Assembly: GCA_944358655.1 (NCBI GenBank)
Contig: CALVRO010000008.1
Span: 320-64,319 of the forward strand
Reading direction: 5' to 3'
Length of the DNA stretch: 64,000 bases
Source of the DNA: an uncultured Clostridia bacterium
Lineage (GTDB): Bacteria > Bacillota > Clostridia > Christensenellales > Borkfalkiaceae
How positions within the stretch are numbered: the first letter of the stretch is position 1; each line of letters opens with the position of its first letter. Of the stretch, positions 1 to 64,000 are shown piece after piece. Below the pieces are notes generated by a model. It did not search any database and had not been told where the DNA came from. It worked only from the letters and a program-made list of their open reading frames with translations. The position numbers and the translations under genes are program-made.

Positions 1-29
1 AATTATGTATCAACTGTATTAAATTTCGC

Positions 30-1238
30 CTATTTCACAAAGCGTGAGAGGATGCCGAGAATTATTTCCACGCTCTTTTCCATGCTGTCCACGGGCACGA
101 ATTCGTTTTTGGCGTGGGCGTTGTGCCCGCCCGTTGCAATGTTGGGGCAGGGCAGACCCATGTACGAGAGCGAACTGCCGTCCGTGCCGCCGCGGGTGGG
201 TTCTATCCTCGGCTGAACGCCTGCGGCCTTCATGGCCTCGGCCGCGGCCTCGACTATCTCCATGCGCTCGCCTATCACGCGCGCGCAGTTGTAGTATTGG
301 TCGCGAATGGTGAGGTGCACTCGGCCGGGGTAGGTCTTTTCAAACCTTGCGGCCAGATGCGAAAGGTAAGCTTTGCGAGCTTCGAACTTTTTGTCGTCGT
401 GGTCGCGGATGATGCCCGAAAGGACGCATTTTTCAACGTCGCCCTCCACCGAGTTGACAAAGTAATAGCCCTCTCTGCCCTCGGTGGTCTCCGGCCGCTC
501 GTCGGCGGGGAGGAGGGATATCAGCTCGTTTGCAATAATAACGGCGTTTATCATCTTGCCCTTTGCCGAGCCGGGGTGAATGTTCTTGCCCTCTATTTCA
601 AAAGTAAAGGCAGCGCCGTTGAAGGTTTCGTAGCTCAGCTCGCCTATCTCCTCGCCGTCGACGGTATAGGCGAAGTCGCACCCGAAGCCCGCAACGTCGA
701 ACAGCTTTGCGCCGTGGCCTATCTCCTCGTCGGGGGTGAAGGCTATGCCTACGTCGCCGTGGCGGTACTCGGGATGGTTGACGATATACTCGGCGGCCGC
801 CATTATCTCGGCCACGCCCGCCTTGTCGTCGGCGCTCAGAATGGTCGTGCCGTCGGAGGTGACAATGTCCTGCCCGACGTACCTTTCAAGGGCGGGGCAG
901 TCGCAAAGCTTGACGTCGGTGCCGTTGCCTATCACAAGGTCGCCGCCCTCGTAGCGGATGATGCGCGGCTCAATGCCGACGGCGAGCGGCTGATCGACGG
1001 TATCTATGTGGGCGATAAACCCCACCGCCGCCGAAGCGGGCGCGTTGGCGGGTATCTTTGCGTAGACATACCCGTGCTCGGTCATTTTTGCCGCGAGCCC
1101 CATGTCCTCAAGCTCTTTAAAGAGCTCCCTTGCAAGGTCGAGCTGGCAGGGCGTGGAGGGGGTGGAGGAGGCGTTGTCCTCCGCGCTCGGGGTGTCTATC
1201 TGCACATATCTTAAAAATTTAGAGAGTACGTTGCTCAT
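30..1238 (-). CDS. pepT: Peptidase T (tripeptide aminopeptidase, M20 family)
   Basis: 402-aa ORF. The blocks [32 protein letters not shown] and TRGGTDGS match the conserved PepT/M20 blocks as I remember them. The overlapping + strand ORFs look like GC-driven shadow ORFs. Confidence 0.9.
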
Positions 1239-1244
1239 AATTTG

Positions 1245-1439
1245 TCACTTAAAGCAGTTGGTGGCCTCGTCGTAAATATATCCTATTTTTTGCAAACGAC
1301 CGCATATATCCCCGCGCGAAAGGGCGTTGTCCTCGCAAAATTCATCCAGCGAGGAGTACTCGTCCCTCAGTTTGGTATTGACAAGCGAAAGCAAAATAAA
1401 ATCGTCTTGGGGCAGCTGCATAACAATATTATAGCACAT
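1245..1439 (-). CDS. DUF4250-family small protein
   Basis: 64-aa ORF lying 6 nt upstream of pepT on the same strand. The stretch [22 protein letters not shown]...IGYIYDE resembles DUF4250 proteins as I recall them. Confidence 0.7.
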
Positions 1440-1449
1440 TTATTTTTAT

Positions 1450-1478
1450 TTGCAAACCTGCGCGGGCTGTGTTATAAT
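1450..1478 (+). promoter_or_regulatory. Sigma-70-like promoter for mnmA, consistent with a leaderless transcript
   Basis: TTGCAA (1450-1455), a 17-nt spacer, then TATAAT (1473-1478). The ATG at 1485 lies only 6 nt after the -10 hexamer and no Shine-Dalgarno is present. Confidence 0.45.
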
Positions 1479-1484
1479 ATTTTT

Positions 1485-2552
1485 ATGAAAAAAAAGACGG
1501 TAGTCGTCGGCATGAGCGGCGGCGTGGACAGCTCGGTGGCTGCCCTGCTCCTCAAGGAGCAGGGGTACAACGTAATAGGCCTGTTTATGTTGAATTGGGA
1601 GGAGGCCGCCGACGGCGCCTGCACGGCCGAGGGTGACTTCGAGGACGTGCGCAGAGTGTGCGCTCTTCTCGATATCCCCTACTATTCGGTCAACTTTGCC
1701 AGGCAGTATGCCGACAGAGTTTTTTCCCATTTCCTCAGTGAATATGCCGCGGGCAGAACGCCCAACCCCGACGTTCTGTGCAACCGCGAGATAAAGTTCG
1801 GGCCCTTCCGCGAGTATGCGCTCTCGATGGGCGCCGACTATATCGCCACGGGCCACTATTGCGGCGTCGACCACAACGCCGACGGCAGGCACTACCTTTT
1901 AAAGGCGGCGGATGCGGGCAAAGACCAGACCTATTTTTTAAATCAGGTCACGCAGGAGCAGCTCGAGCGCGTGCTCTTTCCCCTCGCCGGCCTCAAAAAG
2001 GAGGAGGTGCGCGCCATCGCCGCCTCAAACGGCCTCTCCACCGCCAAAAAGAAGGATTCTACGGGGATATGCTTTATCGGCGAGAGAAATTTCCGCGCCT
2101 TTTTAAGGCAGTATCTGCCCGCGCAGCCCGGCAGGATAGTCACGCTCGACGGCGAGGACGTGGGCGAACACATCGGCCTGATGTACTACACCCTCGGCCA
2201 GCGCAGGGGGCTCGACCTCGGCGGAAAGCAGGGCGAGAGCGGCCGCTGGTTTGTGGTAAAAAAGGACGTTAAGAACAATATCCTCTACGTCTCCCACGGC
2301 GACGAGAGCCCCCTTTACACCTCGTCGTGCGAGGTCAAGGATATAAATTGGATAGGATATATGCCCGAACGAACGACTTTTACATGCACGGCGAAGTTCC
2401 GCTACCGCCAGAGCGAGCAGGGCGTTAAGGTCACCCTTACGGAGGGCGGGGCGCACGTCGACTTCGACGAGCCTCAACGCGCCGTCACCCCGGGGCAGTA
2501 CGCCGTGTTCTACGACGCCACGCGCTGTCTCGGCGGCGGGGTAATAATCTGA
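1485..2552 (+). CDS. mnmA: tRNA-specific 2-thiouridylase MnmA
   Basis: N-terminal PP-loop [20 protein letters not shown], plus [18 protein letters not shown] and STGICFIGE blocks. The ORF-track start at 1242 adds 81 aa with no family resemblance and overlaps the divergent gene, so the ATG at 1485 was chosen. Confidence 0.93.
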
Positions 2553-2673
2553 CCGCCTGTCACGTTGCATATCGGTTGATGCCGTAATATGCGGCAACTA
2601 ACGATATATAACGCGTATAAAGCGCGCGGGAAATCATTTGATCCGAAATGAAACAAAACATAAACCTACAACA

Positions 2674-2704
2674 GCGGCGGGCTTTGCCCGCCGCCCTTCT
2701 TTTG
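2674..2704 (+). terminator. Intrinsic terminator after mnmA
   Basis: Hairpin GCGGCGGGC-tttg-CCCGCCGC followed by ccttcttttg. Confidence 0.6.
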
Positions 2705-3314
2705 CGCTCTTTTATCTCGTCCCGCTCCCTCCCTCCGCAGGTCGGCGCTGCGTTGTGGGGCGGATATATGTTGGCGGGAGCAATGCTCGTCGCCGACAAG
2801 ACCGAGCGATCAGGGCCAAGGCGATAAGATACAACCGTAAATTAAAGAGATAGATCTTTTAAATGGATTTCTCGCCGATAATTTAAAGGGGAAGGTGCGG
2901 TGTTTGATCCGGATTAAGCGTTTTCTTCTTAAAAATAAGCACAATTTGCTACACGAAAGGAAATCTGCGCTCAACAAAAATCGTTTGGAGTGTGATATAA
3001 TCATAGTGGATGACGGGCGGGTATTTTATTTTTCAAAGGATGGCAACGCAAAAGCTGTGTCATCGAGCCGAAAAAGTGCGCCATATGTGCGCTGATAAAC
3101 TTCGCGGCTTACCGCACAAAAAAATATGCGGAGAGCGTAAAAAATTTTTTCGCCATTATCAGTTTCTGATACACCCGTATGTTATAATATAAACGCGGTA
3201 TAGGCAGGCGTTAAATTGTCCGGTATTTTAGTCGGTCAAATATCGTTTTGACGGCTGCAGAGCAAAAGCGGATATGCCGCAAAAAGATAATTTCTTTCAC
3301 AAGGAGGATGACTT

Positions 3315-6300
3315 ATGTCCGGTAAAAACAAAGTCAAAACATTGGCCTTATGTATTATTGCGCTGGTTTTCTTTATTGCCGTGGCTTTAGGGTGTTGGTT
3401 TTTGTTCAGCGAGAGCAAGTTGGATAAAATACAGCAATCGGCAATAAGCGAGCTTGACGCCAATGTCGGGCGCTACGACGAGAGCAAAATAGTGCTCGGC
3501 AACACGTCGCGCAGCGCGGCAACGGCAATGGCAGAAAAATACGGAGCAAAACTCAGAATAACCCAAGACGGCAGTTTTGCAACGCTGACTCTGCCGGAAG
3601 GCGTTACCATTCGCGATGTTTTTTCGGCCCGCGAAAATCGCGGGGATATTCCTTATATGTCGATAGACTATATGGCGAACGCGTCCGAGACAGATGAGGA
3701 CGGGCTCATGCCGGCTACTCCCGAGTACGACGTGTCGGACGATCTGTACGGATATCAGTCCTATCTCGATTACATAAATATCGGCGAGACGTGGAACAGC
3801 TATAGGGGCAGCGGCGTCACCGTGGCCGTCATAGACACGGGTATAGATACCGATCATCCCGAATTTGCAGGGAAGATAAGCGAGTATTCATACAACGCTA
3901 CCGAGGATAAGGTCGTAAAGGACTACGATCTGTCGGTAATAGAGGACGAGTACGGTCACGGCACCGCCGTGGCGGGGACTATTGCCGCGGCAATGGACGG
4001 CAGCGGCACCGTGGGTGTCGCGCCCGAAGTTTCTCTGCTCGTCATCAAGGCCGAGTGCAGTCCAAACGGAACGTTTTACAGGACATCCGACCTCGTGTTC
4101 GGTCTGTATTATGCCATAGAGCGCGATGCGGACGTCGTCAACATGTCGTTCGGGGGCTACGGCGGCAACGCCTACGCTTCGGCAACCAAGCTCGCTGTCG
4201 AAAGCGATATCGTCTGCGTGGCGGCTGCCGGTAACGACGCCACCTCGGTTTTAATGTATCCCGCCGCCGACGAAAACGTTATAGGCGTCGGAGCGCTGGC
4301 GGACGGCAGTTATGAACTTGCCGGCTATTCCAACTACGGCGATAATTCCGACGTGGTCGCTCCCGGTACGGTGTACACCACGCTGATGGGCGGAACATAC
4401 GGCACGATAAACGGAACCTCGTTTGCCTCTCCCATCGTGGCGGGCGCTATTGCGCTGTTGAAAAATCAGAGCGCATACATGGAGACGGAGGAAGTCCGCG
4501 AACTCCTATATGCCTCCACGGCAGATATCGGCAGTTTAGGTGACGACTGGTTCTTCGGTTACGGTGCACTCGACGTAAACGCGCTCGTCTGCGAGGAGAG
4601 GGGCATTGTGACCTTTGATATGCTCACCGACGAGGTGGAGGATATCCAAAGGGTATTCATCCGCGACCATACTTTGCAGAACTTGCCCGAGCCCGAGCGT
4701 AACTACGCCGTTTTCGACGGGTGGTATTACGATATCCATTGCACCGAGGAGCTAAATTGGTATTCCGACAGGTTCGTATCCGATATAACGTTGTATGCCA
4801 ATTGGGTCAACGAGGATGACGGGATACCCTATACATATGTCATTCTCGATGACGGAACGGTGGAAATAAGATCTTATACGGGTCACAGAAGATATATCAC
4901 CATCCCCGACAGGATAGAGGGGAGAGTGGTTTCGTCTATAGGAGATTTCGCCTTTGAAAACTGTTCGGAACTCAGGCAGATCAATCTTCCCGAGGGCCTC
5001 GTAAATATAGGCATGGGTGCGTTCAGCGGCTGTTCGCAGCTCAGCTCCGTTGCCATTCCGGACGGGGTCACATATATAGGTTCGCAGGCGTTTGCAAATA
5101 ACGCCCGCCTTGCCGAAGTGGCATGGTCGCCCGATATAGCCCTTACCACGATAGGCGACATGGCATTTGCCAACTGCGGCAGCCTTACGCGATTTGACGT
5201 GCCGCGCAACGTATCCTATCTCAACGGCTCGGCCTTTTTCGGGGCAAACGGCATGCGCATGTTTTCTGTGGCCGCAGGTAACGGGCATTTCTATGCGGAC
5301 GGCGGAGTGCTGTTCGATATTACGGGCGATACGCTTGTCGCCTATCCCGCGGGATTGAGCGGCGGGTACGATCTGCCCGAAAACGTGACGCGTATAGGTA
5401 CGCATGCTTTCGGGTATGCGCGGCTGACCGATATCGATCTGGGCAACGTGCAGACCATTGACAGATATGCCTTTGCGTATTCGCTTCTGGAGGAGCTGTC
5501 CATTCCCGACAGCGTGACGTATTTTGGCGAATATGCTTTCGCCTATAACTATTACCTTAAAGATCTGACGATAGGCAGGGGGGTATATTCCATAACAAAG
5601 TATGCCTTCATGTATGATTACGAACTTGCCGAACTCAATCTTCCCGCCAATATCATACAGATAGAAATGTGGGCGTTTGCCTACGCGGGCGTCGGACGGA
5701 TCAACTTTGCTCCCGACGGCGATTTGATGCAGATAGGCGACTATTCGTTCTATATGTGCGATATCCGCGAACTGGATATTCCCGGGTCGCTAATGTCGAT
5801 AGGCGGTGCGGCCTTCTCATGGAATACCGCCCTTTCGCAAGTAACATTTACCGACAACGCCAATTTACAGTATATAGGCGGGGAGGCTTTTGGCTACGCA
5901 TATTCCCTGAAGAGCATAACTCTGCCCGACGGCCTTCTCGAAGTGGGCGATTACGCCTTCCGCGACAGCGCGCTTGCGGGCACGGTTTGTATTCCGGCCT
6001 CGGTAAACCATATCGGATTCGGCGTGTTTGCCGAGTGCCATGACCTGGAAAATATCGAAGTGGACGCCGATAGCGCCTGCTATGTCGACGCGGACGGCGT
6101 TGTCTATACTTACGATCTTACAACGCTCGTCATGTATCCGGTAGGCAATATGCGCACTCTCTATGAAATACCCGAAGGCACGCTCGTCGTCAACGAGGGG
6201 GCGTTCTACGGGGCGCATGAGCTTACGGATATAGTCCTTCCTTTCTCGCTTACCAATATTGAAGCGTATGCGTTTTACGATGTCCCGAATATAACGCGGA

Positions 6301-9300
6301 TAGATATTCCCGACAACGTCATACAGATAAGCAATTACGCCTTTGCAAACGACAGGGCTCTCGAAAATATCAACTTCACCGAAAACAGCAAACTGCCCCG
6401 CATAAGCTACGCCGCGTTTGCGTACACGGGAATAACTTCCTTCCGCGTGCCCGCAAGCGTCACGTCCGTGGCGCAGTACGCATTCGAAGGCTGTAGCCGT
6501 CTGACCTCAATCACGTTTGTCGCAGGCAGCAAGCTGGAGAGCGTTACCGCCTATATGTTTTTGGGCTGCGACGCTTTGACCGAGGTAATATTTGAGGACG
6601 GCTCCGCGCTCTCGTCGATCCAGGCGCACGGCTTCGAGGGCATGAAAAAACTGAACAGGGTGGATTTCGGCGACGCCGCACTCAAAAATATAGATAATTT
6701 CGCCTTCCGCTATGATGAAGCGCTTCAGTCGATAACAATACCCGACGGAGTGGAGTATATAGGCAGATATGCCTTTTATATGGCCAAATCGTTGAGCGAG
6801 GTGACCTTGCCGGCGTCGGTCAACTTCATCGGCCGCAATGCTTTTTACGGCACCGATGACATAGACGTCTACTTCACGTCCGAGCTTCTGCCCGCAACTC
6901 TGCAGGAAAATTGGGACAGCGGAATAGCCGGCTACTACCTCAATGTGGAGAATGTCGCCGAGGAGGGCGATTGGAAATATGCCGTTTCCGCTTCCGGCAA
7001 CGTCACTATACTTGAATATAACGGTGAGTCGACCGAAATCGATTTGAACGACGTTCCCATAACGGCAGAGGGAGATATCGTGTCGATAGGCGGGTATGCC
7101 TTCTATGACAGCCCCGTCGAGAGCGTCATCCTGCCCGACACGCTCATTAACATTCAAAGATATGCCTTTGCGTACAGCGCGCTCGGCAGTATTTCGGTGC
7201 CGGCAGGCGTTACGTTCATCGGTGCATATGCCTTCTACAATACGCCCATAGAGAGCGCTACGTTTGCCGAAGGCAGCGCCCTCGGCCGTATAGAACAGTA
7301 TGCGTTCGCATATACGCAGTCCCTTTCCGGCATAGCCCTGCCCGCCGCGCTCAACGCCATAGGAACGTACGCCTTCCACAATTCGGGGATAGCCGCTCTG
7401 ACGTTTGCCGAGGACAGCATACTGACCGACATTCCCGCCCATTGCTTCAGCGCGACGTCGCTTGTCGGGGTCGTTTTGCCGGACAGCGTAGTTTATGTCG
7501 ACGACAGCGCCTTCCGCGACTGCCGCAATCTGGCATCGGTGACATTCGGCGGAGGCGAGGATTTGCAGCTTCATTCAAACGTGTTCTATAATACGGGCCT
7601 TACGTCGCTGAACATTCCTGCAAATGTGGAATATATAGGCGAATACACCTTTGTGGGGCTGGAGAAGCTTACGGCTTTCACCGTCGATGAGAATAACAAA
7701 TATTACAGCTCCGTGGACGGCGTCCTGTATAATAAGGACGGGTCTAAACTTATCGCCATGCCTGCGGGGAGGACGGGTAGTTTTACCGTGCCTGCCCATG
7801 TGGAGAGCATAGGTTTCGGCGCCTTCGAAAATTCATCCCTCTCCGAAGTGCTGTTCGAGGACGGTATAAATCTTCTTGCGTTGGGTTATCGTTCGTTCTA
7901 TAATGCCGAAAACTTAAAAACAATATCCATTCCCGCAAGCGTTGTATCCATAGACTACTATGCGTTTGCCGAGTGCGACAGCCTGTACGAGGTGGAGTTT
8001 GCGCCCGATAACAAGCTGACCGGCATATATGAAGGCGCCTTCCTCAACTGTGCCGACCTTACAAACATAGTTGTTCCCGACAGCATAGTTGAGATATCCG
8101 ATTACGCCTTCTATGGCTGTCGTTCGCTCGACAGTCTGCCCGTCTCCGATACGAGCGAACTGAAAGGCATATACGACTACGCCTTTGCGTATTCGGGGAT
8201 TGACGAGCTGGATCTGCCCGTGACAATTACCGATATAGGCGATTATGCCTTCATGGGCACCGATCTCACCTCGGTAACCGTTCCCGACGACAATAAACTA
8301 TACCTCAATATGGGTATAGGCGTGTTTGCCGACTGCGACCGCATGACGGAAATAACTCTGCCGTTTGTGGGCGCGGGGTACGAAGACGAGGATATAAGCT
8401 GGTTCGGGTATATATTCGGCGCGGGCTCGTACGAGGCGAACGCTTCGTATGTTCCCAAAAGCCTCGAGGAGGTCACCATCAGCGACGGACTCACGTTTAT
8501 AGGCGAAAACGCCTTCTACGGTCTTGCCGATTTAAAGCGCATAAACGTTCCGCACAGCGTAACGGCGCTGTATTTGGGCGCGTTTGAAGGTACTACCGCC
8601 ATATACGAACTTACAAATGTAATATCCATTTACGGTAGCGATACGCCTTCGCATTCATTCTTCGGTAACGGAATATCCGGCACCCTTCACCTTGCAGAAG
8701 GTATTACCAAGATAGGTAACTGGACGATGAACGATATGGGCAATCTCGAAGAGTTCATTATCCCCGATAGCGTAACGCTTATAGAATATTGCGCATTTTA
8801 TAATTGTGATAACCTTTTAAGCGTAACGATTGGTTCAGGCGTGCAGGAAATAGGCGGAGGGGCGTTCTATGGGTGTACGCGTCTCGCCAGCGTATATAAC
8901 AGAAGTTCCCTAAGTATAGAATTTGGGGCAGAGAGTAACGGGAATGTCGCCTCGTATGCCAAACTTCTTATATCTGCGGACGGAACTAAAACTTATAGCG
9001 ACGGCGAGTTTATCTATATCGATACTCCGGATGATTTCCGTTTTATCAAAGAAGGCGATAATTATACGCTTATCGATTACAACGGTGATAATGATATAGT
9101 TGAATTGCCTGTTTCTATAGAAGGCAATATGTATGAAATATATCTTGAGCGTAACACTCGCATTAAAAAGGTCATAGTTCCCGAAGGTATAACTCAAATA
9201 GGGAAAAATGCGTTTAACACATGCACCAATCTTGTTGAGGTCATTCTTCCCGAATCACTTTTAGCTATCGGTGAAAGTGCTTTTTATGATTGTACAGCGC

Positions 9301-12300
9301 TTAAGAAGGTAAATATTCCCTCGCAAGTAACCCAAATACCTTATCAATGTTTTAAAAATTGTTCATCGCTTGAAGAAATCATTATACCGAACGGTGTAAC
9401 TTATATCGGTGACAGCGCTTTCGAGGGGACGGCATTAAAGAGTGTTTCAATTCCCGATGGCGTAACATATGTAAGAGGAGGTGCGTTCAATAATTGCGCG
9501 GAATTGACTTCGGTCTATATCGGCAGCGGGCTGAACGAGTTTTCGTCAAGCACTTTTGCCGAATGCAATGATTTAAACGAACTGATATTTTCACCTGAAA
9601 ACATGAACTTTGTATCCATAAACAGCTTTGTTTATAATAAAGAAGTTACCGAAATATTGTTTGCGCCAAGAAATGCCTCTGGAACAATCATTTTGCCTGA
9701 TACTATCACTCATATAGGTGCCAGTGCATTTTCAGGATGTGCAAATATTACAGAGATAGTAATTCCGGAAAGTGTTACAGGTATTGATTCATCGGCTTTT
9801 AAAGATTGTAGAAGTCTTACGGAAATCAATTTGCCGGAAGGCATTACAAGTATATCTGGCGGTGTATTTGAAAATTGTTCGTCACTTTTACATATCAATA
9901 TCCCTTCTACGGTTACTACTATCGAGTCATACGCATTTGGGGGCTGTACAAAACTGTCTGATGTTGTTATTCCCGATGGTGTGGAATTTATAGGTAACAG
10001 GGCATTTTTTGAATGTAAAGCTATAGATAGAATTGTTCTTCCGGATAGTGTTGTTACTCTCGATGATGATGCCTTTAACTCCTGCTATGGACTTAAAGAA
10101 GTTGTCCTATCGGAAAACATGACGGAGATAGCTGTTGGTGTATTCTCGCACTGCTATAATCTCTACAGAATAACAATTCCTGCCGGCATACAGAGTATAG
10201 ACGGGACGTGGGCTTTCTATAATTGTTATAAGCTTTATGAGGTCATCAACAACAGCGCCTTGCCTATAACTTTCGATAATGCCGATTATGGCTGGCTTAC
10301 GCAGAAATGTAAGGTCATCATCAATGCCGACGGGACAAAGATGACAAGGTACGACGACGTAATAACCATAGACACCCCCGAAGGGTTTAGGTTTGTAAGG
10401 GAAAACGGTTATTATTCGCTCAACGATTACCTCGGCGAAAATACCGATATTGCCCTGCCCGCAGATATCGAAGGCAGCAGCTATTCCATAAATCTGCGCG
10501 GTGTGTCCAATATTCGCTCGGTGGTCGTTCCCGAAGGTTTTACGTTCATAGACGATTTCGCCTTCTACGGCTGCGTAAACCTTGAAAGCGTCGCCCTGCC
10601 TTCATCAATAGAGGTAATAGGCGGTTCGGCTTTTTCAGAATGTGTTTCGCTCAAAAACGTCGATATGCAGAGCGGAGTCAGACAGATAGGCTCCGACGCC
10701 TTCAGCAACAGTACTTCGCTTGAGGAAGCTCCCCTGCCCGACACCGTGACCCAAATAGGTTCCCGCGTATTCCAAAATACCGCGTTCTATAACGACGCGC
10801 AAAATTGGACCGACGGCGGCCTGTACAACGGCAAAAACCTTATCTCCGTCAGGAAGGACATTACTAATTTTGTCGTTGCCGGGGATACCGTTTGCATAGC
10901 CGAGGACGCGTTTGAAGATTGTTTTATCCTCACCCACGTCACTATCGGCGGCGAGCACCGCGGAGCGCTATACAACGTTACAAATCTCCGCACGCTCGTC
11001 CTTACAAGCGTACCTTCAAGCGTATTCGGTTACTTCGATCAATATGGCGCGTCCGTGCCCGTAACTTTGGAAAATATAGTCGTCAGGCTCGGCTGCGAGA
11101 TGGGCGGAAGCGGCACATTCAGCGGGATATATGGCGTAACTATTTACGTTGAAGAGAAGGAAAACAATGTGCTGTGGGATATAGACTATCCCAACTGGAA
11201 CAACAACAATTCCGTGTATTACGGCGGAGATTGGATAAAGGCTCGGTTTTACGACTTTGAAAACGGGCTGATCTCGGAAGATTATTACACTACCGAGCAG
11301 ATGATCCGTCAACCGTATGTCGGCGATATTATCCGCGGTGAAGAAAAATACGTCTTTGTGGGATGGGATATCGACGGCGACGGTGTTGCCGACACTCTGC
11401 CCGCAATGTCGGCATACGACATTACGGCCAAGGCCGTAATGGTCGATTCGGCCGTTACATACAGCATAGTATTCCTCGGTATGGATAACGAGGTGCTCTA
11501 TAGCTATGAAGCCGAATACGGAAGCCGCATAACACCGCCCGAGAGTGTGGAGATCAAGGGATATGACTTTATCGAATGGATAGGTTATGTGCCCGGGATG
11601 ACGGTGACGGGCGATGTGGAGTTCCTTTCCGAATGGCAGCATGTGGGAGGCGGGCATGAATATACCTGCACGACGGTTGACCCGACCTGTACCGAAGAGG
11701 GGTACGATCTCTATGTGTGCGCGGCCTGCGGTGATGAGTACCGCCAAAATATCGTAGAACCGCTCGGCCATACCTTCGGACAATGGGTGACGGAAACTCC
11801 CGCCTCCTGCAGTGAAGAGGGCCTCGCCTATCGTCTGTGTTCGGCATGCGGCTGCAGAGAGGAGAGCATTCTCGCGCCTGCGGGACATAGTTATGTTGTG
11901 ACGGGCGGCAGTAAAGCCACTTGCACCCATTCGGGCGAAAGAATATATACATGCTCGGTCTGCGGAAACGTAGTTAAGGAAGAGGTCGACCCTACGGGCC
12001 ATAACTACGAAAAGAAGGTCGTTAAAAAATCTATATTCCAACTCATCCTCGAAGCGCTTGCCAACGTATTCTTCGGATATGAGGGCGAGGATATATATTT
12101 CTTCCGCTGTGCCGACTGCGGCAAGATCATGACGGGTGAAAACATGCCCGTAATGGGCACGTCGTCATCAGGTTCACACACGCATGCCGGCGGAGAATGG
12201 ACTGTTCTTACCCCCGCATCATGTCAGGAAGGATACGAAGTGAAGTATTGCCTTATCTGCAACGAGGTCGCCGAGGCAAGAGTTGTCGCTCCGAACGGCA

Positions 12301-13871
12301 GCCATGTGTTCGGCGAATGGATACAGGAGGTCGCTCCCGATTGTCTTACTGTCGGCAGCGAACGCCGCGATTGCCTGTATTGCGACGCCTCCGAAACGCG
12401 CGAGCTCGCGGCTTTGGGGCATGATTTAGTTCACCACGAGGCCAAGTCGCCCACATGTACCGAAGTCGGCTGGGATGCGTACGACACCTGCTCGCGCTGC
12501 GATTATACGACATATAAAGAGATACCCGCGAAAGGCCACACGCCCGAGGCTATCCCCGCAAAGGCCGCGACTTGCACGGAGACGGGCCTCACCGAGGGCA
12601 GCAAGTGCTCCGTCTGCGGCGTTATTTTGGAGGAGCAGGAACCCATTCCCGCACTCGGCCATGCATGGAGTGAGTGGACGCAGACCAAAGCTCCGACGTG
12701 TACGGAAGTCGGCGAAGATCAGCGCATTTGTGCGAACGATCCTGCCCATGTTGAAACACGGACGGTTGGAGCGCTCGGGCATGATTTAGTTCACCACGAG
12801 GCCAAGTCGCCCACATGTACCGAGGTCGGCTGGGAGGCATACGACACATGCTCGCGCTGCGACTATACAACGTATAAGGAGATACCCGCGAAAGGCCACA
12901 CGCCCGAGGTTATCCCCGACAAGGCGGCGACCTGCACGGAGACGGGCATCACCGAGGGCAGCAAGTGTTCCGTCTGCGGAGATATTCTGGTAGAGCAGGA
13001 AACCATTCCCGCGCTCGGCCATGCGTGGAGCGAGTGGACGCAGACCAAGGCTCCGACATGCACGGAAGAAGGCGAGGAGCAGCGCATTTGTGCGAACGAT
13101 CCCGCCCATGTTGAAACACGGACGGTTGGAGCGCTCGGGCATGATTTAGTTCATCACGAGGCAAAGGCGCCCACCTGTACCGAAATCGGCTGGGAGGCAT
13201 ACGACACATGCTCGCGCTGCGATTACACGACATATAAAGAGATGCCCGCAAAAGGTCACACGCCCGAAACTATCCCCGGCAAGGCGGCGACCTGTACGGA
13301 GACGGGCCTCACCGAGGGCAGCAAGTGCTCCGTCTGCGGCGATATTCTGGTAGAGCAGGAAACCATTCCCGCACTCAATCATGACTATACAAACGTAGAG
13401 CCCGTATGGAGCTGGGACGGCCTGACTTCCGCAACGGCGTCCTTCGCCTGCACAAGGGAGGGCTGCGAGCACGTCGAAGTGATCACGGCTGTAATAACCA
13501 ACGAGGTGACGACTGCCGCGACCTGCGAGACCGAGGGCGTCAGAACGTACACCGCCACTGTAACGTTCGGCGAAAAGGCCTTCACAGACACCAAGACGGA
13601 AGCTATTGCTGCGCTCGGGCATGACTTCGGCGAGTGGGCTACTACCAGGGAGCCCACGGCTACCGAGGACGGCGAACAGCAACGCGAATGTTCGCGCTGC
13701 GGCGAGAAGCAAACGCAACCTGTTCCCGCTACGGGCGTGGGTGCGGAAGAAGAGGGGGCGGGCTGCGGCTCAGCCTGCAGTTCCGCGGGCCCCGTAAGCG
13801 GACTTATAGGGGTGTGCTCGGCTCTTGCGGTCGTAATGCTCGTCTCTGCAAAACGCAGAAAAAATAAATAA
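3315..13871 (+). CDS. Giant cell-surface protein: S8 subtilase + BspA-type LRR array + Cys/His-rich repeat modules + C-terminal GCGS/TM/basic tail
   Basis: 3518-aa ORF with RBS caaGGAGGatgacttATG. N-terminal hydrophobic signal-anchor, then a propeptide-like segment. Subtilase triad: D in AVIDTGID (~3834), H in YGHGT (~3957), S in GTSFASP (~4419). A Listeria/Bacteroides-type repeat follows (FDGWYYD). The recurring IP..V..IG..AF..C..L LRR units run from ~4870 to ~11000. Two more GW-type repeats lie at ~11300-11640. About 16 Cys-rich modules occupy 11640-13720. The tail is GAGCGS + hydrophobic helix + KRRKNK. Confidence 0.9.
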   Translation: MSGKNKVKTLALCIIALVFFIAVALGCWFLFSESKLDKIQQSAISELDANVGRYDESKIVLGNTSRSAATAMAEKYGAKLRITQDGSFATLTLPEGVTIRDVFSARENRGDIPYMSIDYMANASETDEDGLMPATPEYDVSDDLYGYQSYLDYINIGETWNSYRGSGVTVAVIDTGIDTDHPEFAGKISEYSYNATEDKVVKDYDLSVIEDEYGHGTAVAGTIAAAMDGSGTVGVAPEVSLLVIKAECSPNGTFYRTSDLVFGLYYAIERDADVVNMSFGGYGGNAYASATKLAVESDIVCVAAAGNDATSVLMYPAADENVIGVGALADGSYELAGYSNYGDNSDVVAPGTVYTTLMGGTYGTINGTSFASPIVAGAIALLKNQSAYMETEEVRELLYASTADIGSLGDDWFFGYGALDVNALVCEERGIVTFDMLTDEVEDIQRVFIRDHTLQNLPEPERNYAVFDGWYYDIHCTEELNWYSDRFVSDITLYANWVNEDDGIPYTYVILDDGTVEIRSYTGHRRYITIPDRIEGRVVSSIGDFAFENCSELRQINLPEGLVNIGMGAFSGCSQLSSVAIPDGVTYIGSQAFANNARLAEVAWSPDIALTTIGDMAFANCGSLTRFDVPRNVSYLNGSAFFGANGMRMFSVAAGNGHFYADGGVLFDITGDTLVAYPAGLSGGYDLPENVTRIGTHAFGYARLTDIDLGNVQTIDRYAFAYSLLEELSIPDSVTYFGEYAFAYNYYLKDLTIGRGVYSITKYAFMYDYELAELNLPANIIQIEMWAFAYAGVGRINFAPDGDLMQIGDYSFYMCDIRELDIPGSLMSIGGAAFSWNTALSQVTFTDNANLQYIGGEAFGYAYSLKSITLPDGLLEVGDYAFRDSALAGTVCIPASVNHIGFGVFAECHDLENIEVDADSACYVDADGVVYTYDLTTLVMYPVGNMRTLYEIPEGTLVVNEGAFYGAHELTDIVLPFSLTNIEAYAFYDVPNITRIDIPDNVIQISNYAFANDRALENINFTENSKLPRISYAAFAYTGITSFRVPASVTSVAQYAFEGCSRLTSITFVAGSKLESVTAYMFLGCDALTEVIFEDGSALSSIQAHGFEGMKKLNRVDFGDAALKNIDNFAFRYDEALQSITIPDGVEYIGRYAFYMAKSLSEVTLPASVNFIGRNAFYGTDDIDVYFTSELLPATLQENWDSGIAGYYLNVENVAEEGDWKYAVSASGNVTILEYNGESTEIDLNDVPITAEGDIVSIGGYAFYDSPVESVILPDTLINIQRYAFAYSALGSISVPAGVTFIGAYAFYNTPIESATFAEGSALGRIEQYAFAYTQSLSGIALPAALNAIGTYAFHNSGIAALTFAEDSILTDIPAHCFSATSLVGVVLPDSVVYVDDSAFRDCRNLASVTFGGGEDLQLHSNVFYNTGLTSLNIPANVEYIGEYTFVGLEKLTAFTVDENNKYYSSVDGVLYNKDGSKLIAMPAGRTGSFTVPAHVESIGFGAFENSSLSEVLFEDGINLLALGYRSFYNAENLKTISIPASVVSIDYYAFAECDSLYEVEFAPDNKLTGIYEGAFLNCADLTNIVVPDSIVEISDYAFYGCRSLDSLPVSDTSELKGIYDYAFAYSGIDELDLPVTITDIGDYAFMGTDLTSVTVPDDNKLYLNMGIGVFADCDRMTEITLPFVGAGYEDEDISWFGYIFGAGSYEANASYVPKSLEEVTISDGLTFIGENAFYGLADLKRINVPHSVTALYLGAFEGTTAIYELTNVISIYGSDTPSHSFFGNGISGTLHLAEGITKIGNWTMNDMGNLEEFIIPDSVTLIEYCAFYNCDNLLSVTIGSGVQEIGGGAFYGCTRLASVYNRSSLSIEFGAESNGNVASYAKLLISADGTKTYSDGEFIYIDTPDDFRFIKEGDNYTLIDYNGDNDIVELPVSIEGNMYEIYLERNTRIKKVIVPEGITQIGKNAFNTCTNLVEVILPESLLAIGESAFYDCTALKKVNIPSQVTQIPYQCFKNCSSLEEIIIPNGVTYIGDSAFEGTALKSVSIPDGVTYVRGGAFNNCAELTSVYIGSGLNEFSSSTFAECNDLNELIFSPENMNFVSINSFVYNKEVTEILFAPRNASGTIILPDTITHIGASAFSGCANITEIVIPESVTGIDSSAFKDCRSLTEINLPEGITSISGGVFENCSSLLHINIPSTVTTIESYAFGGCTKLSDVVIPDGVEFIGNRAFFECKAIDRIVLPDSVVTLDDDAFNSCYGLKEVVLSENMTEIAVGVFSHCYNLYRITIPAGIQSIDGTWAFYNCYKLYEVINNSALPITFDNADYGWLTQKCKVIINADGTKMTRYDDVITIDTPEGFRFVRENGYYSLNDYLGENTDIALPADIEGSSYSINLRGVSNIRSVVVPEGFTFIDDFAFYGCVNLESVALPSSIEVIGGSAFSECVSLKNVDMQSGVRQIGSDAFSNSTSLEEAPLPDTVTQIGSRVFQNTAFYNDAQNWTDGGLYNGKNLISVRKDITNFVVAGDTVCIAEDAFEDCFILTHVTIGGEHRGALYNVTNLRTLVLTSVPSSVFGYFDQYGASVPVTLENIVVRLGCEMGGSGTFSGIYGVTIYVEEKENNVLWDIDYPNWNNNNSVYYGGDWIKARFYDFENGLISEDYYTTEQMIRQPYVGDIIRGEEKYVFVGWDIDGDGVADTLPAMSAYDITAKAVMVDSAVTYSIVFLGMDNEVLYSYEAEYGSRITPPESVEIKGYDFIEWIGYVPGMTVTGDVEFLSEWQHVGGGHEYTCTTVDPTCTEEGYDLYVCAACGDEYRQNIVEPLGHTFGQWVTETPASCSEEGLAYRLCSACGCREESILAPAGHSYVVTGGSKATCTHSGERIYTCSVCGNVVKEEVDPTGHNYEKKVVKKSIFQLILEALANVFFGYEGEDIYFFRCADCGKIMTGENMPVMGTSSSGSHTHAGGEWTVLTPASCQEGYEVKYCLICNEVAEARVVAPNGSHVFGEWIQEVAPDCLTVGSERRDCLYCDASETRELAALGHDLVHHEAKSPTCTEVGWDAYDTCSRCDYTTYKEIPAKGHTPEAIPAKAATCTETGLTEGSKCSVCGVILEEQEPIPALGHAWSEWTQTKAPTCTEVGEDQRICANDPAHVETRTVGALGHDLVHHEAKSPTCTEVGWEAYDTCSRCDYTTYKEIPAKGHTPEVIPDKAATCTETGITEGSKCSVCGDILVEQETIPALGHAWSEWTQTKAPTCTEEGEEQRICANDPAHVETRTVGALGHDLVHHEAKAPTCTEIGWEAYDTCSRCDYTTYKEMPAKGHTPETIPGKAATCTETGLTEGSKCSVCGDILVEQETIPALNHDYTNVEPVWSWDGLTSATASFACTREGCEHVEVITAVITNEVTTAATCETEGVRTYTATVTFGEKAFTDTKTEAIAALGHDFGEWATTREPTATEDGEQQRECSRCGEKQTQPVPATGVGAEEEGAGCGSACSSAGPVSGLIGVCSALAVVMLVSAKRRKNK
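12411..13378 (+). repeat. In-frame tandem repeat, 360-bp unit x ~2.7, inside the giant gene
   Basis: The lines starting at 12421, 12781 and 13141 align base-for-base (atgatttagttcaccacgaggccaagtcgcc...) with only scattered substitutions. Each unit encodes 120 aa, which is three Cys/His modules. Confidence 0.92.
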
Positions 13872-13880
13872 CACAATGTC

Positions 13881-13913
13881 GGCGCGCGCCTTAACAGGCG
13901 CGCGCCTTTTTTT
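13881..13913 (+). terminator. Intrinsic terminator of the giant gene
   Basis: GGCGCGCGCC-ttaaca-GGCGCGCGCC followed by TTTTTTT. Confidence 0.88.
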
Positions 13914-14047
13914 ATAAAAAAGCCAATGCGAATTTAACGCTGTCCGATAATTTGCCCTGAAAAGTTATGCTGGATGGAGATGGTAATTTTCTAAATTAGA
14001 GGGCCTATTTAGTTGCTATTGTACTTGCTCTACTGGGATTTGCCTAT

Positions 14048-14474
14048 CGGAGCCATTCTGGTGATAATGGCTTTCGGGTACACCTGTTCCCTCGTCGGCG
14101 CAAATGCCGTTTGCGGAAATGCTCGCAACCTCACATTTCCGCCTTAAAGCATTGCGCCTCCTCTTCCCGCAAAAGCCGTGGTTTTGCGGGAGCCCTTTTG
14201 GAACACAGAAGTTAAGCTCGTCTACGGACGGGCAAGCGCAGCGCTGCTTTGGAGGCGAAGCCGAACAATATGTACTCAGCCATCCAAGGCTCGGGAGGCC
14301 GAGGGCAGAATTCTCAAAACAATGGACACCCATTGTTTTGCTGCCCGAGATGAGCAAGGACATACGACTCGTCCGAGCGGTAACCGAGCAAGGAGGTTTC
14401 CTTACGCCTTGCGAGAAAGCAAGTTGCCGGATTTCATTAAAAAGCGCCCGTTTTCAGTCGAAAACGGGCGCTTT
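14048..14474. repeat. Mosaic intergenic repeat element, copy 1
   Basis: Two blocks (14048-14140 and 14184-14296) are about 90% identical to 52090-52183 and 52522-52634. The element also holds a CAAAACAA hairpin module (14303-14346) and a terminal hairpin (14440-14474). Confidence 0.75.
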
Positions 14475-14769
14475 CCTCATGATTTTAACCGTTTTTGTTG
14501 GTTGCATATCTATTAAATAAAGCAATGGGAGCGGACTTCAATCCCTCGTTTCTTTCACCGATACGGGCATTTTGCTTGCATTATCTACGATACATTTCAC
14601 ATTATATCATACTGAACCCCCCGCTTATCAAGCAAAATAAGAACGTATGTTTGCATTTTGTTGTGAGCAATTTAAGTTGTGATCGGTAATCTTTTTTCTT
14701 GACATTCAATGTGGCATGAGTTATAATTAGTAAGAAAAGTAATACTAATTATACCAAAAGGAGCAAAAA

Positions 14770-14997
14770 ATGGAGAATTTCCCCGAAGGTAAGTTTCTGG
14801 CTACGGTAAAGATTGGCCCCAAAGGGCAGATCGTCATCCCTAAAGAGGTGCGTGATATGTTCTCGCTGGATCCGGGAGATTCGCTGGTCTTGATGGCAGA
14901 CAAAGGGCAAGGCATTGCTTTGCAGCCGTTTTCTTACATGGAAACGCTTTGGAATGCCGTCAATCAAGTTAAAAACGGAGACAAAGAGCAAAAATGA
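14770..14997 (+). CDS. AbrB/MazE/SpoVT-family DNA-binding protein
   Basis: 75 aa. The stretch ATVKIGPKGQIVIPKEVRDMFSLDPGDSLVLMAD is a typical SpoVT-AbrB swapped-hairpin motif. RBS aaaaGGAGcaaaaaATG. The stop overlaps the next start (ATGA). Confidence 0.85.
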   Translation: MENFPEGKFLATVKIGPKGQIVIPKEVRDMFSLDPGDSLVLMADKGQGIALQPFSYMETLWNAVNQVKNGDKEQK

Positions 14998-15845
14998 ATG
15001 CACTTGAAGTAAAAGGACTGACGAAAGACTATCCCGAATTCACGCTTGATAAGGTCAGCTTTTGCGTACCGCAGGGGCATATCGTCGGGCTCATCGGCAG
15101 GAACGGCGCAGGGAAAAGCACGACGATCAAAGGCATCCTGCGGCTTATCGCGGCAGAAGGCGCAGTTTCGGTCTTTGGAAAGAATATGGATGAGGGTGAA
15201 ATGGCGGTAAAGCAGATGATCGGCTATGTTGGCGGCGGCTTTCGATATTATCCTATGAATACGCTTGCCGCTATCCGCAAAGCATACTCGCCTTTCTATT
15301 CGACGTGGAATCAGGGCAAGTATGAAAAATTCCTTGCGCAATTCGATTTGTCCGAACGAAAGAAGGTCAAAGAACTTTCCGAGGGCATGAAGGTAAAGTT
15401 TGCGCTTGCCCTCGCCCTTTCGCACGGAGCAAAGCTACTCATCATGGACGAACCGACGAGCGGGCTCGATCCGCTTTCGCGTGAAGAGTTTTGCGACATT
15501 GTTTTGCAGCTTGTGCGGGAGGAAGGCGTTTCCGTCCTCTTTTCTACGCATATCACGTCCGATTTGATGCGCATTGCCGACGACATAGTCTATATCTCGC
15601 AGGGCAAGCTACTTGCGGCGTGTCCGCTGAAAGAATTGCTGGATAAATATAAGTTGGCGCATTTTTCATCTCTTGCAGACGCGACGGCCGCCAAAGCCAT
15701 CGGCGTGAAGGCGGTCAAAGAAGGCTACGAAGGGCTGCTGTCCCGTGATATGCAAATATCATCGAGCGCTACTGTGGTAGACGCAACGATCGATAATATC
15801 ATCGTGCATTTGGAAAAAGCAAACGAGGGGGAAAGGGTATGCTGA
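14994..15845 (+). CDS. ABC transporter ATP-binding protein
   Basis: Walker A GRNGAGKST, signature LSEGMKVK, Walker B LLIMDEPTSGLD, H-loop STH. Confidence 0.93.
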   Translation: MNALEVKGLTKDYPEFTLDKVSFCVPQGHIVGLIGRNGAGKSTTIKGILRLIAAEGAVSVFGKNMDEGEMAVKQMIGYVGGGFRYYPMNTLAAIRKAYSPFYSTWNQGKYEKFLAQFDLSERKKVKELSEGMKVKFALALALSHGAKLLIMDEPTSGLDPLSREEFCDIVLQLVREEGVSVLFSTHITSDLMRIADDIVYISQGKLLAACPLKELLDKYKLAHFSSLADATAAKAIGVKAVKEGYEGLLSRDMQISSSATVVDATIDNIIVHLEKANEGERVC

Positions 15846-16495
15846 ATTTAATTAAAAAGGAAATCGCTCTTTGTATGCACCCTACGGCTTTTATCTTTCT
15901 CTTCTTTGCCGTGCTTGTGTTTGTGCCGAATTATCCGTATGAAGTCATTTTCTTTTTCTCCTGCCTTTCGGTATTTTTTTGCTGCATGATGGGAAGAGAA
16001 AACGGCGATATTGCATTTTCCTGCGCATTGCCCGTAAAAAAGGAGCATATCCCCATTGCAAAGATGCTGGTGGTATTCGGGCTGCAAGGTATCATTTTGT
16101 TGCTTGTTGGTATCTTCGGCGCAGTCAAAGGCGCTGTTTTGCCTGCGGAGCAGTGTGTCAATCAGGCGGGTATCTCGGCAAATCTTGCTTTGGTCGGCAA
16201 TGGTGCGGTATTGCTCGGCGTGTTCAACTTGATTTTCTTTCCGCGTTATTTCAAATCTCCCGATAAGATCGGCGTTCCGTTCGTGATGGGTGCGATTGCA
16301 GTGTTCTTGCTGATTAGCGTTTTTATCGTTTTACGTTGGGCAACGCCGCTGTATTCCGTTGCGCTGAACGGGCTGAATTCGCAAAATGGCGGCGCAAAAG
16401 CAGTAGCTCTGACCATAGGGATAATAGTTTATATTGTTCTGTCTGCGATAAGCTGCAAATTATCCATGAAGCGCTTTCAGTCGATCGACGTTTGA
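15839..16495 (+). CDS. ABC-2 family permease
   Basis: 218-aa polytopic membrane protein that overlaps the ATPase stop. The MLNLIKKEI start is typical of ABC-2 permeases paired with such ATPases. Confidence 0.75.
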   Translation: MLNLIKKEIALCMHPTAFIFLFFAVLVFVPNYPYEVIFFFSCLSVFFCCMMGRENGDIAFSCALPVKKEHIPIAKMLVVFGLQGIILLLVGIFGAVKGAVLPAEQCVNQAGISANLALVGNGAVLLGVFNLIFFPRYFKSPDKIGVPFVMGAIAVFLLISVFIVLRWATPLYSVALNGLNSQNGGAKAVALTIGIIVYIVLSAISCKLSMKRFQSIDV

Positions 16496-16510
16496 GGGTG
16501 TGTACATAAG

Positions 16511-16544
16511 AAAAGCCATCGGATATTGTTTCCGATGGCTTTTG
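16511..16544. terminator. Bidirectional terminator between the convergent permease and purF genes
   Basis: AAAGCCATCGGA-loop-TCCGATGGCTTT, flanked by an A-run and a T-run. Confidence 0.7.
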
Positions 16545-16660
16545 TCGTACATTGGATCGGCTGCCTCGTTTGTAATTTGAATTTTTGTGTCCATTTGAAC
16601 GCTCAGACCTCCGCAGGCAGTTTCTCCTGCGCCGTCATAGAGGGCGAATTTCGCGTTTGG

Positions 16661-18112
16661 TCATTCCGGGACGTCGGTATTTTCCTTTCTCGGGAACATG
16701 CCGAGTTTCTGTTCAAATTTGTCCTTGGCAGCGCCCGAGTATGTGCGCGTGGGGTATTTGCCGCTGAAACATGCCGCGCACGGCCGCACGCCACGGGGAA
16801 GCGGCGCCATATCGCGCAACTTTCCGAGGGGCAGATAGCCGAGCGAATCCGCGCCCGTAATTTTTGCTATCTCTTCGGGAGTATGCTTGCAGGCGATAAG
16901 GTTTTCCTGCGAATCGATATCCGTTCCGTAATAGCACGGGAAGAGGAAGGGGGGAGAGGAGATGCGCAGATGAACCTCTTTTGCCCCCGCCTCTTTAAGC
17001 AGCGCCACTATCTTGGTTATAGTTGTGCCGCGGACTATCGAATCGTCTATGAGCACCACGCGCTTGCCTTCCACCGCGCTCTTTACCGCGTTCAGCTTTA
17101 TCCGCACGCCGCTCTTGCGCTGCGCCGCCGTAGGCTGGATAAACGTCCTGCCTATATACTTATTTTTGACCAGCCCCGTATCGAAGGGAATGTGCGCCTC
17201 TTCGGCATAGCTGATCGCCGCGTCCAGTCCCGAATCGGGCACGCCTATGACTACGTCTGCGTCTGCGGGATACGTCTTTGCAAGTATCGCGCCGGCGCGC
17301 CTTCTTGCCTCGTGCACGGCTATTCCGTCTATCACCGAATCGGGGCGCGCAAAATAGATGTATTCGAATACGCAGGGCGAGGGCTTGCAGCTGCCCGTGG
17401 ACAGCGAGCGCACTTCGCGTCCGTCGGTTATAAGCATTTCCCCCGCCTTCAGATCGCGTATGAACGAGGCGCCCGCCGCGCTCAGCGCACAGCTCTCCGA
17501 AGCGAATACAAAAGCTCCGTCGTCGGTCTTTCCTAAGCACAGCGGACGGAAGGCGTGCGGATCGCGCACGGCGATCAGCTTTGTGGGCGACATGACTATC
17601 AGGGAATATGCGCCTTTGATGCGGCGGCATGCCCTTGCTATCGCCTCCTCTATAGAGGAGCTTTTAAGCCTTTCGCGGGTTATAAGGTAGGCTATTATTT
17701 CGGAATCGCTTGCCGAATGGAATATGGCGCCCCGCTCTTCGAGCTCCGCCCTCAGAACGCCCGCGTTAGCCAGGTTCCCGTTGTGCACCAGCGCCATTCT
17801 GCCGTTCTTGTGGTTGACCATTATAGGTTGGGCGTTGCGCACGTCGTTTCCGCCCGTCGTGCCGTAGCGCACATGCCCTACAGCCATATTGCCCGTCCCC
17901 AGCGACGCTTGCGCGGCGGGTGTGAACACTTCGCCCACGAGCCCCGTCTGTTTGTAACAGCGCAGGTAGCCGTCGTCGTTCACGGCAATGCCGCAGCTCT
18001 CCTGACCGCGGTGTTGCAGGGCATACAGCCCGTAGTATGTCGTGTTCACCACATCCTGCGTGCTGTTGCACGCAATGCCGAATATGCCACATTCTTCGTG
18101 TATTTCGTCCAT
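16661..18112 (-). CDS. purF: Amidophosphoribosyltransferase (glutamine PRPP amidotransferase)
   Basis: N-terminal MDEIHEECGIFGI (Ntn Cys after a short propeptide). Also YGLYALQHRGQES, VHNGNL, a PRTase loop VVLIDDSIVRGTT, and C-terminal Cys ligands CVFEYIYF...CAACFSGKYP. Confidence 0.93.
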   Translation of the reverse strand: MDEIHEECGIFGIACNSTQDVVNTTYYGLYALQHRGQESCGIAVNDDGYLRCYKQTGLVGEVFTPAAQASLGTGNMAVGHVRYGTTGGNDVRNAQPIMVNHKNGRMALVHNGNLANAGVLRAELEERGAIFHSASDSEIIAYLITRERLKSSSIEEAIARACRRIKGAYSLIVMSPTKLIAVRDPHAFRPLCLGKTDDGAFVFASESCALSAAGASFIRDLKAGEMLITDGREVRSLSTGSCKPSPCVFEYIYFARPDSVIDGIAVHEARRRAGAILAKTYPADADVVIGVPDSGLDAAISYAEEAHIPFDTGLVKNKYIGRTFIQPTAAQRKSGVRIKLNAVKSAVEGKRVVLIDDSIVRGTTITKIVALLKEAGAKEVHLRISSPPFLFPCYYGTDIDSQENLIACKHTPEEIAKITGADSLGYLPLGKLRDMAPLPRGVRPCAACFSGKYPTRTYSGAAKDKFEQKLGMFPRKENTDVPE

Positions 18113-18140
18113 ATTTATCCTCGCATGGGCTAAACTTTGT

Positions 18141-18677
18141 TTAACTGTTTTGATAATCTTGTGATTTTACCGCGGTCAAAATTTCTTCGGCGACGGCGCG
18201 GCGCGAAAGCCGCCTGTCCATCGCCTGTTTTTCGAGGAAGCGGTGCGCTTCCTCTTCGTTCATGCCGCGCTCCAACAGTACGAGTTTGGCGCGGTGCACG
18301 AGTTTTTCGCACTCCAATCTCTCGCGGAGGCGGTCAAGCTCTTCGCAAACTGCAAACAGCCGTTCGCCCGCCCTGGCTTCCGCCCGCAGAACGCCCGCGA
18401 GCACGGGAAAGGGCACGTCGTGCGGCAGCACCGCCGCCCCGCTGCCCTTGAGCAGGCGCTCCGCTTCGGGGGTATTCTCATTTCTGACGATGACGACCGC
18501 TCCGCCCCGCGATGTGCGGGCGAGCACTTGCCTTTCCCAGCCGCATTTTTTGAGCTGCGGTATAAAGAGCGCCGCGTCACCGCCGTTTTCGACGGGCATA
18601 AATCCGCTCTTTTCAAGGTTTTCTTTTAGTTTCGGAAGCACCGTCGGATAATCGCAGTATAGGGCAATGCGTATCAT
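18141..18677 (-). CDS. ANTAR-domain RNA-binding regulator with a receiver-like N-domain
   Basis: C-terminal LRERLECEKLVHRAKLVLLERGMNEEEAHRFLEKQAMDRRLSRRAVAEEIL is a clear ANTAR motif. The start was set at ATG 18677 (MIRIAL) because AGGAGG lies 6 nt upstream; the ORF-track start at 18698 is a TTG. Confidence 0.85.
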   Translation of the reverse strand: MIRIALYCDYPTVLPKLKENLEKSGFMPVENGGDAALFIPQLKKCGWERQVLARTSRGGAVVIVRNENTPEAERLLKGSGAAVLPHDVPFPVLAGVLRAEARAGERLFAVCEELDRLRERLECEKLVHRAKLVLLERGMNEEEAHRFLEKQAMDRRLSRRAVAEEILTAVKSQDYQNS

Positions 18678-18701
18678 GGCGACCTCCTGCCGCCCCAAAA
18701 A

Positions 18702-19421
18702 TCAGTTGGGCGTGTACATCTGCCGATAGGGGTTTTCCGCATTCGGCGTGAGGCGATAATAAGTAGCTTCAAGGTAGGGGGCTTCGTCCCTTTTAAAGCG
18801 GGTGCACCACTCTTTGACGAGCGAAATTGCCTCCTCGCTTCCCGGGCCTTCTATGCGCTCCGCCCTGACCTGCGCGGGGAGCGCCGCGTCGAGCGCATCG
18901 CAGCGGAGCAGTATCTCGCCGCCGTGCATGCCCGTGCCGCAGAAGTTCCCGACTATAGGCTTGCCGTCCTTATGCCCGCCAAGAACGATTATGGTGCCGC
19001 CCGCCTGGTATTCGCCCAAAAAGCTGCCCGCCCTGCCGCCGATGACGATTGCGGGACGGTGGCTCAGATATGCCTTCATGTGTATGCCGCAGCGGTAGCC
19101 GACGTCGTCTTCGATGAATATCTTTCCGCCGCGCATGGCATAGCCCGTGGCGTCGCCCGCGCTGCCGTGCACTTCTATTACGCCGCCGTTCATCGTGTCG
19201 CCCGTCGCTTCCTGCACGTTGCCGCAGACTATAAGTTCGGCGCCGTTGAGATACGCCCCGAGGGCGTTCCCCGGCGTGCCGTGTACTACTATCTTTCTTT
19301 CGGCAAGTCCCGCGCCGAGGTATCGCTGCCCTACGCAGCCGAAAATTTCGATATCCTCGCCGCTCTGCCGCACCGCCGCATTGAGCGCCGTATAGTGCAA
19401 TTCTTCTGCATTTATCTTCAT
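18702..19421 (-). CDS. Glutamate synthase alpha-subunit C-terminal (GXGXG) domain protein
   Basis: Repeated beta-helix GXGXG-type turns (HGTPGNALGAYLNG, CGNVQEATGDTMNGG, HGSAGDATGYAMRGG, GGRAGSFLGEYQAGG). Confidence 0.85.
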   Translation of the reverse strand: MKINAEELHYTALNAAVRQSGEDIEIFGCVGQRYLGAGLAERKIVVHGTPGNALGAYLNGAELIVCGNVQEATGDTMNGGVIEVHGSAGDATGYAMRGGKIFIEDDVGYRCGIHMKAYLSHRPAIVIGGRAGSFLGEYQAGGTIIVLGGHKDGKPIVGNFCGTGMHGGEILLRCDALDAALPAQVRAERIEGPGSEEAISLVKEWCTRFKRDEAPYLEATYYRLTPNAENPYRQMYTPN

Positions 19422-19436
19422 CTCATATCTCCGCTC

Positions 19437-20945
19437 TTATAACGATTCGCCCGCATAGCGCACGCCCAGAAGGCGCAGTTCGGTGTCGGTGAGCCCTATG
19501 CCGCGCAGCATCAGGCGGTTGCCGCGGAGGGCTTCCAGCGAGTTGATGCCCATGCCGCCCATCATCTCTTCTATCTCGTGTTTCCATGCCGTGACGAGGT
19601 TTACCAGCCGCTTATAGCCCAAGTCGGGGTTGAGCCTCTTTACAAGGTCTGGCCGCTGGGTGGCGATTCCCCAGTTGCACTTGCCCGTATGACAGGAGCG
19701 GCAGAGGTGGCACCCGAGCGCAAGTAGCGCCGCCGTGCCGATATAGCATGCGTCCGCCCCGAGGGCGATCGCCTTTACGACATCCGCGCTCGAACGCACG
19801 GAACCGCCTGCGACTATCGATACGTTGTCGCGTATGCCCTCCGCTCTCAAACGCTCGTCTATCTGGGCGAGCGCCATTTCAATGGGAATGCCCACGTTGT
19901 CGCGGATGCGGGTTGGGGCGGCGCCCGTGCCGCCGCGGAAACCGTCTATCGCTATTATGTCGGCTCCGCTGCGCGCAATGCCGCTGGCTATCGCCGCCGC
20001 ATTGTGCACCGCCGCGATCTTTACTATTATCGGCTTTTTGTACTCCGTCGCCTCTTTGAGGGAATCGACGAGCTGTTTTAAGTCCTCTATCGAATATATG
20101 TCGTGGTGGGGCGCGGGGGATATGGCGTCTACGCCCTGCGGGATCATGCGCGTCTTGGATACGTCCTCGCTTATCTTTCCGCCCGGCAGGTGCCCGCCTA
20201 TGCCGGGTTTTGCGCCCTGCCCCATCTTTATCTCTATGGCGGCGGCTGTCTCAAGGTATTCCTTGTGCACGCCGAACCTGCCCGAAGCCACTTGTACTAT
20301 CGTGTGCCTGCCGTATTTGTAAAAGTCGCTGTGCAGTCCGCCCTCGCCCGTGTTGTAATATGTGCCGAGCTCCTCGGCCGCCCGCGCAAGGCTCTCGTGC
20401 GCGTTGTAGGAGATAGAGCCGTAGCTCATCGCCGAAAACATTACGGGAACGGAAAGTTTTAGTTGGGGCGGAAGGGTATCCTTTATCAGTCCCTTTTCGT
20501 CGCGCTCGACCTTGATCGTGCGTTTGCCTAAATAGAGTTGCGTCTCCATGGGCTCGCGCAGGGGGTCTATGGGCGGGTTGGTGACCTGCGAGGCGTTTAT
20601 CAGAAGTTTATCCCAGAATACGGGATAGGGCTTGGGGTTGCCCATAGAAGAAAGCAACACGCCGCCCGTGTTGGCCTGGCGGTACACTTCGTTTATCGTC
20701 TGCGCCTCCCAGTTGGCGTTTTCGCGATAGGTATCGTCCGTCTTTACTATCTTCAAAGCGTGCGTCGGGCATAAGCTGACGCAGCGGTGGCAGTTTACGC
20801 ACTTGCTCTCGTCCGCACGCATCAGCCCCGTCTCGGGGTCGAAGGAATGTACCTCGTTGGCGCACTGCCTCTCGCATACGCGGCAGACAATACAGCGCGC
20901 CTCGTTGCGGATGACTTCATATTCAGGTCTTATATAAAGCTGCAT
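19437..20945 (-). CDS. Glutamate synthase FMN/central-domain protein with an N-terminal 2x[4Fe-4S] ferredoxin module
   Basis: CIVCRVCERQC and CVNCHRCVSLCP lie at the N-terminus. Then the GltB domain-2 blocks MSYGSIS, QVASGRFGV, KMGQGAKPGIGGHLPG, SPAPHHDIYSIEDL, DGFRGGTGAAP. Confidence 0.9.
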   Translation of the reverse strand: MQLYIRPEYEVIRNEARCIVCRVCERQCANEVHSFDPETGLMRADESKCVNCHRCVSLCPTHALKIVKTDDTYRENANWEAQTINEVYRQANTGGVLLSSMGNPKPYPVFWDKLLINASQVTNPPIDPLREPMETQLYLGKRTIKVERDEKGLIKDTLPPQLKLSVPVMFSAMSYGSISYNAHESLARAAEELGTYYNTGEGGLHSDFYKYGRHTIVQVASGRFGVHKEYLETAAAIEIKMGQGAKPGIGGHLPGGKISEDVSKTRMIPQGVDAISPAPHHDIYSIEDLKQLVDSLKEATEYKKPIIVKIAAVHNAAAIASGIARSGADIIAIDGFRGGTGAAPTRIRDNVGIPIEMALAQIDERLRAEGIRDNVSIVAGGSVRSSADVVKAIALGADACYIGTAALLALGCHLCRSCHTGKCNWGIATQRPDLVKRLNPDLGYKRLVNLVTAWKHEIEEMMGGMGINSLEALRGNRLMLRGIGLTDTELRLLGVRYAGESL

Positions 20946-22039
20946 TATGCCTGCCCTCCCCGATCATAGAGTTCGTAGATGACCGCCTCGCCGCCCGCGG
21001 GCGAATAGAGTCTGTCGAGCGAAGGTTCTATGCGCCGTATCGCGCTCTCTTCGCTGGAAATGTACGCCCTGTCGCCCTTCTCCGCGCAGATCATAGAGCG
21101 CAGTTTGAGGCGATCGCACAGCCCCATGATGCCGCACGAGTAGCCGACTATTATGGAGAACGGCCCCGTGACGAGGAGGGAGGGGAACATGCGGCGAAGG
21201 AGCGTCTCCTGGCTGCGTGCGGGCTCTTCTTTGCGTTCAATGGTCGACCAGAAGGACGCCGCTATGACGTGGGAGACTTCCTCCAAGGTCAGCCGCTGCC
21301 GCCGCACGAGGTAGTCTATGATGTAGGCGATGACCTCGGTATCAGTCTGCAAAGTGCATTTATAGCCGAACATCTCCATATAGCGGCGGTTGGCGTCGTA
21401 GGAGGAGATCTCGCCGTTATGCACGACGGAGAGATCCAAAAGCCCGAAGGGGTGCGCGCCGCCCCACCAGCCGGGGGTGTTGGTGGGGTATCTGCCGTGG
21501 CACGTCCAGGCATAGCCCTCGTACTCGTCCAGGCGGTAGAACCTGCCTATGTCCTCGGGGTACCCCACGCCCTTGAATATGCCCATGTTCTTGCCGCTCG
21601 AAAACACATGGGCTCCGTCTATCACGCTGTTTATCTTTATGACGCACCGCGCCACATACTCGCGCTCGTCGAGGTGCGAATTGCTCAGTTTTATGGGCAG
21701 CGGCGCCAAAAAATAGCGGAATATCACGGGCTCGTTCTTTACTGACGGCAGTTTGCGCGTCTGTATTTCGGAGCAATATACTATTTCGAAATGCCTCTTT
21801 AAGAAGGCTTCGGTCTCTTCCTGCGCCCTCTGCGTGTCGAAAAACAGGTGGAAGGCGTAAACGTCCTTGAAGTGCGGGTATATGCCGTAGCCCGCAAATC
21901 CGCCGCCGAGGCCGTTTGACCTGTCGTGCATGACTTCGATGGCGGATATCATGCTCTCGCCCGTCAGTTTGTTGCCGCCGCGGTCGATAACTGCCGCCAC
22001 GGCGCACCCCGAAGGGTTGCGGAAATGTCCTTCTCTCAT
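20945..22039 (-). CDS. Class II (Ntn) glutamine amidotransferase domain protein (GltB domain 1-like)
   Basis: 364 aa. Contains NPSGCAVAAVID, RSNGLGGGFAGYG and HGRYPTNTPGWWGGAHPF...VHNGEISSY blocks. Its stop overlaps the start of the FMN-domain gene. Confidence 0.85.
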   Translation of the reverse strand: MREGHFRNPSGCAVAAVIDRGGNKLTGESMISAIEVMHDRSNGLGGGFAGYGIYPHFKDVYAFHLFFDTQRAQEETEAFLKRHFEIVYCSEIQTRKLPSVKNEPVIFRYFLAPLPIKLSNSHLDEREYVARCVIKINSVIDGAHVFSSGKNMGIFKGVGYPEDIGRFYRLDEYEGYAWTCHGRYPTNTPGWWGGAHPFGLLDLSVVHNGEISSYDANRRYMEMFGYKCTLQTDTEVIAYIIDYLVRRQRLTLEEVSHVIAASFWSTIERKEEPARSQETLLRRMFPSLLVTGPFSIIVGYSCGIMGLCDRLKLRSMICAEKGDRAYISSEESAIRRIEPSLDRLYSPAGGEAVIYELYDRGGQA

Positions 22040-22083
22040 ATCTCTTGCGCCTCCTTGAAGGGATCTTGCGTGTATGTAAATTC

Positions 22084-22112
22084 ATTATATGCCCCCGCCG
22101 CGGCGCGGTCAA
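22084..22112 (-). promoter_or_regulatory. Sigma-70-like promoter of the split-GOGAT/ANTAR/purF unit
   Basis: On the minus strand: TTGACC, a 17-nt spacer (gcgccgcggcgggggca), then TATAAT. It lies about 45 nt upstream of the ATG at 22039. Confidence 0.6.
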
Positions 22113-22227
22113 GCAATGCAAACGCATAGGGAATTTGTCATTTTTTATGTAAGATATAAGCTGTACTTATATATTGCTGTAAATTACTGTGTGCTGCCGC
22201 GGTGTAATACGGCCCCCGAAGGCATAT

Positions 22228-22262
22228 GGAAAGGCGCCCCGCATCGCTGCGGGACGCCTTCC
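22228..22262 (-). terminator. Strong hairpin downstream of amt (possible attenuating terminator)
   Basis: On the minus strand: GGAAGGCGTCCCGCA-gcga-TGCGGGGCGCCTTTCC. The U-tail is weak (ccauaug), so efficiency is uncertain. Confidence 0.45.
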
Positions 22263-22295
22263 TATGACGTATGTAGAGAGTGTGGGTAAAGTTGA

Positions 22296-24038
22296 TCAGT
22301 CTTCCTGCAATGCGTCGTAGCCGCTCTCGCCCGTGCGCACGCGCACCACGTCGTCTACGTCGTACACAAATATCTTGCCGTCGCCTATGTGACCGGTGTA
22401 CAGAGCCCTGCGCGCCGCCTCTACGACGTCGGCTACGGGCACCTTGCTGACGACTACTTCGACTTTTACCTTGGGCAGCAGATCCATATCCACTTTTACG
22501 CCGCGGTAATATTCGCTTGCGCCCTTTTCAACGCCGCAGCCGAGCACCTGCGTCACCGTTATGCCCGTCACGCCTATATCGTTGAGCGCCGCTTTCAGGT
22601 CGTCGAATCTCGACTGCTTTGCAACGATGACCACCTTGGAAAGTTTTTCCTTTCCGCTGCTTGCGCGCACGGCGGGGATATCCGCGGCGGGCTCTTTCGC
22701 GGCGGGGATATCCGCTGCGGTTATCGTCATGTCTGGGTCGAGCATCTCGGCGGCGAGCGGAACGGGCGCAAAGTTTGCATAGGCGCTCACAAGGCCGTGT
22801 TCGTGTTTGTCGAGGCCTTCAATCTCTTCGATAGGCGAGGCGCGCAGGCCTACCGTCTTTTTGAGGAGCAGGAAGAGACCTATCATGCATACGGTCGTCC
22901 ACGCCGCTATGCATACGATGCCTAAAAGCTGTACGCCCAGCATATTGAAGCCGCCGCCGTAGAATAGTCCCTTCTGCGCCGAATCGCCCACGGGGTTGAT
23001 GCCTGTCGAAAAGAGCCCTACGGCTATGGTGCCCCAAAGCCCGTTTACGCCGTGCACGGCTATGGCGCCCACGGGGTCGTCGACGTGCAGCTTTTTATCG
23101 AGCACTTCAACGGCTACGTCCACGAGTATGCCGGCTATAAGGCCTATGAAGAACGCGCCGACAATGTCCACGTTGGCACAGCCTGCCGTAACGGCTACAA
23201 GCCCCGCGAGAGAGCCGTTGAGAGTCATGGATACGTCGGGCTTTTTGTTCTTTATCCAGGTAAATACCATCGTCGATATGGTGCCCGTGGCGGCCGCGAC
23301 GGTAGTGGTGACAAGCACCTGCGAAAGCTGTGCCATGCCCGAAGTAGCCGCGCCGTTGAAGCCGTACCAGCAGAACCAGAGTATGAATACGCCCAGCGCG
23401 CCCACGGTGAGGTTGTGGCCGGGGATGGCGCGCACAAATTTTGCATCCCTGCGTATAAGGGTGGGCCTGCCGTCCTTATCGAGGTATTTGCCCGTGCGCG
23501 GGCCCAAGATGATCGCACCTATCAGCGACGATATGCCGCCCACCATATGTATGAGCGAAGAGCCCGCAAAGTCCACATAGTAAACGCCCGCAATCTCGTT
23601 CGTCAGCCAGCCGCCGCCCCATACCCAGTGCGCTTCGATGGGATATACTACCGCACTTATCACAAGCGAGTAGATGCAGTAGGAGAGGAACTTGGTGCGC
23701 TCAGCCATCGCGCCCGAAACTATGGTGGCGGTGGTTGCGCAGAACACGAGGTTGAAGAAGAAGGTAGACCAGTCGTAGTTTGCAAAGTCGGAGAACATGT
23801 CAAGGTTGGGTATGCCTATGAGCCCGAACAGCGCGTCCTCGCCCATCAGCAGTCCCGCGCCGAGCAGAACAAACACTATGGTGCCCAGGCAGAAGTCCAA
23901 AAGGTTTTTCATTATTATGTTGCCGGCGTTTTTTGCGCGGGTAAAACCCGTCTCCACCATGGCAAACCCTGCCTGCATGAACCAGACGAGTATGGCGCCT
24001 ATTAAAAACCATACTCCGGTAGAGCCAAAAATTTCCAT
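22296..24038 (-). CDS. amt: Ammonium transporter (Amt) fused to a C-terminal P-II (GlnB/GlnK-like) domain
   Basis: The N-terminal ~430 aa is a polytopic Amt (FMQAGFAMVETG, DFAGSSLIHMVGG, AVHGVNGLWGT). After an AADIPA-repeat linker, the last ~115 aa read KVVIVAKQSRFDDLKAALNDIGVTGITVTQVLGCG...YYRG...KVEVVV...GDGKIFVYDV, a P-II fold signature. Confidence 0.9.
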   Translation of the reverse strand: MEIFGSTGVWFLIGAILVWFMQAGFAMVETGFTRAKNAGNIIMKNLLDFCLGTIVFVLLGAGLLMGEDALFGLIGIPNLDMFSDFANYDWSTFFFNLVFCATTATIVSGAMAERTKFLSYCIYSLVISAVVYPIEAHWVWGGGWLTNEIAGVYYVDFAGSSLIHMVGGISSLIGAIILGPRTGKYLDKDGRPTLIRRDAKFVRAIPGHNLTVGALGVFILWFCWYGFNGAATSGMAQLSQVLVTTTVAAATGTISTMVFTWIKNKKPDVSMTLNGSLAGLVAVTAGCANVDIVGAFFIGLIAGILVDVAVEVLDKKLHVDDPVGAIAVHGVNGLWGTIAVGLFSTGINPVGDSAQKGLFYGGGFNMLGVQLLGIVCIAAWTTVCMIGLFLLLKKTVGLRASPIEEIEGLDKHEHGLVSAYANFAPVPLAAEMLDPDMTITAADIPAAKEPAADIPAVRASSGKEKLSKVVIVAKQSRFDDLKAALNDIGVTGITVTQVLGCGVEKGASEYYRGVKVDMDLLPKVKVEVVVSKVPVADVVEAARRALYTGHIGDGKIFVYDVDDVVRVRTGESGYDALQED

Positions 24039-24066
24039 ATTTTACCTCCAAAAGTTTTATATTCTT

Positions 24067-26154
24067 TCAGTTTACGCTGAACAGCAGTTTTCCGTATGTG
24101 GGGAAGGGCCATGCCCTTTCGTCGGTCAGGCTCTCTGCCCTGTCCGCCGCGGAGCGCAACTCCTGCATGACAGGCAGCACCTTTTCGGCAAAGAACAGCG
24201 CCTGCGCGCCCGTTTCGTCTATTGCCGCGGCGGAAGAGAGCTTCTCTTCAAGTTCGTCTGCCTTTGCCGCTATCTTGGCGTTGAGCGCAAGCAGCTCTTT
24301 TGCCGTCTTTTCCTCCGCGGGGCAGGCGGCGCCGAATGAAGTTTTTACCGCGTCGGCGGTCTTTGCAAGCGTCCGTATGTAACCGCTCACTGCGGGGAAT
24401 ATGTCGCGCCGCGCCATTTCGAGCATGGTCAGCCCCTCTATGGAGAGCACTTTGGAATAGTTTTCCAGCATTATCTCCGTGCGGGTGACTACTTCGCGCG
24501 CGGTGAACACCTTCATGCGCTCAAACAGGGCTATATTCTTTTCGTCGGCAAAGTGCGGCAGCGCCTCGGCGGCGTTTTTCAGGTTGCAAAGCCCTCTTTT
24601 CGCCGCCTCTTCCGTCCATTCGGGCGAATAGTTGTTGCCGTTGAAGATGATGCGCTTGTTCTCGCGTATGGTGCGCACTACGAGGGCATGTAGCGCCGCC
24701 GTAAAGTCGGGCGCTTTTTCCAGCTCGTCGGCAAACTGCCGCAGGGTGTCCGCAACTATGGCATTGATCGTGATGTTTGGCCCTGCGAGCGAGAAGGAGG
24801 AGCCCACCATGCGGAATTCAAACTTGTTGCCCGTGAAGGCAAAGGGGGAGGTGCGGTTTCTGTCGGTAGTGTCCTTGGGGATGACGGGCAGCGAATCTAC
24901 GCCCAGCTTCATCACCTTTCTGCCGGAGCCCTTGTAAGTCTCCTCCCTTTCGAGCGCGGCGAGGATGGCTTCGAGCTCTTCGCCCACGAATACCGAGACG
25001 ATGGCGGGAGGGGCCTCGTTTGCTCCCAGCCTGTGGTCGTTGCCCGCGCTCGCCACGGAGAGGCGCAAAAGATCCTGGTGGTCGTTTACCGCCTTTATCA
25101 CCGCCATTAAAAAGAGCATGAACTGTCCGTTCTCCGCGGGCGTCTTGCCGGGGTCGAGCAGGTTTAAGCCCGTATCCGTGCCCATAGACCAGTTGTTGTG
25201 TTTGCCCGAACCGTTTATGCCTTCAAACGGCTTTTCGTGCAGCAGGCATACAAGATCGTGGCGGCCCGCGACCTCCTTCATTATCTCCATCATCAGCTGA
25301 TTTTGGTCGGACGCCACGTTTATGGATGTGAATATGGGCGCAAGCTCGTGCTGGGCGGGCGCGACTTCGTTGTGCTTGGTCTTGGCAAGAATGCCGTACC
25401 GCCACAGCTCTTCGTCGAGCTCCTTCATGAATGCCGAAACGCGCGGCTTTATCGGGCAGAAATAATGGTCTTCAAGCTCCTGTCCCTTGGGCGGCTTCGC
25501 CCCGAAGAGCGTCCTGCCCGTGAAGATGAGGTCTTTGCGCTGTTCGTACACGGCGCGGTCGACGAGGAAGTATTCCTGCTCGGCGCCTACCTGGGCGATC
25601 ACGCGCTGAGCCGTCGTGTTGCCGAAGAGGCGCAGTATGCGCAGCGCCTCCCTGTTGAGCGCCTCCATGCTTTTAAGGAGCGGCGTCTTTTTGTCGAGTA
25701 CTTCGCCGCTGTAAGAAAAGAACGCCGTGGGGATGTACAGTGTGCCGTCCTTGACGAAGGCGAATGAGGTGGGGTCCCACGCCGTGTATCCTCTCGCTTC
25801 AAAGGTGGCGCGCACCCCGCCCGAAGGGAAGGACGAGGCGTCGGGCTCGCCCATCACGAGCTCTTTGCCGGAAAATTCCATTATGACCTTTCCGTCCTTG
25901 GTGGGCGAAATAAAGCTGTCGTGCTTTTCCGCCGTGATGCCCGTCATCGGCTGGAACCAGTGCGTGAAGTGCGTGGCGCCCTTCTCTACCGCCCAGTCCT
26001 TCATCGCGTTGGCAACCACGTTGGCGACGTTCATATCCAGCGGATGCCCGAAATTTATGGTGTTCATAAGCGACTTGTAGGTGTCTTTGGGCAGTCTCGC
26101 CTGCATAACGCTGCAATTGAATACGTCAGATGCAAAAATTTCAGGAACGTTCAT
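24067..26154 (-). CDS. glnN: Glutamine synthetase, type III
   Basis: ~695 aa. [12 protein letters not shown]..., [36 protein letters not shown] and [10 protein letters not shown] are type III GS blocks. The start was set at ATG 26154 because GGAGG lies 8 nt upstream; the ORF-track start at 26193 adds 13 aa. Confidence 0.92.
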
Positions 26155-26258
26155 AACATATGCCTCCGTGCGGGCAAATAAAAAGCGCCGCACAAAATGC
26201 TCCCCGAACGGAACATTTCGTGCAACGCCTTTGTTGCCTGCATTTAATTGATAGTGCC

Positions 26259-26287
26259 ATTATAGCCGCGAAAAGCGCGGCTGTCAA
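26259..26287 (-). promoter_or_regulatory. Consensus sigma-70 promoter of glnN
   Basis: On the minus strand: TTGACA, a 17-nt spacer (gccgcgcttttcgcggc, itself a perfect palindrome), then TATAAT. It is followed by a leader of about 100 nt. Confidence 0.7.
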
Positions 26288-26714
26288 TCAAACGGGCGGT
26301 CGGTAAATATTGTACTTTTAAATCACATCTATAAGCAGAGCTTATATATTAAGGAAATCTGCTTTGTACGCCCTGCCGAAAAAATTTCGGCAGGGCGCTT
26401 AACTTTTTAAACGATTTATCACAGTTCCTTATTTTTTGGTAAAAGATTTATTTACCGAAATATCACACTGATAACTTTTTGGTAAACAGAAATATTAATT
26501 GTGTTTTTATATGTAAGAATACGATTTGTTTATGGTTTTTATATTTTTATTATTAAATTGCAAAAACTTGACGATGGCGTGATAGAAATTTTCGGAAAAT
26601 GAATGTACGGAATATGTATTTGAGGTTGAAAAATATGTGGTTTTATTTTAGGATAAAGCCGACGACAGAATAATGCGATCGGTATTCTGGCGCAGATAAA
26701 ACTTGGAGGAGAAG

Positions 26715-26984
26715 ATGCAGAAATTCATCAACAAATTCCCCTGGGGCGTAGCTGCGGGGGTCACAGGCATATTGTGCTTTTATTTTATGGCTGCCTCATT
26801 CGGCATACAGTTTGTATTTGCACAGGTAAATGCCCAGACGGGACAGGTTGCGACCCTGTTCGACACATGGTGGCAGACTTTGCTGTTTGTGTTCGCCATG
26901 ATCACGGCCATTCTTTTTGTGGCGTCGCTTGTAATGTTCATACTCAGAAAAGCATCGGTATTCAATAAAGGAGGGGCAAAGTGA
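26715..26984 (+). CDS. Small membrane protein (2 TM), function unknown
   Basis: GGAGGAG RBS before the ATG at 26715 (the ORF-track start at 26703 is a TTG). Two hydrophobic helices. The stop overlaps the next start (GTGA). Confidence 0.5.
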   Translation: MQKFINKFPWGVAAGVTGILCFYFMAASFGIQFVFAQVNAQTGQVATLFDTWWQTLLFVFAMITAILFVASLVMFILRKASVFNKGGAK

Positions 26985-27136
26985 AGAATTTTTTCGACAA
27001 AATAGTCAGCCGTTCGTTCTGGGGGCTGGCCACAATGTTTTTCGCCATTCTTCTGGCAATACTGATAGTCGATTCGGCCATAGCAGGCAATTATGCGGGC
27101 TGGATAAATTCATTTTTAGATATATATCCCTATTGA
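26981..27136 (+). CDS. 51-aa membrane peptide resembling the N-terminal anchor of the membrane-bound GH3 enzymes
   Basis: The GTG start is preceded by aaaGGAGGGG. The product is MKNFFDKIVSRSFWGLATMFFAILLAILIV... Compare the GH3 N-termini at 46198 (MKKLFKRVSFRVWFIVTAILVALVV) and 57140. It is not in the ORF track because it is under 60 aa. Confidence 0.35.
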   Translation: MKNFFDKIVSRSFWGLATMFFAILLAILIVDSAIAGNYAGWINSFLDIYPY

Positions 27137-27795
27137 TGGATAATAATCAGGACGATCTTCAAAGGCTGGCAAATATCACCGAGGAATACGAAGGCAACGT
27201 TCAGATCGTTGCCCGTGCGGAAAAGAGCATAAAGAACAGGGAAGGAGCGTCGAGGCGGCGTAAAAGATCATATAAATGGTTCTTAGCTGCCGCATGTTGT
27301 GTTCTTGTGATAGTTGCAGCCGTGTGGATCCCCGTATATTATTTACCGACGGCCGATGAGGTGATTTACTATTCACCATCATCTCTCAGGTATTCCGATA
27401 TTGCCGATGTCGAGCTTTTCCAACGGGAGAACGGCGTCGGTTTCAGATATTTCAATGGCCCCATGTTGCAGACGCGCGCCGCTTACGCGCGGGAGACGGA
27501 CGACCTCGTTTATATCTCGCAGGAAGGATTTGTTTCCGACGGGGAAGGTTTCGATACCGTCGCCCTGTATGTGGTGTGTATGCCAAATTCGGAATTCGAC
27601 TTTATGAGAAATTTCGATAAGACAAAAGATAATATTGTTGTTGATAACACTGAAATCAGCTACAATATTGCCATAAGCGCACAAAATGATTGCTACGCAA
27701 AGTTTCAATGCGAGGACAAGTATTATTATCTGAATATCGTTACAAACAAGGACGGGGAGTCGGCAATAGAGCAATACGTTAGGTTGCTCATATAA
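27136..27795 (+). CDS. Single-pass membrane protein, function unknown (anti-sigma-like topology)
   Basis: Charged N-terminal ~45 aa, then one TM (WFLAAACCVLVIVAAVWIPVYY), then an extracytoplasmic ~150-aa domain. TGATG overlap with the preceding sORF. GC content drops at this point. Confidence 0.6.
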   Translation: MDNNQDDLQRLANITEEYEGNVQIVARAEKSIKNREGASRRRKRSYKWFLAAACCVLVIVAAVWIPVYYLPTADEVIYYSPSSLRYSDIADVELFQRENGVGFRYFNGPMLQTRAAYARETDDLVYISQEGFVSDGEGFDTVALYVVCMPNSEFDFMRNFDKTKDNIVVDNTEISYNIAISAQNDCYAKFQCEDKYYYLNIVTNKDGESAIEQYVRLLI

Positions 27796-27817
27796 AATAC
27801 AGATCGGAAGTTTAAAA

Positions 27818-27847
27818 GGCAGTGCCATCAACGGCACTGTCTTTTAT
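27818..27847. terminator. Bidirectional terminator
   Basis: GGCAGTGCC-atcaac-GGCACTGTC followed by TTTTATT, and preceded by AAAA. Confidence 0.65.
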
Positions 27848-28128
27848 TATTTGTCCGATATCCCGAGGTAGTATATGAAGATAACAAAGACGAGACTTAC
27901 GGAAATTATGATGACTAACTGTATGAGTGTTCGTGCAACAAAACAAATGACGCCGACGGCAAAACGGCGGGCGACCTGATAAGTTTTATTATATTCTGTT
28001 TCGAGATTATAAGCGCTTTTACGGATATCAACCACGCGCAGATCGTTAAAAGATTGTATTTCAGCCGAGGGAATATCATCGAAGCAGGGATAAAGAAAAT
28101 GGAGCGGACATTGTATGTCCGACGGCAA
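27847..28128 (-). CDS. Hypothetical small protein with a C-terminal TM (doubtful)
   Basis: 93-aa ORF with a TTG start and no clear RBS. A second ORF in another frame overlaps it. Retained only because it is convergent on the shared terminator. Confidence 0.25.
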   Translation of the reverse strand: MPSDIQCPLHFLYPCFDDIPSAEIQSFNDLRVVDIRKSAYNLETEYNKTYQVARRFAVGVICFVARTLIQLVIIISVSLVFVIFIYYLGISDK

Positions 28129-28565
28129 GAAGCTGAATAAAAGGGTGTGTTATCCGCCGAAATGACCGTTAAATTGTCAAAAACATGCGAAACAACACTC
28201 AAAGTTACAGGAATAACCGAAAAGTAAGGAATTCCTTATGTAAAACGGTGGAGGGGACACATGGTAAATGCGTGCGTACAGCCGTCGGTGGGTGGGAGGC
28301 ATGACGGCGCCTTTACGTCGTCGGGCTGATAAATATTGTCCGTCGCCCGCAGTTTTTATCTTTGCCGCATGTCTTAACTATAATTGGTTTTTCGTGATCG
28401 TCGGAGTTAAACGACTGCAGGTCAAATACGGGAAGGTTGCTATAAGTTTTATATATTAATTATAAGCCTATAACCATGTCAACTATAGTCATGATTAAAA
28501 AATAAATACGAGATATTTCTAAATAAATTTTGTGTCCGATACGCAACGTAACTTTAAAAGGCACG

Positions 28566-28611
28566 CTCCAAGAACAAAACAACCGATTTACCTGTTGTTT
28601 TGTTCTTGGAG
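28566..28611 (+). promoter_or_regulatory. 18-bp perfect stem-loop that sequesters the RHS gene RBS
   Basis: CTCCAAGAACAAAACAAC (28566-28583), a 10-nt loop, then GTTGTTTTGTTCTTGGAG (28594-28611). The GGAG at 28608-28611 is the only SD-like element and lies 9 nt before the ATG at 28621. Confidence 0.6.
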
Positions 28612-28620
28612 CAAGAAAAC

Positions 28621-31600
28621 ATGAACAAAATTATAAATGTCGGGGAAAGATGCATAGGCGAAAATCCAAAGTGGGATCTGTCGACACGCGACATAAAGCT
28701 GAAAGCAGAGGAGGTGTTTGTCGGCAGCGGAAAGTATATTGCTGGTACGAGCATAAACTACGAGCTTCAGCCTGCGGCGCTGTATGGGATAAATACAGGG
28801 CTCCCCGCGCATTGGAGGCTTGATTTGCACCAAAGTATTGTCGCGGATGGTGTGGGCAGATATGTATATACTGACGGCGATGGATTTCAACATGTATTTA
28901 TAAAGTATGTCGGTGAAGAGAATAAGTACTTTGATGCAGACGGCGCAGGTCTGACGTTAGACGCAGTGGCTCAGACCATAACTGACGAAAGCGGTAACTA
29001 TTTGAAATTTGTAGACGGCAGACTCAAACAGATAACCAAAGCAAAGACCTCCGTGACGACGGATATAACGTATGATACGGCGGGAATGATAAAGGGCGTG
29101 GCCTGCGGAAATTCGGTAATCGATTACAATTATGCCGACGGAAAATTGCAGACCATAACTTGTAAAATCAACGGCAATACTATCAGACAGTTAAAATTGG
29201 TATATGCGGGCGAAAAACTGTCGGAAATAAGACTGAGCGCGGGCGACACTGAGGTGTCGCTTAAGGCAATGACGTATGATGAAGCGGGCTGTTTGAGTAT
29301 GATATCGGACGGGCAGAACTCGGAAGCAATAATAATAGTCAACGAGCAGAGCGGCGGGCAGTACAGAGCAACCGAGGTTGGGCAGGGATATGTAAGGAAC
29401 GCAGTTTATACTTCCCTCTATAAAAATACCGTTACAAACATGCAATTTTCGGCTGGGGATCCGCAGAAGGTGACCGAAGTATGCGTCAGCAACGAAAACG
29501 GGATAAAACTGACATATATGTTGTCTGAGGACGGCCGTATAGCGGGAAGAATGGAAGGCAATATGACAACGGGGTATAAAACGCTTGAAAAGCGTTACGG
29601 CACGGCGCTGGAATATAGCGGCGTAACGTCGGCGGGAGCAGGGACGATCAATGGTAGGCCGGTGGCGAGGATAAGTGGCAGCGTACAGCCCGTGGTACCC
29701 GCAGGCAGCGCCGAGAAATTGAGCGAAAGTACATATCTTAGCCTCAATTTCTATCTCAGACACAGTGAGAGCGACAAGCGGATATTTGCCAAACTGACAG
29801 TTAACGGTAACAGTATGGAAGGGGTAGAAGCGGACTGCAGGGCGAGAAATATCTGGCAGAAGGTTTCAATTCCGTTTCGTCGTCCTACGTCGGGCATATC
29901 AACTGTAAAGTTGGATCTCACCGACAATACCGGCTCGGTGCTGACGGCAGATGTCTGCGACATAAGGCTGACCGAAAGTGAGTATGCGGAGCTGAAAGTG
30001 GCGTCGATGGGAATAGATTTCCGCGATATAACTATTTTCCGCTGTAAATATGGAAATGGGACCGCAGACGAATATGACAATAGTGCAGATGGCGAATGGT
30101 ATATGACGGCCGCAGACTATATGCGCACGCTCAAAAATAAAAACCGTTGTAACGGAGCTGAGTTCGACGCATATTTCGGTAACGGCAAACTTCGCCGCAA
30201 GATCAGCGATATCACTATCTATGATCCGCAAACGCAGAGTAATATTTCGCTGCTGAGCGGTGCGCCCGTAAGTAAGGTGACCTCGTCGGACGGGAAGAGC
30301 AGCACGGAGACGACATATACATATACTTCGGGCGGCTGCACGGCCGAGAGCAGCACGGAGATCGAGTATTTAAACGCAGACAGAATTCCGTCGACCAGAC
30401 AGTTTATAACAAGCGAAAGCTATGACTATGACGGTGGTTTAATAAACCGTACGGCCGACAACGGTACGGTGACTAATTACGACTATTTTTCGGACGGTCG
30501 GCTGCGCAAGGTAACGCTCAGCCCGCAGTCGGGCGCGGAGGTGGTTGTGTGCGAATATACAGAGGATAGTTTCGGCAGGCTTAAGGAATCGCATGCCGGC
30601 TGTATGGGTGAAACATACATATATAACAATTCTGACGGAAGTATTGACAGAATTAGTGAGATGAGTTACAATAATGGTGCGGGCAAGTATGTTTTAACCG
30701 GGTTTACGCGTAATTATGAATACGACGGCTATGGTAATTTAACGGGTGTTGTCTTTTCAGACGGCGGCGAGCACGAAATGACCTACGACGGGTTAAAGCT
30801 GAGGAGTGTGACGGACGGACAGGTAAAATACATGTACAGCCGCGACCTCCACAGGAATGCCGACGCTTTCAATGTGTACGACGAAACGCTGTTTTACGAT
30901 AGTGACTACTCCGGCACCGGCGAAGTCATACTTTACGAAAAGAGTATGGGAAAAACGGCGTCTCAGACGGCAATAGCGTACCGTTACGGCGAGAATGACA
31001 GCTATATCTACAATCGTATATACGACGAATACGACAGGGCAAAGAGCGTAACGCGGGGCGGAGCCGTTAAGGAAACGTATGACTACGAAAGCGGAACGGA
31101 CAGCGGCTATGCCCGCCGGGTAACAAAGATAACGGACGCGGACAGCGGAGTGAATTATGAGTTCGAGTACGCGGACGATAAGTTGAGTAAGACAGTAAGA
31201 ACGGGTTTCACGGCCGAATATAGCGGCGGCGTGACAACATATAATCTTTCCGGCAAGGGCGCTTTGGCGCGGGCCGAGAGTGCGCCGTGCGGCAGGACGG
31301 AGAAAGTCAGCTATTATGAAGAGTTCGATGGCGAGCACGTTCCCGACACGGACAAATTCGGCTGTGAATGTAAATATAACGAATACGGGCAGCTGATCAA
31401 GCGAACGATGGCGGACGAGACGGGAACGCAACTCCACAACTATACCTATGACTACGCGGTGAACGGCACGGGCGTGCCGGTACCGGTAGAGCTCAGATAC
31501 AGGAGATATCTGTCTACGCAGCTCTACGACATAACCGAGGCCATAGGCTACGACAGCCGCTGGAATATAAGTTCGATAAACAGAACGTTTCTTATAAACA

Positions 31601-33060
31601 ACGAGGCGCAGAACTATGCGGGAGATATAAAGAGCTACGAATATGAGTCAAGCAACCGCATCAGCCGAGAAAAGATAAGTTACAACGGCAAAGACTACAT
31701 AACCGAATACGAGTACGACGAAAACGGCCGTCTGAAGCAGAAGAAGGATATCCGTCGCAGCGGCGCGGCGACGGAAAAGGAGGATGAGTATAATTACACA
31801 TACGATCGCTTCGGCAGACTGAAACAATGCGCAAAGACGATAGACGGCGAAAAATATACGGATAGCTACAGCTATAACGACGCGGGCAACCGCACAGATC
31901 AGAGGCAGGCCGAAAAAGCCGGGAGCGGTTACGAATACATTCAAAAGCAGTTCGTATGGACGCGCGGCAAACTGTTGGAGAAGTACATAGGTGATGGCGC
32001 AACCACAACATATAAGTACGACTATGCCGACAGATTGGTAAAGCGCACAACGGGCAGCAGTACCACGGAATACTATTACGACGGCGACAGGCTTGTGGCG
32101 CAGACAACGCCGGGTGCGAAGATATACTACTTCTACGACGATGTCGGGGTGAGCGGAGCGGAGTATAACGGCGAATATTACGAATTCGTCCGCAATATAT
32201 TGGGGGATATAGTGGCGGTAATAAAGGGCATAGAGGTAGTGGGCAGGTACGACTACGACCCGTTCGGGGTCTGTACGGAGTACACGCAGAACACCTTTGT
32301 AAAGCTCAATCCTTTCCGCTATCGCGGCTATTTCTGCGATACGGTAACGGGTATGTATCTGTTAAAGACGCGTTACTATGACCCGGTAACGGCGCAATTC
32401 CTCTCGCTCGATCATCCCGACTACCTCGACCCGGACACCCATGGCGGTATAGACCTGTATGGTTACTGCAACAACAATCCTATTTCATATGTTGATCCTG
32501 ACGGAAGTATTGCAATATCTGCAATTCTGCTTGCAATGCTTGGTGGGGCTATTTGGGGCGGAGTATCGTCTGGTATTCAGGCGGCAAATAATGGCTTATC
32601 AGTTGGGAAAACGATACTGGCTATATTAGGCGGTGCTATTATGGGGGCGGCAGTATCTGGAGCTTTTGCTTTGGGGGGTGCAGCGGCTACTGGGTTAACA
32701 ATAGCAGGAAATGTTGTAAAAATATCAGGGGCAACATTATTTGCAATTGCTTCTTATAGTACTGCTGTTGCCGGCATTATTGATTATCAACTTAATTCTA
32801 TTGCATATGATAGAAGGACAACATCTGATGGGTATTTTATTAGTGCGGCGAATGGTTTTATGGAAGGCATAGCTTCTTTTACTGCTGGATTATTTGCAGG
32901 TTTAAATGGGTATTTTCGGTATATTGATCAAAAAGGCTTATTTAAGGCAAATAAAAATATTGAAAAGGTATTTCGTACTGTTAAATTTAGTATTCCTTCT
33001 ATGATTTTTAGAAATGGTTTTAGAATTATTGTACAACATAAATGGGAGGTTTATTGGTAA
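28621..33060 (+). CDS. RHS/YD-repeat polymorphic toxin with a glycine-zipper hydrophobic C-terminal domain
   Basis: Many YD repeats (YDYDGGLINRT, YDYFSDGRLRKV, YEYDENGRLKQK, YTYDRFGRLKQ, YKYDYADRLVKR). RHS-associated core end PFRYRGYFCDTVTGMYLLKTRYYDPVTAQFLSLDHPDYLDP...YGYCNNNPISYVDPDG. The ~185-aa tail is rich in GxxxG/A motifs. Start taken at ATG 28621. Confidence 0.92.
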   Translation: MNKIINVGERCIGENPKWDLSTRDIKLKAEEVFVGSGKYIAGTSINYELQPAALYGINTGLPAHWRLDLHQSIVADGVGRYVYTDGDGFQHVFIKYVGEENKYFDADGAGLTLDAVAQTITDESGNYLKFVDGRLKQITKAKTSVTTDITYDTAGMIKGVACGNSVIDYNYADGKLQTITCKINGNTIRQLKLVYAGEKLSEIRLSAGDTEVSLKAMTYDEAGCLSMISDGQNSEAIIIVNEQSGGQYRATEVGQGYVRNAVYTSLYKNTVTNMQFSAGDPQKVTEVCVSNENGIKLTYMLSEDGRIAGRMEGNMTTGYKTLEKRYGTALEYSGVTSAGAGTINGRPVARISGSVQPVVPAGSAEKLSESTYLSLNFYLRHSESDKRIFAKLTVNGNSMEGVEADCRARNIWQKVSIPFRRPTSGISTVKLDLTDNTGSVLTADVCDIRLTESEYAELKVASMGIDFRDITIFRCKYGNGTADEYDNSADGEWYMTAADYMRTLKNKNRCNGAEFDAYFGNGKLRRKISDITIYDPQTQSNISLLSGAPVSKVTSSDGKSSTETTYTYTSGGCTAESSTEIEYLNADRIPSTRQFITSESYDYDGGLINRTADNGTVTNYDYFSDGRLRKVTLSPQSGAEVVVCEYTEDSFGRLKESHAGCMGETYIYNNSDGSIDRISEMSYNNGAGKYVLTGFTRNYEYDGYGNLTGVVFSDGGEHEMTYDGLKLRSVTDGQVKYMYSRDLHRNADAFNVYDETLFYDSDYSGTGEVILYEKSMGKTASQTAIAYRYGENDSYIYNRIYDEYDRAKSVTRGGAVKETYDYESGTDSGYARRVTKITDADSGVNYEFEYADDKLSKTVRTGFTAEYSGGVTTYNLSGKGALARAESAPCGRTEKVSYYEEFDGEHVPDTDKFGCECKYNEYGQLIKRTMADETGTQLHNYTYDYAVNGTGVPVPVELRYRRYLSTQLYDITEAIGYDSRWNISSINRTFLINNEAQNYAGDIKSYEYESSNRISREKISYNGKDYITEYEYDENGRLKQKKDIRRSGAATEKEDEYNYTYDRFGRLKQCAKTIDGEKYTDSYSYNDAGNRTDQRQAEKAGSGYEYIQKQFVWTRGKLLEKYIGDGATTTYKYDYADRLVKRTTGSSTTEYYYDGDRLVAQTTPGAKIYYFYDDVGVSGAEYNGEYYEFVRNILGDIVAVIKGIEVVGRYDYDPFGVCTEYTQNTFVKLNPFRYRGYFCDTVTGMYLLKTRYYDPVTAQFLSLDHPDYLDPDTHGGIDLYGYCNNNPISYVDPDGSIAISAILLAMLGGAIWGGVSSGIQAANNGLSVGKTILAILGGAIMGAAVSGAFALGGAAATGLTIAGNVVKISGATLFAIASYSTAVAGIIDYQLNSIAYDRRTTSDGYFISAANGFMEGIASFTAGLFAGLNGYFRYIDQKGLFKANKNIEKVFRTVKFSIPSMIFRNGFRIIVQHKWEVYW
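31281..32432 (+). repeat. Direct repeat copy A (RHS core 3' end), 1152 bp
   Basis: Identical to 33588-34739 at a constant offset of 2307 nt. I saw a single mismatch in the stretches I compared (aaagtCagc versus aaagtTagc). Confidence 0.95.
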
Positions 33061-33528
33061 TTGAATGCGGAATGTATAAAAATCAAGTTTGACGTCTCTC
33101 TATTAAAATGGGGCCTTACAATATTTTTCCTGTGTGGGAATTTGTTTGTCTTATTAGCAGGTTCTGTTAGAAGTCGAAGTGATTTGATTTTACTAATTAT
33201 CGTCGTATCTTTATCTAATTGCATGGCTGGTTGTTCGTACTTCTTATTGTCTGTTTTTCCAAAATGGTATTATATTTTTGATGAAAATCGTGTAATCTTT
33301 TTTATGGGGAATGTAGAAAAACGAACCATAAAATGGGTTGATGTTATTCATTCACATTACAGTTATGCTTTTGGTGTTATTTTTGAGGGAATACAATTAA
33401 AATATAGGGATGATTTTAAAATAGAGACATTCATTATATGTATAAAACAAAAGGATATAATGAAGATTTGTCAATTGATATCTGTATTTAATGATATTGT
33501 TCATGGTGAATATTTAGATTCATTTTAA
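33061..33528 (+). CDS. Putative cognate immunity protein (2 TM)
   Basis: 155-aa ORF whose TTG start directly abuts the RHS stop. Two N-terminal TM helices. About 30% GC, like the toxin tail. Confidence 0.6.
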   Translation: MNAECIKIKFDVSLLKWGLTIFFLCGNLFVLLAGSVRSRSDLILLIIVVSLSNCMAGCSYFLLSVFPKWYYIFDENRVIFFMGNVEKRTIKWVDVIHSHYSYAFGVIFEGIQLKYRDDFKIETFIICIKQKDIMKICQLISVFNDIVHGEYLDSF

Positions 33529-33587
33529 AATACTTTAAAAGATAGATTTATTTAATTGCGCCGCCGCACGTCTTAGCGCGCGGCGGT

Positions 33588-34739
33588 TGCGCCGTGCGGC
33601 AGGACGGAGAAAGTTAGCTATTATGAAGAGTTCGATGGCGAGCACGTTCCCGACACGGACAAATTCGGCTGTGAATGTAAATATAACGAATACGGGCAGC
33701 TGATCAAGCGAACGATGGCGGACGAGACGGGAACGCAACTCCACAACTATACCTATGACTACGCGGTGAACGGCACGGGCGTGCCGGTACCGGTAGAGCT
33801 CAGATACAGGAGATATCTGTCTACGCAGCTCTACGACATAACCGAGGCCATAGGCTACGACAGCCGCTGGAATATAAGTTCGATAAACAGAACGTTTCTT
33901 ATAAACAACGAGGCGCAGAACTATGCGGGAGATATAAAGAGCTACGAATATGAGTCAAGCAACCGCATCAGCCGAGAAAAGATAAGTTACAACGGCAAAG
34001 ACTACATAACCGAATACGAGTACGACGAAAACGGCCGTCTGAAGCAGAAGAAGGATATCCGTCGCAGCGGCGCGGCGACGGAAAAGGAGGATGAGTATAA
34101 TTACACATACGATCGCTTCGGCAGACTGAAACAATGCGCAAAGACGATAGACGGCGAAAAATATACGGATAGCTACAGCTATAACGACGCGGGCAACCGC
34201 ACAGATCAGAGGCAGGCCGAAAAAGCCGGGAGCGGTTACGAATACATTCAAAAGCAGTTCGTATGGACGCGCGGCAAACTGTTGGAGAAGTACATAGGTG
34301 ATGGCGCAACCACAACATATAAGTACGACTATGCCGACAGATTGGTAAAGCGCACAACGGGCAGCAGTACCACGGAATACTATTACGACGGCGACAGGCT
34401 TGTGGCGCAGACAACGCCGGGTGCGAAGATATACTACTTCTACGACGATGTCGGGGTGAGCGGAGCGGAGTATAACGGCGAATATTACGAATTCGTCCGC
34501 AATATATTGGGGGATATAGTGGCGGTAATAAAGGGCATAGAGGTAGTGGGCAGGTACGACTACGACCCGTTCGGGGTCTGTACGGAGTACACGCAGAACA
34601 CCTTTGTAAAGCTCAATCCTTTCCGCTATCGCGGCTATTTCTGCGATACGGTAACGGGTATGTATCTGTTAAAGACGCGTTACTATGACCCGGTAACGGC
34701 GCAATTCCTCTCGCTCGATCATCCCGACTACCTCGACCC
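33588..34739 (+). repeat. Direct repeat copy B (5' part of the orphan RHS cassette), 1152 bp
   Basis: See copy A. The repeat begins right after a hairpin-rich junction (33555-33587) and ends about 70 nt before the DPxG core-end motif. Confidence 0.95.
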
Positions 34740-35346
34740 CGAAACTCTCGGCGGCATAGACCTGTATGCTTATTGCAATAACAATCCCATAATGTACACC
34801 GATCCATACGGCACTACTGCATGGTGGGAGTGGTTGATTGCGGGTATAGTCACAGCCGTCGCAGTCGCTGGCGCGGTGATATTAAACATAGCTACTGCGG
34901 GGACAGCATCGGTGGCTTTGGGGGTTGTATCGGCAGCAGTGACTGGGGCGGCTACAGGTTCGGCGCTTTCGTTGGTAAGCTCAATGACATCAGGAGAATT
35001 GAGCATAGGGTATTTTTTTACAGATACTCTTGTTGGTGCACTTACAGGAATTATTGCATACGGCGCGGGAGAGGTTTTAGGTGCTGTAGGCAAAGGGATT
35101 GGTAACGCTTTAGGCTATCTAAAATTCAACAATAAGTTTGTTAATTCCGTTAGTGGTTTTTCAACTGCGGTCGAAACCTTTAGTAAAGGAATTAATATTG
35201 TTGGTGGAGTTTCCATTGGAATATATTTGGATGAAGTTGTAAATAGAGCGTTAAATAGAAAAGATAATCTTGTGGAACGTATTAAGAATAATATACATTC
35301 AACTATTTTTTCTGAATTTTTAACTTTTATTAGATATATATGGTAA
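33715..35346 (+). CDS. Orphan (5'-truncated) RHS C-terminal cassette with an alternative glycine-zipper toxin tail
   Basis: In-frame RHS homology starts at 33589, just after a TAG at 33574-33576. The first ATG is at 33715. There is no N-terminal RHS shell, RBS or promoter. The core end is YAYCNNNPIMYTDPYG, followed by a divergent ~175-aa Gly/Ala-rich hydrophobic tail. Confidence 0.8.
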   Translation: MADETGTQLHNYTYDYAVNGTGVPVPVELRYRRYLSTQLYDITEAIGYDSRWNISSINRTFLINNEAQNYAGDIKSYEYESSNRISREKISYNGKDYITEYEYDENGRLKQKKDIRRSGAATEKEDEYNYTYDRFGRLKQCAKTIDGEKYTDSYSYNDAGNRTDQRQAEKAGSGYEYIQKQFVWTRGKLLEKYIGDGATTTYKYDYADRLVKRTTGSSTTEYYYDGDRLVAQTTPGAKIYYFYDDVGVSGAEYNGEYYEFVRNILGDIVAVIKGIEVVGRYDYDPFGVCTEYTQNTFVKLNPFRYRGYFCDTVTGMYLLKTRYYDPVTAQFLSLDHPDYLDPETLGGIDLYAYCNNNPIMYTDPYGTTAWWEWLIAGIVTAVAVAGAVILNIATAGTASVALGVVSAAVTGAATGSALSLVSSMTSGELSIGYFFTDTLVGALTGIIAYGAGEVLGAVGKGIGNALGYLKFNNKFVNSVSGFSTAVETFSKGINIVGGVSIGIYLDEVVNRALNRKDNLVERIKNNIHSTIFSEFLTFIRYIW

Positions 35347-35840
35347 ATATCGAATATACTCAAACAATATGCAGTTTTAAGTATGGCGTAAAGAACCCTA
35401 AATATGTTTACATTGTATTATTAATTATCTTAATGTCTATTTTTTTAATTGCATTGAGTTTTTTAATAGCTTACGCGGTTGTTGAAGGTAGTACGGTAAG
35501 TGACATTGTTTCAATGGCTTTGGCGTGTGTAGTATTTGGTAGTTTATTGATTGCGGTCATTTTCATATTATTGTATGAGCAAATTTATGTGAAGAAGGGA
35601 ATATTAAAATGTATCACAGCATCCGATGCTTTTTTCGTTACAGTTGTTCCTTTCGAATTTTCTTCAGCTTATGGAGGTGCTTTTAAAAAAATATATAAGC
35701 TTGGTGTTAAATTCACTTATGGCGGTGAAACAATTACTATGATATGTAAAAAATACGCATATTTAAAAACGTTCATAGGAATAAAAGTGAAAGCTGTTTA
35801 TTCTCCTTCATGTGATGATGTCGTTTTGATTAAAGAATAA
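35340..35840 (+). CDS. Putative immunity protein for the orphan toxin tail (2 TM)
   Basis: 166 aa. The ATG overlaps the orphan cassette's final Ile and Trp codons, just upstream of its TAA stop. Two TM helices. Low GC. Confidence 0.6.
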   Translation: MVNIEYTQTICSFKYGVKNPKYVYIVLLIILMSIFLIALSFLIAYAVVEGSTVSDIVSMALACVVFGSLLIAVIFILLYEQIYVKKGILKCITASDAFFVTVVPFEFSSAYGGAFKKIYKLGVKFTYGGETITMICKKYAYLKTFIGIKVKAVYSPSCDDVVLIKE

Positions 35841-36088
35841 TTGTTAAAGAAAATATATTTTAACAGGATAAATGTTTTTTACTTGTGAATTAATTAAATT
35901 ATCGGTCGGATAGAATCACAATCCCGAAAGCATGGAAAGATAGGTCGGGCGGGCAGAATTTAAATTATAATAGCTGTTGATAATTCTGTGTGAATGTATT
36001 AGTGCTTCATTTGGTTTGTCGATTTATTCAGATTGATAAGCTTTCGAATAATTATTTGAAATAATTATTAAATGTGGGCTTGAAATCG

Positions 36089-36118
36089 TTGACAGATATT
36101 ACCAAGATATGATAAAAT
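36089..36118 (+). promoter_or_regulatory. Sigma-70-like promoter for the SipW-substrate/sipW pair
   Basis: TTGACA (36089-36094), an 18-nt spacer, then TAAAAT (36113-36118). Confidence 0.5.
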
Positions 36119-36188
36119 TATTCAAAAAGATACACAAAAATACACGGCTCATGGCCGTGTGGGAAATTGTGTATAAGGGGCGAGAATT

Positions 36189-36929
36189 ATGTATATCAAG
36201 GGCAAGATATTGGGGATATGTACGGCTGCATGCGCGGCCGTATTTGTCGGTACGGCGGTCGCGGCGTGGTATGCCGACAGCTCGGAATATGTCTTTTCGG
36301 GCAACGTCACGGTGGAGGGAGTGATAGGCAACACCGGCACGGTGACCATTCCCGAGGAGCAAAAGGGGCAGAGTATATGCTACGGAGCGCCCAAGGATGC
36401 CTCGGATACAAGCTATTGGCTGTATTCGGACAGCGCAGGTTCGGAAAATCTTACCTTGGAATACACCTTTAATTTTTCAAACGTGACTAAAAACTCCGCC
36501 TTCATGATCTCTGTATCCGCAGAGGACGAGAATGAGGGCGGAAAAGAGTATAATTCTGCATACGGCGTGACCACAAACGGCAATTTATCTTCGTATAAAC
36601 ATGCAGTAGATAAGGAATATATCGCCGACGTAAACGAGGCCGAGATAGAGTATATAAGCGAGGGGAGTAAGGGCGTAACTTTTTCAAAATCAGATAATAT
36701 TTTCACGTTTAAAATGGACGAGGATGAGCACTACGCTAAAGTAGTTATTACATTCAAATGGGGCAAGGCATTTACAGGCGAGGACGGCGAGGTGAGTAAT
36801 CCCTATTATATATACAGAGATTACACTACAAACGAGAAAAAGCTTGAGGCGACGGACACTTTGGCCTACATTGCCGAGTGCCTGAGCGGTGTGCAATATA
36901 AAATAGTTTTTACTCCCGTAAGGCTTTAA
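36189..36929 (+). CDS. Secreted protein with a SipW-cognate-type signal peptide
   Basis: The N-terminus MYIKGKILGICTAACAAVFVGTAVAAWYADSSE resembles the TasA/CalY-class signal end (..GGTxAYFxD). The gene lies immediately upstream of a SipW-type peptidase. I recognise no family for the mature part. Confidence 0.6.
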   Translation: MYIKGKILGICTAACAAVFVGTAVAAWYADSSEYVFSGNVTVEGVIGNTGTVTIPEEQKGQSICYGAPKDASDTSYWLYSDSAGSENLTLEYTFNFSNVTKNSAFMISVSAEDENEGGKEYNSAYGVTTNGNLSSYKHAVDKEYIADVNEAEIEYISEGSKGVTFSKSDNIFTFKMDEDEHYAKVVITFKWGKAFTGEDGEVSNPYYIYRDYTTNEKKLEATDTLAYIAECLSGVQYKIVFTPVRL

Positions 36930-37027
36930 TTGCGGCTTATTCCCGCGCCAAACTTGTTTGGCGCGGGTTAATTGTAAAAACTGTTCAGAGTGGAATACGG
37001 CGGTAGTTGCCGCATAAGTGGTGGGTA

Positions 37028-37762
37028 ATGGCGTTGAAGATAGTGTGCGCCGCATTCGGGGCTGTGTTCGTCGCGCTCGGAACGGCGCAGATGATAGTAA
37101 GCTACAGGCGCGTTCGCGCCGACATATATGGCGGTCTGCGCGACGGCAATCTGAAGCCTAAGGCCATACGCAGAGTGCTTTCGGCTCTTTCGTACGCGCT
37201 GTGCGTTGTGCTGTGCGTGGCGGTATTGCTTTTTACCGCAAACAGCGCGCTGTTCAGACTGACGGGTAAGTATGTTTATTTGTGCTCGCTGGCAGCTAAG
37301 TCGGGCTCGATGAGCTATATTCACCCCTCTTTGACCCTTCCCGATGGGACGACGGAGGGGTTTAACACTTTCGACCTCGTCTTTATAGAGCATGCCGACG
37401 GCGAAAAGCTGAAAGTGGGCGATATTATAGCCTTTTGGTGCGGGGAGGAAATTGTAATTCACCGGATAGCCGAGATAGCTGAGCGTGAGGGCGCGAGATA
37501 TTTCGCAACGCGCGGCGACGCCAACGCCGTCGCGGATGAGGGGTATGTGTCCGAGGACGGAATAGTTGGCACATACTATGGGGTTAAAGTGCCGTATTTG
37601 GGCGGAGGGTTGCTCTTTCTCGGTTCGGCGGAGGGGCTCAGTCTGCTCGGCGCGGCGCTGTATTTCTGCGTTATATCCTCCGTACTAAATTCAAGATTAA
37701 AACAAGCCGAGGCCCGTCGGCGCGAAGTTCTCCGCACCGCAGCGGAGGAGCGCGGGGGCTGA
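37028..37762 (+). CDS. sipW: Signal peptidase I, SipW/ER-type (S26B)
   Basis: Catalytic Ser box KSGSMSYIHP, His box EIVIHRI, ATRGDANAVAD block, and a C-terminal TM. Compared with short SipW proteins it carries an extra N-terminal TM segment. The start at ATG 37028 is uncertain; a TTG at 37007 is also possible. Confidence 0.82.
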   Translation: MALKIVCAAFGAVFVALGTAQMIVSYRRVRADIYGGLRDGNLKPKAIRRVLSALSYALCVVLCVAVLLFTANSALFRLTGKYVYLCSLAAKSGSMSYIHPSLTLPDGTTEGFNTFDLVFIEHADGEKLKVGDIIAFWCGEEIVIHRIAEIAEREGARYFATRGDANAVADEGYVSEDGIVGTYYGVKVPYLGGGLLFLGSAEGLSLLGAALYFCVISSVLNSRLKQAEARRREVLRTAAEERGG

Positions 37763-37908
37763 GCTGCGGAAGTATAAGCTCGAAATAATTTAAAAGAGCC
37801 GAAACGATTTGAGGCGCGCGGCAGGGATAATGCGAAATAGCTTGGTGCAATCTTTAAAGTTTGAAAAAGCTGAAATAAGTTAAGAACAGTGAAATTATTT
37901 TAAAGTAT

Positions 37909-37952
37909 AACGGCGCGGGGCGGCAAATTTTTGCCGCCCCGCGCCGTTTTTT
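37909..37952 (+). terminator. Intrinsic terminator after sipW
   Basis: ACGGCGCGGGGCGGCAAA-ttt-TTGCCGCCCCGCGCCGT followed by TTTTTT. Confidence 0.88.
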
Positions 37953-38018
37953 ACAAATTATGGTTCTTGAACTTTTAAAAACTACGGTTCTTGAGTTTTA
38001 GGATTTTGCTTTCGCGGC

Positions 38019-38197
38019 GGCATATCTGCGTGGTTGGAAGGAAGCGTAGGTGCGGATATATGCCTCGTTCAAGGCGGATATTGGCATGGACTAAGTTAGA
38101 CTACTTTTATTTTCAATAGGTGGATTGAAAGAAACTGCGCATGCCTCGCCGGGCATATCTGCGGGGTTGAAAGGTGGTGTTGGTGCGGATATATGCC
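38019..38197. repeat. Two tandem copies (period 133 bp) of an imperfect hairpin repeat
   Basis: GGCATATCTGCG..(~21 nt)..GCGGATATATGCC occurs at 38019-38064 and again at 38152-38197, with similar flanks (cgttcaaGgcgGata versus cgttcaaCgcgAata). Confidence 0.6.
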
Positions 38198-38274
38198 CCG
38201 TTCAACGCGAATACGGGTGCGGGTCAAGTCGGTCTGCTTGTGCTTCGGAAGGGTGTTGCAAGGCCGCGTATGCC

Positions 38275-38490
38275 TCGCGGGGAGGAAGAGAGGGATAGGG
38301 GTAGGAAGAAAGGGGAGGAAAAGAGGTAAGGGAAGGCAAAACTTTTTACGGGTAAAATGACGGGCAAAATAGCAGGGCGGGGAGGAGGTATGGGAAGGCG
38401 GGAAAAAATTTTTTTGAGGGACAAAAAAGGGGCGACTATAAATAGTTACGCGCGAGGGCGGCCGAGGGATAACTTGAGGGGGCGCTCGGG
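38275..38490 (+). other. Polypurine (GGA/GGG-rich) tract
   Basis: The line 38281-38340 has 4 pyrimidines in 60 nt on the + strand. The purine bias continues more weakly to about 38490. The only ORFs are low-complexity ones on the complementary strand. Confidence 0.55.
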
Positions 38491-38492
38491 TA

Positions 38493-38520
38493 TTGACAAA
38501 TACAAAAAGCGTGATAAAAT
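38493..38520 (+). promoter_or_regulatory. Strong sigma-70-like promoter with an extended -10, upstream of TCS-1
   Basis: TTGACA (38493-38498), a 16-nt spacer, then TGaTAAAAT (38512-38520). This would give a leader of about 310 nt before the response-regulator ATG at 38840. Confidence 0.5.
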
Positions 38521-38839
38521 GGAGAAAAATGCGTGTGCGGGCGCGTAAAATGGGCAAAAATGCCGAAATTTTCATCGCCTCCGCGCAAAGTTGTCTGATA
38601 TTTTAAGGCGCCTTTTTCGCGGCAAAAAAGGCGCGGGCGCGACCTTTGGTCGCGCCCGCAAAAAAACATTGTCTGCCGCATGTCGGAAGGGAATGACGGG
38701 GGCACGCTCTTTAGTGCGACGGCGCGAGCGCGCGCGGCAAACAGCCGCGGCGTATCGGTAAGGATATGCCGTATATGGCGCTTGTCGTTTTAAGCAAATG
38801 GCTCCTATTCCCGCCCGGCAAAAGGGAGGAGGAAGTAAA

Positions 38840-39550
38840 ATGATCAAAATTGCCATTGTAGAGGACACCAAGTCCGACGTTGACAAAATTCTGTCGTACT
38901 TAAAGGATTTCTGCGCTGCGGAAAACATTGAGTACAAGGCCGAAGCCTTTACGGACGGCATGTTTTTTATCGACAAATCCAAGAACAACTACGACATCGT
39001 CGTGCTCGATATAGGCATGCCGCTGCTTGACGGTATGAGCACGGCCAAAAAACTGCGCGAAACGGGCTGGGGCGGGAACATAATCTTCGTCACCAACATG
39101 GCGCAATACGCCATTTCGGGTTACGAGGTCGACGCTTCGGCCTATCTTGTCAAGCCCGTCACCTACCCCGGCTTCGTGGCCGCGATAAAAAAGATACTCG
39201 CCAGGATGAAGATAAGGGGCGAGAAGGGCAGCGACATAGTCATCTCCTCCAAAAAGGGCGTGAACATAATCTCCCCGACCGACCTCAAGTACATACAGGT
39301 CGACGGGCACGACCTGTACTTCAACACCGTAAGCGGCGCGGTGTGTTATCACAGGCGGTCTTTAAAGGAGTTCGCCGCAGTGCTGCCCGAGGCGAGCTTT
39401 GCCTACTGCTCCAACTACTGCGTGGTCAACTTCGAGTTCATCTCCTGCCTGAAGGGCAACAAGGTCATTTTGTCCGACGGCACCGAGCTCGACATAACGC
39501 GCAGCAAAAAGAAGGACTTTATCGAGCGCTTCATGGCGTACATAAGGTGA
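38840..39550 (+). CDS. LytTR-family response regulator (TCS-1)
   Basis: Receiver domain (MIKIAIVEDT..., DIVVLDIGMP, phospho-Asp context) plus a C-terminal LytTR domain (IQVDGHDLYFNT...HRRSLKEF...FAYCSNYCVVN). RBS GGAGGAGG. The ORF-track start at 38798 was rejected. Confidence 0.92.
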   Translation: MIKIAIVEDTKSDVDKILSYLKDFCAAENIEYKAEAFTDGMFFIDKSKNNYDIVVLDIGMPLLDGMSTAKKLRETGWGGNIIFVTNMAQYAISGYEVDASAYLVKPVTYPGFVAAIKKILARMKIRGEKGSDIVISSKKGVNIISPTDLKYIQVDGHDLYFNTVSGAVCYHRRSLKEFAAVLPEASFAYCSNYCVVNFEFISCLKGNKVILSDGTELDITRSKKKDFIERFMAYIR

Positions 39551-39553
39551 ACC

Positions 39554-40849
39554 ATGGGCGCGATAGTTGAATTTTTCATACGCAATTTTTTTGTGTTTGA
39601 AATGATGATCTGCTACATTCCCTACATCCCGCTGCTCAAGGCCGACAAAAACAGCTGGTGGAAGGCGATCATCTCGGCGGCCGTGCTCGTCGTCTACTGC
39701 GTGCTGCCGATATGGCGGCATCAGTCGGACTCGGAAGTAGTGCTGAACATATTCGCCATAATGTCCTTCCTGTCGCAGTTTATTCTGACATGCGTGGGCA
39801 TAAAGCTCAGCTTCAGGTCGGACATATGGACGTGCATCTTCTGCGGCATAAGCGCCTACCTCACCCAGCACATCTTTTTCAGAACGCGCATGATAACCAA
39901 TGCGCTGCTTTCGGAGTTCGGCGTAGACATAGAGTGGGTCAACTATCTGTACTATTGGGGTGAGCTGGCGCTGGTCAATCTTCTGTGCTGGCTGTTCTTC
40001 GCCAGGGGACTGCAGAGGCAGGGCGCGTTCAGAATAAACAACAGGCGTCTGCTCATCATGTCGCTGGTGGCGCTGGTGGTGGTAAATTTCCTCAACACCA
40101 TCAGCATGATCTACTCCTTCACCATGCCCTTCGTGCCCCTGACGGCTTTCTATCTCTACGCGATGCTCGACTGCGTCATCCTGCTCTACTGCCTGTACGA
40201 GAATATCTACGTCAAGTCGATAGAGGACGAGGTAAAGGCCGTACACTCGCTGTGGCAGGAGGACAGGAAGAGGTACGAAATAGCCAAGAGCAGCATGGAT
40301 CTGCTCAACATGAAGATACACGACCTCAAATACCGCATCTCCGGCGCCATAGAGGACGAAACTACGCTCAAGGAAGTAACCAAGGCCATCGCCGCCTGCG
40401 ACGCCCTGCTGCACACCGACAACGAGGTGCTCGACGTAGTGCTGTCGCAGAGCAAGATGAGGTGCGACAGCAAGGGCATCCGCTTTTCGTGCATGGTCGA
40501 CGGCAAACTGCTCGACAGAATGAGCGCGGGCGACCTGTATTCGCTGTTCAGCAACGCCATCGACAACGCCGTTGAGTGCCTCGACAGGGTAGACGAGCCC
40601 GAAAAGAAGAGCCTGTCCGTTGTGGTGAAGCGGCTGAGCGACATGGCCGTGGTGCAGATAGAAAACTATGTGCCCAACGACGTCGCCTTTGTGGACGGCC
40701 TGCCGCAGACCACCAAGCCCGACAAGCTCAACCACGGCTTCGGCGTAAAGAGCATGAAGTATATAGTTAAAAAATACGGAGGATATATCAATTTCAGCAC
40801 GGACGACAACATTTTCCGCGTCGAAATGGTGGTGCCCGTCGCCGCCTGA
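39554..40849 (+). CDS. GHKL sensor histidine kinase, AgrC/HPK10-like, polytopic N-terminus (TCS-1)
   Basis: About 6-7 TM helices with short loops. H-box NMKIHDLKYRI, N-box LFSNAIDNAVEC, G-box HGFGVKSMKYIVKKYGG. Confidence 0.88.
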   Translation: MGAIVEFFIRNFFVFEMMICYIPYIPLLKADKNSWWKAIISAAVLVVYCVLPIWRHQSDSEVVLNIFAIMSFLSQFILTCVGIKLSFRSDIWTCIFCGISAYLTQHIFFRTRMITNALLSEFGVDIEWVNYLYYWGELALVNLLCWLFFARGLQRQGAFRINNRRLLIMSLVALVVVNFLNTISMIYSFTMPFVPLTAFYLYAMLDCVILLYCLYENIYVKSIEDEVKAVHSLWQEDRKRYEIAKSSMDLLNMKIHDLKYRISGAIEDETTLKEVTKAIAACDALLHTDNEVLDVVLSQSKMRCDSKGIRFSCMVDGKLLDRMSAGDLYSLFSNAIDNAVECLDRVDEPEKKSLSVVVKRLSDMAVVQIENYVPNDVAFVDGLPQTTKPDKLNHGFGVKSMKYIVKKYGGYINFSTDDNIFRVEMVVPVAA

Positions 40850-40927
40850 GCGCCCCGCAAAGGGCCGGTAAGGCGTTAACGGCGAGAAAACTCAAAAGAT
40901 AGGGGAGTCAAACGCTCCCCCGCGGTA

Positions 40928-40985
40928 AAAAGGCCCGCCCCGTCTTTCGAGACGGGGCGGGCCTTTGGCGTGTTCTTTTTTTCGT
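40928..40985 (+). terminator. Intrinsic terminator after TCS-1
   Basis: AAAGGCCCGCCCCGTCT-ttcg-AGACGGGGCGGGCCTTT, followed shortly by a T-run. Confidence 0.8.
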
Positions 40986-41111
40986 CCTCAGATATTTTGC
41001 GGCCTGTTTTGCGCCCCGGCGCGGCCATGCCGTCCGCCGTTCCACCGAATGATAGAAAATTTCATTTTTTGTAAGCCATGGCTGTTTGCGTGCAGGTTGC
41101 GGCGGGTCACA

Positions 41112-41140
41112 TTGACGTAAGCTCCCGCTGCGGTTACTAT
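41112..41140 (+). promoter_or_regulatory. Candidate promoter of GH3-A
   Basis: TTGACG, a 17-nt spacer, then TACTAT. The spacer and -10 are embedded in an inverted repeat GCTCCC...GGGAGC. Confidence 0.4.
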
Positions 41141-41215
41141 AAGGGAGCAGTTTGCCCCCCGGGTGCCGTATTGTCGGGAAAAACTGCGAAACATAACTTA
41201 TACAGGAGGATTGCA

Positions 41216-44200
41216 ATGAACAAAACCAAACGGATCGGCGCGGCCTCGGCAGCCATTCTGCTCGCATTGAGTATGAGCGCAACGGCAATGGTCACCCCCA
41301 TGGCTTCGGCGGCTACCGCCGGATCGACGGGCGGCAAGTACTACACCGACTTTGCGACGTACGAAGAAGAGCTCGAGTATGCCGAAAGGCTCAATCAGGA
41401 GATCTTTGCCGACTCTGTAGTTCTGATGAAGAACAAGAACAACGCTCTGCCGCTCAATATCGACACGGAGAGCGACATCTCGCTCGTGGGCATGTTGTCG
41501 TACAACATCATAACGGGCGGCACGGGCTCGGGCGCGGGCAACGGCGGTGATAGACTTATCACCATCGAGGACAACCTCAAGGCGACCGGTTTCAATATGA
41601 ATGAAAAGGCGGCCAACGCCTACAAGAATTCCACCCTCAGCACGGGTTCGGAAGCTCCCTCGTCCATTCTCAACAGCGCGAGCGGTTCCTTTAAATTCTA
41701 CGGCGACGCCGTCATCTGGACTATAGGCCGCGTGGGCGGCGAGGGCAACGACCTTGCATACTTCAATACAGACACCAACAAGGATACTTCCAAGCACGCC
41801 CTTGAACTCAACGACAACGAGCTCGACATGCTCGAATACCTCGAAGGCCTCAAGGACGCGGGCACGATAAAGAAATTGGTCGTCCTCGTCAACTCGGCCA
41901 ACGTATTTGAAATGGCTCCCCTCGAGGACAACGACAACGTCGACGCCATCCTCTGGATAGGTCAGCCCGGTGCGGCGGGTCTCGGCGGTCTGGGCAGAGT
42001 GCTGACGGGCGAAGTCAGCCCCTCGGGCAGGACGGCCGACATATGGAACGCCAACCACAAGAACGACCCCACATGGCAGAACACCGGTACGGCCGGAATG
42101 AACGGTACCGACCCCGACACCGGAGAGGCGTACACCAGCACGGCCTTCTACAAGAACGCAGAGGGCGAATATGTGGCCATCAAGGGTCGCGACAGCCGTG
42201 CGGGCATGGAAGAGTCCGGTAAGGTGATCGAATACGAAGAGGGCATATACATGGGCTATAAGTATTACGAGACGGCGGCAGCCGACGGAGTGCTTACCGA
42301 CCCTGACGTAGGCTACGTTGCCGCCGAGGGCACAATACCCGCCCAGCACGGCGCCGACGCATACTACAACCGTTCGACGGGCGTCGTATATCCCTACGGC
42401 TACGGCCTCAGCTACACCTCCTTCTCGCAGGAGTTGGTTACCACGGCCGGCGAGCTCGAAGCCGCCGTCAACGGCAAGAGCAAGCTCGACGACAAGGTCA
42501 GCGTACAGGTCACCGTCACCAACACGGGCAACGTTGCGGGCAAGGAAGTTGTTCAGCTCTACGTTCACGCCCCCTACATCGACGGCGGCATAGAAAAGGC
42601 CGAAGTTTCGCTTGTATCCTTCGGCAAGACGGGCCTTCTTCAGCCCGGCGAGAGCGAGACGGTCACCATGCAGGTGCGTCTCGGCGACATAGCCTCCTTC
42701 GACTATGACGACGCCAACGGCAACGGCTGGAAGGGCTACGAAATAGAGGCGGGCAACTACGAGTTCAGGCTTCAGAAGAACTCGCACGAGGAGATCGACG
42801 CCCTCGAAGTCGCCCTCACCGCAAAGACCACCACGCTCGACAACGACGGCGACGCCACCAACAACACTCCCTTCTCCAACGGCGACGACTTCGACTCGCT
42901 GCTCAACATCAAGGATAAGTCCACTGGCAAGGTAGACACCCCCACGGGCTATGAAGCAGGCGACTTCGACGTGACGGGCGAAGTGGGCGGCAAGATGACC
43001 ATAATGTCCCGCGCCGAAGACAAGGGCGGCCTTGCAGGCACCTTCCCCACGGCTCCCAAGGCCTCGGATATGCTGTACGGCAAGAGGGTCATCGAACTCC
43101 TTTACTGCTATGACGATATGGCCGACGTAGCCACCGAAACTTCAAGGTACACCAGCTACGCCGACAGCCGCAGCGACAAGCCCACCGACCCTTGGTACAA
43201 GACCGAAGCCGATATCCCCGCTTCGTGGACTCAGGGTGCGGGCACCAAGACTGCCGACGGCAAGTACGAGGTGCAGCTCGCCAACATGACGGGCATAGCC
43301 GCCGACGAAGAAGAGTGGGTAGAGTTCATGAACCAGTTTACATACGAAGAACTCATCACCATAATCAGCAGCAGCGGTTCGCCTGCAGTCACTTCGGTAG
43401 GCAAACCTTCTCTCAGCGCAGCCGACGGCCCCGGCCAGCTCTCCAACGGTACCTTCTGGTGCTGCGAAGTCAACATAGGTTCCACATGGGATCTTTCCCT
43501 CGCCGAAAAGCAGGGCCTTGCCATAGGCAACGAGTCGCTGTTCATGGGCATCACCGGTTGGTGGGGCCCCGGCGTCAACATCCATCGTTCTCCCTTCGGC
43601 GGCAGAAACTTCGAATATTATTCGCAGGATACCGTTCACGCAGGCCTCATGGTCGCCGCGGTAGTCAGCGCCTACGAGTCCAAGGGCGGCATAGCTTACC
43701 TTAAGCACTTTGCCGTCGACGACATGGAAAACGTCCGCTACGGCTGCGGCACGTTCGTAGACGAGCAGGCAATGCGCGAAAATTATCTCAAAGTATTCGA
43801 GTACGGCGTAAAGGAAGGCGGCGCGGGCGCCATGATGGCCTCGCACAACAGAATAGGCGCCATACAGAACTACGGCAACTGGGCTCTCACCACGGCCGTA
43901 GCCATCAATGAATGGGGCTTCGACGGCTATATCCAGTCGGATATGTACGTCGGCTACTCCAGGTGCTATTCGGTTCTCCGCAGCGGCGCCAGCATACTCA
44001 TGGGCAGCTTCAGCGGCAACAACAAGGTAACGGGCACATGGGACGCCACAGTCACCCGTGCAAACGGCGGCGTGGGCGCTGTCCGCGACGGCGTAGCCGG
44101 TGCCGACGGCACTGTTCCCGTATCCTACACGCAGTGGTACGCCGTGCGCAACGCGGCTCAAAGGCTGCTCTACATACAGGCCAACAGCAGCGTGCTCGAT

Positions 44201-45133
44201 AACGGCACCGACACTTCGGTATTCACCGACAAGACCTTCGAAGCCACTCAGAACGTTGAGTTCACCGCCTCCGTTGGGGTAAAGGCCGAGGATGTCAAGG
44301 CAACCGAACTTTCTTACAATCTTGAAGGCGCTCTGCCCGCAGGTCTGACTTTCGACTCCCTTACGGGCGAAATAAGCGGTACTCCCACCGAGTCCGGTGA
44401 GTTCACGGCAAGCGTAGAACTCGTAGCCGACGGCTGGGTGACCAAGACTGCCACGCTCACCTTCAAAATCAAACCCACCATCGAGGTCACGGTGACCACC
44501 GCCGAACCTGCCGTAGGCAGCGCGTTCGCGGCCACCGTTACCAACAACATCCCCGACTTCAAAGTCGTCGACAGGACCGAGGTAGAGGAGAACGAAGAGG
44601 AGGGCACCTTCTACACCGCAGCTTCGTTCAGCGCCGAGGGTCTGCCTGCAGGCCTTACGATAGACGAGGCCACGGGCGCCATCTCCGGCACACCCACCGA
44701 GGCGGGCACCTTCACCGTCATCGTCAAGCTCAACTACACCAAGACGATCGCCACACAGGGTGGCTTCGGCCCCGGCCCGTCCGACTTCGAACCCTTCGGC
44801 TTCGGCCCCGGCGGCCCCAGCGGCGGCGGCTTCCAGCTCAACGACGAACATGGCAGCTATGTGGCCGAAATAGTCATCACCATAGCGGGCACGGGCGAGG
44901 AGACCCCCGAACCTCCCGCAGGCGGCGTAACTGCCGAAGATATCGCCGATATCAACGACAGGCTCGACGCGCTTGAAGAAGCCATCTCCAAGGACAGCGG
45001 CTCCACCGACGGCGAAACTTCCGAAGGCGGCTGCGGCAGCACCGTGGGCTTTGCTTCGCTGGCTCTGGCAGTGCCCGTAATAGCTGCGGCATGGCTTGTG
45101 GCTGCAAAGGCACGCAAGAGGCAGGATAAGTAA
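41216..45133 (+). CDS. Secreted glycoside hydrolase family 3 (GH3-A), permuted domain order, He_PIG-type Ig repeats, GCGS/TM/basic tail
   Basis: RBS AGGAGG. Signal peptide MNKTKRIGAASAAILLALSMSATAMV. Domain order: alpha/beta-sandwich start VVLMKNKNNALPL ... GYGLSYTSF; then Fn3-like VTVTNTGNVAGKEVVQLYV; then the barrel domain GPGVNIHRSPFGGRNFEYYSQD, KHFAVDD and nucleophile context GYIQSDM. Two LPAGLTxD..TG.ISGTPTE.G Ig-like repeats. The tail is EGGCGS + TM + KARKRQDK. Confidence 0.92.
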   Translation: MNKTKRIGAASAAILLALSMSATAMVTPMASAATAGSTGGKYYTDFATYEEELEYAERLNQEIFADSVVLMKNKNNALPLNIDTESDISLVGMLSYNIITGGTGSGAGNGGDRLITIEDNLKATGFNMNEKAANAYKNSTLSTGSEAPSSILNSASGSFKFYGDAVIWTIGRVGGEGNDLAYFNTDTNKDTSKHALELNDNELDMLEYLEGLKDAGTIKKLVVLVNSANVFEMAPLEDNDNVDAILWIGQPGAAGLGGLGRVLTGEVSPSGRTADIWNANHKNDPTWQNTGTAGMNGTDPDTGEAYTSTAFYKNAEGEYVAIKGRDSRAGMEESGKVIEYEEGIYMGYKYYETAAADGVLTDPDVGYVAAEGTIPAQHGADAYYNRSTGVVYPYGYGLSYTSFSQELVTTAGELEAAVNGKSKLDDKVSVQVTVTNTGNVAGKEVVQLYVHAPYIDGGIEKAEVSLVSFGKTGLLQPGESETVTMQVRLGDIASFDYDDANGNGWKGYEIEAGNYEFRLQKNSHEEIDALEVALTAKTTTLDNDGDATNNTPFSNGDDFDSLLNIKDKSTGKVDTPTGYEAGDFDVTGEVGGKMTIMSRAEDKGGLAGTFPTAPKASDMLYGKRVIELLYCYDDMADVATETSRYTSYADSRSDKPTDPWYKTEADIPASWTQGAGTKTADGKYEVQLANMTGIAADEEEWVEFMNQFTYEELITIISSSGSPAVTSVGKPSLSAADGPGQLSNGTFWCCEVNIGSTWDLSLAEKQGLAIGNESLFMGITGWWGPGVNIHRSPFGGRNFEYYSQDTVHAGLMVAAVVSAYESKGGIAYLKHFAVDDMENVRYGCGTFVDEQAMRENYLKVFEYGVKEGGAGAMMASHNRIGAIQNYGNWALTTAVAINEWGFDGYIQSDMYVGYSRCYSVLRSGASILMGSFSGNNKVTGTWDATVTRANGGVGAVRDGVAGADGTVPVSYTQWYAVRNAAQRLLYIQANSSVLDNGTDTSVFTDKTFEATQNVEFTASVGVKAEDVKATELSYNLEGALPAGLTFDSLTGEISGTPTESGEFTASVELVADGWVTKTATLTFKIKPTIEVTVTTAEPAVGSAFAATVTNNIPDFKVVDRTEVEENEEEGTFYTAASFSAEGLPAGLTIDEATGAISGTPTEAGTFTVIVKLNYTKTIATQGGFGPGPSDFEPFGFGPGGPSGGGFQLNDEHGSYVAEIVITIAGTGEETPEPPAGGVTAEDIADINDRLDALEEAISKDSGSTDGETSEGGCGSTVGFASLALAVPVIAAAWLVAAKARKRQDK

Positions 45134-45251
45134 AATTTATCAAACAGCTTTTTAAAAGCTCATATTCTTCCATCCATCCCCAACTTACAATAGGTTCCAA
45201 CGGCCTCGCGCCGTTGGGATCTATTGTAAAATTTAATTGAGAGGTAACAAC

Positions 45252-46181
45252 ATGAAAGGCAGAAAATCGATTGTAGCATTGTCCCTGCTGCTGGCAGGGC
45301 TTATGTCGTTTGCGTTCGTCGGCTGCGTCGGCCCCGGCGGTAACGAAGGCCCCGGCGGTAACGAAGGCAACGGCGGTAACGAAGGCAACGGCGGTAACGA
45401 AGGCAACGGCGGCAACCAGGGCGAGCAGGGAGGCGGCACCATAGACGAAGATTTCGCCTATGCCGACTACCTCATCGGCCACGAGGACGGCAAGGAGGTC
45501 ACCTATGTGTTCGAGGCCGAGTGCACCGACCTCGGCAACAAGAGCGGCCCCGCCTGGTCGGGCTCCTACGCCGAGGACAGCATGATAAGCGTGGCGGAGG
45601 GCGCCAGCGGCGGCGCCGCCGTGCAGGGGCTCTGCAAGTATGGTAACTCCCTAAATTTCCTCGTCGTCGCCGACAGGGACATAGACGACGCCACCCTCGT
45701 CCTGCAGCTGGGCAACATTTTTAAGGGCGGAATGACCCTTACAAGCTCCAACTATGCCATCAGGGTGGACACCATCGTCACGGACGAGGATCTGCTCCCC
45801 GTCGCGGAGGGCGGAGCCATCGGCGCATGGGACGAAAAATTCCTTTGGTTCTACGAAGATATCGAAGAAACGGGCGGATACTATATCACAGACTGGGAGT
45901 GCGGCGACATAACCTTCGCTCCTCCCTCCGATTTCACCGCGGGCAACATCTACATGGGCGACGCCGAAGGGTACACCATAACCGCCGAGCTCACCTTGAA
46001 AAAGGGCGTCAACTGCATTTCGCTCATCACTTACAATGGTCCGCAGGAGATAATTGGCACCACGCTGACTTCGTATGCGCCCGCCGTCGACTGCATAGAG
46101 ATAACCACCGACGCTCAGATGGGCATGTACTACAACGAGCCCAACGGCGGCTACAACGATAACGGCTGCTTTATAAAATAA
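45252..46181 (+). CDS. Lipoprotein with a Gly/Asn/Glu repeat linker and a CBM6/35-like domain
   Basis: Signal plus lipobox SFAFVGC. Then (GNEGxG) x5. Then YVFEAECTDL...CIEITT, which resembles the CBM6/CBM35-like beta-sandwich proteins that begin with an (F)EAE motif. The ATG at 45252 follows GAGG. Confidence 0.72.
   Translation: MKGRKSIVALSLLLAGLMSFAFVGCVGPGGNEGPGGNEGNGGNEGNGGNEGNGGNQGEQGGGTIDEDFAYADYLIGHEDGKEVTYVFEAECTDLGNKSGPAWSGSYAEDSMISVAEGASGGAAVQGLCKYGNSLNFLVVADRDIDDATLVLQLGNIFKGGMTLTSSNYAIRVDTIVTDEDLLPVAEGGAIGAWDEKFLWFYEDIEETGGYYITDWECGDITFAPPSDFTAGNIYMGDAEGYTITAELTLKKGVNCISLITYNGPQEIIGTTLTSYAPAVDCIEITTDAQMGMYYNEPNGGYNDNGCFIK
45330..45419 (+). repeat. 18-bp in-frame tandem repeat x5 (GNEGxG linker)
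   Basis: ggc(c/a)(c/a)cggcggtaacgaa repeated head-to-tail five times. Confidence 0.9.
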
Positions 46182-46197
46182 AAGTGCGGGAGGCGAA

Positions 46198-49137
46198 ATG
46201 AAAAAGTTATTCAAAAGAGTGTCATTCCGCGTCTGGTTCATAGTCACGGCCATACTTGTGGCGCTCGTCGTCACAGTCAACGTGCTCATCAACACCACAT
46301 TCTATTCGCTGTTCTGCTTTCTGTTCGGCCAGCCCGAAGTGGCCAGCGTCGACACCGAAAATTACGACTATCCCTACGAGAGGATAGAGGGCGCCGACAC
46401 CAAGGACACGGCGCGCGCCTACGGCGAAAAGATCACCGAGGAGATCTGCGAGGAGGGCTTCACCCTGTTGAAGAACGAGGACGAGGCTCTGCCCATCACC
46501 GAACCCAACGCCAAGGTCAGCATATTCGGCAAAAACTCCTCCAACATGGCCGTCGGCGGTTCGGGCTCGGGCGGCGCGAGCGGCGCGGGCGCAAAGACCA
46601 TATTCGACAGCCTCGAAGCCGTAAACATAGAGTACAACCCCCAGCTCAAGGCCTTCTACGACGGTTCGGAGTCGGGCCCCGGCAGGGACAGCAACCCCTC
46701 CGACCTCGACAGCGGCAAGACGATAACCTTAAAGACGGGCGAAACCGACCCCGGCAGCTATCCCGCCGCGCTGTGGGAGAGCTGCTCGGAGTATAACGAC
46801 GCGGCCATAATAGTCATCACAAGAATAGGCGGCGAGGGCTTCGACCTGCCCCGCAGCTACTTAAAACTCGACGAAAACGAGGAGGCCCTCGTCGAAAAGG
46901 TGTGCAGCATGGACTTTGAAAGGGTCATCGTGCTCGTAAACACCGCCAACACGCTCGAACTCAACGGCCTCAAGAGCAACAAGGACGTCGACGCCATACT
47001 GTGGACGGGCTTTGCGGGCAATTCGGGCATCATGGCTCTGGGCAGGATACTCACGGGCGAAGTCAATCCCTCCGGCCACACCGTCGACACATACGCCACC
47101 CTCGAAAGCAATCCCACATGGAACAACATGGGCGGCGAGGGCGGCTACGGCTCGTACCTCTTCGAGGCCAAGCGCGGCACCTATGAGTCGCAGGTGTACT
47201 ACGTCAAGTACGAAGAGGGCATCTATTCGGGCTACCGCTACTACGAAACGGCATACGCCGAGGCGCAGGAGGGCAACTTTAAAGGCTTCGACTACGACGC
47301 CGTTGTAAGCTATCCCTTCGGCTACGGCCTCAGCTACACGCAGTTCGCGTGGGAGCTCGTCAACGCCGACGAGATACCCTCGGCCATCACCGCCGACACC
47401 AAGATGACCTTTAAGATAAAGGTGACCAATATCGGCGAGATGACGGGCAGGGACGTCGTTCAGCTCTACGTCACGGCCCCTCACACGCACGGCGGCATAG
47501 AAAAGCCGGCCAAGCTGCTCGTCGGCTTCGCCAAGACCGAGCCCATCGAAGCGGGCCAGTCCGACACCGTTGAAATAACCATAGATTCGCCCTACACCTA
47601 CGCCAGCTACGACAACTACGGCGTGGGCAGCGACGACGGCTACCGCGGCTACATTGTGGAGGAGGGCGAGTATAAGTTCACCATCTCCACCGACGCGCAC
47701 ACCGCAAAGGATATGGATGACGCCGTCGTCACGGCTTCCGCCGCCGCCGACATAAGGTACGAAAACGACCCCACCACGGGCGTCAAGGTGGAAAACCGCT
47801 ACACCGACTGCGAGGACGAATGGGACAACAGCGACACCGAGCTGCAGACTCAGCTTTCAAGGTCGGATTTCGCAGGCACATGGCCCGCAGACTATAAGGA
47901 CACCAATCCCATTCTGGACACCGACTCGCAGTTTATCGCAAGGATAAAGTCCACCGAGTCCGACCACAACAATACCGAGGCCTCGGAATACACCATGCCC
48001 GCAACGGGCGCTTACAGGGGCATCGAGTTCAACGACCTCATAGGCGTCGATATAAACACCGAGGAGGGCGCAAAGCTCTGGTCGGATTTCATGGATCAGC
48101 TCACCGTCAACGAGATGCTTGACCTCATCAACAACGGCGGCTACAAGACCAATGCCATAGCGCGTCTGCAGGTGCCCCCTTCAAGTTCTTCGGACGGCCC
48201 CGTGGGCTGGGTAAACTTCATCACGGGTGAAGATTCCAACGTCTACGGCACCTGCACCTACTGCAGCGAGGTCATAATGGCCTCAACATGGAATCTTGAA
48301 AGGGTGTACGATTACGGCGTTGCCGTGGGCAACGAGGGTCTCGTCGGCAACGAAAGGGGCGACGGCTCGCCCTATTCGGGCCTCTGGGCACCCGGCCTCA
48401 ATCTGCACCGCTCGCCCTTAGGCGGAAGAAACTTCGAGTATTTCTCCGAGGACAGCTTCCTCAGCGGACAGATGGCGGCCTCCGTCATCAAGGGCGGCGC
48501 CACCAAGGGCGTCTACTTCGACATAAAGCACTTCGCCGTCAACGAGCAGGAGACCCGCCGTTCGATAACCGGCCTCGTCACATGGATAAGCGAACAGCCC
48601 CTGCGCGAAGTCTACTTAAAGGGCTTCGAAATCGCCATAAAAACAGCTCAGCAAAACTACACGCAGGCGGCCGACGGGACGAGAACGGAGGGCGGCGCCG
48701 TAAAGGGGCTTGGCATAATGTCCTCGTTCAACCGCATAGGCGCGCGCTGGACGGGCGGCGACTACCGCCTTATTACCAACATCCTCAAGGAGGAGTGGGG
48801 CTTCTACGGCATAGTCATCTGCGACTTCAACACCGTTCCCTACGTCAACGAAAGGGATATGTTCTACGCGGGCGGCAACCTCAATCTGCAGATAGCCGGC
48901 CTCGAACTGTGGGAGGACTGCAACAGCTCAAGCGCCGCCGACGTGCGCGTGCTGCGCAACGCCGCGCAGGAAGTGCTGTACACGGTGGCAAACAGCAACG
49001 CCTATCGCGGATACTTCGTCCTCACCATACCCGTATGGCAGATAGTTACCATAGTCATTGACTGCGTCATAGTTGTCGGGCTTGCGGTATGGGGCTTTAT
49101 CGTCATCAGAAAGATATTGAAGTCCGAAGTTAAATAA
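46198..49137 (+). CDS. Membrane-bound glycoside hydrolase family 3 (GH3-B) with N- and C-terminal TM helices
   Basis: RBS GGGAGG. N-terminal TM VWFIVTAILVALVVTVNVLI. Same permuted order as GH3-A (FTLLKNEDEALPI ... GYGLSYTQF ... KVTNIGEMTGRDVVQLYV ... GLNLHRSPLGGRNFEYFSED, KHFAVNEQE, GIVICDF). C-terminal TM IPVWQIVTIVIDCVIVVGLAVWGFIVI followed by RKILKSEVK. Confidence 0.92.
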   Translation: MKKLFKRVSFRVWFIVTAILVALVVTVNVLINTTFYSLFCFLFGQPEVASVDTENYDYPYERIEGADTKDTARAYGEKITEEICEEGFTLLKNEDEALPITEPNAKVSIFGKNSSNMAVGGSGSGGASGAGAKTIFDSLEAVNIEYNPQLKAFYDGSESGPGRDSNPSDLDSGKTITLKTGETDPGSYPAALWESCSEYNDAAIIVITRIGGEGFDLPRSYLKLDENEEALVEKVCSMDFERVIVLVNTANTLELNGLKSNKDVDAILWTGFAGNSGIMALGRILTGEVNPSGHTVDTYATLESNPTWNNMGGEGGYGSYLFEAKRGTYESQVYYVKYEEGIYSGYRYYETAYAEAQEGNFKGFDYDAVVSYPFGYGLSYTQFAWELVNADEIPSAITADTKMTFKIKVTNIGEMTGRDVVQLYVTAPHTHGGIEKPAKLLVGFAKTEPIEAGQSDTVEITIDSPYTYASYDNYGVGSDDGYRGYIVEEGEYKFTISTDAHTAKDMDDAVVTASAAADIRYENDPTTGVKVENRYTDCEDEWDNSDTELQTQLSRSDFAGTWPADYKDTNPILDTDSQFIARIKSTESDHNNTEASEYTMPATGAYRGIEFNDLIGVDINTEEGAKLWSDFMDQLTVNEMLDLINNGGYKTNAIARLQVPPSSSSDGPVGWVNFITGEDSNVYGTCTYCSEVIMASTWNLERVYDYGVAVGNEGLVGNERGDGSPYSGLWAPGLNLHRSPLGGRNFEYFSEDSFLSGQMAASVIKGGATKGVYFDIKHFAVNEQETRRSITGLVTWISEQPLREVYLKGFEIAIKTAQQNYTQAADGTRTEGGAVKGLGIMSSFNRIGARWTGGDYRLITNILKEEWGFYGIVICDFNTVPYVNERDMFYAGGNLNLQIAGLELWEDCNSSSAADVRVLRNAAQEVLYTVANSNAYRGYFVLTIPVWQIVTIVIDCVIVVGLAVWGFIVIRKILKSEVK

Positions 49138-49182
49138 AACCTCCCTTCCGTAGGATATTTTACGGACGATCACCCGATCTAA

Positions 49183-49215
49183 AAAGCTCTGTTTCGCTAA
49201 GAAACAGAGCTTTTA
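49183..49215 (+). terminator. Intrinsic terminator after GH3-B
   Basis: AAAGCTCTGTTTC-gctaa-GAAACAGAGCTTT followed by T. Confidence 0.8.
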
Positions 49216-49557
49216 CCTTATTATAATTATAGCGTGATTTTAGCGTGACTATAGTATAAAATAATGCCGCAAAGGGCGGGTGTTTTTTTAAAGTTCAATA
49301 AAACCGATAATCAAGCAGTTAGGGATAGATCTCCTCAAATTTATCCGGCCAAGCCATCTGGTCAACCTGCGCTAAGTCATGGGCGCCGACGGTCAGACGG
49401 TGACGGTGGCGGGACACAAGCTGGCTATGTCGCGTTCGCGGCGCAAAGAATTCATGCACTATCTAAGGTCTTATCTAATGAGGATTCATAGTGAACGGGC
49501 GCGGACGAGTAAATCCTGTCCGCGCCCGTGATTTTGGCTATAATATCTGAGTTGATA

Positions 49558-49779
49558 TCATTTTAACGGGTATCTTTCTTCAATGTTATAATCTAAGTAA
49601 GTTGAACGAATTAGGTGGCAGAGTTGTAAAACTTCCAGGCATTCCGCGTATGCATATATCTGTCCCGTGCGGAAATCGCTATCCCCGTAAAGATCGTTTG
49701 ATTGGGTAAGTTCCTGCAAAGAAGTATGTATTACGTTTATTAGATGTTCGATAACCTTTTTTTCGTTTAGTGTGCTCAT
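49558..49779 (-). CDS. Hypothetical 73-aa protein (low-GC islet)
   Basis: Intact ORF in a ~33% GC segment. No family recognised. Same strand as the 153-aa ORF and 65 nt downstream of it. Confidence 0.45.
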   Translation of the reverse strand: MSTLNEKKVIEHLINVIHTSLQELTQSNDLYGDSDFRTGQIYAYAECLEVLQLCHLIRSTYLDYNIEERYPLK

Positions 49780-49844
49780 ATTGCAATTTTATCGTCGGTT
49801 TTATAAAAGTGCTCGCAAAGTATAATGCTTATATGCCTGTCCTG

Positions 49845-50306
49845 TTAGTTGCCGCGAGACGCAGAAATCAAAGGCGGTATGCTTTCAAGTTTAAGATTGC
49901 GTAATGCGGGAATGTTTATATTGAGAAGCATCGTTAGTTTGTATTCGATAAGGCGGGCTATAAGCAACGGCAGAGGGGTAGATTTAAGTTTTTCATATTC
50001 CCGCAGAAAGATTTTGGCATAGTGTTTGCAATGTAAACGTATGGCCTTTTTGTTGTAGTGGCAAACATCTGTTAATTGTTCGTATGAGAGACTAAAATTC
50101 ACGGGGCGGCAGATTATTTGAATGAAGTCGCGGAAGAGGTTTGGGTTTTCAATTGTCTGCAGATGATTTAATGCAGAAGCCAATGCAAGCAGAGAGGGTA
50201 GATTGATATGTTCGGATTTGCAGGTTTCAATTTTACGCATTTCATTGATGACTTTATCTTTGGATTTAGACATGGCAAAAATTGATAAAATTACATTTTT
50301 CGCCAT
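49845..50306 (-). CDS. Hypothetical 153-aa protein (low-GC islet)
   Basis: Intact ORF, alpha-helical-looking and Lys/Leu-rich. No family recognised. Confidence 0.5.
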   Translation of the reverse strand: MAKNVILSIFAMSKSKDKVINEMRKIETCKSEHINLPSLLALASALNHLQTIENPNLFRDFIQIICRPVNFSLSYEQLTDVCHYNKKAIRLHCKHYAKIFLREYEKLKSTPLPLLIARLIEYKLTMLLNINIPALRNLKLESIPPLISASRGN

Positions 50307-50617
50307 TATTATATATAAAGCGGCAGCAGTTATACGGTAGAAATTTTACCGTTTTAAAAAAATATATAAAATTTTTTATTTATAAAGTCTGATGTTAGGG
50401 GGTGGTGAATATAATGCCGGTAATTGCGGAAGGCAAAGATGTCCGCATTGCCGTTAACAAAGGCAGTATGACGCCGTACCGTGCCAAAAGAAAGGAGTGT
50501 TGTGCGAAGAGACGCGCCGCCATACGCTGAATTCTTTTCATTATCTATATGTGTTGGCAGAAAAAGATAATTTAATGGGACATATTTTGCAAAATTTCAG
50601 AAAAGTGACCCCTTAAC

Positions 50618-50646
50618 TTGCCTTTTTGTCTTTCGCCTGCTACAAT
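50618..50646 (+). promoter_or_regulatory. Candidate promoter of the first COG1373-type ATPase
   Basis: TTGCCT, a 17-nt spacer, then TACAAT, 24 nt before the RBS AAGGAGGA. Confidence 0.5.
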
Positions 50647-50670
50647 ATATATTTGAAAGGAGGACTGAAA

Positions 50671-51900
50671 ATGCAATTATATGTTCGCGAAAAGTATCTT
50701 AAAAAGATGCGCGGGTTTTACCATGATACCGAAGTCATCAAGGTAATTACGGGCGTAAGGCGTTCGGGTAAGTCTTGCCTCATGGAGATGGTTAAAAATG
50801 AATTATTGCAGGGCGATGTTCGGCCTGGGAACATCATCTTTCTCGATCTGGACAGTAAGGCATACAGAAAGGTAAAATCGGCAAACGTGTTGGAGGGGCT
50901 TATCGACTCTTGTTCCGAAGCCGATGGTACAAAATATCTGTTTATAGACGAAATTCAGAACGTAAAAGATTTTGAAGAGGTAGTCAATGCCTTCCGCGGC
51001 AGCGGGGAGTACTCCATATTTATCACCGGCTCCAATTCCTATCTGTTGAGCGGCGAGCTCGCAACCAAACTTACCGGCAGATATGTGGAGTTTGAGCTCT
51101 TCCCGCTCAGCTTCGACGAATATCTCGATATGAAGGCGTTTTTGGGCAGGGATGTCAACGCAAACCTCTTGATAGAGCTGAATAACTACTTGCAGGAAGG
51201 CGGCTTCCCCAAGGCAATGCAGTATGATGATTTTGCCGATAAGCGCACTTATGTAAGATCGGTTATCGACGAGATCTTTGAAAAGGATATAAAACGTCGG
51301 ATTAAGGTGCGCAACGTAGAAACCTTCAACAACGTAAGGAATTTTATCATAAACAATTTCGGCGCGACGGTCAGTATAAAGAGTTTGCAGGAGGCTTTAT
51401 CTAAAAACGGAATGGCGGTAAAGCGTGCGACGTTATCGAGATATATCGAAGCGCTCCTTCAGAGCAAGATATTGTATCAATGTGATCGTTTCGATATGAA
51501 ATCCAAGCGCGCGCTCAGTGGCGAGAAAAAATATTATCTTGCCGATATCTCATTTTATTTTGCAACCAATACCGATAACCGCATAAACTATGGCCCCGCT
51601 TTGGAAAATATGGTTTATATCTACGCAAGAAGCCTCGATTATGCGGCGAGCGTCGGCAGGATAGGGAAGTTGGAATGTGACTTCATTCTTAGGGACAATA
51701 AACTCAATTATAGTTATGTGCAGGTTGCTTATACAATAGGTGAGAACAAGAGTACGGAGGATAGAGAGTATGCGCCGCTGGAGGCGATTGCGGACAATTA
51801 TCCGAAATATGTTCTAACTACCGACTATCTGCTGCAAAACAGAAACGGCATCAAACATTTGAATTTGCTTGAATTTATGAAAAATCACTTGGCTTTTTGA
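50671..51900 (+). CDS. AAA-family ATPase with a DUF4143-type C-terminal domain (COG1373-like)
   Basis: MQLYVREKYLKKM...VITGVRRSGKS (Walker A), YLFIDEIQ (Walker B), SIFITGSNSYLL, then the C-terminal YYLADISFYF...ECDFIL restriction-endonuclease-like/DUF4143 pattern. The ATG at 50671 follows AAGGAGGA. Confidence 0.88.
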   Translation: MQLYVREKYLKKMRGFYHDTEVIKVITGVRRSGKSCLMEMVKNELLQGDVRPGNIIFLDLDSKAYRKVKSANVLEGLIDSCSEADGTKYLFIDEIQNVKDFEEVVNAFRGSGEYSIFITGSNSYLLSGELATKLTGRYVEFELFPLSFDEYLDMKAFLGRDVNANLLIELNNYLQEGGFPKAMQYDDFADKRTYVRSVIDEIFEKDIKRRIKVRNVETFNNVRNFIINNFGATVSIKSLQEALSKNGMAVKRATLSRYIEALLQSKILYQCDRFDMKSKRALSGEKKYYLADISFYFATNTDNRINYGPALENMVYIYARSLDYAASVGRIGKLECDFILRDNKLNYSYVQVAYTIGENKSTEDREYAPLEAIADNYPKYVLTTDYLLQNRNGIKHLNLLEFMKNHLAF

Positions 51901-52014
51901 GTGTGAATAGTATTAAGATGGCAATAAAACTGTGTCATAACAGATAATTATTCCATATTTTAATTTTGGCAAACGATTGGCAAACAAATTTATAATCATG
52001 TAAAGACCACAAAC

Positions 52015-52050
52015 AACGGCTATATTTATGCAAATATAGCCGTTATTTAT
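52015..52050 (+). terminator. Hairpin terminator after the ATPase
   Basis: AACGGCTATATTT-atgc-AAATATAGCCGTT followed by atttat. Confidence 0.5.
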
Positions 52051-52089
52051 GTATATTTTAAACGCGCTTTCCCCTTCAAGTCCAACAAG

Positions 52090-52634
52090 CGGAGCCGTTT
52101 CGGGGATAATGGCTTTCGGGTACACTTGTTCCATTGTCGGCGCAAATGCCGTTTTGCGGAAATGCTTGTAGCCTCACATTTCCCTGCAACTTTGCTTTGT
52201 TGCGCGTCTCAAACGGCGCAAGGGAAACGCCGTTTTCGGTCACCACGTCGGGCGGACATATGCCCTCGTTCACCTCGCAAGGCAAAACAACACACTGTGT
52301 TGTTTTGAGAATACCTTGCTCGCCCTCTTTCGCGCAAAAGCGATGGTTTTGCGCGAGGTTTGGGATGGTATTTGTTGAATGATAAACTTTGCTTTTAGCG
52401 GGGCGGCGCATTTGCGCCGCCCCGCGATTTCCGTCGTTGCGCTTCTCACACGGCGCAAGGACAACGCCGTTTTCGGTCACCGCGTCGGGCGGACTTATGC
52501 CCTCTTCGCGCAAAAATTTTTTTGCGGGAGCCCTTTTGGAACACAGAAGTTAAGCTCGTCTACGGACGGGCAAGCGAAGCGCCGCTTTGGGGGCACAGCC
52601 GAATAATATGTAATTAGCCATCCAAGGCTCGGGA
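52090..52634. repeat. Mosaic intergenic repeat element, copy 2 (expanded)
   Basis: It shares two terminal blocks with copy 1. It also carries an internally duplicated ~75-bp submodule (52201-52275 and 52437-52510), a CAAAACAAC hairpin (52277-52319) and a GC hairpin (52398-52425). Confidence 0.75.
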
Positions 52635-52845
52635 TTATATTTATTATGTTCCTTTCTCTGTATATCGCATGGCGGATATGAACCGTGTGATACGGAGAAT
52701 ATATTTTTGTCGCGTGCGCGCGGATGCGCGCACGAAAGGAAAAGTAACGCGGCGTGAAAGTATTTGTTGTTTTCTGAAATATACTTTCGTGTTTTTTCGT
52801 GCAATGTGTAAACCGTGCTCAAAATTTGCAAGTTGTGCAAAAAAT

Positions 52846-52874
52846 TTGAGTTGTGCCTCCCCGTGGGGTATGAT
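52846..52874 (+). promoter_or_regulatory. Candidate promoter of GH3-C, overlapped by an 18-nt tandem direct repeat
   Basis: TTGAGT (52846-52851), a 17-nt spacer, then TATGAT (52869-52874). The repeats aaaatttgcAAGTTGTGC / aaaaatttgAGTTGTGC span 52821-52856. Confidence 0.45.
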
Positions 52875-52938
52875 GAGTATGTCAGACGGAAACGATGCGT
52901 TTACGTCGGGCATAAGACAAATCTTCAGGAGGGTAAGA

Positions 52939-55900
52939 ATGTATCAAGCAACAAAATCGAAAAAAACCGCTCGTTTTGTCGCTGCAACGCTGTCGGCGGC
53001 GTTATTGTTGAGCAGTGCGGCTCTCGTAAACGTCAACATCGCCAGCGCAGATGAGGGCGAACCGCTGTTCGTTTCCGACTACAGCAGCAAGGCCGAGGCG
53101 GTGCAGGCCGGTCTCGACCTCAATCTGCAGATCGCCGAAGAGGGAATGATCTTAGTGAAGAACGTGAACAATGCTCTTCCCGTGGCTACGACGGCTGCGA
53201 ACAAGACCAAAGTGACGGTTTTAGGCTATGCGGGCGTCAATCCCAATGCAGGCGCAAGCGCCAACGGCGGCGACTCTTCGGCAGGCTCGGCTATCGCGCT
53301 CGAAAACGTTTACGGCAGTCTCGAACAGGCCAACTACGAGCTCAATCCCATCGTCAAGGCTCAGTATGAGGCGTGGAACAAGATGGCGGACGCCGAAGGC
53401 AAGCTCATAGCTGCCTCCGATTCTGCAATAGCCAACCTTTCGGGCGCAGACAGCTTTGCCGAAAAGGCGAAGGGCTGGACAAACCTCGACGAATATGGTA
53501 CGGCGTTCGTAGTGCTCTCCAAGGGCGCTAACGCGACGGGCGACGGCGAGGGCGAGAGGGTGCACTCCCTTCAGCTCGACGAGGAACAGTTCGATCTCGT
53601 CGATTACGCCGTAGAAAACTTCGATAAGGTAGTAGTGCTCGTCAACAGCTGCACACCCATAGAACTCCAGGCAATAAATAACAATACGGGCGTAGACGCC
53701 ATAGTCATGATAGGTGAACCGGGCGACAACGGCTTTGCCGCGCTCGGCAAGGTGCTCAACGGTACCGTCAATCCTTCCGGCCGCCTCACCGATACCTGGG
53801 CGGTAGATTTTACAAAGAATCCTTCCTATGTCAACTTCAATGCAGCCGCCGGCACCGACATCATGGGTGCGGGCAACCCTTGGGGCACGGACGGCAACGG
53901 CCAGGAGGTGGGCTATACCAAGTACACCGTCAACGGTGAAGAGGTGGATACCTGGGCTGTAGGCTACGAAGAGGGCATCTATGTAGGATATCGCTGGTAC
54001 GAAACGGCCTACGCCGAGATCGCCGCCGGCAATTACGCACCCACTGGCTATACCGCGGCCGACGCCGACGATTGGTATGCCGACAGCGTGGTATATCCCT
54101 TCGGCTACGGCATGTCCTATACTACCTTCGATTGGGAAGTGTTCCCCGTTCAGGCCGACGGCGCTATAGCAAAGGGCGATACCCTTGTCTACGACGTCAG
54201 AGTGACCAACACCGGCGCCGTTGCGGGCAAGGAAGTAGTCCAGCTCTATTACACGGCTCCCTATACCGAGGGCGGGATAGAAAAAGCCGCCGTCAACCTC
54301 GGCGACTTTGCCAAGACCGATATCCTTGCCCCCGGCGAGAGCCAGGTGGTAAGACTTGAGATCGCCGTAAACGATATGGCGTCCTACGACGAGGTCACCG
54401 ATAAGACGTATGTGCTCGACGCGGGCAACTACGTTATCAATATTGCCGCAAACGCTCACGAAGCGACGGTGGGTGCAGAGGACAAATATACTTATAACCT
54501 CGCCGTAAAGGCGCTCGTCGACACGGCCGTCACCGGCAACGAGGTCACTAACCAGCTCGACGACGTCACCCAAGGCTTCAACGAGGAATACACGGCTCTC
54601 TCCCGCGAAGATTTCGCGGCCACCATGCCCGATACTCCCGACGCGACCAGAGCCATAACCGAGGCCGAATACGCCGAGTTTGCGTTTGAAAACGGCGACT
54701 TCGACGACAAGTATGCCGCCGATCTCGACGTAACGTACGCAACGACGACGGAGGGCAGGGAGGATAAGTACGAGATAATCCTCTCCGACATGATAGGCGC
54801 CGACGCCGACGATCCCCGCTTCATGGAGATGGTCGAGCAGCTCACCATAGAGGAGATGGTAGAGTTCATCAACGGCGGCGGCTTCCATTCGCTTGCAATA
54901 GATTACCTCGGCGTTCCCTATGCGCACAACACCGACGGCCCCAAGGGCTGGACAGGATCGGGCGTAGACGCAAACGACCGCTTCAATTACTTCTCGTCCG
55001 AACCCATGATAGCCGCTACTTACAACAAGGAGCTGTTCTATGAAATGGGTCTCATGATAGGCGAACAGGGCCTTTGGGGCAACAGCACGCAGGAGAGCGG
55101 CACGGCCTATTCCTACACCGGCTGGTACGCTCCCGGCATGAACATCCACCGCTCGCCTTTCGACAGCCGCTACACCGAGTACTACTCCGAAGATCCCGTT
55201 CTTACGGGCATGACGGCTGCCAATATCTCGCTCGGCGCTAAGGAAAAGGGCTGCTACATAACCATGAAGCACTTCGCTTTCCATAACGACGGCGGCGGCG
55301 CTTCCACCTACCGCGCGGGCGCCATCTCGGCAGACAGCAATCCCGAAGCCGGTCTCGCCGCATGGATGACCGAACAGACCGCCCGTGAGATCTACCTCAA
55401 GGGCTACCAGATCTGCACCGAGGACGGCGAGGCGACCTATGTAATGGGCTCCTTCACCCGTATAGGCAACACATGGTGCGGCGGCTCCTATGCCATTAAC
55501 AAGGCCATACTCCGCGACGAATGGGGCTTCAAGGGCGCAATGGTAACGGATATAGTTCTCTATAACTCCGTCAACGCATATCAGCTTGTCACCTCGGGCG
55601 GCGGCCTCATGCTCACCGGCTTTATGGGCGGCATCTATCTCGACGCGGCTGCGATCAACGCCATGGAAGATGGCAAGACCAAGGATGTCATCATCTACGG
55701 TATGCAGCAGAGCATAGCGCAGAACCTCTACATGGTCGCCAACTCCAATGCCATGCAGATACCCAAGGGCGCAAAGATAATTTACGACCCCACTACCAAG
55801 AACGAATTCGACGAGGACGTCGAACTGACTCTTGCCGACGCAAAGCAGGGCGAGGCTTACACTTCCGTGAATATCGCCGTCGCCACATACAATACAAACT

Positions 55901-56268
55901 ACAACTACGACAGAGATATCACTTACACCGTAACGGGTCTGCCCGCAGGTCTTACGTTCAACGCTCAGACGGGCGTGATCTCCGGCACTCCCACCATGTC
56001 GGGCGACTTCGAAGTGGTAGTCACGGCCTCCGCCGAAGGCTACGAGAGCGCCACGCATGTGTTCGACCTCACCGTCGAAGCGGTTGAGGAGCCCGATGTC
56101 GATCCCGGCCCCGGCCCCGATGTCGATCCCGGCCCCGATGTCGATCCCGAACCCGACACCGATACCGATGAGGGCGGATGCGGCTCGTTCATCGGCGGCG
56201 TAACGGCATTTGCCGCTGCCATCCCCGTCATTGCGGCTGTAGCTTATATCCGCAGAAAGAGGTCGTAA
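52939..56268 (+). CDS. Secreted glycoside hydrolase family 3 (GH3-C), permuted order, one He_PIG Ig repeat, GCGS/TM/basic tail
   Basis: RBS AGGAGGG before the ATG at 52939 (the ORF-track start at 52669 was rejected). Signal peptide ...AALLLSSAALVNVNIASA. MILVKNVNNALPV ... GYGMSYTTF ... RVTNTGAVAGKEVVQLYY ... GMNIHRSPFDSRYTEYYSED, KHFAFHN, GAMVTDI. LPAGLTFNAQTGVISGTPT. The tail is DEGGCGS + TM + RRKRS. Confidence 0.92.
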   Translation: MYQATKSKKTARFVAATLSAALLLSSAALVNVNIASADEGEPLFVSDYSSKAEAVQAGLDLNLQIAEEGMILVKNVNNALPVATTAANKTKVTVLGYAGVNPNAGASANGGDSSAGSAIALENVYGSLEQANYELNPIVKAQYEAWNKMADAEGKLIAASDSAIANLSGADSFAEKAKGWTNLDEYGTAFVVLSKGANATGDGEGERVHSLQLDEEQFDLVDYAVENFDKVVVLVNSCTPIELQAINNNTGVDAIVMIGEPGDNGFAALGKVLNGTVNPSGRLTDTWAVDFTKNPSYVNFNAAAGTDIMGAGNPWGTDGNGQEVGYTKYTVNGEEVDTWAVGYEEGIYVGYRWYETAYAEIAAGNYAPTGYTAADADDWYADSVVYPFGYGMSYTTFDWEVFPVQADGAIAKGDTLVYDVRVTNTGAVAGKEVVQLYYTAPYTEGGIEKAAVNLGDFAKTDILAPGESQVVRLEIAVNDMASYDEVTDKTYVLDAGNYVINIAANAHEATVGAEDKYTYNLAVKALVDTAVTGNEVTNQLDDVTQGFNEEYTALSREDFAATMPDTPDATRAITEAEYAEFAFENGDFDDKYAADLDVTYATTTEGREDKYEIILSDMIGADADDPRFMEMVEQLTIEEMVEFINGGGFHSLAIDYLGVPYAHNTDGPKGWTGSGVDANDRFNYFSSEPMIAATYNKELFYEMGLMIGEQGLWGNSTQESGTAYSYTGWYAPGMNIHRSPFDSRYTEYYSEDPVLTGMTAANISLGAKEKGCYITMKHFAFHNDGGGASTYRAGAISADSNPEAGLAAWMTEQTAREIYLKGYQICTEDGEATYVMGSFTRIGNTWCGGSYAINKAILRDEWGFKGAMVTDIVLYNSVNAYQLVTSGGGLMLTGFMGGIYLDAAAINAMEDGKTKDVIIYGMQQSIAQNLYMVANSNAMQIPKGAKIIYDPTTKNEFDEDVELTLADAKQGEAYTSVNIAVATYNTNYNYDRDITYTVTGLPAGLTFNAQTGVISGTPTMSGDFEVVVTASAEGYESATHVFDLTVEAVEEPDVDPGPGPDVDPGPDVDPEPDTDTDEGGCGSFIGGVTAFAAAIPVIAAVAYIRRKRS
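56092..56165 (+). repeat. In-frame ~18-bp tandem repeat (PDVDPG)n linker
   Basis: cccgatgtcgatcccggc occurs about three times, encoding PDVDPGPGPDVDPGPDVDPEPDTDTD just before the GCGS tail. Confidence 0.85.
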
Positions 56269-56431
56269 TATCCCGTCTTGAATGAGGGATACGTCATCTC
56301 AAAACATGCTCCCGCCCCGCCGCGCAGGCGGCGGGGCGGGCAAAAAAAGGAAAAACGACCCTGAAGCTGCGGCTCCGCCGCAGCTAAACGGGCTTTTGAT
56401 ACTAATTTGTCTTTAAAGGAGTTACAACATA

Positions 56432-57112
56432 ATGAAACTGTTAAAAAAACTTGCCATGGCTGTAATAGCTCTGTGCATGGTAGGCTCCGTATTTGCGTTC
56501 GCGGCTTGCGGCAACGGAGATGAGGGCGGCGATAACGGCGGCAACGAAAACAACAACGGCCAGACCGGCGGCGGGGAAGAAGAGGGAGAGCCTCCCGCAG
56601 GCGAGGGCTCGAATCTGCGGTTCGAGGCAGAGCACACCGACGTTTCCGAGCTTTTAGGCTTCGGCCCTTCCGGTTCGCCCGTGGGGCTCGGCCTCATTCA
56701 GAGGAACGCCTCCGCCAGCGGCGGCGCCTATCTCGCCTATCTCGGCGAGAACAGCCCCGTCACCTTCACGCTTACGGCGTCGGCCGAGGTCACGGGCGCG
56801 CTCCGCATAAGGGTGGGCAGCAATTCCCTCGGCACATGCACATGGGATCCTCAGTCGCTGGTCATCACCGTAAACGACCAACCAGTAAGTTATTCGGCGT
56901 TTGAAACGTCCAACGGCGACGGGCAGAACTTTAAAACCGTTCTCCTCGGCGACGTCACGCTCAACGAGGGCGAAAACGAGATAGTGTTCGTCGCGGGCGA
57001 CAACAAATATCTCAACAACCTTCCTTCGGCTCCCTCGCTGGACTACATAATGCTGACAACAACGTCCTCTGCCACCGTCGAAATGGAATACTTTGCAAAC
57101 GGGCTTTCGTAA
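56432..57112 (+). CDS. Lipoprotein with a Gly/Asn/Glu-rich linker and a CBM6/35-like domain (paralog of 45252-46181)
   Basis: Signal plus lipobox VFAFAAC, an acidic/Gly linker, then LRFEAEHTDV...GGAYLAYLG...LDYIMLTT. RBS AAAGGAG. Confidence 0.78.
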   Translation: MKLLKKLAMAVIALCMVGSVFAFAACGNGDEGGDNGGNENNNGQTGGGEEEGEPPAGEGSNLRFEAEHTDVSELLGFGPSGSPVGLGLIQRNASASGGAYLAYLGENSPVTFTLTASAEVTGALRIRVGSNSLGTCTWDPQSLVITVNDQPVSYSAFETSNGDGQNFKTVLLGDVTLNEGENEIVFVAGDNKYLNNLPSAPSLDYIMLTTTSSATVEMEYFANGLS

Positions 57113-57139
57113 ACCTTTGTATCCGAGAGGTGACCGTAC

Positions 57140-60100
57140 ATGAAATTTATCTGGAAACATCTCGCAACGCGCGTGTGGATGATAGTTTCGAGCATACTGC
57201 TCGTGCTTGCCGTCGTCATAACGTGCGTTCTGACCACCGTTCCGATCGTCGGCAACTCGCTGTCGCTCGTGTTCGGCGGCGAACGCGCCAACATTGTTGA
57301 AGACCACAGGGACGAGCTGTACGACAGGGAATTCAAGAGCAAGGATGAGGCCCGCGCCGCGGCCGAAGACTTCGTGATCGAAGTCGAAAAGGAGGGCGCC
57401 ATTCTTCTCAAGAACGAAAACGGCGCTCTGCCCCTCGCGGGGCAATCCCCCGCCGTGTCGGTTTTCGGTAAAAATTCCGTAAATCTCGTCTACACGGGTT
57501 CGGGTTCGGCAAACTCGTCGGGCGGCGCAAACAAAACGCTGTACGAAAGTCTTGAAGCCGCGGGCATAACATATAATCCCACGCTCAAATCCTTCTACGA
57601 AAATTCCTCCCGTTCGGGCAGCGGTCGTCCCGCAAATCCTGGCATGAATTCCGGCCAGCGCATCTCCGGCTTCGGCGTGGGCGAAACTCCTGTCGCGTCC
57701 TACGGCGGCGATATAACTTCCTCGTATGCCGAATACGACGACGCCGCAATAGTCGTCATCTCCCGTATCGGCGGCGAGGGCTGGGATCTTCCCCGCACCA
57801 TGCTCACCTCGTTCGGCGGCGAGCCCATGGAGGAGGCCGCCTCGGCGGACAGCCACTATCTCGAACTCAACAAGCACGAAATTGCCCTGCTCGATCACGT
57901 TAAATCGCACTTCGATACTGTCATAGTCCTCCTCAACACGGGCACCACCATGGAGATGGGGGCGATACAGAGCGACGAGGGTATAGACGCGGTGCTGTGG
58001 ATGGGCTATCCCGGCGCCACGGGCGTTATGGCCATAGGTCAGCTCCTCAGGGGCGTGGATGAAAGCGGCGCCGAGCTCAGTCCTTCGGGCTACACCACCG
58101 ATACATGGGCGGCCGACTTCACGGCCGATCCTTCGTGGTATAACTCCACCATATACGACCCCGCGTGGAAGCTTGGGGACGACGACGCCGAAGGGCACGG
58201 CAACCGCTATCTCTACCGCAACAGGGACGGCGAACTCAGAAAGTCGTTCTATGCCTTCGTCAACTACGAAGAGGGCGTCTATGTGGGCTACCGCTATTGG
58301 GAGACGCGCGGCTATGAGGAGCTGCAGGATGATCCCGCCTCCACATGGTACGCCGAAAACGTAATATATCCCTTCGGCTACGGCCTCTCGTACACCACGT
58401 TCGAGTGGGACGTTACCTTCTCGGCGGCCGACGGCTCGGCCATAAACGGCGACAGCACGATAACTGCCGAGGTCACCGTCACCAACACGGGCGACTATGC
58501 CGGCAAGGACGTCGTTCAGCTCTACTACACGGCGCCCTACATTGCGGGACAAATTGAAAAACCCTACGTCGTTCTGGGCGACTTCGCAAAGACGCCCACT
58601 CTCTATCCTGCGGACGAGGCGGGCGAGGACAGACCCAACAGCTGCACGCTCACTCTGTCGATAGACGCGCGCGACATGGCCTCCTACGACTATGCCAACA
58701 TGAACAAAAACGACAGCGCGTGCTATGAACTTGACCCCGGCGACTACACCGTCAGCATACGTTCGGACGCGCATACTGCCGAGGCAAGCGCAACTTACGC
58801 GCTCTCCGAAGAGGTCATTTACGATACCGACACCGACGCGCGCGGCAACGAAGTGACTATAGAAAACCGCTTTGACGACGTCAGCGCGGGCCTCAATGGC
58901 GACTGGACTTATGATTCCTTCGTAAAGCGCAGCGATTTTGCCGGCACGCTTCCTTCGGGCTACATCTCCGAAGAGGAGCGCACCCTCACCGACGACCAGA
59001 AGGCGGCCCTCGATAAGAGCGCCAACTCCTTCGACTACACCGATTCGGACGAGGGTAAGCCCTGGCAGGTAACGGGCGAAGGGCCCTCGACCACGCCCGT
59101 GGATAACGGCCTGTCCCTAAGAGATCTGCTGTATGACGACAACGGCGAGTATGTTGGCGAGGTCGACTTCGACGATCCCCGCTGGGAAGATCTTCTGGAT
59201 GAGATCCCCCTTGCCGAAATGAAGGAACTTGTAGGCTACGCCGCCTTCCGTACGGGGCCCGTGGACGGCATAAACGGCGTCGTCGCCAAACCCGCCACCA
59301 CCGATTCCGACGGCCCTTCGGGCTTTACCAGCTTTGTCAGCGAATCGGTAATCAACGGTACCTGTTCCTATCAGGGCGAATGTGTCATGGGTGCTACCTG
59401 GAACGTCGAACTCGCGGAGAGGATGGGTCAGCTCGTCGGCGAGGAGGCCCTCGCCGGCAACGAAAAGGGCGACGGCATGCCCTACACCGGCTGGTACGCC
59501 CCCGCCGTAAACATCCACCGCTCGCAATTCGGCGGCCGCAACTGGGAGTACTATTCAGAGGACGGCCTGCTCTCCGGCAAGCTTGCCGCAGGCGTCGTCA
59601 CGGGCGCGAAGGAAAAGGGCGTTGTGTGCTATCTCAAACACTTTGCCGTCAACGATCAGGAGACCGACCGCGAATTCAACGGCATACTCGTATGGGCCAA
59701 CGAACAGGCTATACGCGAAATTTATCTTAAGCCCTTCGAAATAGCCGTAAAGGAGGGAGGAGCTTCCGGTATGATGTCCTCCTTCAACCGCATAGGCATG
59801 ACGTGGACTGGCGGCAGTTACGCGCTTCTCACCGAGATACTGCGCGACGAATGGGGATTCCGCGGGTCTGTCATCACCGACTACAGCATGAACCTGTACA
59901 CGCAGGTCGACCTGATGATACGCGCCGGTGGCGACCTCTTCCTCACGCAGGACACTAAGATCTTCGCCAAGCCCGACGACGCAACGCAGGTAACGCTCCT
60001 GCGCAACGCCACAAAGAATATTTTGTACAACACGGTCAACAGCAACGTTATGAGCGTGGTGGTGGACGGCTATAAACTGCCCATATGGCAGGTCGTGCTC

Positions 60101-60199
60101 ATCTGCGCCGACGTGGCCGTCGTCGTGGGCATTGCCGCATGGGGCGTAGGCGTAATACTCGCCGCAAGGAAGAAGGACGGTTCCGGTAATGCGGGCTGA
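57140..60199 (+). CDS. Membrane-bound glycoside hydrolase family 3 (GH3-D) with N- and C-terminal TM helices
   Basis: N-terminal TM VWMIVSSILLVLAVVITCVL. AILLKNENGALPL ... GYGLSYTTF ... VTVTNTGDYAGKDVVQLYY ... AVNIHRSQFGGRNWEYYSED, KHFAVNDQE, GSVITDY. C-terminal TM LPIWQVVLICADVAVVVGIAAWGVGVIL followed by AARKKD. Confidence 0.92.
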   Translation: MKFIWKHLATRVWMIVSSILLVLAVVITCVLTTVPIVGNSLSLVFGGERANIVEDHRDELYDREFKSKDEARAAAEDFVIEVEKEGAILLKNENGALPLAGQSPAVSVFGKNSVNLVYTGSGSANSSGGANKTLYESLEAAGITYNPTLKSFYENSSRSGSGRPANPGMNSGQRISGFGVGETPVASYGGDITSSYAEYDDAAIVVISRIGGEGWDLPRTMLTSFGGEPMEEAASADSHYLELNKHEIALLDHVKSHFDTVIVLLNTGTTMEMGAIQSDEGIDAVLWMGYPGATGVMAIGQLLRGVDESGAELSPSGYTTDTWAADFTADPSWYNSTIYDPAWKLGDDDAEGHGNRYLYRNRDGELRKSFYAFVNYEEGVYVGYRYWETRGYEELQDDPASTWYAENVIYPFGYGLSYTTFEWDVTFSAADGSAINGDSTITAEVTVTNTGDYAGKDVVQLYYTAPYIAGQIEKPYVVLGDFAKTPTLYPADEAGEDRPNSCTLTLSIDARDMASYDYANMNKNDSACYELDPGDYTVSIRSDAHTAEASATYALSEEVIYDTDTDARGNEVTIENRFDDVSAGLNGDWTYDSFVKRSDFAGTLPSGYISEEERTLTDDQKAALDKSANSFDYTDSDEGKPWQVTGEGPSTTPVDNGLSLRDLLYDDNGEYVGEVDFDDPRWEDLLDEIPLAEMKELVGYAAFRTGPVDGINGVVAKPATTDSDGPSGFTSFVSESVINGTCSYQGECVMGATWNVELAERMGQLVGEEALAGNEKGDGMPYTGWYAPAVNIHRSQFGGRNWEYYSEDGLLSGKLAAGVVTGAKEKGVVCYLKHFAVNDQETDREFNGILVWANEQAIREIYLKPFEIAVKEGGASGMMSSFNRIGMTWTGGSYALLTEILRDEWGFRGSVITDYSMNLYTQVDLMIRAGGDLFLTQDTKIFAKPDDATQVTLLRNATKNILYNTVNSNVMSVVVDGYKLPIWQVVLICADVAVVVGIAAWGVGVILAARKKDGSGNAG

Positions 60200-60351
60200 C
60201 TTTTCTCCGCAAGGCACAATAAATAGTTAACGGTAACGGTATGCTCCGCTTTCAAGGGGCATACCGTAAGCTGCTGTTAGGGGAATTTGATTTTTGTATA
60301 AAAACCGCTCTTCGGCCGAAGGGCGGGGAATGCGGCTTAACTGGAGGATAT

Positions 60352-61056
60352 ATGCTCAATATAGCAATAGTCGAGGACGACGCCGCGGACGCGGAACTGC
60401 TTAAGAGTCACATAAAAAAATACGAAGCCGAGACGGGCACGGCGATGAAAGTGCAGGTCTTTCGCGACGGGGAACTCTTTCTTCTCAACTATAAAACGCA
60501 CTTCGATATCGTCTTTATGGATATCAAACTCGTCGGCATAGACGGGATGGAGGCTGCCCGCAGGCTGCGTACCATCGATCAGAAGATAGTCATAGTCTTT
60601 GTAACCAGCATGGCTCAGTACGCCATAAAGGGTTACGAGGTCGACGCCTGCGATTTCGTAGTAAAGCCGCTCTCTTATGCCGATTTTTACATAAAGATGC
60701 GCAGGGCGGTCGAGCGCGTCAAAAAGGATGATACCGACATGATAACCGTCAAGGCGCCAGGTAATATCGTAAAGATCTCCGCGTCGTCCGTCTACTATGT
60801 CGAAGTGATCAAGCACGACCTCATCTGGCATACAGTCGGCGGCGAGATCAGGTCGCATGGCACCATGCGCGAGGTGGAGGAAATGCTGCGCCCTTTTTCC
60901 TTCTACAGGGTGCACCACAGCTATCTGGTAAATCTCGCCTATGTGTTTGCCGTTCGCGGCGACACCATAACCGTCAACGACGTTACAATAAACATCAGTC
61001 GTGCCAAGAAGGGGGATTTCATGGCGAAGTTTGCGCAATTTGCCAAAAAGAGGTGA
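60352..61056 (+). CDS. LytTR-family response regulator (TCS-2)
   Basis: MLNIAIVEDDAAD..., DIVFMDIKL, and a LytTR C-terminus (YYVEVIKHDLIWHT...FYRVHHSYLVNL). RBS GGAGGA. The ORF-track start at 60241 was rejected. Confidence 0.92.
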   Translation: MLNIAIVEDDAADAELLKSHIKKYEAETGTAMKVQVFRDGELFLLNYKTHFDIVFMDIKLVGIDGMEAARRLRTIDQKIVIVFVTSMAQYAIKGYEVDACDFVVKPLSYADFYIKMRRAVERVKKDDTDMITVKAPGNIVKISASSVYYVEVIKHDLIWHTVGGEIRSHGTMREVEEMLRPFSFYRVHHSYLVNLAYVFAVRGDTITVNDVTINISRAKKGDFMAKFAQFAKKR

Positions 61057-61060
61057 CGCG

Positions 61061-62422
61061 ATGGACACCCTGTTTATCGTAGAGGAGTGGAGGTTCATTC
61101 TCGAACTGCTCTGCGCCGAATTCATATTCGTAACGCCGTCGGCTCGCAAACGGCCGCGGTTTGTCCTGCGCGCCGCTGCGGGCGTGGCGGTATGTATGGC
61201 GATAGCCCTGCTCTATTGGTTCATATGGGAAGCAAGTATAACCGTTTACGCGGTGAATATGGTTGCGCACATAGGCTGGTATATCTTCATGACGGGATGT
61301 TCGATGGCCTGCATGGTATTTTGCTACCGCATTTCGCCCGGCTGGCTGCTCTTTTGCGGCATAGCCGGCTATGCCCTGCAGCATGTGGAGTATGTCGCCG
61401 TCAATGAAATATTCGCTCTCGGCATTTGCCCGCAGATACTCGGCAACGTTCCGCTGTATATCGCCCTGATAGCGGGCACATATGCCGCCGTCTGCGTGTG
61501 CGCGGCGCTCATATTCCGCCCCAAGCTCAAAGCTCTGGGTGATATCCCGTTTGCAAAAAAGCCGGTTGCACTCTGTTTTTACAGCCTGCTCCTCGCCATG
61601 CTCATCGCCTCGGCCTTCATGGCGCAGCTGCTCTTCCATAACGGCGGAGGAAAGCCCGTGCAGAATCCCAACTACATCGCCGGCATAGCCGATATCTTCA
61701 ACTGCGTATTCGTGCTGATAATCATGTATGCGTCTTTAAACGTGCGCGAACGGGACAGGCGCAACGACATAATAAACCAGATGCTCATCGCCTCTGCCGA
61801 AAGCTACCGCGTAAAGAAGGAGACGATAGATATCATAAACAGCAAGTGCCATGATTTAAAGCATCAGATAGGCGCGTTGCGCACTCTCTCGCCCGAAGAA
61901 CAGCGGTCGCGCATAGATGAGATCGAAAAGCGCATAATGTTCTACGATCTCTCCGTGGATACGGGGAACGAGGTCATAAATACCATAATCGCCGAAAAAA
62001 TGCTCTACTGCACGGAAAACAACATAAGGCTGTATGTCAGCGGCAACGGCAAAAAGCTGGGTTTTATGGATACCGTCGATCTGTTCACGCTGCTGGGCAA
62101 CGCTCTGGATAACGCCGTGGAGAGTGTGATGCGTTTTAATTCTGGGGACAGGCGCGTAATCAATTTTGCCATGGAAGAACAGGGCGACATCATGCTCATC
62201 CGCATGGATAACTATTACGAAGGCGAAATATCCTTCGTCAACGGCCTGCCGCGCACCAGCAAGGGCGATAATTATTATCACGGCTTCGGACTTTCGAGCA
62301 TACGCAAGATTGCCGAAAAGTACGACGGCGGCATTTCCATAGGTACGGACGGGGGTATATTCACTCTGCAGATCGTCCTCCCCGTGCCCGCCGCAGATGA
62401 CCGGTTAAAAGCAGAAGAATAA
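61061..62422 (+). CDS. GHKL sensor histidine kinase, AgrC/HPK10-like (TCS-2)
   Basis: Polytopic N-terminus. H-box SKCHDLKHQIGAL, N-box LLGNALDNAVES, G-box HGFGLSSIRKIAEKYDG. The ATG at 61061 lies 4 nt after the regulator stop. Confidence 0.88.
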   Translation: MDTLFIVEEWRFILELLCAEFIFVTPSARKRPRFVLRAAAGVAVCMAIALLYWFIWEASITVYAVNMVAHIGWYIFMTGCSMACMVFCYRISPGWLLFCGIAGYALQHVEYVAVNEIFALGICPQILGNVPLYIALIAGTYAAVCVCAALIFRPKLKALGDIPFAKKPVALCFYSLLLAMLIASAFMAQLLFHNGGGKPVQNPNYIAGIADIFNCVFVLIIMYASLNVRERDRRNDIINQMLIASAESYRVKKETIDIINSKCHDLKHQIGALRTLSPEEQRSRIDEIEKRIMFYDLSVDTGNEVINTIIAEKMLYCTENNIRLYVSGNGKKLGFMDTVDLFTLLGNALDNAVESVMRFNSGDRRVINFAMEEQGDIMLIRMDNYYEGEISFVNGLPRTSKGDNYYHGFGLSSIRKIAEKYDGGISIGTDGGIFTLQIVLPVPAADDRLKAEE

Positions 62423-62423
62423 A

Positions 62424-62456
62424 GGCCGCGCCCGTTACGGGCGCGGCCGGCTTTTT
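62424..62456 (+). terminator. Intrinsic terminator after TCS-2
   Basis: GGCCGCGCCCG-ttac-GGGCGCGGCC followed by ggcTTTTT. Confidence 0.82.
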
Positions 62457-62535
62457 GCAACAATAATTGTAAGAGGCTGATTTTTCAGGCGTTCCCCAAA
62501 AGAGAGTTTACCCGTTACCTGTTGTAACAAATAAA

Positions 62536-62712
62536 GGTGCGGGCAAAGAAATATTTATCGGTTCCGTCACCGACCCTTACCAATCGTGCGAAGAAGAGTA
62601 CAAGCGCACCCGCGCCGTCCTCGAACAGTTGCAAGGCAGCAGGGCAAAGCTATATACTGCCATAAAATCAGATTTAATTTTGACAAAATCAAAGTTTTTT
62701 GGATAGAGTATA
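62536..62712 (+). pseudogene. Internal fragment of a radical-SAM (SplB/COG1533-like) gene
   Basis: Translation GAGKEIFIGSVTDPYQSCEEEYKRTRAVLEQLQGSRAKLYTAIKSDLILTKS resembles the mid-section of SplB-like radical SAM proteins (GS.TDPYQP.E..y.lTR..LE.L ... TKS.L). No CxxxCxxC N-terminus or C-terminus is present, and stops flank it on both sides. Confidence 0.35.
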
Positions 62713-62752
62713 GAAAATTTAGTCGGAATACGAAAAAATTTCGACGATGTAC

Positions 62753-62782
62753 TTGACTGCTTATATGGCTTCCTGGTATAAT
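62753..62782 (+). promoter_or_regulatory. Promoter of the second COG1373-type ATPase, bracketed by two identical 21-bp repeats
   Basis: TTGACT, an 18-nt spacer, then TATAAT. AATACGAAAAAATTTCGACGA occurs at 62727-62747 and at 62801-62821. Confidence 0.5.
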
Positions 62783-62829
62783 AATCGAAAAAGTGGTAGC
62801 AATACGAAAAAATTTCGACGAGGTTATAT

Positions 62830-64000
62830 ATGATCGAGCGCAACAGCTATTTAAATGAGCTTATAGACAGAAGGGGAAACGGGTTAGTCAAGGTCATAAC
62901 GGGGATACGCCGCTGCGGCAAGTCGTATCTTCTGTTTAATATTTACCATAAATACCTCAACAGTATAGGCGTGGATGACAGTCAAATAATAGAGGTTGCT
63001 CTGGATGACGACGAAAACGCAATGTACCGCGATCCCTTAAAGCTCGGGGAATATGTGCGCGGCAGGATGACGGACAGAGATAAAACCTACTATATTTTTC
63101 TCGACGAGATCCAAAAAGTCAGCACGGTAAAAAATCCGTATGTGAATGATCCAAATCAGAAAATCGGGTTTGTGGATGTCGTTCTCGGTCTCATGAAAAA
63201 GCCTAATGCGGACGTCTATGTGACCGGCAGCAATTCAAGGATGTTATCCTCGGATATACTTACCGAATTCCGCGGCAGAGGGGATGAAATAAGAGTTTAT
63301 CCTCTCTCTTTTGCCGAATATCATGCCGCATACGAGGGTGATAAAAGGCAGGCGTGGCGCGATTATTATGTGTACGGCGGAATGCCGTTTATTTTGCGCC
63401 TCAAAGACCATCAGGCAAAGAGCAGATATCTTGCGGGATTGTTTGACAATATCTATTTAAGCGACGTTCTGGAAAGGAACAGAATCGCAGACAGAGCGGT
63501 TTTGGATGATATACTCGATATCGTGTCCTCGGCGGTGGGTTCATTGACCAATCCCAGTAAAATTGCCGATACGTTCAAAAGCGTCAAAAAGCTGAATATT
63601 ACAGACGATACGGTAGCTAAATACCTCGGGTATTTTGCCGACGCCTTTTTGATAAGCAAGGCGCGGCGATACGATATTAAGGGCAGGAAGTATATAGGCT
63701 CTCCGTTCAAATATTACTATACGGATATCGGTCTGCGCAACGCCCGTCTCAATTTCCGGCAGACGGAAGAAAATCACATTATGGAAAATATAATTTATAA
63801 CGAACTCATATATCGCGGTTACAGCGTGGATGTTGGGACAGTCGAATATAATTATTCGGATGGGAACGGCGGTAATAGAAAGACAAGGCTGGAAGTGGAT
63901 TTTGTTGCCAATGAAGGAAGCCGAAGATATTATATTCAATCTGCATTGACCGTAGGGGAAGAGGGGAAGCGCTTACAGGAAGTGCGCCCCTTTGCCAGAA
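62830..64000 (+). CDS. AAA-family ATPase with a DUF4143-type C-terminus (COG1373-like), 3'-truncated by the window edge
   Basis: Absent from the ORF track because there is no stop before the window ends. My translation gives MIERNSYLNELIDRRGNGLVKVITGIRRCGKSYLLFN... (Walker A), YIFLDEIQ (Walker B), VYVTGSNSRML, ...YYYTDIGLRN...EVDFVA. RBS GAGG. Confidence 0.85.
   Translation, partial: MIERNSYLNELIDRRGNGLVKVITGIRRCGKSYLLFNIYHKYLNSIGVDDSQIIEVALDDDENAMYRDPLKLGEYVRGRMTDRDKTYYIFLDEIQKVSTVKNPYVNDPNQKIGFVDVVLGLMKKPNADVYVTGSNSRMLSSDILTEFRGRGDEIRVYPLSFAEYHAAYEGDKRQAWRDYYVYGGMPFILRLKDHQAKSRYLAGLFDNIYLSDVLERNRIADRAVLDDILDIVSSAVGSLTNPSKIADTFKSVKKLNITDDTVAKYLGYFADAFLISKARRYDIKGRKYIGSPFKYYYTDIGLRNARLNFRQTEENHIMENIIYNELIYRGYSVDVGTVEYNYSDGNGGNRKTRLEVDFVANEGSRRYYIQSALTVGEEGKRLQEVRPFAR

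Follow-up and report, generated by a model that had tools for sequence, protein, structure and literature searches.

A widespread Gly-Cys C-terminal tail of uncultured gut Bacillota as a candidate tripartite sorting signal

Three secreted proteins encoded in a 64 kb window (the whole stretch of DNA analysed here), from a gut Clostridia genome which is kin of Candidatus Coproplasma, end with the same combination of a Gly-Cys motif, a hydrophobic helix and a basic cluster. With moderate confidence, we propose that these tails represent a tripartite C-terminal sorting or anchoring signal which is widespread in uncultured gut Bacillota and has not been catalogued; in it, Gly-Cys would be read by a dedicated enzyme, cleavage or Cys modification being suggested by analogy only. 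The tail is probably a new mode of attaching proteins to the Gram-positive cell surface, because it is found at the end of hundreds of unrelated surface proteins in uncultured gut Firmicutes and corresponds to none of the sorting signals in the catalogues.

Translation of the ORF ends reproduced exactly the three tails quoted in the initial annotation. The proteins, called S8/LRR giant, GH3-A and GH3-C and all encoded on the forward strand, each end in GCGS followed by about 22 residues without charge and a K/R cluster. The GH3-A tail (45010–45133) ends in SEGGCGSTVGFASLALAVPVIAAAWLVAAKARKRQDK and is composed of a spacer finishing in GETSE, G-G-C-G-S (GCGS at 45029–45040), a helix of about 23 residues, KARKRQDK and the stop codon. 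That of GH3-C (56160–56268), which ends in DEGGCGSFIGGVTAFAAAIPVIAAVAYIRRKRS, has a D/P/T-rich spacer, G-G-C-G-S (GCGS at 56176–56187), a helix, RRKRS and the stop codon. In the S8/LRR giant (tail at 13740–13871, ending in EEEGAGCGSACSSAGPVSGLIGVCSALAVVMLVSAKRRKNK), an acidic spacer is followed by G-C-G-S (13761–13772), an ACSSAGPVSG insert that adds a second Cys, a hydrophobic helix, KRRKNK and the stop codon. Across the six reading frames of the window, GCGS is encountered only four times: three are the tails and the fourth, at 38215, falls in a non-coding frame interrupted by stops. The tails of the window are far beyond chance. Their codons differ, showing that the likeness is maintained at the protein level and does not reflect a recent DNA duplication.

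We scored 10,895 six-frame ORFs with an independent tail profile built on 143 tails from other organisms, those of the window being excluded. The tails of GH3-C (32–39 bits, at the very C-terminus) and GH3-A (28–35 bits, at the extreme C-terminus) behaved as canonical members, and GH3-B and GH3-D, also encoded in the window, scored 6–13 bits with their plain C-terminal helices. The S8/LRR giant tail could be aligned end to end with GCGS intact, but reached only 6.7 bits. Because it carries the ACS insertion after GCGS and its score underwent a large bias correction, we consider it a divergent member of the family: its inclusion among the three is retained, although as an atypical case.

The S8/LRR giant (3315–13871, 3518 aa), whose gene was also called on other contigs, comprises an N-terminal hydrophobic signal or anchor, a subtilase S8 domain, Flg_new, 16 BspA-type LRR_5 blocks, Cys-rich repeats and the tail, as judged by Pfam. 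GH3-A (41216–45133; 1305 aa from the start used by the gene callers) includes a Sec signal peptide (41216–41311, ...PMASA/A), a permuted GH3 (GH3_C, Fn3-like, GH3_N), two He_PIG domains, a spacer and the tail according to Pfam, and the exact 1305-aa product is present on 9 contigs. GH3-C (52939–56268) is of 1109 aa when started at MYQATK..., as retained here since the L001 gene call has 1109 residues. It shows a Sec signal peptide (52939–53049, ...NIASA/D) and, by Pfam, a permuted GH3, He_PIG, a PDVDPGPD spacer and the tail; in its strain variant P0001, the tail is kept and the spacer is different. Since GH3-A and GH3-C are homologues, the carriers, initially presented as three unrelated exoproteins, are two unrelated families, one of them represented by two paralogues. 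A SipW-type signal peptidase I, overlooked in the initial annotation, is also encoded in the window (37007–37762) and is probably unrelated to the tail.

Further members were found when 1.84 billion proteins were searched with a tail-only profile of 45 positions, which gave 515 matches at E ≤ 1e-3 (top E-value 3.8e-9). Among the best 150 of these 515, all 150 were located at the extreme C-terminus, and G-C stood 26–38 residues from the end in 143 of the 144 newly found sequences. The tail ends unrelated ectodomains (among them He_PIG, Flg_new, Big_2/3, GH3, GH42, endonuclease I, GDSL lipase, CBM9, pectate-lyase-like), and an N-terminal signal peptide was present in 130 of 146 long carriers as judged by a simple heuristic. 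Single genome fragments bear several tails: the 64 kb window and 13 kb of L092 have three each, and L086, L096 and L136 have two or three. Carriers do occur in Clostridia, the lineage to which the system had been tentatively assigned, but they also include MAGs labelled Bacilli, Bacillales and Acholeplasmataceae. Homologues in other lineages end otherwise, with NPLTG, IPSTGE or SPQTGD sortase-type signals, SLH domains, plain helices or nothing.

The family consensus is EEKGGCGSSIGGTSAIVAALALLGAAVVVLKKKKED. Only G-C is invariant in it, and not G-C-G-S as first described: after the Cys comes G, N or S and, one position on, S or G, the motif being G-C-[GNS]-[SG]-x-[IV]. The juxtamembrane signature [EK]-[GSK]-G-C-[GNS]-[SG]-[SVA]-[IV] has at least six informative positions around the Cys and therefore exceeds the needs of a helix cap. 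An invariant G-C with four further conserved positions at a fixed distance from the end is a pattern typical of sites that an enzyme recognises, which a generic anchor would not show. The helix, Ala/Gly-rich and aromatic-poor, directly follows the motif without a charged spacer (in only 10 of 143 tails does the segment from the Cys to the basic cluster contain D or E). Absence of a hydrophilic spacer has been linked by Haft to signals cut by membrane-embedded enzymes, unlike LPXTG (bioRxiv 10.1101/2023.06.07.544157). The Cys is located about 30 residues from the end of the tail, which is a Lys/Arg cluster, typically KKKED, with more Lys than Arg (412 K vs 179 R) and often E-D last.

Among 120 GH3 homologues, G-C-[GNSK]-[GS] with a helix and a basic end was observed in 79–81, down to 33% identity, with the Cys 29–35 residues from the end. 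In a full-length GH3 alignment of 43 sequences, G1272 and C1273 of GH3-A are invariant, like residues of the catalytic domain, and the spacer adjoining the tail is unalignable. A Cys-less helix occupies the same position in 18 of the 120, and GH3-B and GH3-D of the window rely on plain helices. Such proteins lend support to another explanation, possible although rather unlikely to us, in which the tail is a plain permanent transmembrane anchor: the helix would be retained and Gly-Cys would have a role other than sorting, for instance in a disulfide between molecules, in sensing of metals or redox state, or in reversible S-acylation. A signal peptide, an ectodomain, a helix and a basic end indeed suffice for type-I anchoring in a monoderm, and neither the window nor the 13 neighbourhoods revealed a processing enzyme close to any substrate. 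A permanent anchor does not readily explain, however, why G-C and four more positions are kept across hundreds of unrelated proteins over order-level divergence, nor why the tail helix differs in composition from the plain C-terminal helices of homologous GH3s (51% G/A/S/T and 3% aromatic vs 40% and 11%). Moreover, the tail is swapped for sortase-type signals in homologues, as interchangeable sorting modules would be.

The tail has no model in NCBIfam (release 20) or Pfam, which removes the possibility that an already described sorting-domain model would refute its novelty. All eight Haft criteria for a tripartite C-terminal sorting signal are satisfied. The nearest motif-inclusive match was MYXO-CTERM TIGR03901 (8 of 62 tails; 16–17 bits vs a cut-off of 20, positions 2–33 of 34), and hits in the Synerg-CTERM, JDVT-CTERM and CGP-CTERM group were marginal, TIGR04564 matching 4 of 62 (best E-value 0.017). 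Weak matches to Pfam Gram_pos_anchor were obtained for 31 of 62 tails and matches to TIGR01167 for 26 of 62, a few above the 15.9-bit cut-off. One could therefore think of a divergent sortase substrate, linked to peptidoglycan by a specialised sortase with G-C in place of LPXTG, since the helix and KRKED-type end are LPXTG-like, the motif-to-end length (about 30–35 residues) is that of LPXTG signals and homologues in other Firmicutes carry NPXTG or LPXTG-type signals. We nevertheless find this very hard to sustain. Matches to the LPXTG models cover only profile positions ~7–34, namely the helix and the basic end, and never the LPXTG pentapeptide, in agreement with the initial annotation that the tail is not LPXTG; neither a conserved Pro or Thr nor a hydrophilic spacer after the motif is present. 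One MAG that has the tail is labelled Acholeplasmataceae, a group without cell walls, although the match is weak and the label unverified. Finally, no sortase gene lies near any substrate in the window or in 13 neighbourhoods of tail-bearing genes. Sortase and CPBP protease had been reported as absent from the 64 kb window, which we confirmed, and no rhomboid was found there either; no candidate enzyme of these three kinds was detected in the 13 neighbourhoods of tail-bearing genes.

The window encodes two classical lipoproteins (FVGC|VGPGG at 45252–46181 and FAAC|GNGDEGG at 56432–57112), so the lipoprotein pathway is present in this genome. Its ordinary enzymes, Lgt and possibly Lsp, could put diacylglycerol on the tail Cys, G-C acting as a lipobox-like motif on the C-terminal side of the protein, where the membrane helix lies. 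G at −1, C at +1 and then G/S/N do resemble lipobox positions −1 to +3, and a lipoprotein Cys is likewise at the outer membrane face. We regard this as improbable, however: positions −3 and −2 are E/K/G/S and not the hydrophobic L/V/I and A/S of a lipobox, and Lsp cutting N-terminal to the Cys would free the ectodomain instead of anchoring it. In addition, the helix is C-terminal to the Cys, opposite in chain direction to known Lgt substrates; we know of none with such a polarity.

The initial proposal of a new Cys-based tripartite signal, with its enzyme encoded elsewhere, is thus supported by every in silico test run. In the dedicated-enzyme model, Sec export would be driven by the N-terminal signal peptide, seen directly in the sequences. 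The C-terminal helix would then act as a stop-transfer with the basic cluster in the cytoplasm, placing Gly-Cys at the outer membrane face, as inferred from positive-inside topology. A dedicated housekeeping membrane enzyme, not encoded beside its substrates, would recognise the Gly-Cys signature. By analogy, the Cys thiol would most likely be modified, probably with lipid, after which an intramembrane endopeptidase would remove the helix distal to the Cys, as has been proposed or demonstrated for MYXO-CTERM/myxosortase and its relatives. The large glycosidase, protease or adhesin ectodomain would then remain tethered C-terminally to the cell surface. There is no direct evidence for cleavage or Cys modification. 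Several observations count against this model: a plain helix suffices as an anchor in a monoderm cell and 18 of 120 GH3 homologues use a Cys-less one, so that the gain from processing is not evident; the S8/LRR giant tail fits the profile poorly; and no enzyme was found in the window or the 13 neighbourhoods. Furthermore, to our knowledge Cys-type signals have so far been described only in diderm bacteria and in archaea.

Compared with known systems, the tail shares with the Lgt/Lsp lipobox an invariant Cys after Gly/Ala at the outer membrane face, a G/S/N-rich linker after the Cys, a single helix and a basic cytoplasmic end, but its helix follows the Cys, it has no hydrophobic −3 residue and it is C-terminal. 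LPXTG/NPXTG signals have in common with it the host phylum, the kinds of cargo (subtilases, glycosidases, LRR and Ig-repeat adhesins), the overall length and a helix with a KRKEE/KKKED end, and both interchange among homologues. In contrast, the tail is devoid of L-P-x-T-G, of conserved Pro/Thr and of a charged spacer after the motif, and sortase acyl-enzyme chemistry at Thr has no counterpart in G-C.

Also comparable are the Cys-bearing tripartite signals Synerg-CTERM/MrtS, JDVT-CTERM/MrtJ and CGP-CTERM/MrtA, in which the motif likewise abuts the helix after a low-complexity linker (Haft, bioRxiv 10.1101/2023.06.07.544157). They differ in taxa (Synergistota, sporadic Proteobacteria and, for the archaeal CGP-CTERM, Thermococcales) and in motif: Synerg-CTERM is a Ser/Gly-rich cluster with its invariant Cys as the final residue (bioRxiv 10.1101/2023.06.07.544157) and CGP-CTERM reads C-G-P, whereas four conserved positions follow the Cys of the tail. 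MYXO-CTERM (TIGR03901; older GC_trans_RRR, TIGR03382), with the myxosortases MrtX, MrtC and MrtP, is confined to Myxococcota and Bradymonadales, which are diderms, whereas the tail hosts are Bacillota, and type II secretion carries its cleaved protein to the outer membrane. The tail is also distinguished by its Lys-rich end, often with E-D last, and we identified no myxosortase homologue. Both are nevertheless tripartite, with a Gly/Ser-rich signature, an invariant Cys (often G-C in MYXO-CTERM), a helix without spacer and a basic end, and both occur in many copies per genome on unrelated secreted proteins. MYXO-CTERM at times has a second nearby Cys, as does the S8/LRR giant tail. The Cys of MYXO-CTERM is essential, and the signal is cut by MrtX, a CPBP protease (PMC11980579).

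Three proteins encoded on the forward strand of the window end with a Gly-Cys tail, that is, a C-terminal G-C signature followed by a hydrophobic helix and a Lys/Arg cluster: the giant S8/LRR surface protein (3315–13871), ending in EEEGAGCGSACSSAGPVSGLIGVCSALAVVMLVSAKRRKNK, and two GH3 enzymes, GH3-A (called start 41216, end 45133), ending in SEGGCGSTVGFASLALAVPVIAAAWLVAAKARKRQDK, and GH3-C (probable start 52939, end 56268), ending in DEGGCGSFIGGVTAFAAAIPVIAAVAYIRRKRS. These translated ORF ends agree exactly with the tails first read from the DNA. GCGS occurs four times in the window when all six frames are considered; three of these belong to the tails, and the remaining one to a non-coding frame interrupted by stops. 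The three tails do not use the same codons, so that the peptide is what is under selection. GH3-A and GH3-C carry cleavable-looking Sec signal peptides of the AxA type (…PMASA/A and …NIASA/D), and a hydrophobic segment is found at the N-terminus of the giant. The carriers had been presented as three unrelated exoproteins in the initial annotation. GH3-A and GH3-C are in fact paralogues, in both of which He_PIG domains come after a permuted GH3, and the giant, composed of S8, 16 LRR_5 blocks and Cys-rich repeats, has no relation to them; the window thus includes two unrelated carrier families.

The Cys-rich repeats of the giant are arranged in tandem just before its tail (~12000–13700, +), each of ~50–60 aa, with the CxxC-type, zinc-ribbon-like pattern …GH.L.HH.A..PTCTE.GW..Y..C.RC…. 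Related repeats occur in other metagenomic proteins (loci L097–L135), where the protein then ends in an LPXTG-type signal, an SLH domain or in some other way. When the last 400 aa of the giant were compared with metagenome contigs, only distant relatives with Cys-rich repeats and other C-termini were retrieved, together with one fragment, 70% identical, which stops before its end.

A search with GH3-A listed 120 homologues (32–100% identity), 79–81 of which end with G-C-[GNSK]-[GS]-x-[IV], a helix and a basic end, the Cys being located 29–35 residues from the C-terminus. Among the other homologues listed, 18 of the 120 have a Cys-less helix and 23 no tail. The spacer preceding the tail cannot be aligned and is acidic, PT/PE-rich or collagen-like. 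In an alignment of 43 full-length, unselected GH3 sequences, G1272 and C1273 of the tail are among the invariant columns, like residues of the catalytic domain. A scan of genome contigs with the GH3 alignment returned, among the matches listed, mostly tail-less GH3s of Lachnospiraceae and Actinobacteria, which served as negative controls, and at least seven loci with the tail, four clear and three weak; these matches did not include the species of the window itself.

To follow the tail beyond GH3, a tail-only search by word index was of little use, since such an index cannot see short tails (7 candidates and one strain variant only), and an exhaustive profile search was therefore needed. A 45-position profile, built from 62 tails, was searched against all of 1.84 billion representative proteins and matched 515 proteins at E ≤ 1e-3 (best 3.8e-9), showing that the tail is widely found on unrelated proteins. 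The best 150 of these 515 matches are all at the extreme C-terminus, ending 0–5 residues from the protein end, and G-C lies 26–38 residues from the end in 143 of the 144 new sequences among them. The profile rebuilt from the independent sequences has the consensus EEKGGCGSSIGGTSAIVAALALLGAAVVVLKKKKED and gave no false matches when applied to loci of Lachnospiraceae, Actinobacteria and others totalling ~1.4 Mb.

When this independent profile was run over the window and all fetched loci (10,895 six-frame ORFs), GH3-C reached 32–39 bits and GH3-A 28–35 bits, against only 6–13 bits for the plain helices at the C-termini of GH3-B and GH3-D, the two GH3 paralogues of the window without the Gly-Cys signature. 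The tail of the giant aligned from end to end with 6.7 bits, a low score due to an inserted ACS and to strong bias correction; on the basis of its sequence we treat it as a putative divergent member of the family.

The carriers are diverse. Forty of them represent 25 different Pfam families, and their joint alignment is invariant only at the G-C of the tail. The families include GH3, GH42/F5_F8, He_PIG, Flg_new, Big_2, Big_3, endonuclease I, GDSL lipase, CBM9, CarboxypepD_reg and pectate-lyase-like proteins. Of 146 carriers with 400 aa or more, 130 have an N-terminal signal peptide by a simple heuristic, the failures being mostly truncated gene calls or misses of the heuristic itself. Carriers also occur several to a locus, usually in carbohydrate-utilisation loci: the 64 kb window has three tails, a stretch of 13 kb in locus L092 likewise three, and two or three are found in loci L086, L096 and L136.

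In the window, one cassette is present in two copies (38798–49137 and 52939–62422, +). Its order, a GH3 with the Gly-Cys tail, a small N-terminal lipoprotein and a second GH3 with plain N- and C-terminal helix anchors, recurs in distant relatives (L091, L138, L139). The lipoproteins have a lipobox FVGC or FAAC, a G/N/E-rich linker and no Pfam family, and are possibly CBMs. A LytTR response regulator and a histidine kinase are located before one cassette and after the other. All four GH3 enzymes (41216–45133, 46198–49137, 52939–56268 and 57140–60199) show a permuted domain order, Glyco_hydro_3_C, Fn3-like and then, ~400 residues on, the Glyco_hydro_3 N-terminal catalytic domain. Elsewhere in the window, an RHS/YD-repeat polymorphic-toxin locus (28600–35840, +) encodes a protein of 1486 aa, the C-terminal region of which is hydrophobic and rich in Gly/Ala, and a second RHS-repeat protein of 543 aa, each followed by a small, immunity-protein-like two-helix membrane protein (33061–33528 and 35340–35840). 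A nitrogen-assimilation block (16661–26193, −) includes a PurF-like amidotransferase, an ANTAR regulator, an Amt-PII fusion, a type III glutamine synthetase and parts of glutamate synthase (GXGXG, Glu_synthase with Fer4, GATase_2).

Examination of 143 tails defined the conserved positions. G at −1 and C at 0 are invariant, preceded by K/E at −3 and G/S/K at −2. Position +1 is G, less often N or S (G/N/S in 138 of 143), +2 is S/G in all 143, +3 is S/V/A and +4 is I/V in 130. The GCGS motif initially regarded as invariant is thus reduced to G-C when the whole family is considered. Between the Cys and the first K/R lie mostly uncharged residues, 24 as a median. The charged end, with a median of 6 residues, often finishes with E-D and is Lys-rich rather than Arg-rich (412 K versus 179 R). 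An acidic residue between Cys and basic cluster was found in only 10 of the 143 tails, implying that there is no hydrophilic spacer.

Could the tail simply be a membrane anchor? The main rival explanation is a permanent helix carrying a functional juxtamembrane Cys. The hydrophobic stretch of Gly-Cys tails is richer in G/A/S/T (51% versus 40%) and poorer in aromatics (3% versus 11%) than that of homologous GH3s ending in a plain helix. Plain helices have a conserved juxtamembrane feature of their own, different from Gly-Cys: in the tail-less GH3 paralogues of the window (49050–49137 and 60090–60199) and in homologues (many of L011–L090) from Lachnospiraceae, Oscillospiraceae, Actinomycetota and others, the helix follows P-[IVT]-W-[QVWE], as in PVWQIV, PIWQVV, TPWWQIAL or PTWV....

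The elements visible in the carriers, Sec signal peptides, C-terminal helix, basic end and invariant Gly-Cys, place the basic end in the cytoplasm and the Gly-Cys at the outer face of the membrane. If the tail is a processed sorting signal, we infer that a housekeeping enzyme would read G-C-[GNS]-[SG]-x-[IV]. The Cys would then probably be modified, and the helix removed by an intramembrane protease, as the analogy with MYXO-CTERM suggests. Cleavage of MYXO-CTERM by the CPBP protease MrtX requires the Cys (PMC11980579), and lipidation before cleavage has been proposed (PMC11980579; Haft's discussion).

No convincing processing enzyme was found in the Pfam lists of the window or of 13 neighbourhoods of tail genes. 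Regular-expression scans for CPBP (EExxxR...FxxxH...HxxxN) and sortase (TLxTC) returned nothing in strict form and only noise when relaxed. This absence near the substrates fits a one-to-many housekeeping system, the enzyme of which is unidentified. The initial annotation had seen no sortase, exosortase, rhombosortase or CPBP protease in the window, and it had left unlisted a membrane protease, a SipW/archaeal-type signal peptidase I (37007–37762, +; TIGR02228, 75.4 bits for a cut-off of 51.85), for which Pfam gave nothing. Directly before this ORF is encoded a secreted protein of 246 aa and unknown family (36189–36929, +), and the two (36189–37762) look like a SipW and cognate-substrate pair in the style of TasA. 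The signal peptidase was rejected as the tail-processing enzyme: it forms a pair with the secreted protein next to it, is missing from the other tail neighbourhoods, and acts on substrates oppositely oriented in the membrane.

The carriers of the tail are all metagenomic proteins. Where a host is named, it is a MAG labelled Clostridiales, Bacilli, Bacillales, Candidatus Coproplasma, Christensenellaceae, Bacillota (termite) or uncultured Clostridia (chicken, rabbit), with one weak match in an Acholeplasmataceae MAG. The system cannot therefore be called a Clostridia-lineage one, as first suggested, MAGs labelled Bacilli and Bacillales being included. The MnmA of the window is 79–81% identical to proteins of Candidatus Coproplasma sp. 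MAGs, which are placed in Clostridia, Eubacteriales incertae sedis, in the NCBI taxonomy. In the 80 species-representative GH3 loci compared, the tail was not found in any cultured or RefSeq strain, which may explain why curated libraries do not contain it.

The textbook routes of surface display in Gram-positive bacteria are sortase/LPXTG, lipoproteins, SLH/LysM-type wall binding and plain helices. Here, a different and sharply conserved Cys signature is found on the biggest glycosidases, proteases and adhesins of uncultured gut lineages. Within the reach of sequence analysis, the evidence supports the proposal of a novel Cys-type sorting signal with its enzyme encoded elsewhere, and the tail is the first that we could find for monoderm Bacillota; its processing is unproven. 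If it is processed, Cys-type (MYXO-CTERM-like) signals reach monoderm Firmicutes, beyond diderms and archaea, and a new housekeeping enzyme has still to be found. We regard as possible, while doubting it, a broader reading: in abundant uncultured gut Bacillota (Coproplasma- and Christensenellales-like Clostridia, Mollicutes-like Bacilli), an unknown C-terminal lipidation and sorting pathway would replace sortase as the main display route for large enzymes and adhesins, an unidentified enzyme pair modifying the Gly-Cys and removing the helix. Were this true, monoderm bacteria would have their first Cys-type tripartite sorting system, and its enzyme might fall outside the CPBP/myxosortase family altogether. 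Independently of this, the 36-position consensus can be used on gut metagenomes to recognise carbohydrate-active enzymes exposed at the surface and to correct mis-annotation, and the tail profile provides the input for a phylogenetic-profiling search for the enzyme.

Published work covers MYXO-CTERM, Synerg-CTERM, JDVT-CTERM and CGP-CTERM, with an experimental paper on myxosortase (PMC11980579; bioRxiv 10.1101/2023.06.07.544157). Literature searches revealed no Gly-Cys signal at the C-terminus of Firmicutes proteins; since coverage was incomplete, this is absence of evidence only. The comparison with catalogued models proposed at the outset gave a similar picture: with 62 tails at E ≤ 10, no model of NCBIfam release 20 describes the tail or matches most members. 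In particular, no above-cut-off match including the signature motif was obtained with Synerg-, JDVT-, CGP-, PEP-, PGF-, GlyGly- or Firmicu-CTERM, Rumino_NPXTG, GVDTG, etc. The commonest matches were LPXTG_anchor (26), Rumino_NPXTG (22) and GVDTG_CTERM (13), reported below cut-offs of 23.5–29 bits (15.9 bits for LPXTG_anchor, TIGR01167, which one tail exceeded); where positions were given, they covered the helix and basic end and left uncovered the start of the model, which holds the signature motif. Synerg-CTERM matched 4 of the 62 tails. For the window, the giant gave only a sub-threshold LPXTG_anchor match, and GH3-A and GH3-C only chance-level ones (E 0.05–9). Pfam returned only weak Gram_pos_anchor matches (31 of 62).

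A sortase variant acting on the tail is a less likely alternative. The LPXTG profile does match tails, at its positions ~7–34 only (helix and basic end), and one tail (P0106 and similar proteins) exceeds the 15.9-bit cut-off of TIGR01167, with 17.2 bits and no LPXTG; the best E-value among the 62, 1.3e-4, suggests that a few others do so as well. Such tails are an annotation hazard, as pipelines could mislabel them as LPXTG cell-wall anchored. Membership of the LPXTG/sortase class (TIGR01167, PF00746) is nevertheless not met: LPXTG signals have a pentapeptide with conserved Pro and Thr-Gly and a charged spacer, and the Gly-Cys tail has neither, with no Pro or Thr at its motif. Lgt-dependent lipidation of the tail Cys, also less likely, would require a reading of the Cys as that of a lipobox. 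Positions −3/−2 of the tail are E/K/G/S, which does not fulfil [LVI][ASTVI][GAS]C, and a lipobox ends the h-region of an N-terminal signal peptide, whereas the tail is C-terminal with its helix after the Cys.

MYXO-CTERM (TIGR03901) matched 8 of the 62 tails at E ≤ 10 over positions 2–33 of 34, none of them from the window. The best scores, 16–17 bits, remain below the curated cut-off of 20 bits, and while MYXO-CTERM belongs to Myxococcota/Bradymonadales with myxosortase (core domain NF040914), the hosts here are Bacillota MAGs. The tail meets all eight criteria for tripartite C-terminal sorting signals (Haft, bioRxiv 10.1101/2023.06.07.544157, section 5), including a hydrophobic transmembrane segment and a terminal basic cluster (criteria 4 and 5), an N-terminal signal peptide on most carriers (6) and the lack of shared similarity among carriers outside the tail (7). 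Homologues in other lineages have no signal or a different one (8): NPLTG (L037), plain helices or no tail for GH3, and IPSTGE and SPQTGD (L100, L109) or SLH for relatives of the Cys-rich repeats. Where the cutting enzyme is embedded in the membrane, the signal has no spacer, unlike LPXTG signals (Haft, bioRxiv 10.1101/2023.06.07.544157), and in this respect the Gly-Cys tail, from which the spacer is absent, resembles the signals of membrane-embedded enzymes.

Follow-up and report, generated by a model that had tools for sequence, protein, structure and literature searches.

LytTR regulator-kinase pairs linked to membrane-tethered GH3 glycosidases in an uncultured Clostridia bacterium and other gut bacteria

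Polytopic histidine kinases with an HATPase_c_5 domain, paired with LytTR response regulators, are classical peptide sensors. AgrC/AgrA of Staphylococcus aureus, ComDE, BlpHR, PlnBCD, FsrCA and VirSR are built in this way, as are the two systems described here. LytTR systems are, however, not confined to peptides, as BtsS/BtsR and YpdA/YpdB of E. coli and LytS/LytT of Bacillus sense pyruvate by a membrane-embedded domain and control a neighbouring carbon-acquisition gene. A first-pass annotation of the present DNA, which treated LytTR systems as peptide sensors, was thus right about the classical role, but not if that role is taken as exclusive.

An association with glycosidases has also been recorded. 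In Butyrivibrio proteoclasticus B316, Kelly et al. (2010; PMC2914790) noted three LytTR regulators, each near a secreted GH3 that has a membrane helix at its C-terminus (PUL7, 21 and 33), and suggested a shared carbohydrate-sensing role. Sheridan et al. (2016; PMC5320581) listed a LytTR regulator and a kinase at the Roseburia locus Ros-7, and in Cellulosilyticum ruminicola a LytTR gene by cellulase genes is 11.5-fold induced on xylan (PMC5733062). Given the 2010 remark and the Roseburia locus, the pairing is not entirely new, and the claim of novelty in the first-pass annotation was overstated.

Composition of the two modules

The window, which is the whole stretch of 64,000 nucleotides that was analysed, contains two copies of a cassette, ten genes in all and, like every other feature located below, on the + strand. 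Module 1 consists of RR1 (38840..39550) and HK1 (39554..40849) followed by GH3-A (41216..45133), LP1 (45252..46181) and GH3-B (46198..49137); in module 2, GH3-C (52939..56268), LP2 (56432..57112) and GH3-D (57140..60199) precede RR2 (60352..61056) and HK2 (61061..62422). The spacer between them is a low-GC stretch carrying an AAA_14/DUF4143 ATPase. ORF calls and Pfam searches recovered all ten previously annotated genes in these positions and with the architectures first proposed.

Both regulators have Response_reg and LytTR domains (Pfam; 1.1e-13 and 1.6e-8 for RR1, which has orthologues in loci L001, L005 and L013), and among solved full-length relatives ComE (4cbv) comes nearest to RR2. HK1 has seven membrane helices, an HATPase_c_5 domain and the invariant His256. 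In its AF2 model (pLDDT 82) the helices are joined by loops of 2-8 residues, in agreement with the earlier description of a kinase almost devoid of extracytoplasmic loops. The most conserved kinase membrane segment contains polar residues, with the consensus AYxTQHIxYR and an invariant Gln105. HK1 had no sequence match among solved structures, and in fold comparison of its cytoplasmic core AgrC fitted no better than other kinases. HK2, likewise a polytopic histidine kinase with HATPase_c_5 (Pfam), is 30-34% identical along its entire length to kinases from other GH3-linked loci.

All four GH3s show a permuted order in Pfam searches, with Glyco_hydro_3_C and an Fn3-like domain before the Glyco_hydro_3 N-domain. 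Residues 84-501 of GH3-B align with 44-423 of 5wug and 18-383 of 5k6l, members of a permuted-domain subfamily in which, as here, an (alpha/beta)6 sandwich precedes the TIM barrel; GH3-B bears a helix at either end and is linked to a kinase-regulator pair. By hydropathy, GH3-B and GH3-D have a hydrophobic helix at both the N- and the C-terminus, and GH3-A and GH3-C have a signal peptide and a C-terminal helix. The latter two also contain He_PIG Ig domains (two in GH3-A) and end in a GC[GN]xS motif (GGCGS in both), the membrane helix and a basic, KRK-type tail (RRKRS in GH3-C). Because of these C-termini, all three proteins of each triad are predicted to be membrane-tethered; GH3-A and GH3-C, first annotated as secreted, do carry a signal peptide, but the C-terminal helix argues against simple secretion. 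GH3-B retains catalytic Asp876 together with the glutamate of its GGEGFD motif. The Asp nucleophile and the Glu acid/base correspond in alignment to D242 and E458 of Thermotoga Bgl3B, and neither varies among 24 doubly anchored GH3s; the doubly anchored enzyme is predicted to be a catalytically intact exo-glycosidase on the cell surface. The best NCBIfam matches of the GH3s were arabinopyranosidase, beta-glucosidase and xylosidase models, all with scores far under the cut-offs.

LP1 and LP2 both have lipobox-like signal peptides, and neither gave a Pfam domain match. LP2 has a CBM35/CBM6-like beta-sandwich domain (probability 1.0 against CBM35 structures in Foldseek, with a TM-score near 0.73 by target length), which bears out its earlier label as a CBM-like lipoprotein. 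LP1 has a Gly/Asn-rich linker and a domain only remotely akin to that of LP2: direct BLASTP between the two at 1e-3 gave no match, and they are linked solely through a third protein, an ORF of L089 that both match. In sequence searches LP2 directly matches the GH3 of L066, and the long GH3s of L028, L066, L069, L079 and L083 share like C-terminal sequences; a domain similar to LP2 thus appears to be fused onto GH3 itself in these proteins.

Conservation and origin of the cassette

The linkage to GH3 on which the first-pass annotation had staked its reading is conserved in other genomes. Among the best 80 kinase relatives in 185,579 species genomes, 75 had a GH3 within 6 kb of the kinase (at 500 bp or less in 40, and downstream on the same strand in 57), and four of the five exceptions lie on cut-off contigs with less than 2.2 kb left downstream. 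The partner that is conserved is the doubly anchored GH3 in particular: this type was the nearest complete GH3 in 51 of 70 loci, the adjoining GH3 lacking a C-terminal helix in twelve. In the reverse direction, doubly anchored GH3s were taken that had 4 kb or more of flank on either side, and 17 of these 20 had the kinase or regulator within 8 kb. The conserved core comprises a LytTR regulator, a seven-helix HATPase_c_5 kinase and a permuted, doubly anchored GH3; both copies in the window extend it by a lipoprotein and a second, C-terminally tethered GH3 with Ig domains. The cassette is widespread in gut bacteria, with GH3-linked kinase loci in Clostridia, Bacilli/Mollicutes-like lineages, Coriobacteriia and Bifidobacterium, and several genomes hold more than one cassette, each with its own GH3 (L013 and L057, L044 and L056, L049 and L080).

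Comparison of the two modules gave 35% identity for RR1/RR2, 31% for HK1/HK2 (C-terminal half only, by BLASTP) and 39.5% for GH3-B/GH3-D, values in keeping with the diverged paralogs of the earlier description. As GH3-C is closer to GH3-D (36%), and GH3-A to GH3-D (31%), than GH3-A and GH3-C are to each other (29%), the likeness of the latter pair is architectural rather than that of mutual closest relatives. Each module has orthologues elsewhere in which gene order is kept and the flanks are unrelated (L001, L005, L010 and L013 for module 1; L093 and L094 for module 2), and GH3s from other genomes resemble GH3-D more (46% identity) than GH3-B does. This argues against a duplicated module in the sense of local duplication; the modules are two ancient paralogous cassettes of a multi-copy family.

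Promoters and candidate regulator sites

The kinase-regulator pair of module 1 is framed by signals of its own: a strong sigma-70-like promoter (38493..38520; TTGACA-16-TAAAAT with TG, 11/12 consensus matches), from which the sensor operon may be expressed constitutively, and, in the gap between HK1 and GH3-A, a G+C-rich hairpin followed by a T-run (40929..40984), its likely terminator. A direct-repeat site was sought upstream of RR1 and none was found.

Both GH3 operons share a different arrangement, a weak 9/12 promoter with two upstream direct repeats about 20-21 bp apart. In module 1 the repeats TGTAAGCCATGGC and TGCAGGTTGCGGC (41070..41103; 21 bp spacing) are kept in L001 and L005, and the proximal one begins 21 bp 5' of the -35 of the GH3-A/LP1/GH3-B promoter (41112..41140; TTGACG-17-TACTAT, 9/12), a -35 that is kept in orthologous loci; a terminator-like hairpin lies 3' of GH3-B (49182..49214). 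In module 2 the repeats TGTAAACCGTGC and TGCAAGTTGTGC (52807..52838; 20 bp spacing) are kept in L093 and L094, and the proximal one begins 19 bp 5' of the -35 of the GH3-C/LP2/GH3-D promoter (52846..52874; TTGAGT-17-TATGAT). This operon possibly includes RR2-HK2 at its end, before which no recognised terminator was found; a terminator hairpin follows HK2 (62424..62448).

At both candidate sites the direct repeats stand in tandem, spaced by about two helical turns, beside a weak -35, a geometry typical of LytTR activators such as AgrA and ComE. The repeats are retained in orthologues despite a lipoprotein identity of only 47%. Matrices made from the sites of one module recovered that of the other at rank 3 or 12 among about 128,000 positions in the whole window, rank 3 being that of the module 1 site under a matrix from module 2 sites alone. 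We infer that the regulators bind these repeats and activate the GH3 operons. The motif derived from close orthologues is only weakly enriched 5' of GH3s at distant loci (13% of them score above the background 95th percentile), so binding to the candidate repeats is supported for the two modules here and not family-wide.

Proposed signalling and its place among known systems

The kinase-regulator pair adjoins membrane-tethered glycosidases and no peptide-signal genes, which makes control of carbohydrate foraging the probable function of this kinase type here. The explanation that we favour, and consider likely, is that the cassette is a kinase-regulator control of a tethered GH3 operon serving substrate-induced carbohydrate foraging. 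The kinase-regulator pair would be produced at a basal level, and tethered GH3 present in small amounts would cleave an external glycoside or oligosaccharide at the membrane. The reaction product, or the substrate itself, would be perceived within the kinase membrane bundle, as the kinase lacks any extracellular domain; phosphorylated regulator on the two repeats by the weak -35 would then turn on the GH3 operon, giving feed-forward expression. Both the carbohydrate-derived cue and the mode of its perception are what we infer from this arrangement. A literature search found no expression, binding or activity study of any cassette member.

Some observations speak against this explanation: a hydrophilic sugar would be an unusual ligand for a kinase that lacks an external domain, most cassettes lack a transporter to take up the released sugar, and the kinase-regulator pair stands without an adjoining GH3 in L046 and L009.

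Direct contact between kinase and GH3 is possible, in which case the N- and/or C-terminal membrane helices of the GH3 would touch the seven-helix bundle and relay substrate binding or turnover, with the regulator still activating the GH3 operon. The specificity of the partnership for a GH3 with a helix at either end is consistent with such coupling, as are the lack of an external kinase domain, the polar residues around Gln105, and the GH3 C-terminal segment, which is conserved beyond bare hydrophobicity, with an outer-face P-x-W motif and, in 37 of 70 partners, an acidic residue in the outer helix half. However, that residue is missing in about half of the partners, no kinase column convincingly covaries with it, and at the twelve loci mentioned above the C-terminal helix itself is absent. 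Any correlation between kinase and GH3 distance matrices comes from close orthologues; among distant pairs r is -0.09, compared with 0.53 between kinase and regulator. Of the first-pass suggestion that the membrane-stapled GH3 or the lipoprotein may serve as co-sensor, these two sequence tests yielded no sign. We therefore regard enzyme-coupled sensing as rather unlikely.

A role in peptide quorum sensing, in which the secreted peptide read by the kinases would come from another locus or from a small gene left unannotated, and the GH3s would act as density-controlled public goods, would match the classical function of this domain pair, and density control suits surface glycosidases whose released products are shared. 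Yet no AgrB-like gene, peptide exporter or sugar transporter was present among the scanned window ORFs. Near the 75 linked loci, the only recurring large families among 195 neighbouring proteins were GH2 (6) and MFS_2 (3), no family of small proteins exceeded 3 members, and AgrB and peptidase-exporter families were absent from the top-family lists of both sizes, in surveys in which peptide genes of fewer than 90 codons were not called. The absence of peptide-pheromone genes noted at first pass is matched by the lack of any recurrent machinery of this kind among these top families of the relatives. The AgrC equivalog model scored the kinase at 20 bits vs a cut-off of 500 (NCBIfam), and genomes with several cassettes, each with its own GH3, suit substrate-specific sensors better, which leaves this reading very improbable. 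Least probable of all is an envelope function, in which the tethered GH3s would act on surface glycans of the cell itself, trimming its wall polysaccharide, glycolipid or exopolysaccharide, under a kinase that would monitor membrane or envelope state: a wholly tethered triad without transporter linkage, a kinase that would sense within the membrane and the presence of NagZ-type wall-recycling enzymes in the GH3 family are in its favour, but the GH3s fit BglX, beta-glucosidase and xylosidase types rather than NagZ (NCBIfam glucosidase and arabinopyranosidase models 1e-57 to 1e-67 vs 0.03 for beta-N-acetylhexosaminidase), the CBM35-like modules and the GH2, GH78 and MFS_2 sugar-transporter genes co-located with cassettes in relatives indicate external plant or host glycans, and the cassettes are multi-copy and diverse within one genome.

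The cassette that we interpret as a foraging system thus differs from AgrC/AgrA and its relatives in having no pheromone precursor, AgrB or peptidase-exporter genes and an enzyme as conserved partner. Kinases of the BtsS/YpdA/LytS type have 5TM-Lyt, GAF and His_kinase domains in place of HATPase_c_5, and the targets of those systems are transporters, not glycosidases. In BceS-BceAB, DcuS-DctA/DcuB and LiaS-LiaF, intramembrane-sensing kinases rely on accessory proteins, and here too a minimal-loop kinase is encoded beside a membrane protein that could supply input; that partner would be a glycosidase, for which we know of no precedent. The hybrid two-component systems and SusR of Bacteroides, and the LacI, AraC and AraC-type response regulators of Firmicutes, resemble the cassette in placing a dedicated sensor beside presumed glycosidase targets and in forming many paralogous sensor-enzyme units per genome, but they sense through large periplasmic or extracellular sugar-binding domains or binding proteins, whereas the kinase here has no external domain. 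As a transporter is usually unlinked, the cassette falls outside the definition of a Gram-positive utilisation locus in PMC5320581. The remark on B. proteoclasticus B316 (PMC2914790) is one sentence, in which kinase class, N-terminal anchor, promoter sites, phylum spread and reciprocity of linkage are absent. The B316 genes are not among the best 80 kinase loci; on the published description, they share with the present modules a LytTR regulator near a surface GH3 that carries its membrane helix C-terminally, in several copies per genome.

Linkage of the kinase-regulator pair to GH3 genes

Ten genes, all on the + strand, make up the two modules, and the order and coordinates read in the first-pass annotation agree with the ORFs and Pfam architectures: RR1-HK1 (38840-40849), then GH3-A, the lipoprotein LP1 and GH3-B (41216-49137) in module 1, and GH3-C, the lipoprotein LP2 and GH3-D (52939-60199), then RR2-HK2 (60352-62422) in module 2. 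Both response regulators comprise a receiver and a LytTR DNA-binding domain (Pfam Response_reg and LytTR), and their closest solved full-length relative is ComE. Both histidine kinases carry a HATPase_c_5 catalytic domain above the Pfam cut-off (9.9e-22 for HK1, 1.3e-23 for HK2). In an alignment of 30 kinase sequences His256, Asn334, Asn338, Gly395 and Gly397 are invariant, with the phospho-accepting His and the N and G boxes kept in all of them. The sensor is modelled (AF2, pLDDT 82) as seven predicted membrane helices connected by loops of 2-8 residues, followed C-terminally by a dimerisation helix with the invariant His256 and then the catalytic domain; helix 4 is the best-conserved membrane segment (consensus FCGIxAYxTQHIxYR, Gln105 invariant). 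The sensor part had no sequence match to any solved structure, and a fold search returned generic cytoplasmic kinase cores only. A plasmid collection was searched with HK2 for an annotated example, e.g. on Butyrivibrio replicons, and none was found.

All four hydrolases have the permuted Pfam domain order Glyco_hydro_3_C, Fn3-like, Glyco_hydro_3 N-domain, identical to that of the solved structures 5k6l and 5wug, and GH3-A and GH3-C additionally have He_PIG Ig domains; NCBIfam equivalog models all score far below their cut-offs on these proteins. By hydropathy, GH3-B and GH3-D have one hydrophobic helix at each end. GH3-A and GH3-C have a signal peptide and a C-terminal helix with a basic tail and are therefore tethered, not freely secreted; the architectures first proposed for the hydrolases stand, with the label 'secreted' for these two corrected accordingly. 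Asp876 of GH3-B aligns with the nucleophile D242 of Thermotoga Bgl3B (2x40), and the Glu of its GGEGFD motif with the acid/base E458; both residues are invariant in 24 doubly anchored GH3s. As the catalytic Asp and Glu are conserved, the partner GH3 is predicted to be an active enzyme rather than a dead receptor.

GH3-A and GH3-C have the same kind of C-terminal tail (45040-45133 and 56180-56268), with a GC[GN]xS motif, then a membrane helix and a terminus rich in Lys and Arg, and similar tails occur in five loci of other genomes (L013, L033, L040, L056 and L076). The best sorting-model match of such tails was to Synerg-CTERM, on an orthologue's tail (14.9 bits against a cut-off of 22.5), while the tails of GH3-A and GH3-C themselves either matched nothing or reached only 0.056 with a MYXO-CTERM protein family. 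The tail resembles a Cys-containing sorting signal and, because these scores are only sub-threshold, may be an undescribed one in Clostridia.

To survey linkage, the alignment of 30 kinases was scanned against one genome per species (185,579 species), giving at least 585 kinase relatives, of which the best 80 were examined with up to 10 kb of flank per side and nearby GH3s were counted by six-frame profile search. A greedy longest-ORF caller had left sixteen loci seemingly GH3-less; nine long neighbours in these loci, with no Pfam domain or an Ig-like domain only, proved to be antisense shadow ORFs that had displaced real GH3 genes. Conserved linkage had been named beforehand as the test of the proposal, and we found it in both directions. 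A GH3 lies within 6 kb of the kinase in 75 of the best 80 loci (within 500 bp in 40 and within 3 kb in 68): 57 follow the kinase on its own strand, 13 lie upstream in divergent orientation, and five precede it on the same strand, the layout of module 2. In four of the five exceptions the contig ends less than 2.2 kb downstream, leaving one locus, L046, with ample flank and no GH3. The nearest complete GH3 carries a helix at each end in 51 of 70 loci. The reverse survey started from an alignment of doubly anchored GH3s and searched metagenome contigs with it. Of the 20 doubly anchored GH3s flanked by 4 kb or more on each side, 17 have the kinase or regulator within 8 kb, against one of three helix-less GH3s.

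The 80 loci are from uncultured Clostridia (Borkfalkia, Coproplasma, Scatosoma, Protoclostridium and Christensenella among them), from Lachnospiraceae, Roseburia, Acutalibacteraceae, Pseudoflavonifractor and Mollicutes-like Bacilli, and from Coriobacteriia (Olsenella, Thermophilibacter, Tractidigestivibacter) and Bifidobacterium myosotis. Several MAGs hold more than one cassette (locus pairs L013 and L057, L044 and L056, L049 and L080, L059 and L090). At locus L009 the pair is followed not by a GH3 but by unknown proteins with Glug and BspA-repeat domains, a GH3 lying 7 kb upstream beyond an integrase; together with L046, this locus suggests that the kinase subfamily may have other targets.

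Two further layouts stand out. One recurs in Lachnospiraceae-like loci (L022, L060 and L074, also L032 and L088), in the order RR, HK, an anchored GH3 of ~1,045 aa, proteins of ~143, ~800 and ~184 aa and then a GH3 of ~810 aa; GH2, a family matched by six of 73 large neighbours, is a possible identity for the ~800-aa protein. Loci L011 and L012 (kinase 31% identical) have GH2, RR, HK, a GH78 rhamnosidase, an MFS_2 transporter, a small protein and GH3, a predicted gene set that suggests deglycosylation of plant rhamno-glucosides.

The absence of peptide-pheromone machinery, part of the original proposal, held on both scales at which we looked. Among the window ORFs scanned (at least 90 codons) there is no AgrB/AgrD, ComC or peptidase-domain ABC exporter, and neither AgrB nor a peptidase-exporter family is among the top families of the 195 neighbours of 75 loci (ORFs of at least 90 codons). 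Only GH2 (six) and MFS_2 (three) recur among the 73 large neighbours, and no family exceeds three members among the 122 small ones. The window ORFs scanned likewise include no sugar transporter, as had been stated, neither module has a transporter of any kind, and transporters are rare in the relatives (MFS_2 in three of the 73 large neighbours).

Origin of the two modules and their genomic setting

The modules had been described as duplicated, and in the sense of a local event this does not hold. RR1 and RR2 are 35% identical, HK1 and HK2 31% over the C-terminal half only, GH3-B and GH3-D 39.5%, GH3-A and GH3-C 29%, and GH3-C and GH3-D 36%. Loci L001, L005 and L010 of other genomes (kinases 65%, 47% and 34% identical) keep the order RR-HK-GH3-X-GH3 in unrelated flanks, with no second module beside them. 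Two others, L093 and L094 (LP2 homologues 83% and 47% identical), keep GH3-LP-GH3-RR-HK, with a cation ATPase beside one and ribosomal protein genes beside the other. Some GH3s from other genomes resemble GH3-D more closely (up to 46%) than GH3-B does, and RR2 and HK2 have nearer relatives elsewhere than RR1 and HK1. These separate orthologues in unrelated flanks and the closer relatives in other genomes rule out a local tandem duplication; sequence comparison thus identifies the modules as two ancient paralogues of a multi-copy family, lying side by side. The stretch between them (49215-52000) is low in GC, falling to about 40-41% where its neighbours have 51-60%. It encodes an AAA_14/DUF4143 ATPase (50626-51900), besides small ORFs that matched no family, and is probably an insertion.

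LP1 and LP2 both have lipobox-like signal peptides. The first-pass annotation had called them CBM-like, which gains support from a predicted fold for LP2 but none from Pfam: no Pfam or NCBIfam family was found for either protein, and none of the 27 members of the LP2 family has a Pfam domain. The LP2 model is a beta-sandwich whose top 50 PDB matches are mainly CBM35, CBM6 and CBM36 modules (Foldseek, probability 1.0, with a TM-score of about 0.7 normalised to target length). By BLASTP, LP1 and LP2 do not match each other directly, and one ORF of locus L089 is matched by both. LP2 also directly matches the end of a long GH3 in locus L066, where a similar domain is fused, and the long GH3s of L028, L066, L069, L079 and L083 share like C-terminal sequences. 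Judged by these matches, a fusion-type link joins the lipoprotein to the enzyme.

Outside the cassettes the window holds housekeeping and surface or toxin genes, including an M20 peptidase, MnmA and an ABC-2 transporter. A 3,518-residue protein (3315-13871) combines an S8 subtilase, a Listeria-Bacteroides repeat and 16 BspA-type leucine-rich repeat blocks, and its gene has 360-bp tandem repeats ~90% identical (12417-13376). A nitrogen-assimilation cluster on the - strand (18141-26193) encodes a type III glutamine synthetase, an ammonium transporter-P-II fusion, glutamate synthase subunits and an ANTAR regulator. Within RHS-repeat genes (28600-33060 and 33715-35346), 1.2 kb is duplicated at 99% identity (31281-32483 and 33588-34790), as in toxin loci that keep an alternative C-terminal tip in reserve. 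Immediately upstream of module 1, a protein with a weak surface-domain match (36189-36929) adjoins a signal peptidase I of the SipW-like, archaeal type (37007-37762), a pairing that resembles SipW with its dedicated substrates.

Promoters and direct repeats

On the + strand, a near-consensus promoter sequence lies upstream of RR1 (38493-38520), a hairpin with a T-run follows HK1, a weak promoter (TTGACG-17-TACTAT, 41112-41140) precedes GH3-A and a terminator follows GH3-B. The corresponding weak promoter of module 2 (TTGAGT-17-TATGAT, 52846-52874, + strand) precedes GH3-C; no terminator was recognised between GH3-D and RR2, and one follows HK2 on the + strand. Each GH3 operon is preceded by direct repeats. 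Those of module 1 are a distal TGTAAGCCATGGC starting at 41070 and a proximal TGCAGGTTGCGGC at 41091, with the -35 element starting at 41112; those of module 2 are a distal TGTAAACCGTGC at 52807 and a proximal TGCAAGTTGTGC at 52827, with the -35 element at 52846. In module 1 the repeat-to-repeat distance and the distance from repeat to -35 are both 21 bp; in module 2 they are 20 and 19 bp. This geometry matches AgrA, ComE and PlnC/D sites. No upstream block is better conserved in the orthologous loci than these repeats, even in L094 with its lipoprotein of only 47% identity. In a check free of circularity, the module 1 site ranked third among all window positions with a matrix derived solely from module 2, and the module 2 site ranked twelfth with one derived from module 1. 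With this LytTR-type geometry, the repeats are candidate sites for the response regulators. In distant loci, the matrix from close orthologues shows hardly any enrichment ahead of GH3 genes, and we discarded it as a family-wide motif. Autoregulation was likewise set aside, no repeat site having been found upstream of RR1 or RR2.

The second-best window match to the matrices of both modules (14652-14682; TGCATTTTGTTG, 7 bp, TTAAGTTGTGA) has a geometry unlike the GH3 promoters. It lies 29 bp before a perfect TTGACA-17-TATAAT promoter that serves a MazE/AbrB-like gene (14770-14997) and an ABC-2 transporter (14994-16495), and could be chance or a third target. A G+C-rich palindrome GCGTGCGCGCGGATGCGCGCACG (52707-52735), ~100 bp upstream of the GH3-C repeats and kept in L093 and L094, could be the terminator of the upstream unit or a second regulatory site. 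A non-coding element occurs twice at ~89% identity, just upstream of the module 2 promoter region (52090-52634, with an internal duplication, 52191-52267 and 52428-52504) and upstream of the MazE-like/ABC-2 operon (14048-14296), and is possibly a small intergenic element of a mobile or repetitive kind.

Proposed mechanism and comparison with known systems

The best-supported reading is that the cassette is a substrate-inducible surface-glycosidase system. The sensor pair would be present at a basal level, a small amount of tethered GH3 would act on an external glycoside or oligosaccharide at the membrane, and a cue from that reaction would be perceived within the membrane bundle of the kinase; the phosphorylated regulator would then bind the repeats and activate the GH3 operon.

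The chief alternative sharpens this idea by making the doubly anchored GH3 itself part of the sensor. It draws on the specificity of the partner, on the conserved C-terminal segment of the GH3 (with a P-x-W motif and, in 37 of 70, an acidic residue within the helix) and on the polar character of kinase helix 4. However, the correlation between kinase and GH3 distances (Mantel r = 0.59 overall, -0.09 for distant pairs) leans against tight co-evolution, and some adjacent GH3s lack the C-terminal helix. A search for covariation between the acidic residue of the GH3 helix and each kinase column was rejected, its best p (~2e-4) coming from ~1,000 tests uncorrected for relatedness and its matches being scattered. 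A bolder form, in which a large subfamily of AgrC-type kinases across phyla would read the activity or occupancy of a doubly membrane-stapled glycosidase through intramembrane contacts rather than peptides, we consider improbable. If true, it would be an enzyme-coupled two-component sensor, a Gram-positive counterpart of the Bacteroides sensor-enzyme cassettes, found many times in a genome with a different substrate for each copy.

Peptide quorum sensing with an unlinked pheromone locus is less likely. Paired with LytTR regulators, AgrC-type kinases are the textbook case of peptide quorum sensing and serve as drug targets, but the defining features of Agr/Com-type systems do not extend to the cassette: no pheromone or processing genes were found among the ORFs scanned, and against the NCBIfam AgrC equivalog model HK2 scores 20.3 bits (cut-off 500) and HK1 has no match. 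An envelope-remodelling role for the hydrolases is also less likely.

A GH3-linked kinase subfamily without pheromone genes would mean a different, non-peptide input for AgrC-type kinases. A substrate-inducible surface-glycosidase system would explain how Gram-positive gut bacteria time the deployment of such enzymes, in the poorly studied Christensenellales-like lineages as well as in Lachnospiraceae, Coriobacteriia and some bifidobacteria. With three core genes and a promoter with defined repeats it is compact, and possibly a basis for glycan-responsive switches. Cultured carriers, in which the idea can be put to a direct test, include Olsenella uli DSM 7084 (locus L041), Bifidobacterium myosotis DSM 100196 (L051), Thermophilibacter provencensis (L036), Tractidigestivibacter montrealensis (L063), Pseudoflavonifractor intestinihominis (L068) and Butyrivibrio proteoclasticus B316.

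The pairing had been put forward as new, but a LytTR-GH3 pairing was already noticed in one genome, that of Butyrivibrio proteoclasticus, where each of three LytTR regulators neighbours a secreted GH3 that has a C-terminal membrane helix (Kelly et al. 2010, PMC2914790). A LytTR regulator and kinase also occur in the Roseburia locus Ros-7 (Sheridan et al. 2016, PMC5320581), and a LytTR gene adjoining cellulase genes is induced on xylan in Cellulosilyticum (PMC5733062). The literature searched held no functional or comparative study of the cassette. Added here are a linkage that is reciprocal, nearly universal and seen in several phyla, the recognition of the permuted GH3 anchored at both ends as its core partner, the repeats at the promoters and the modelled LP2 fold.

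At the domain level, the kinases and regulators of both modules fall within the definitions of HATPase_c_5 kinases and LytTR regulators. A Gram-positive utilisation locus is said to cluster a degradative enzyme, a transport system and a transcriptional regulator; the modules hold enzymes and regulator, and since no transporter is linked to either, the cassette is not a full locus of that kind. It resembles other regulator-plus-enzyme carbohydrate cassettes, with a kinase and a regulator of the classes that serve peptide quorum sensing.
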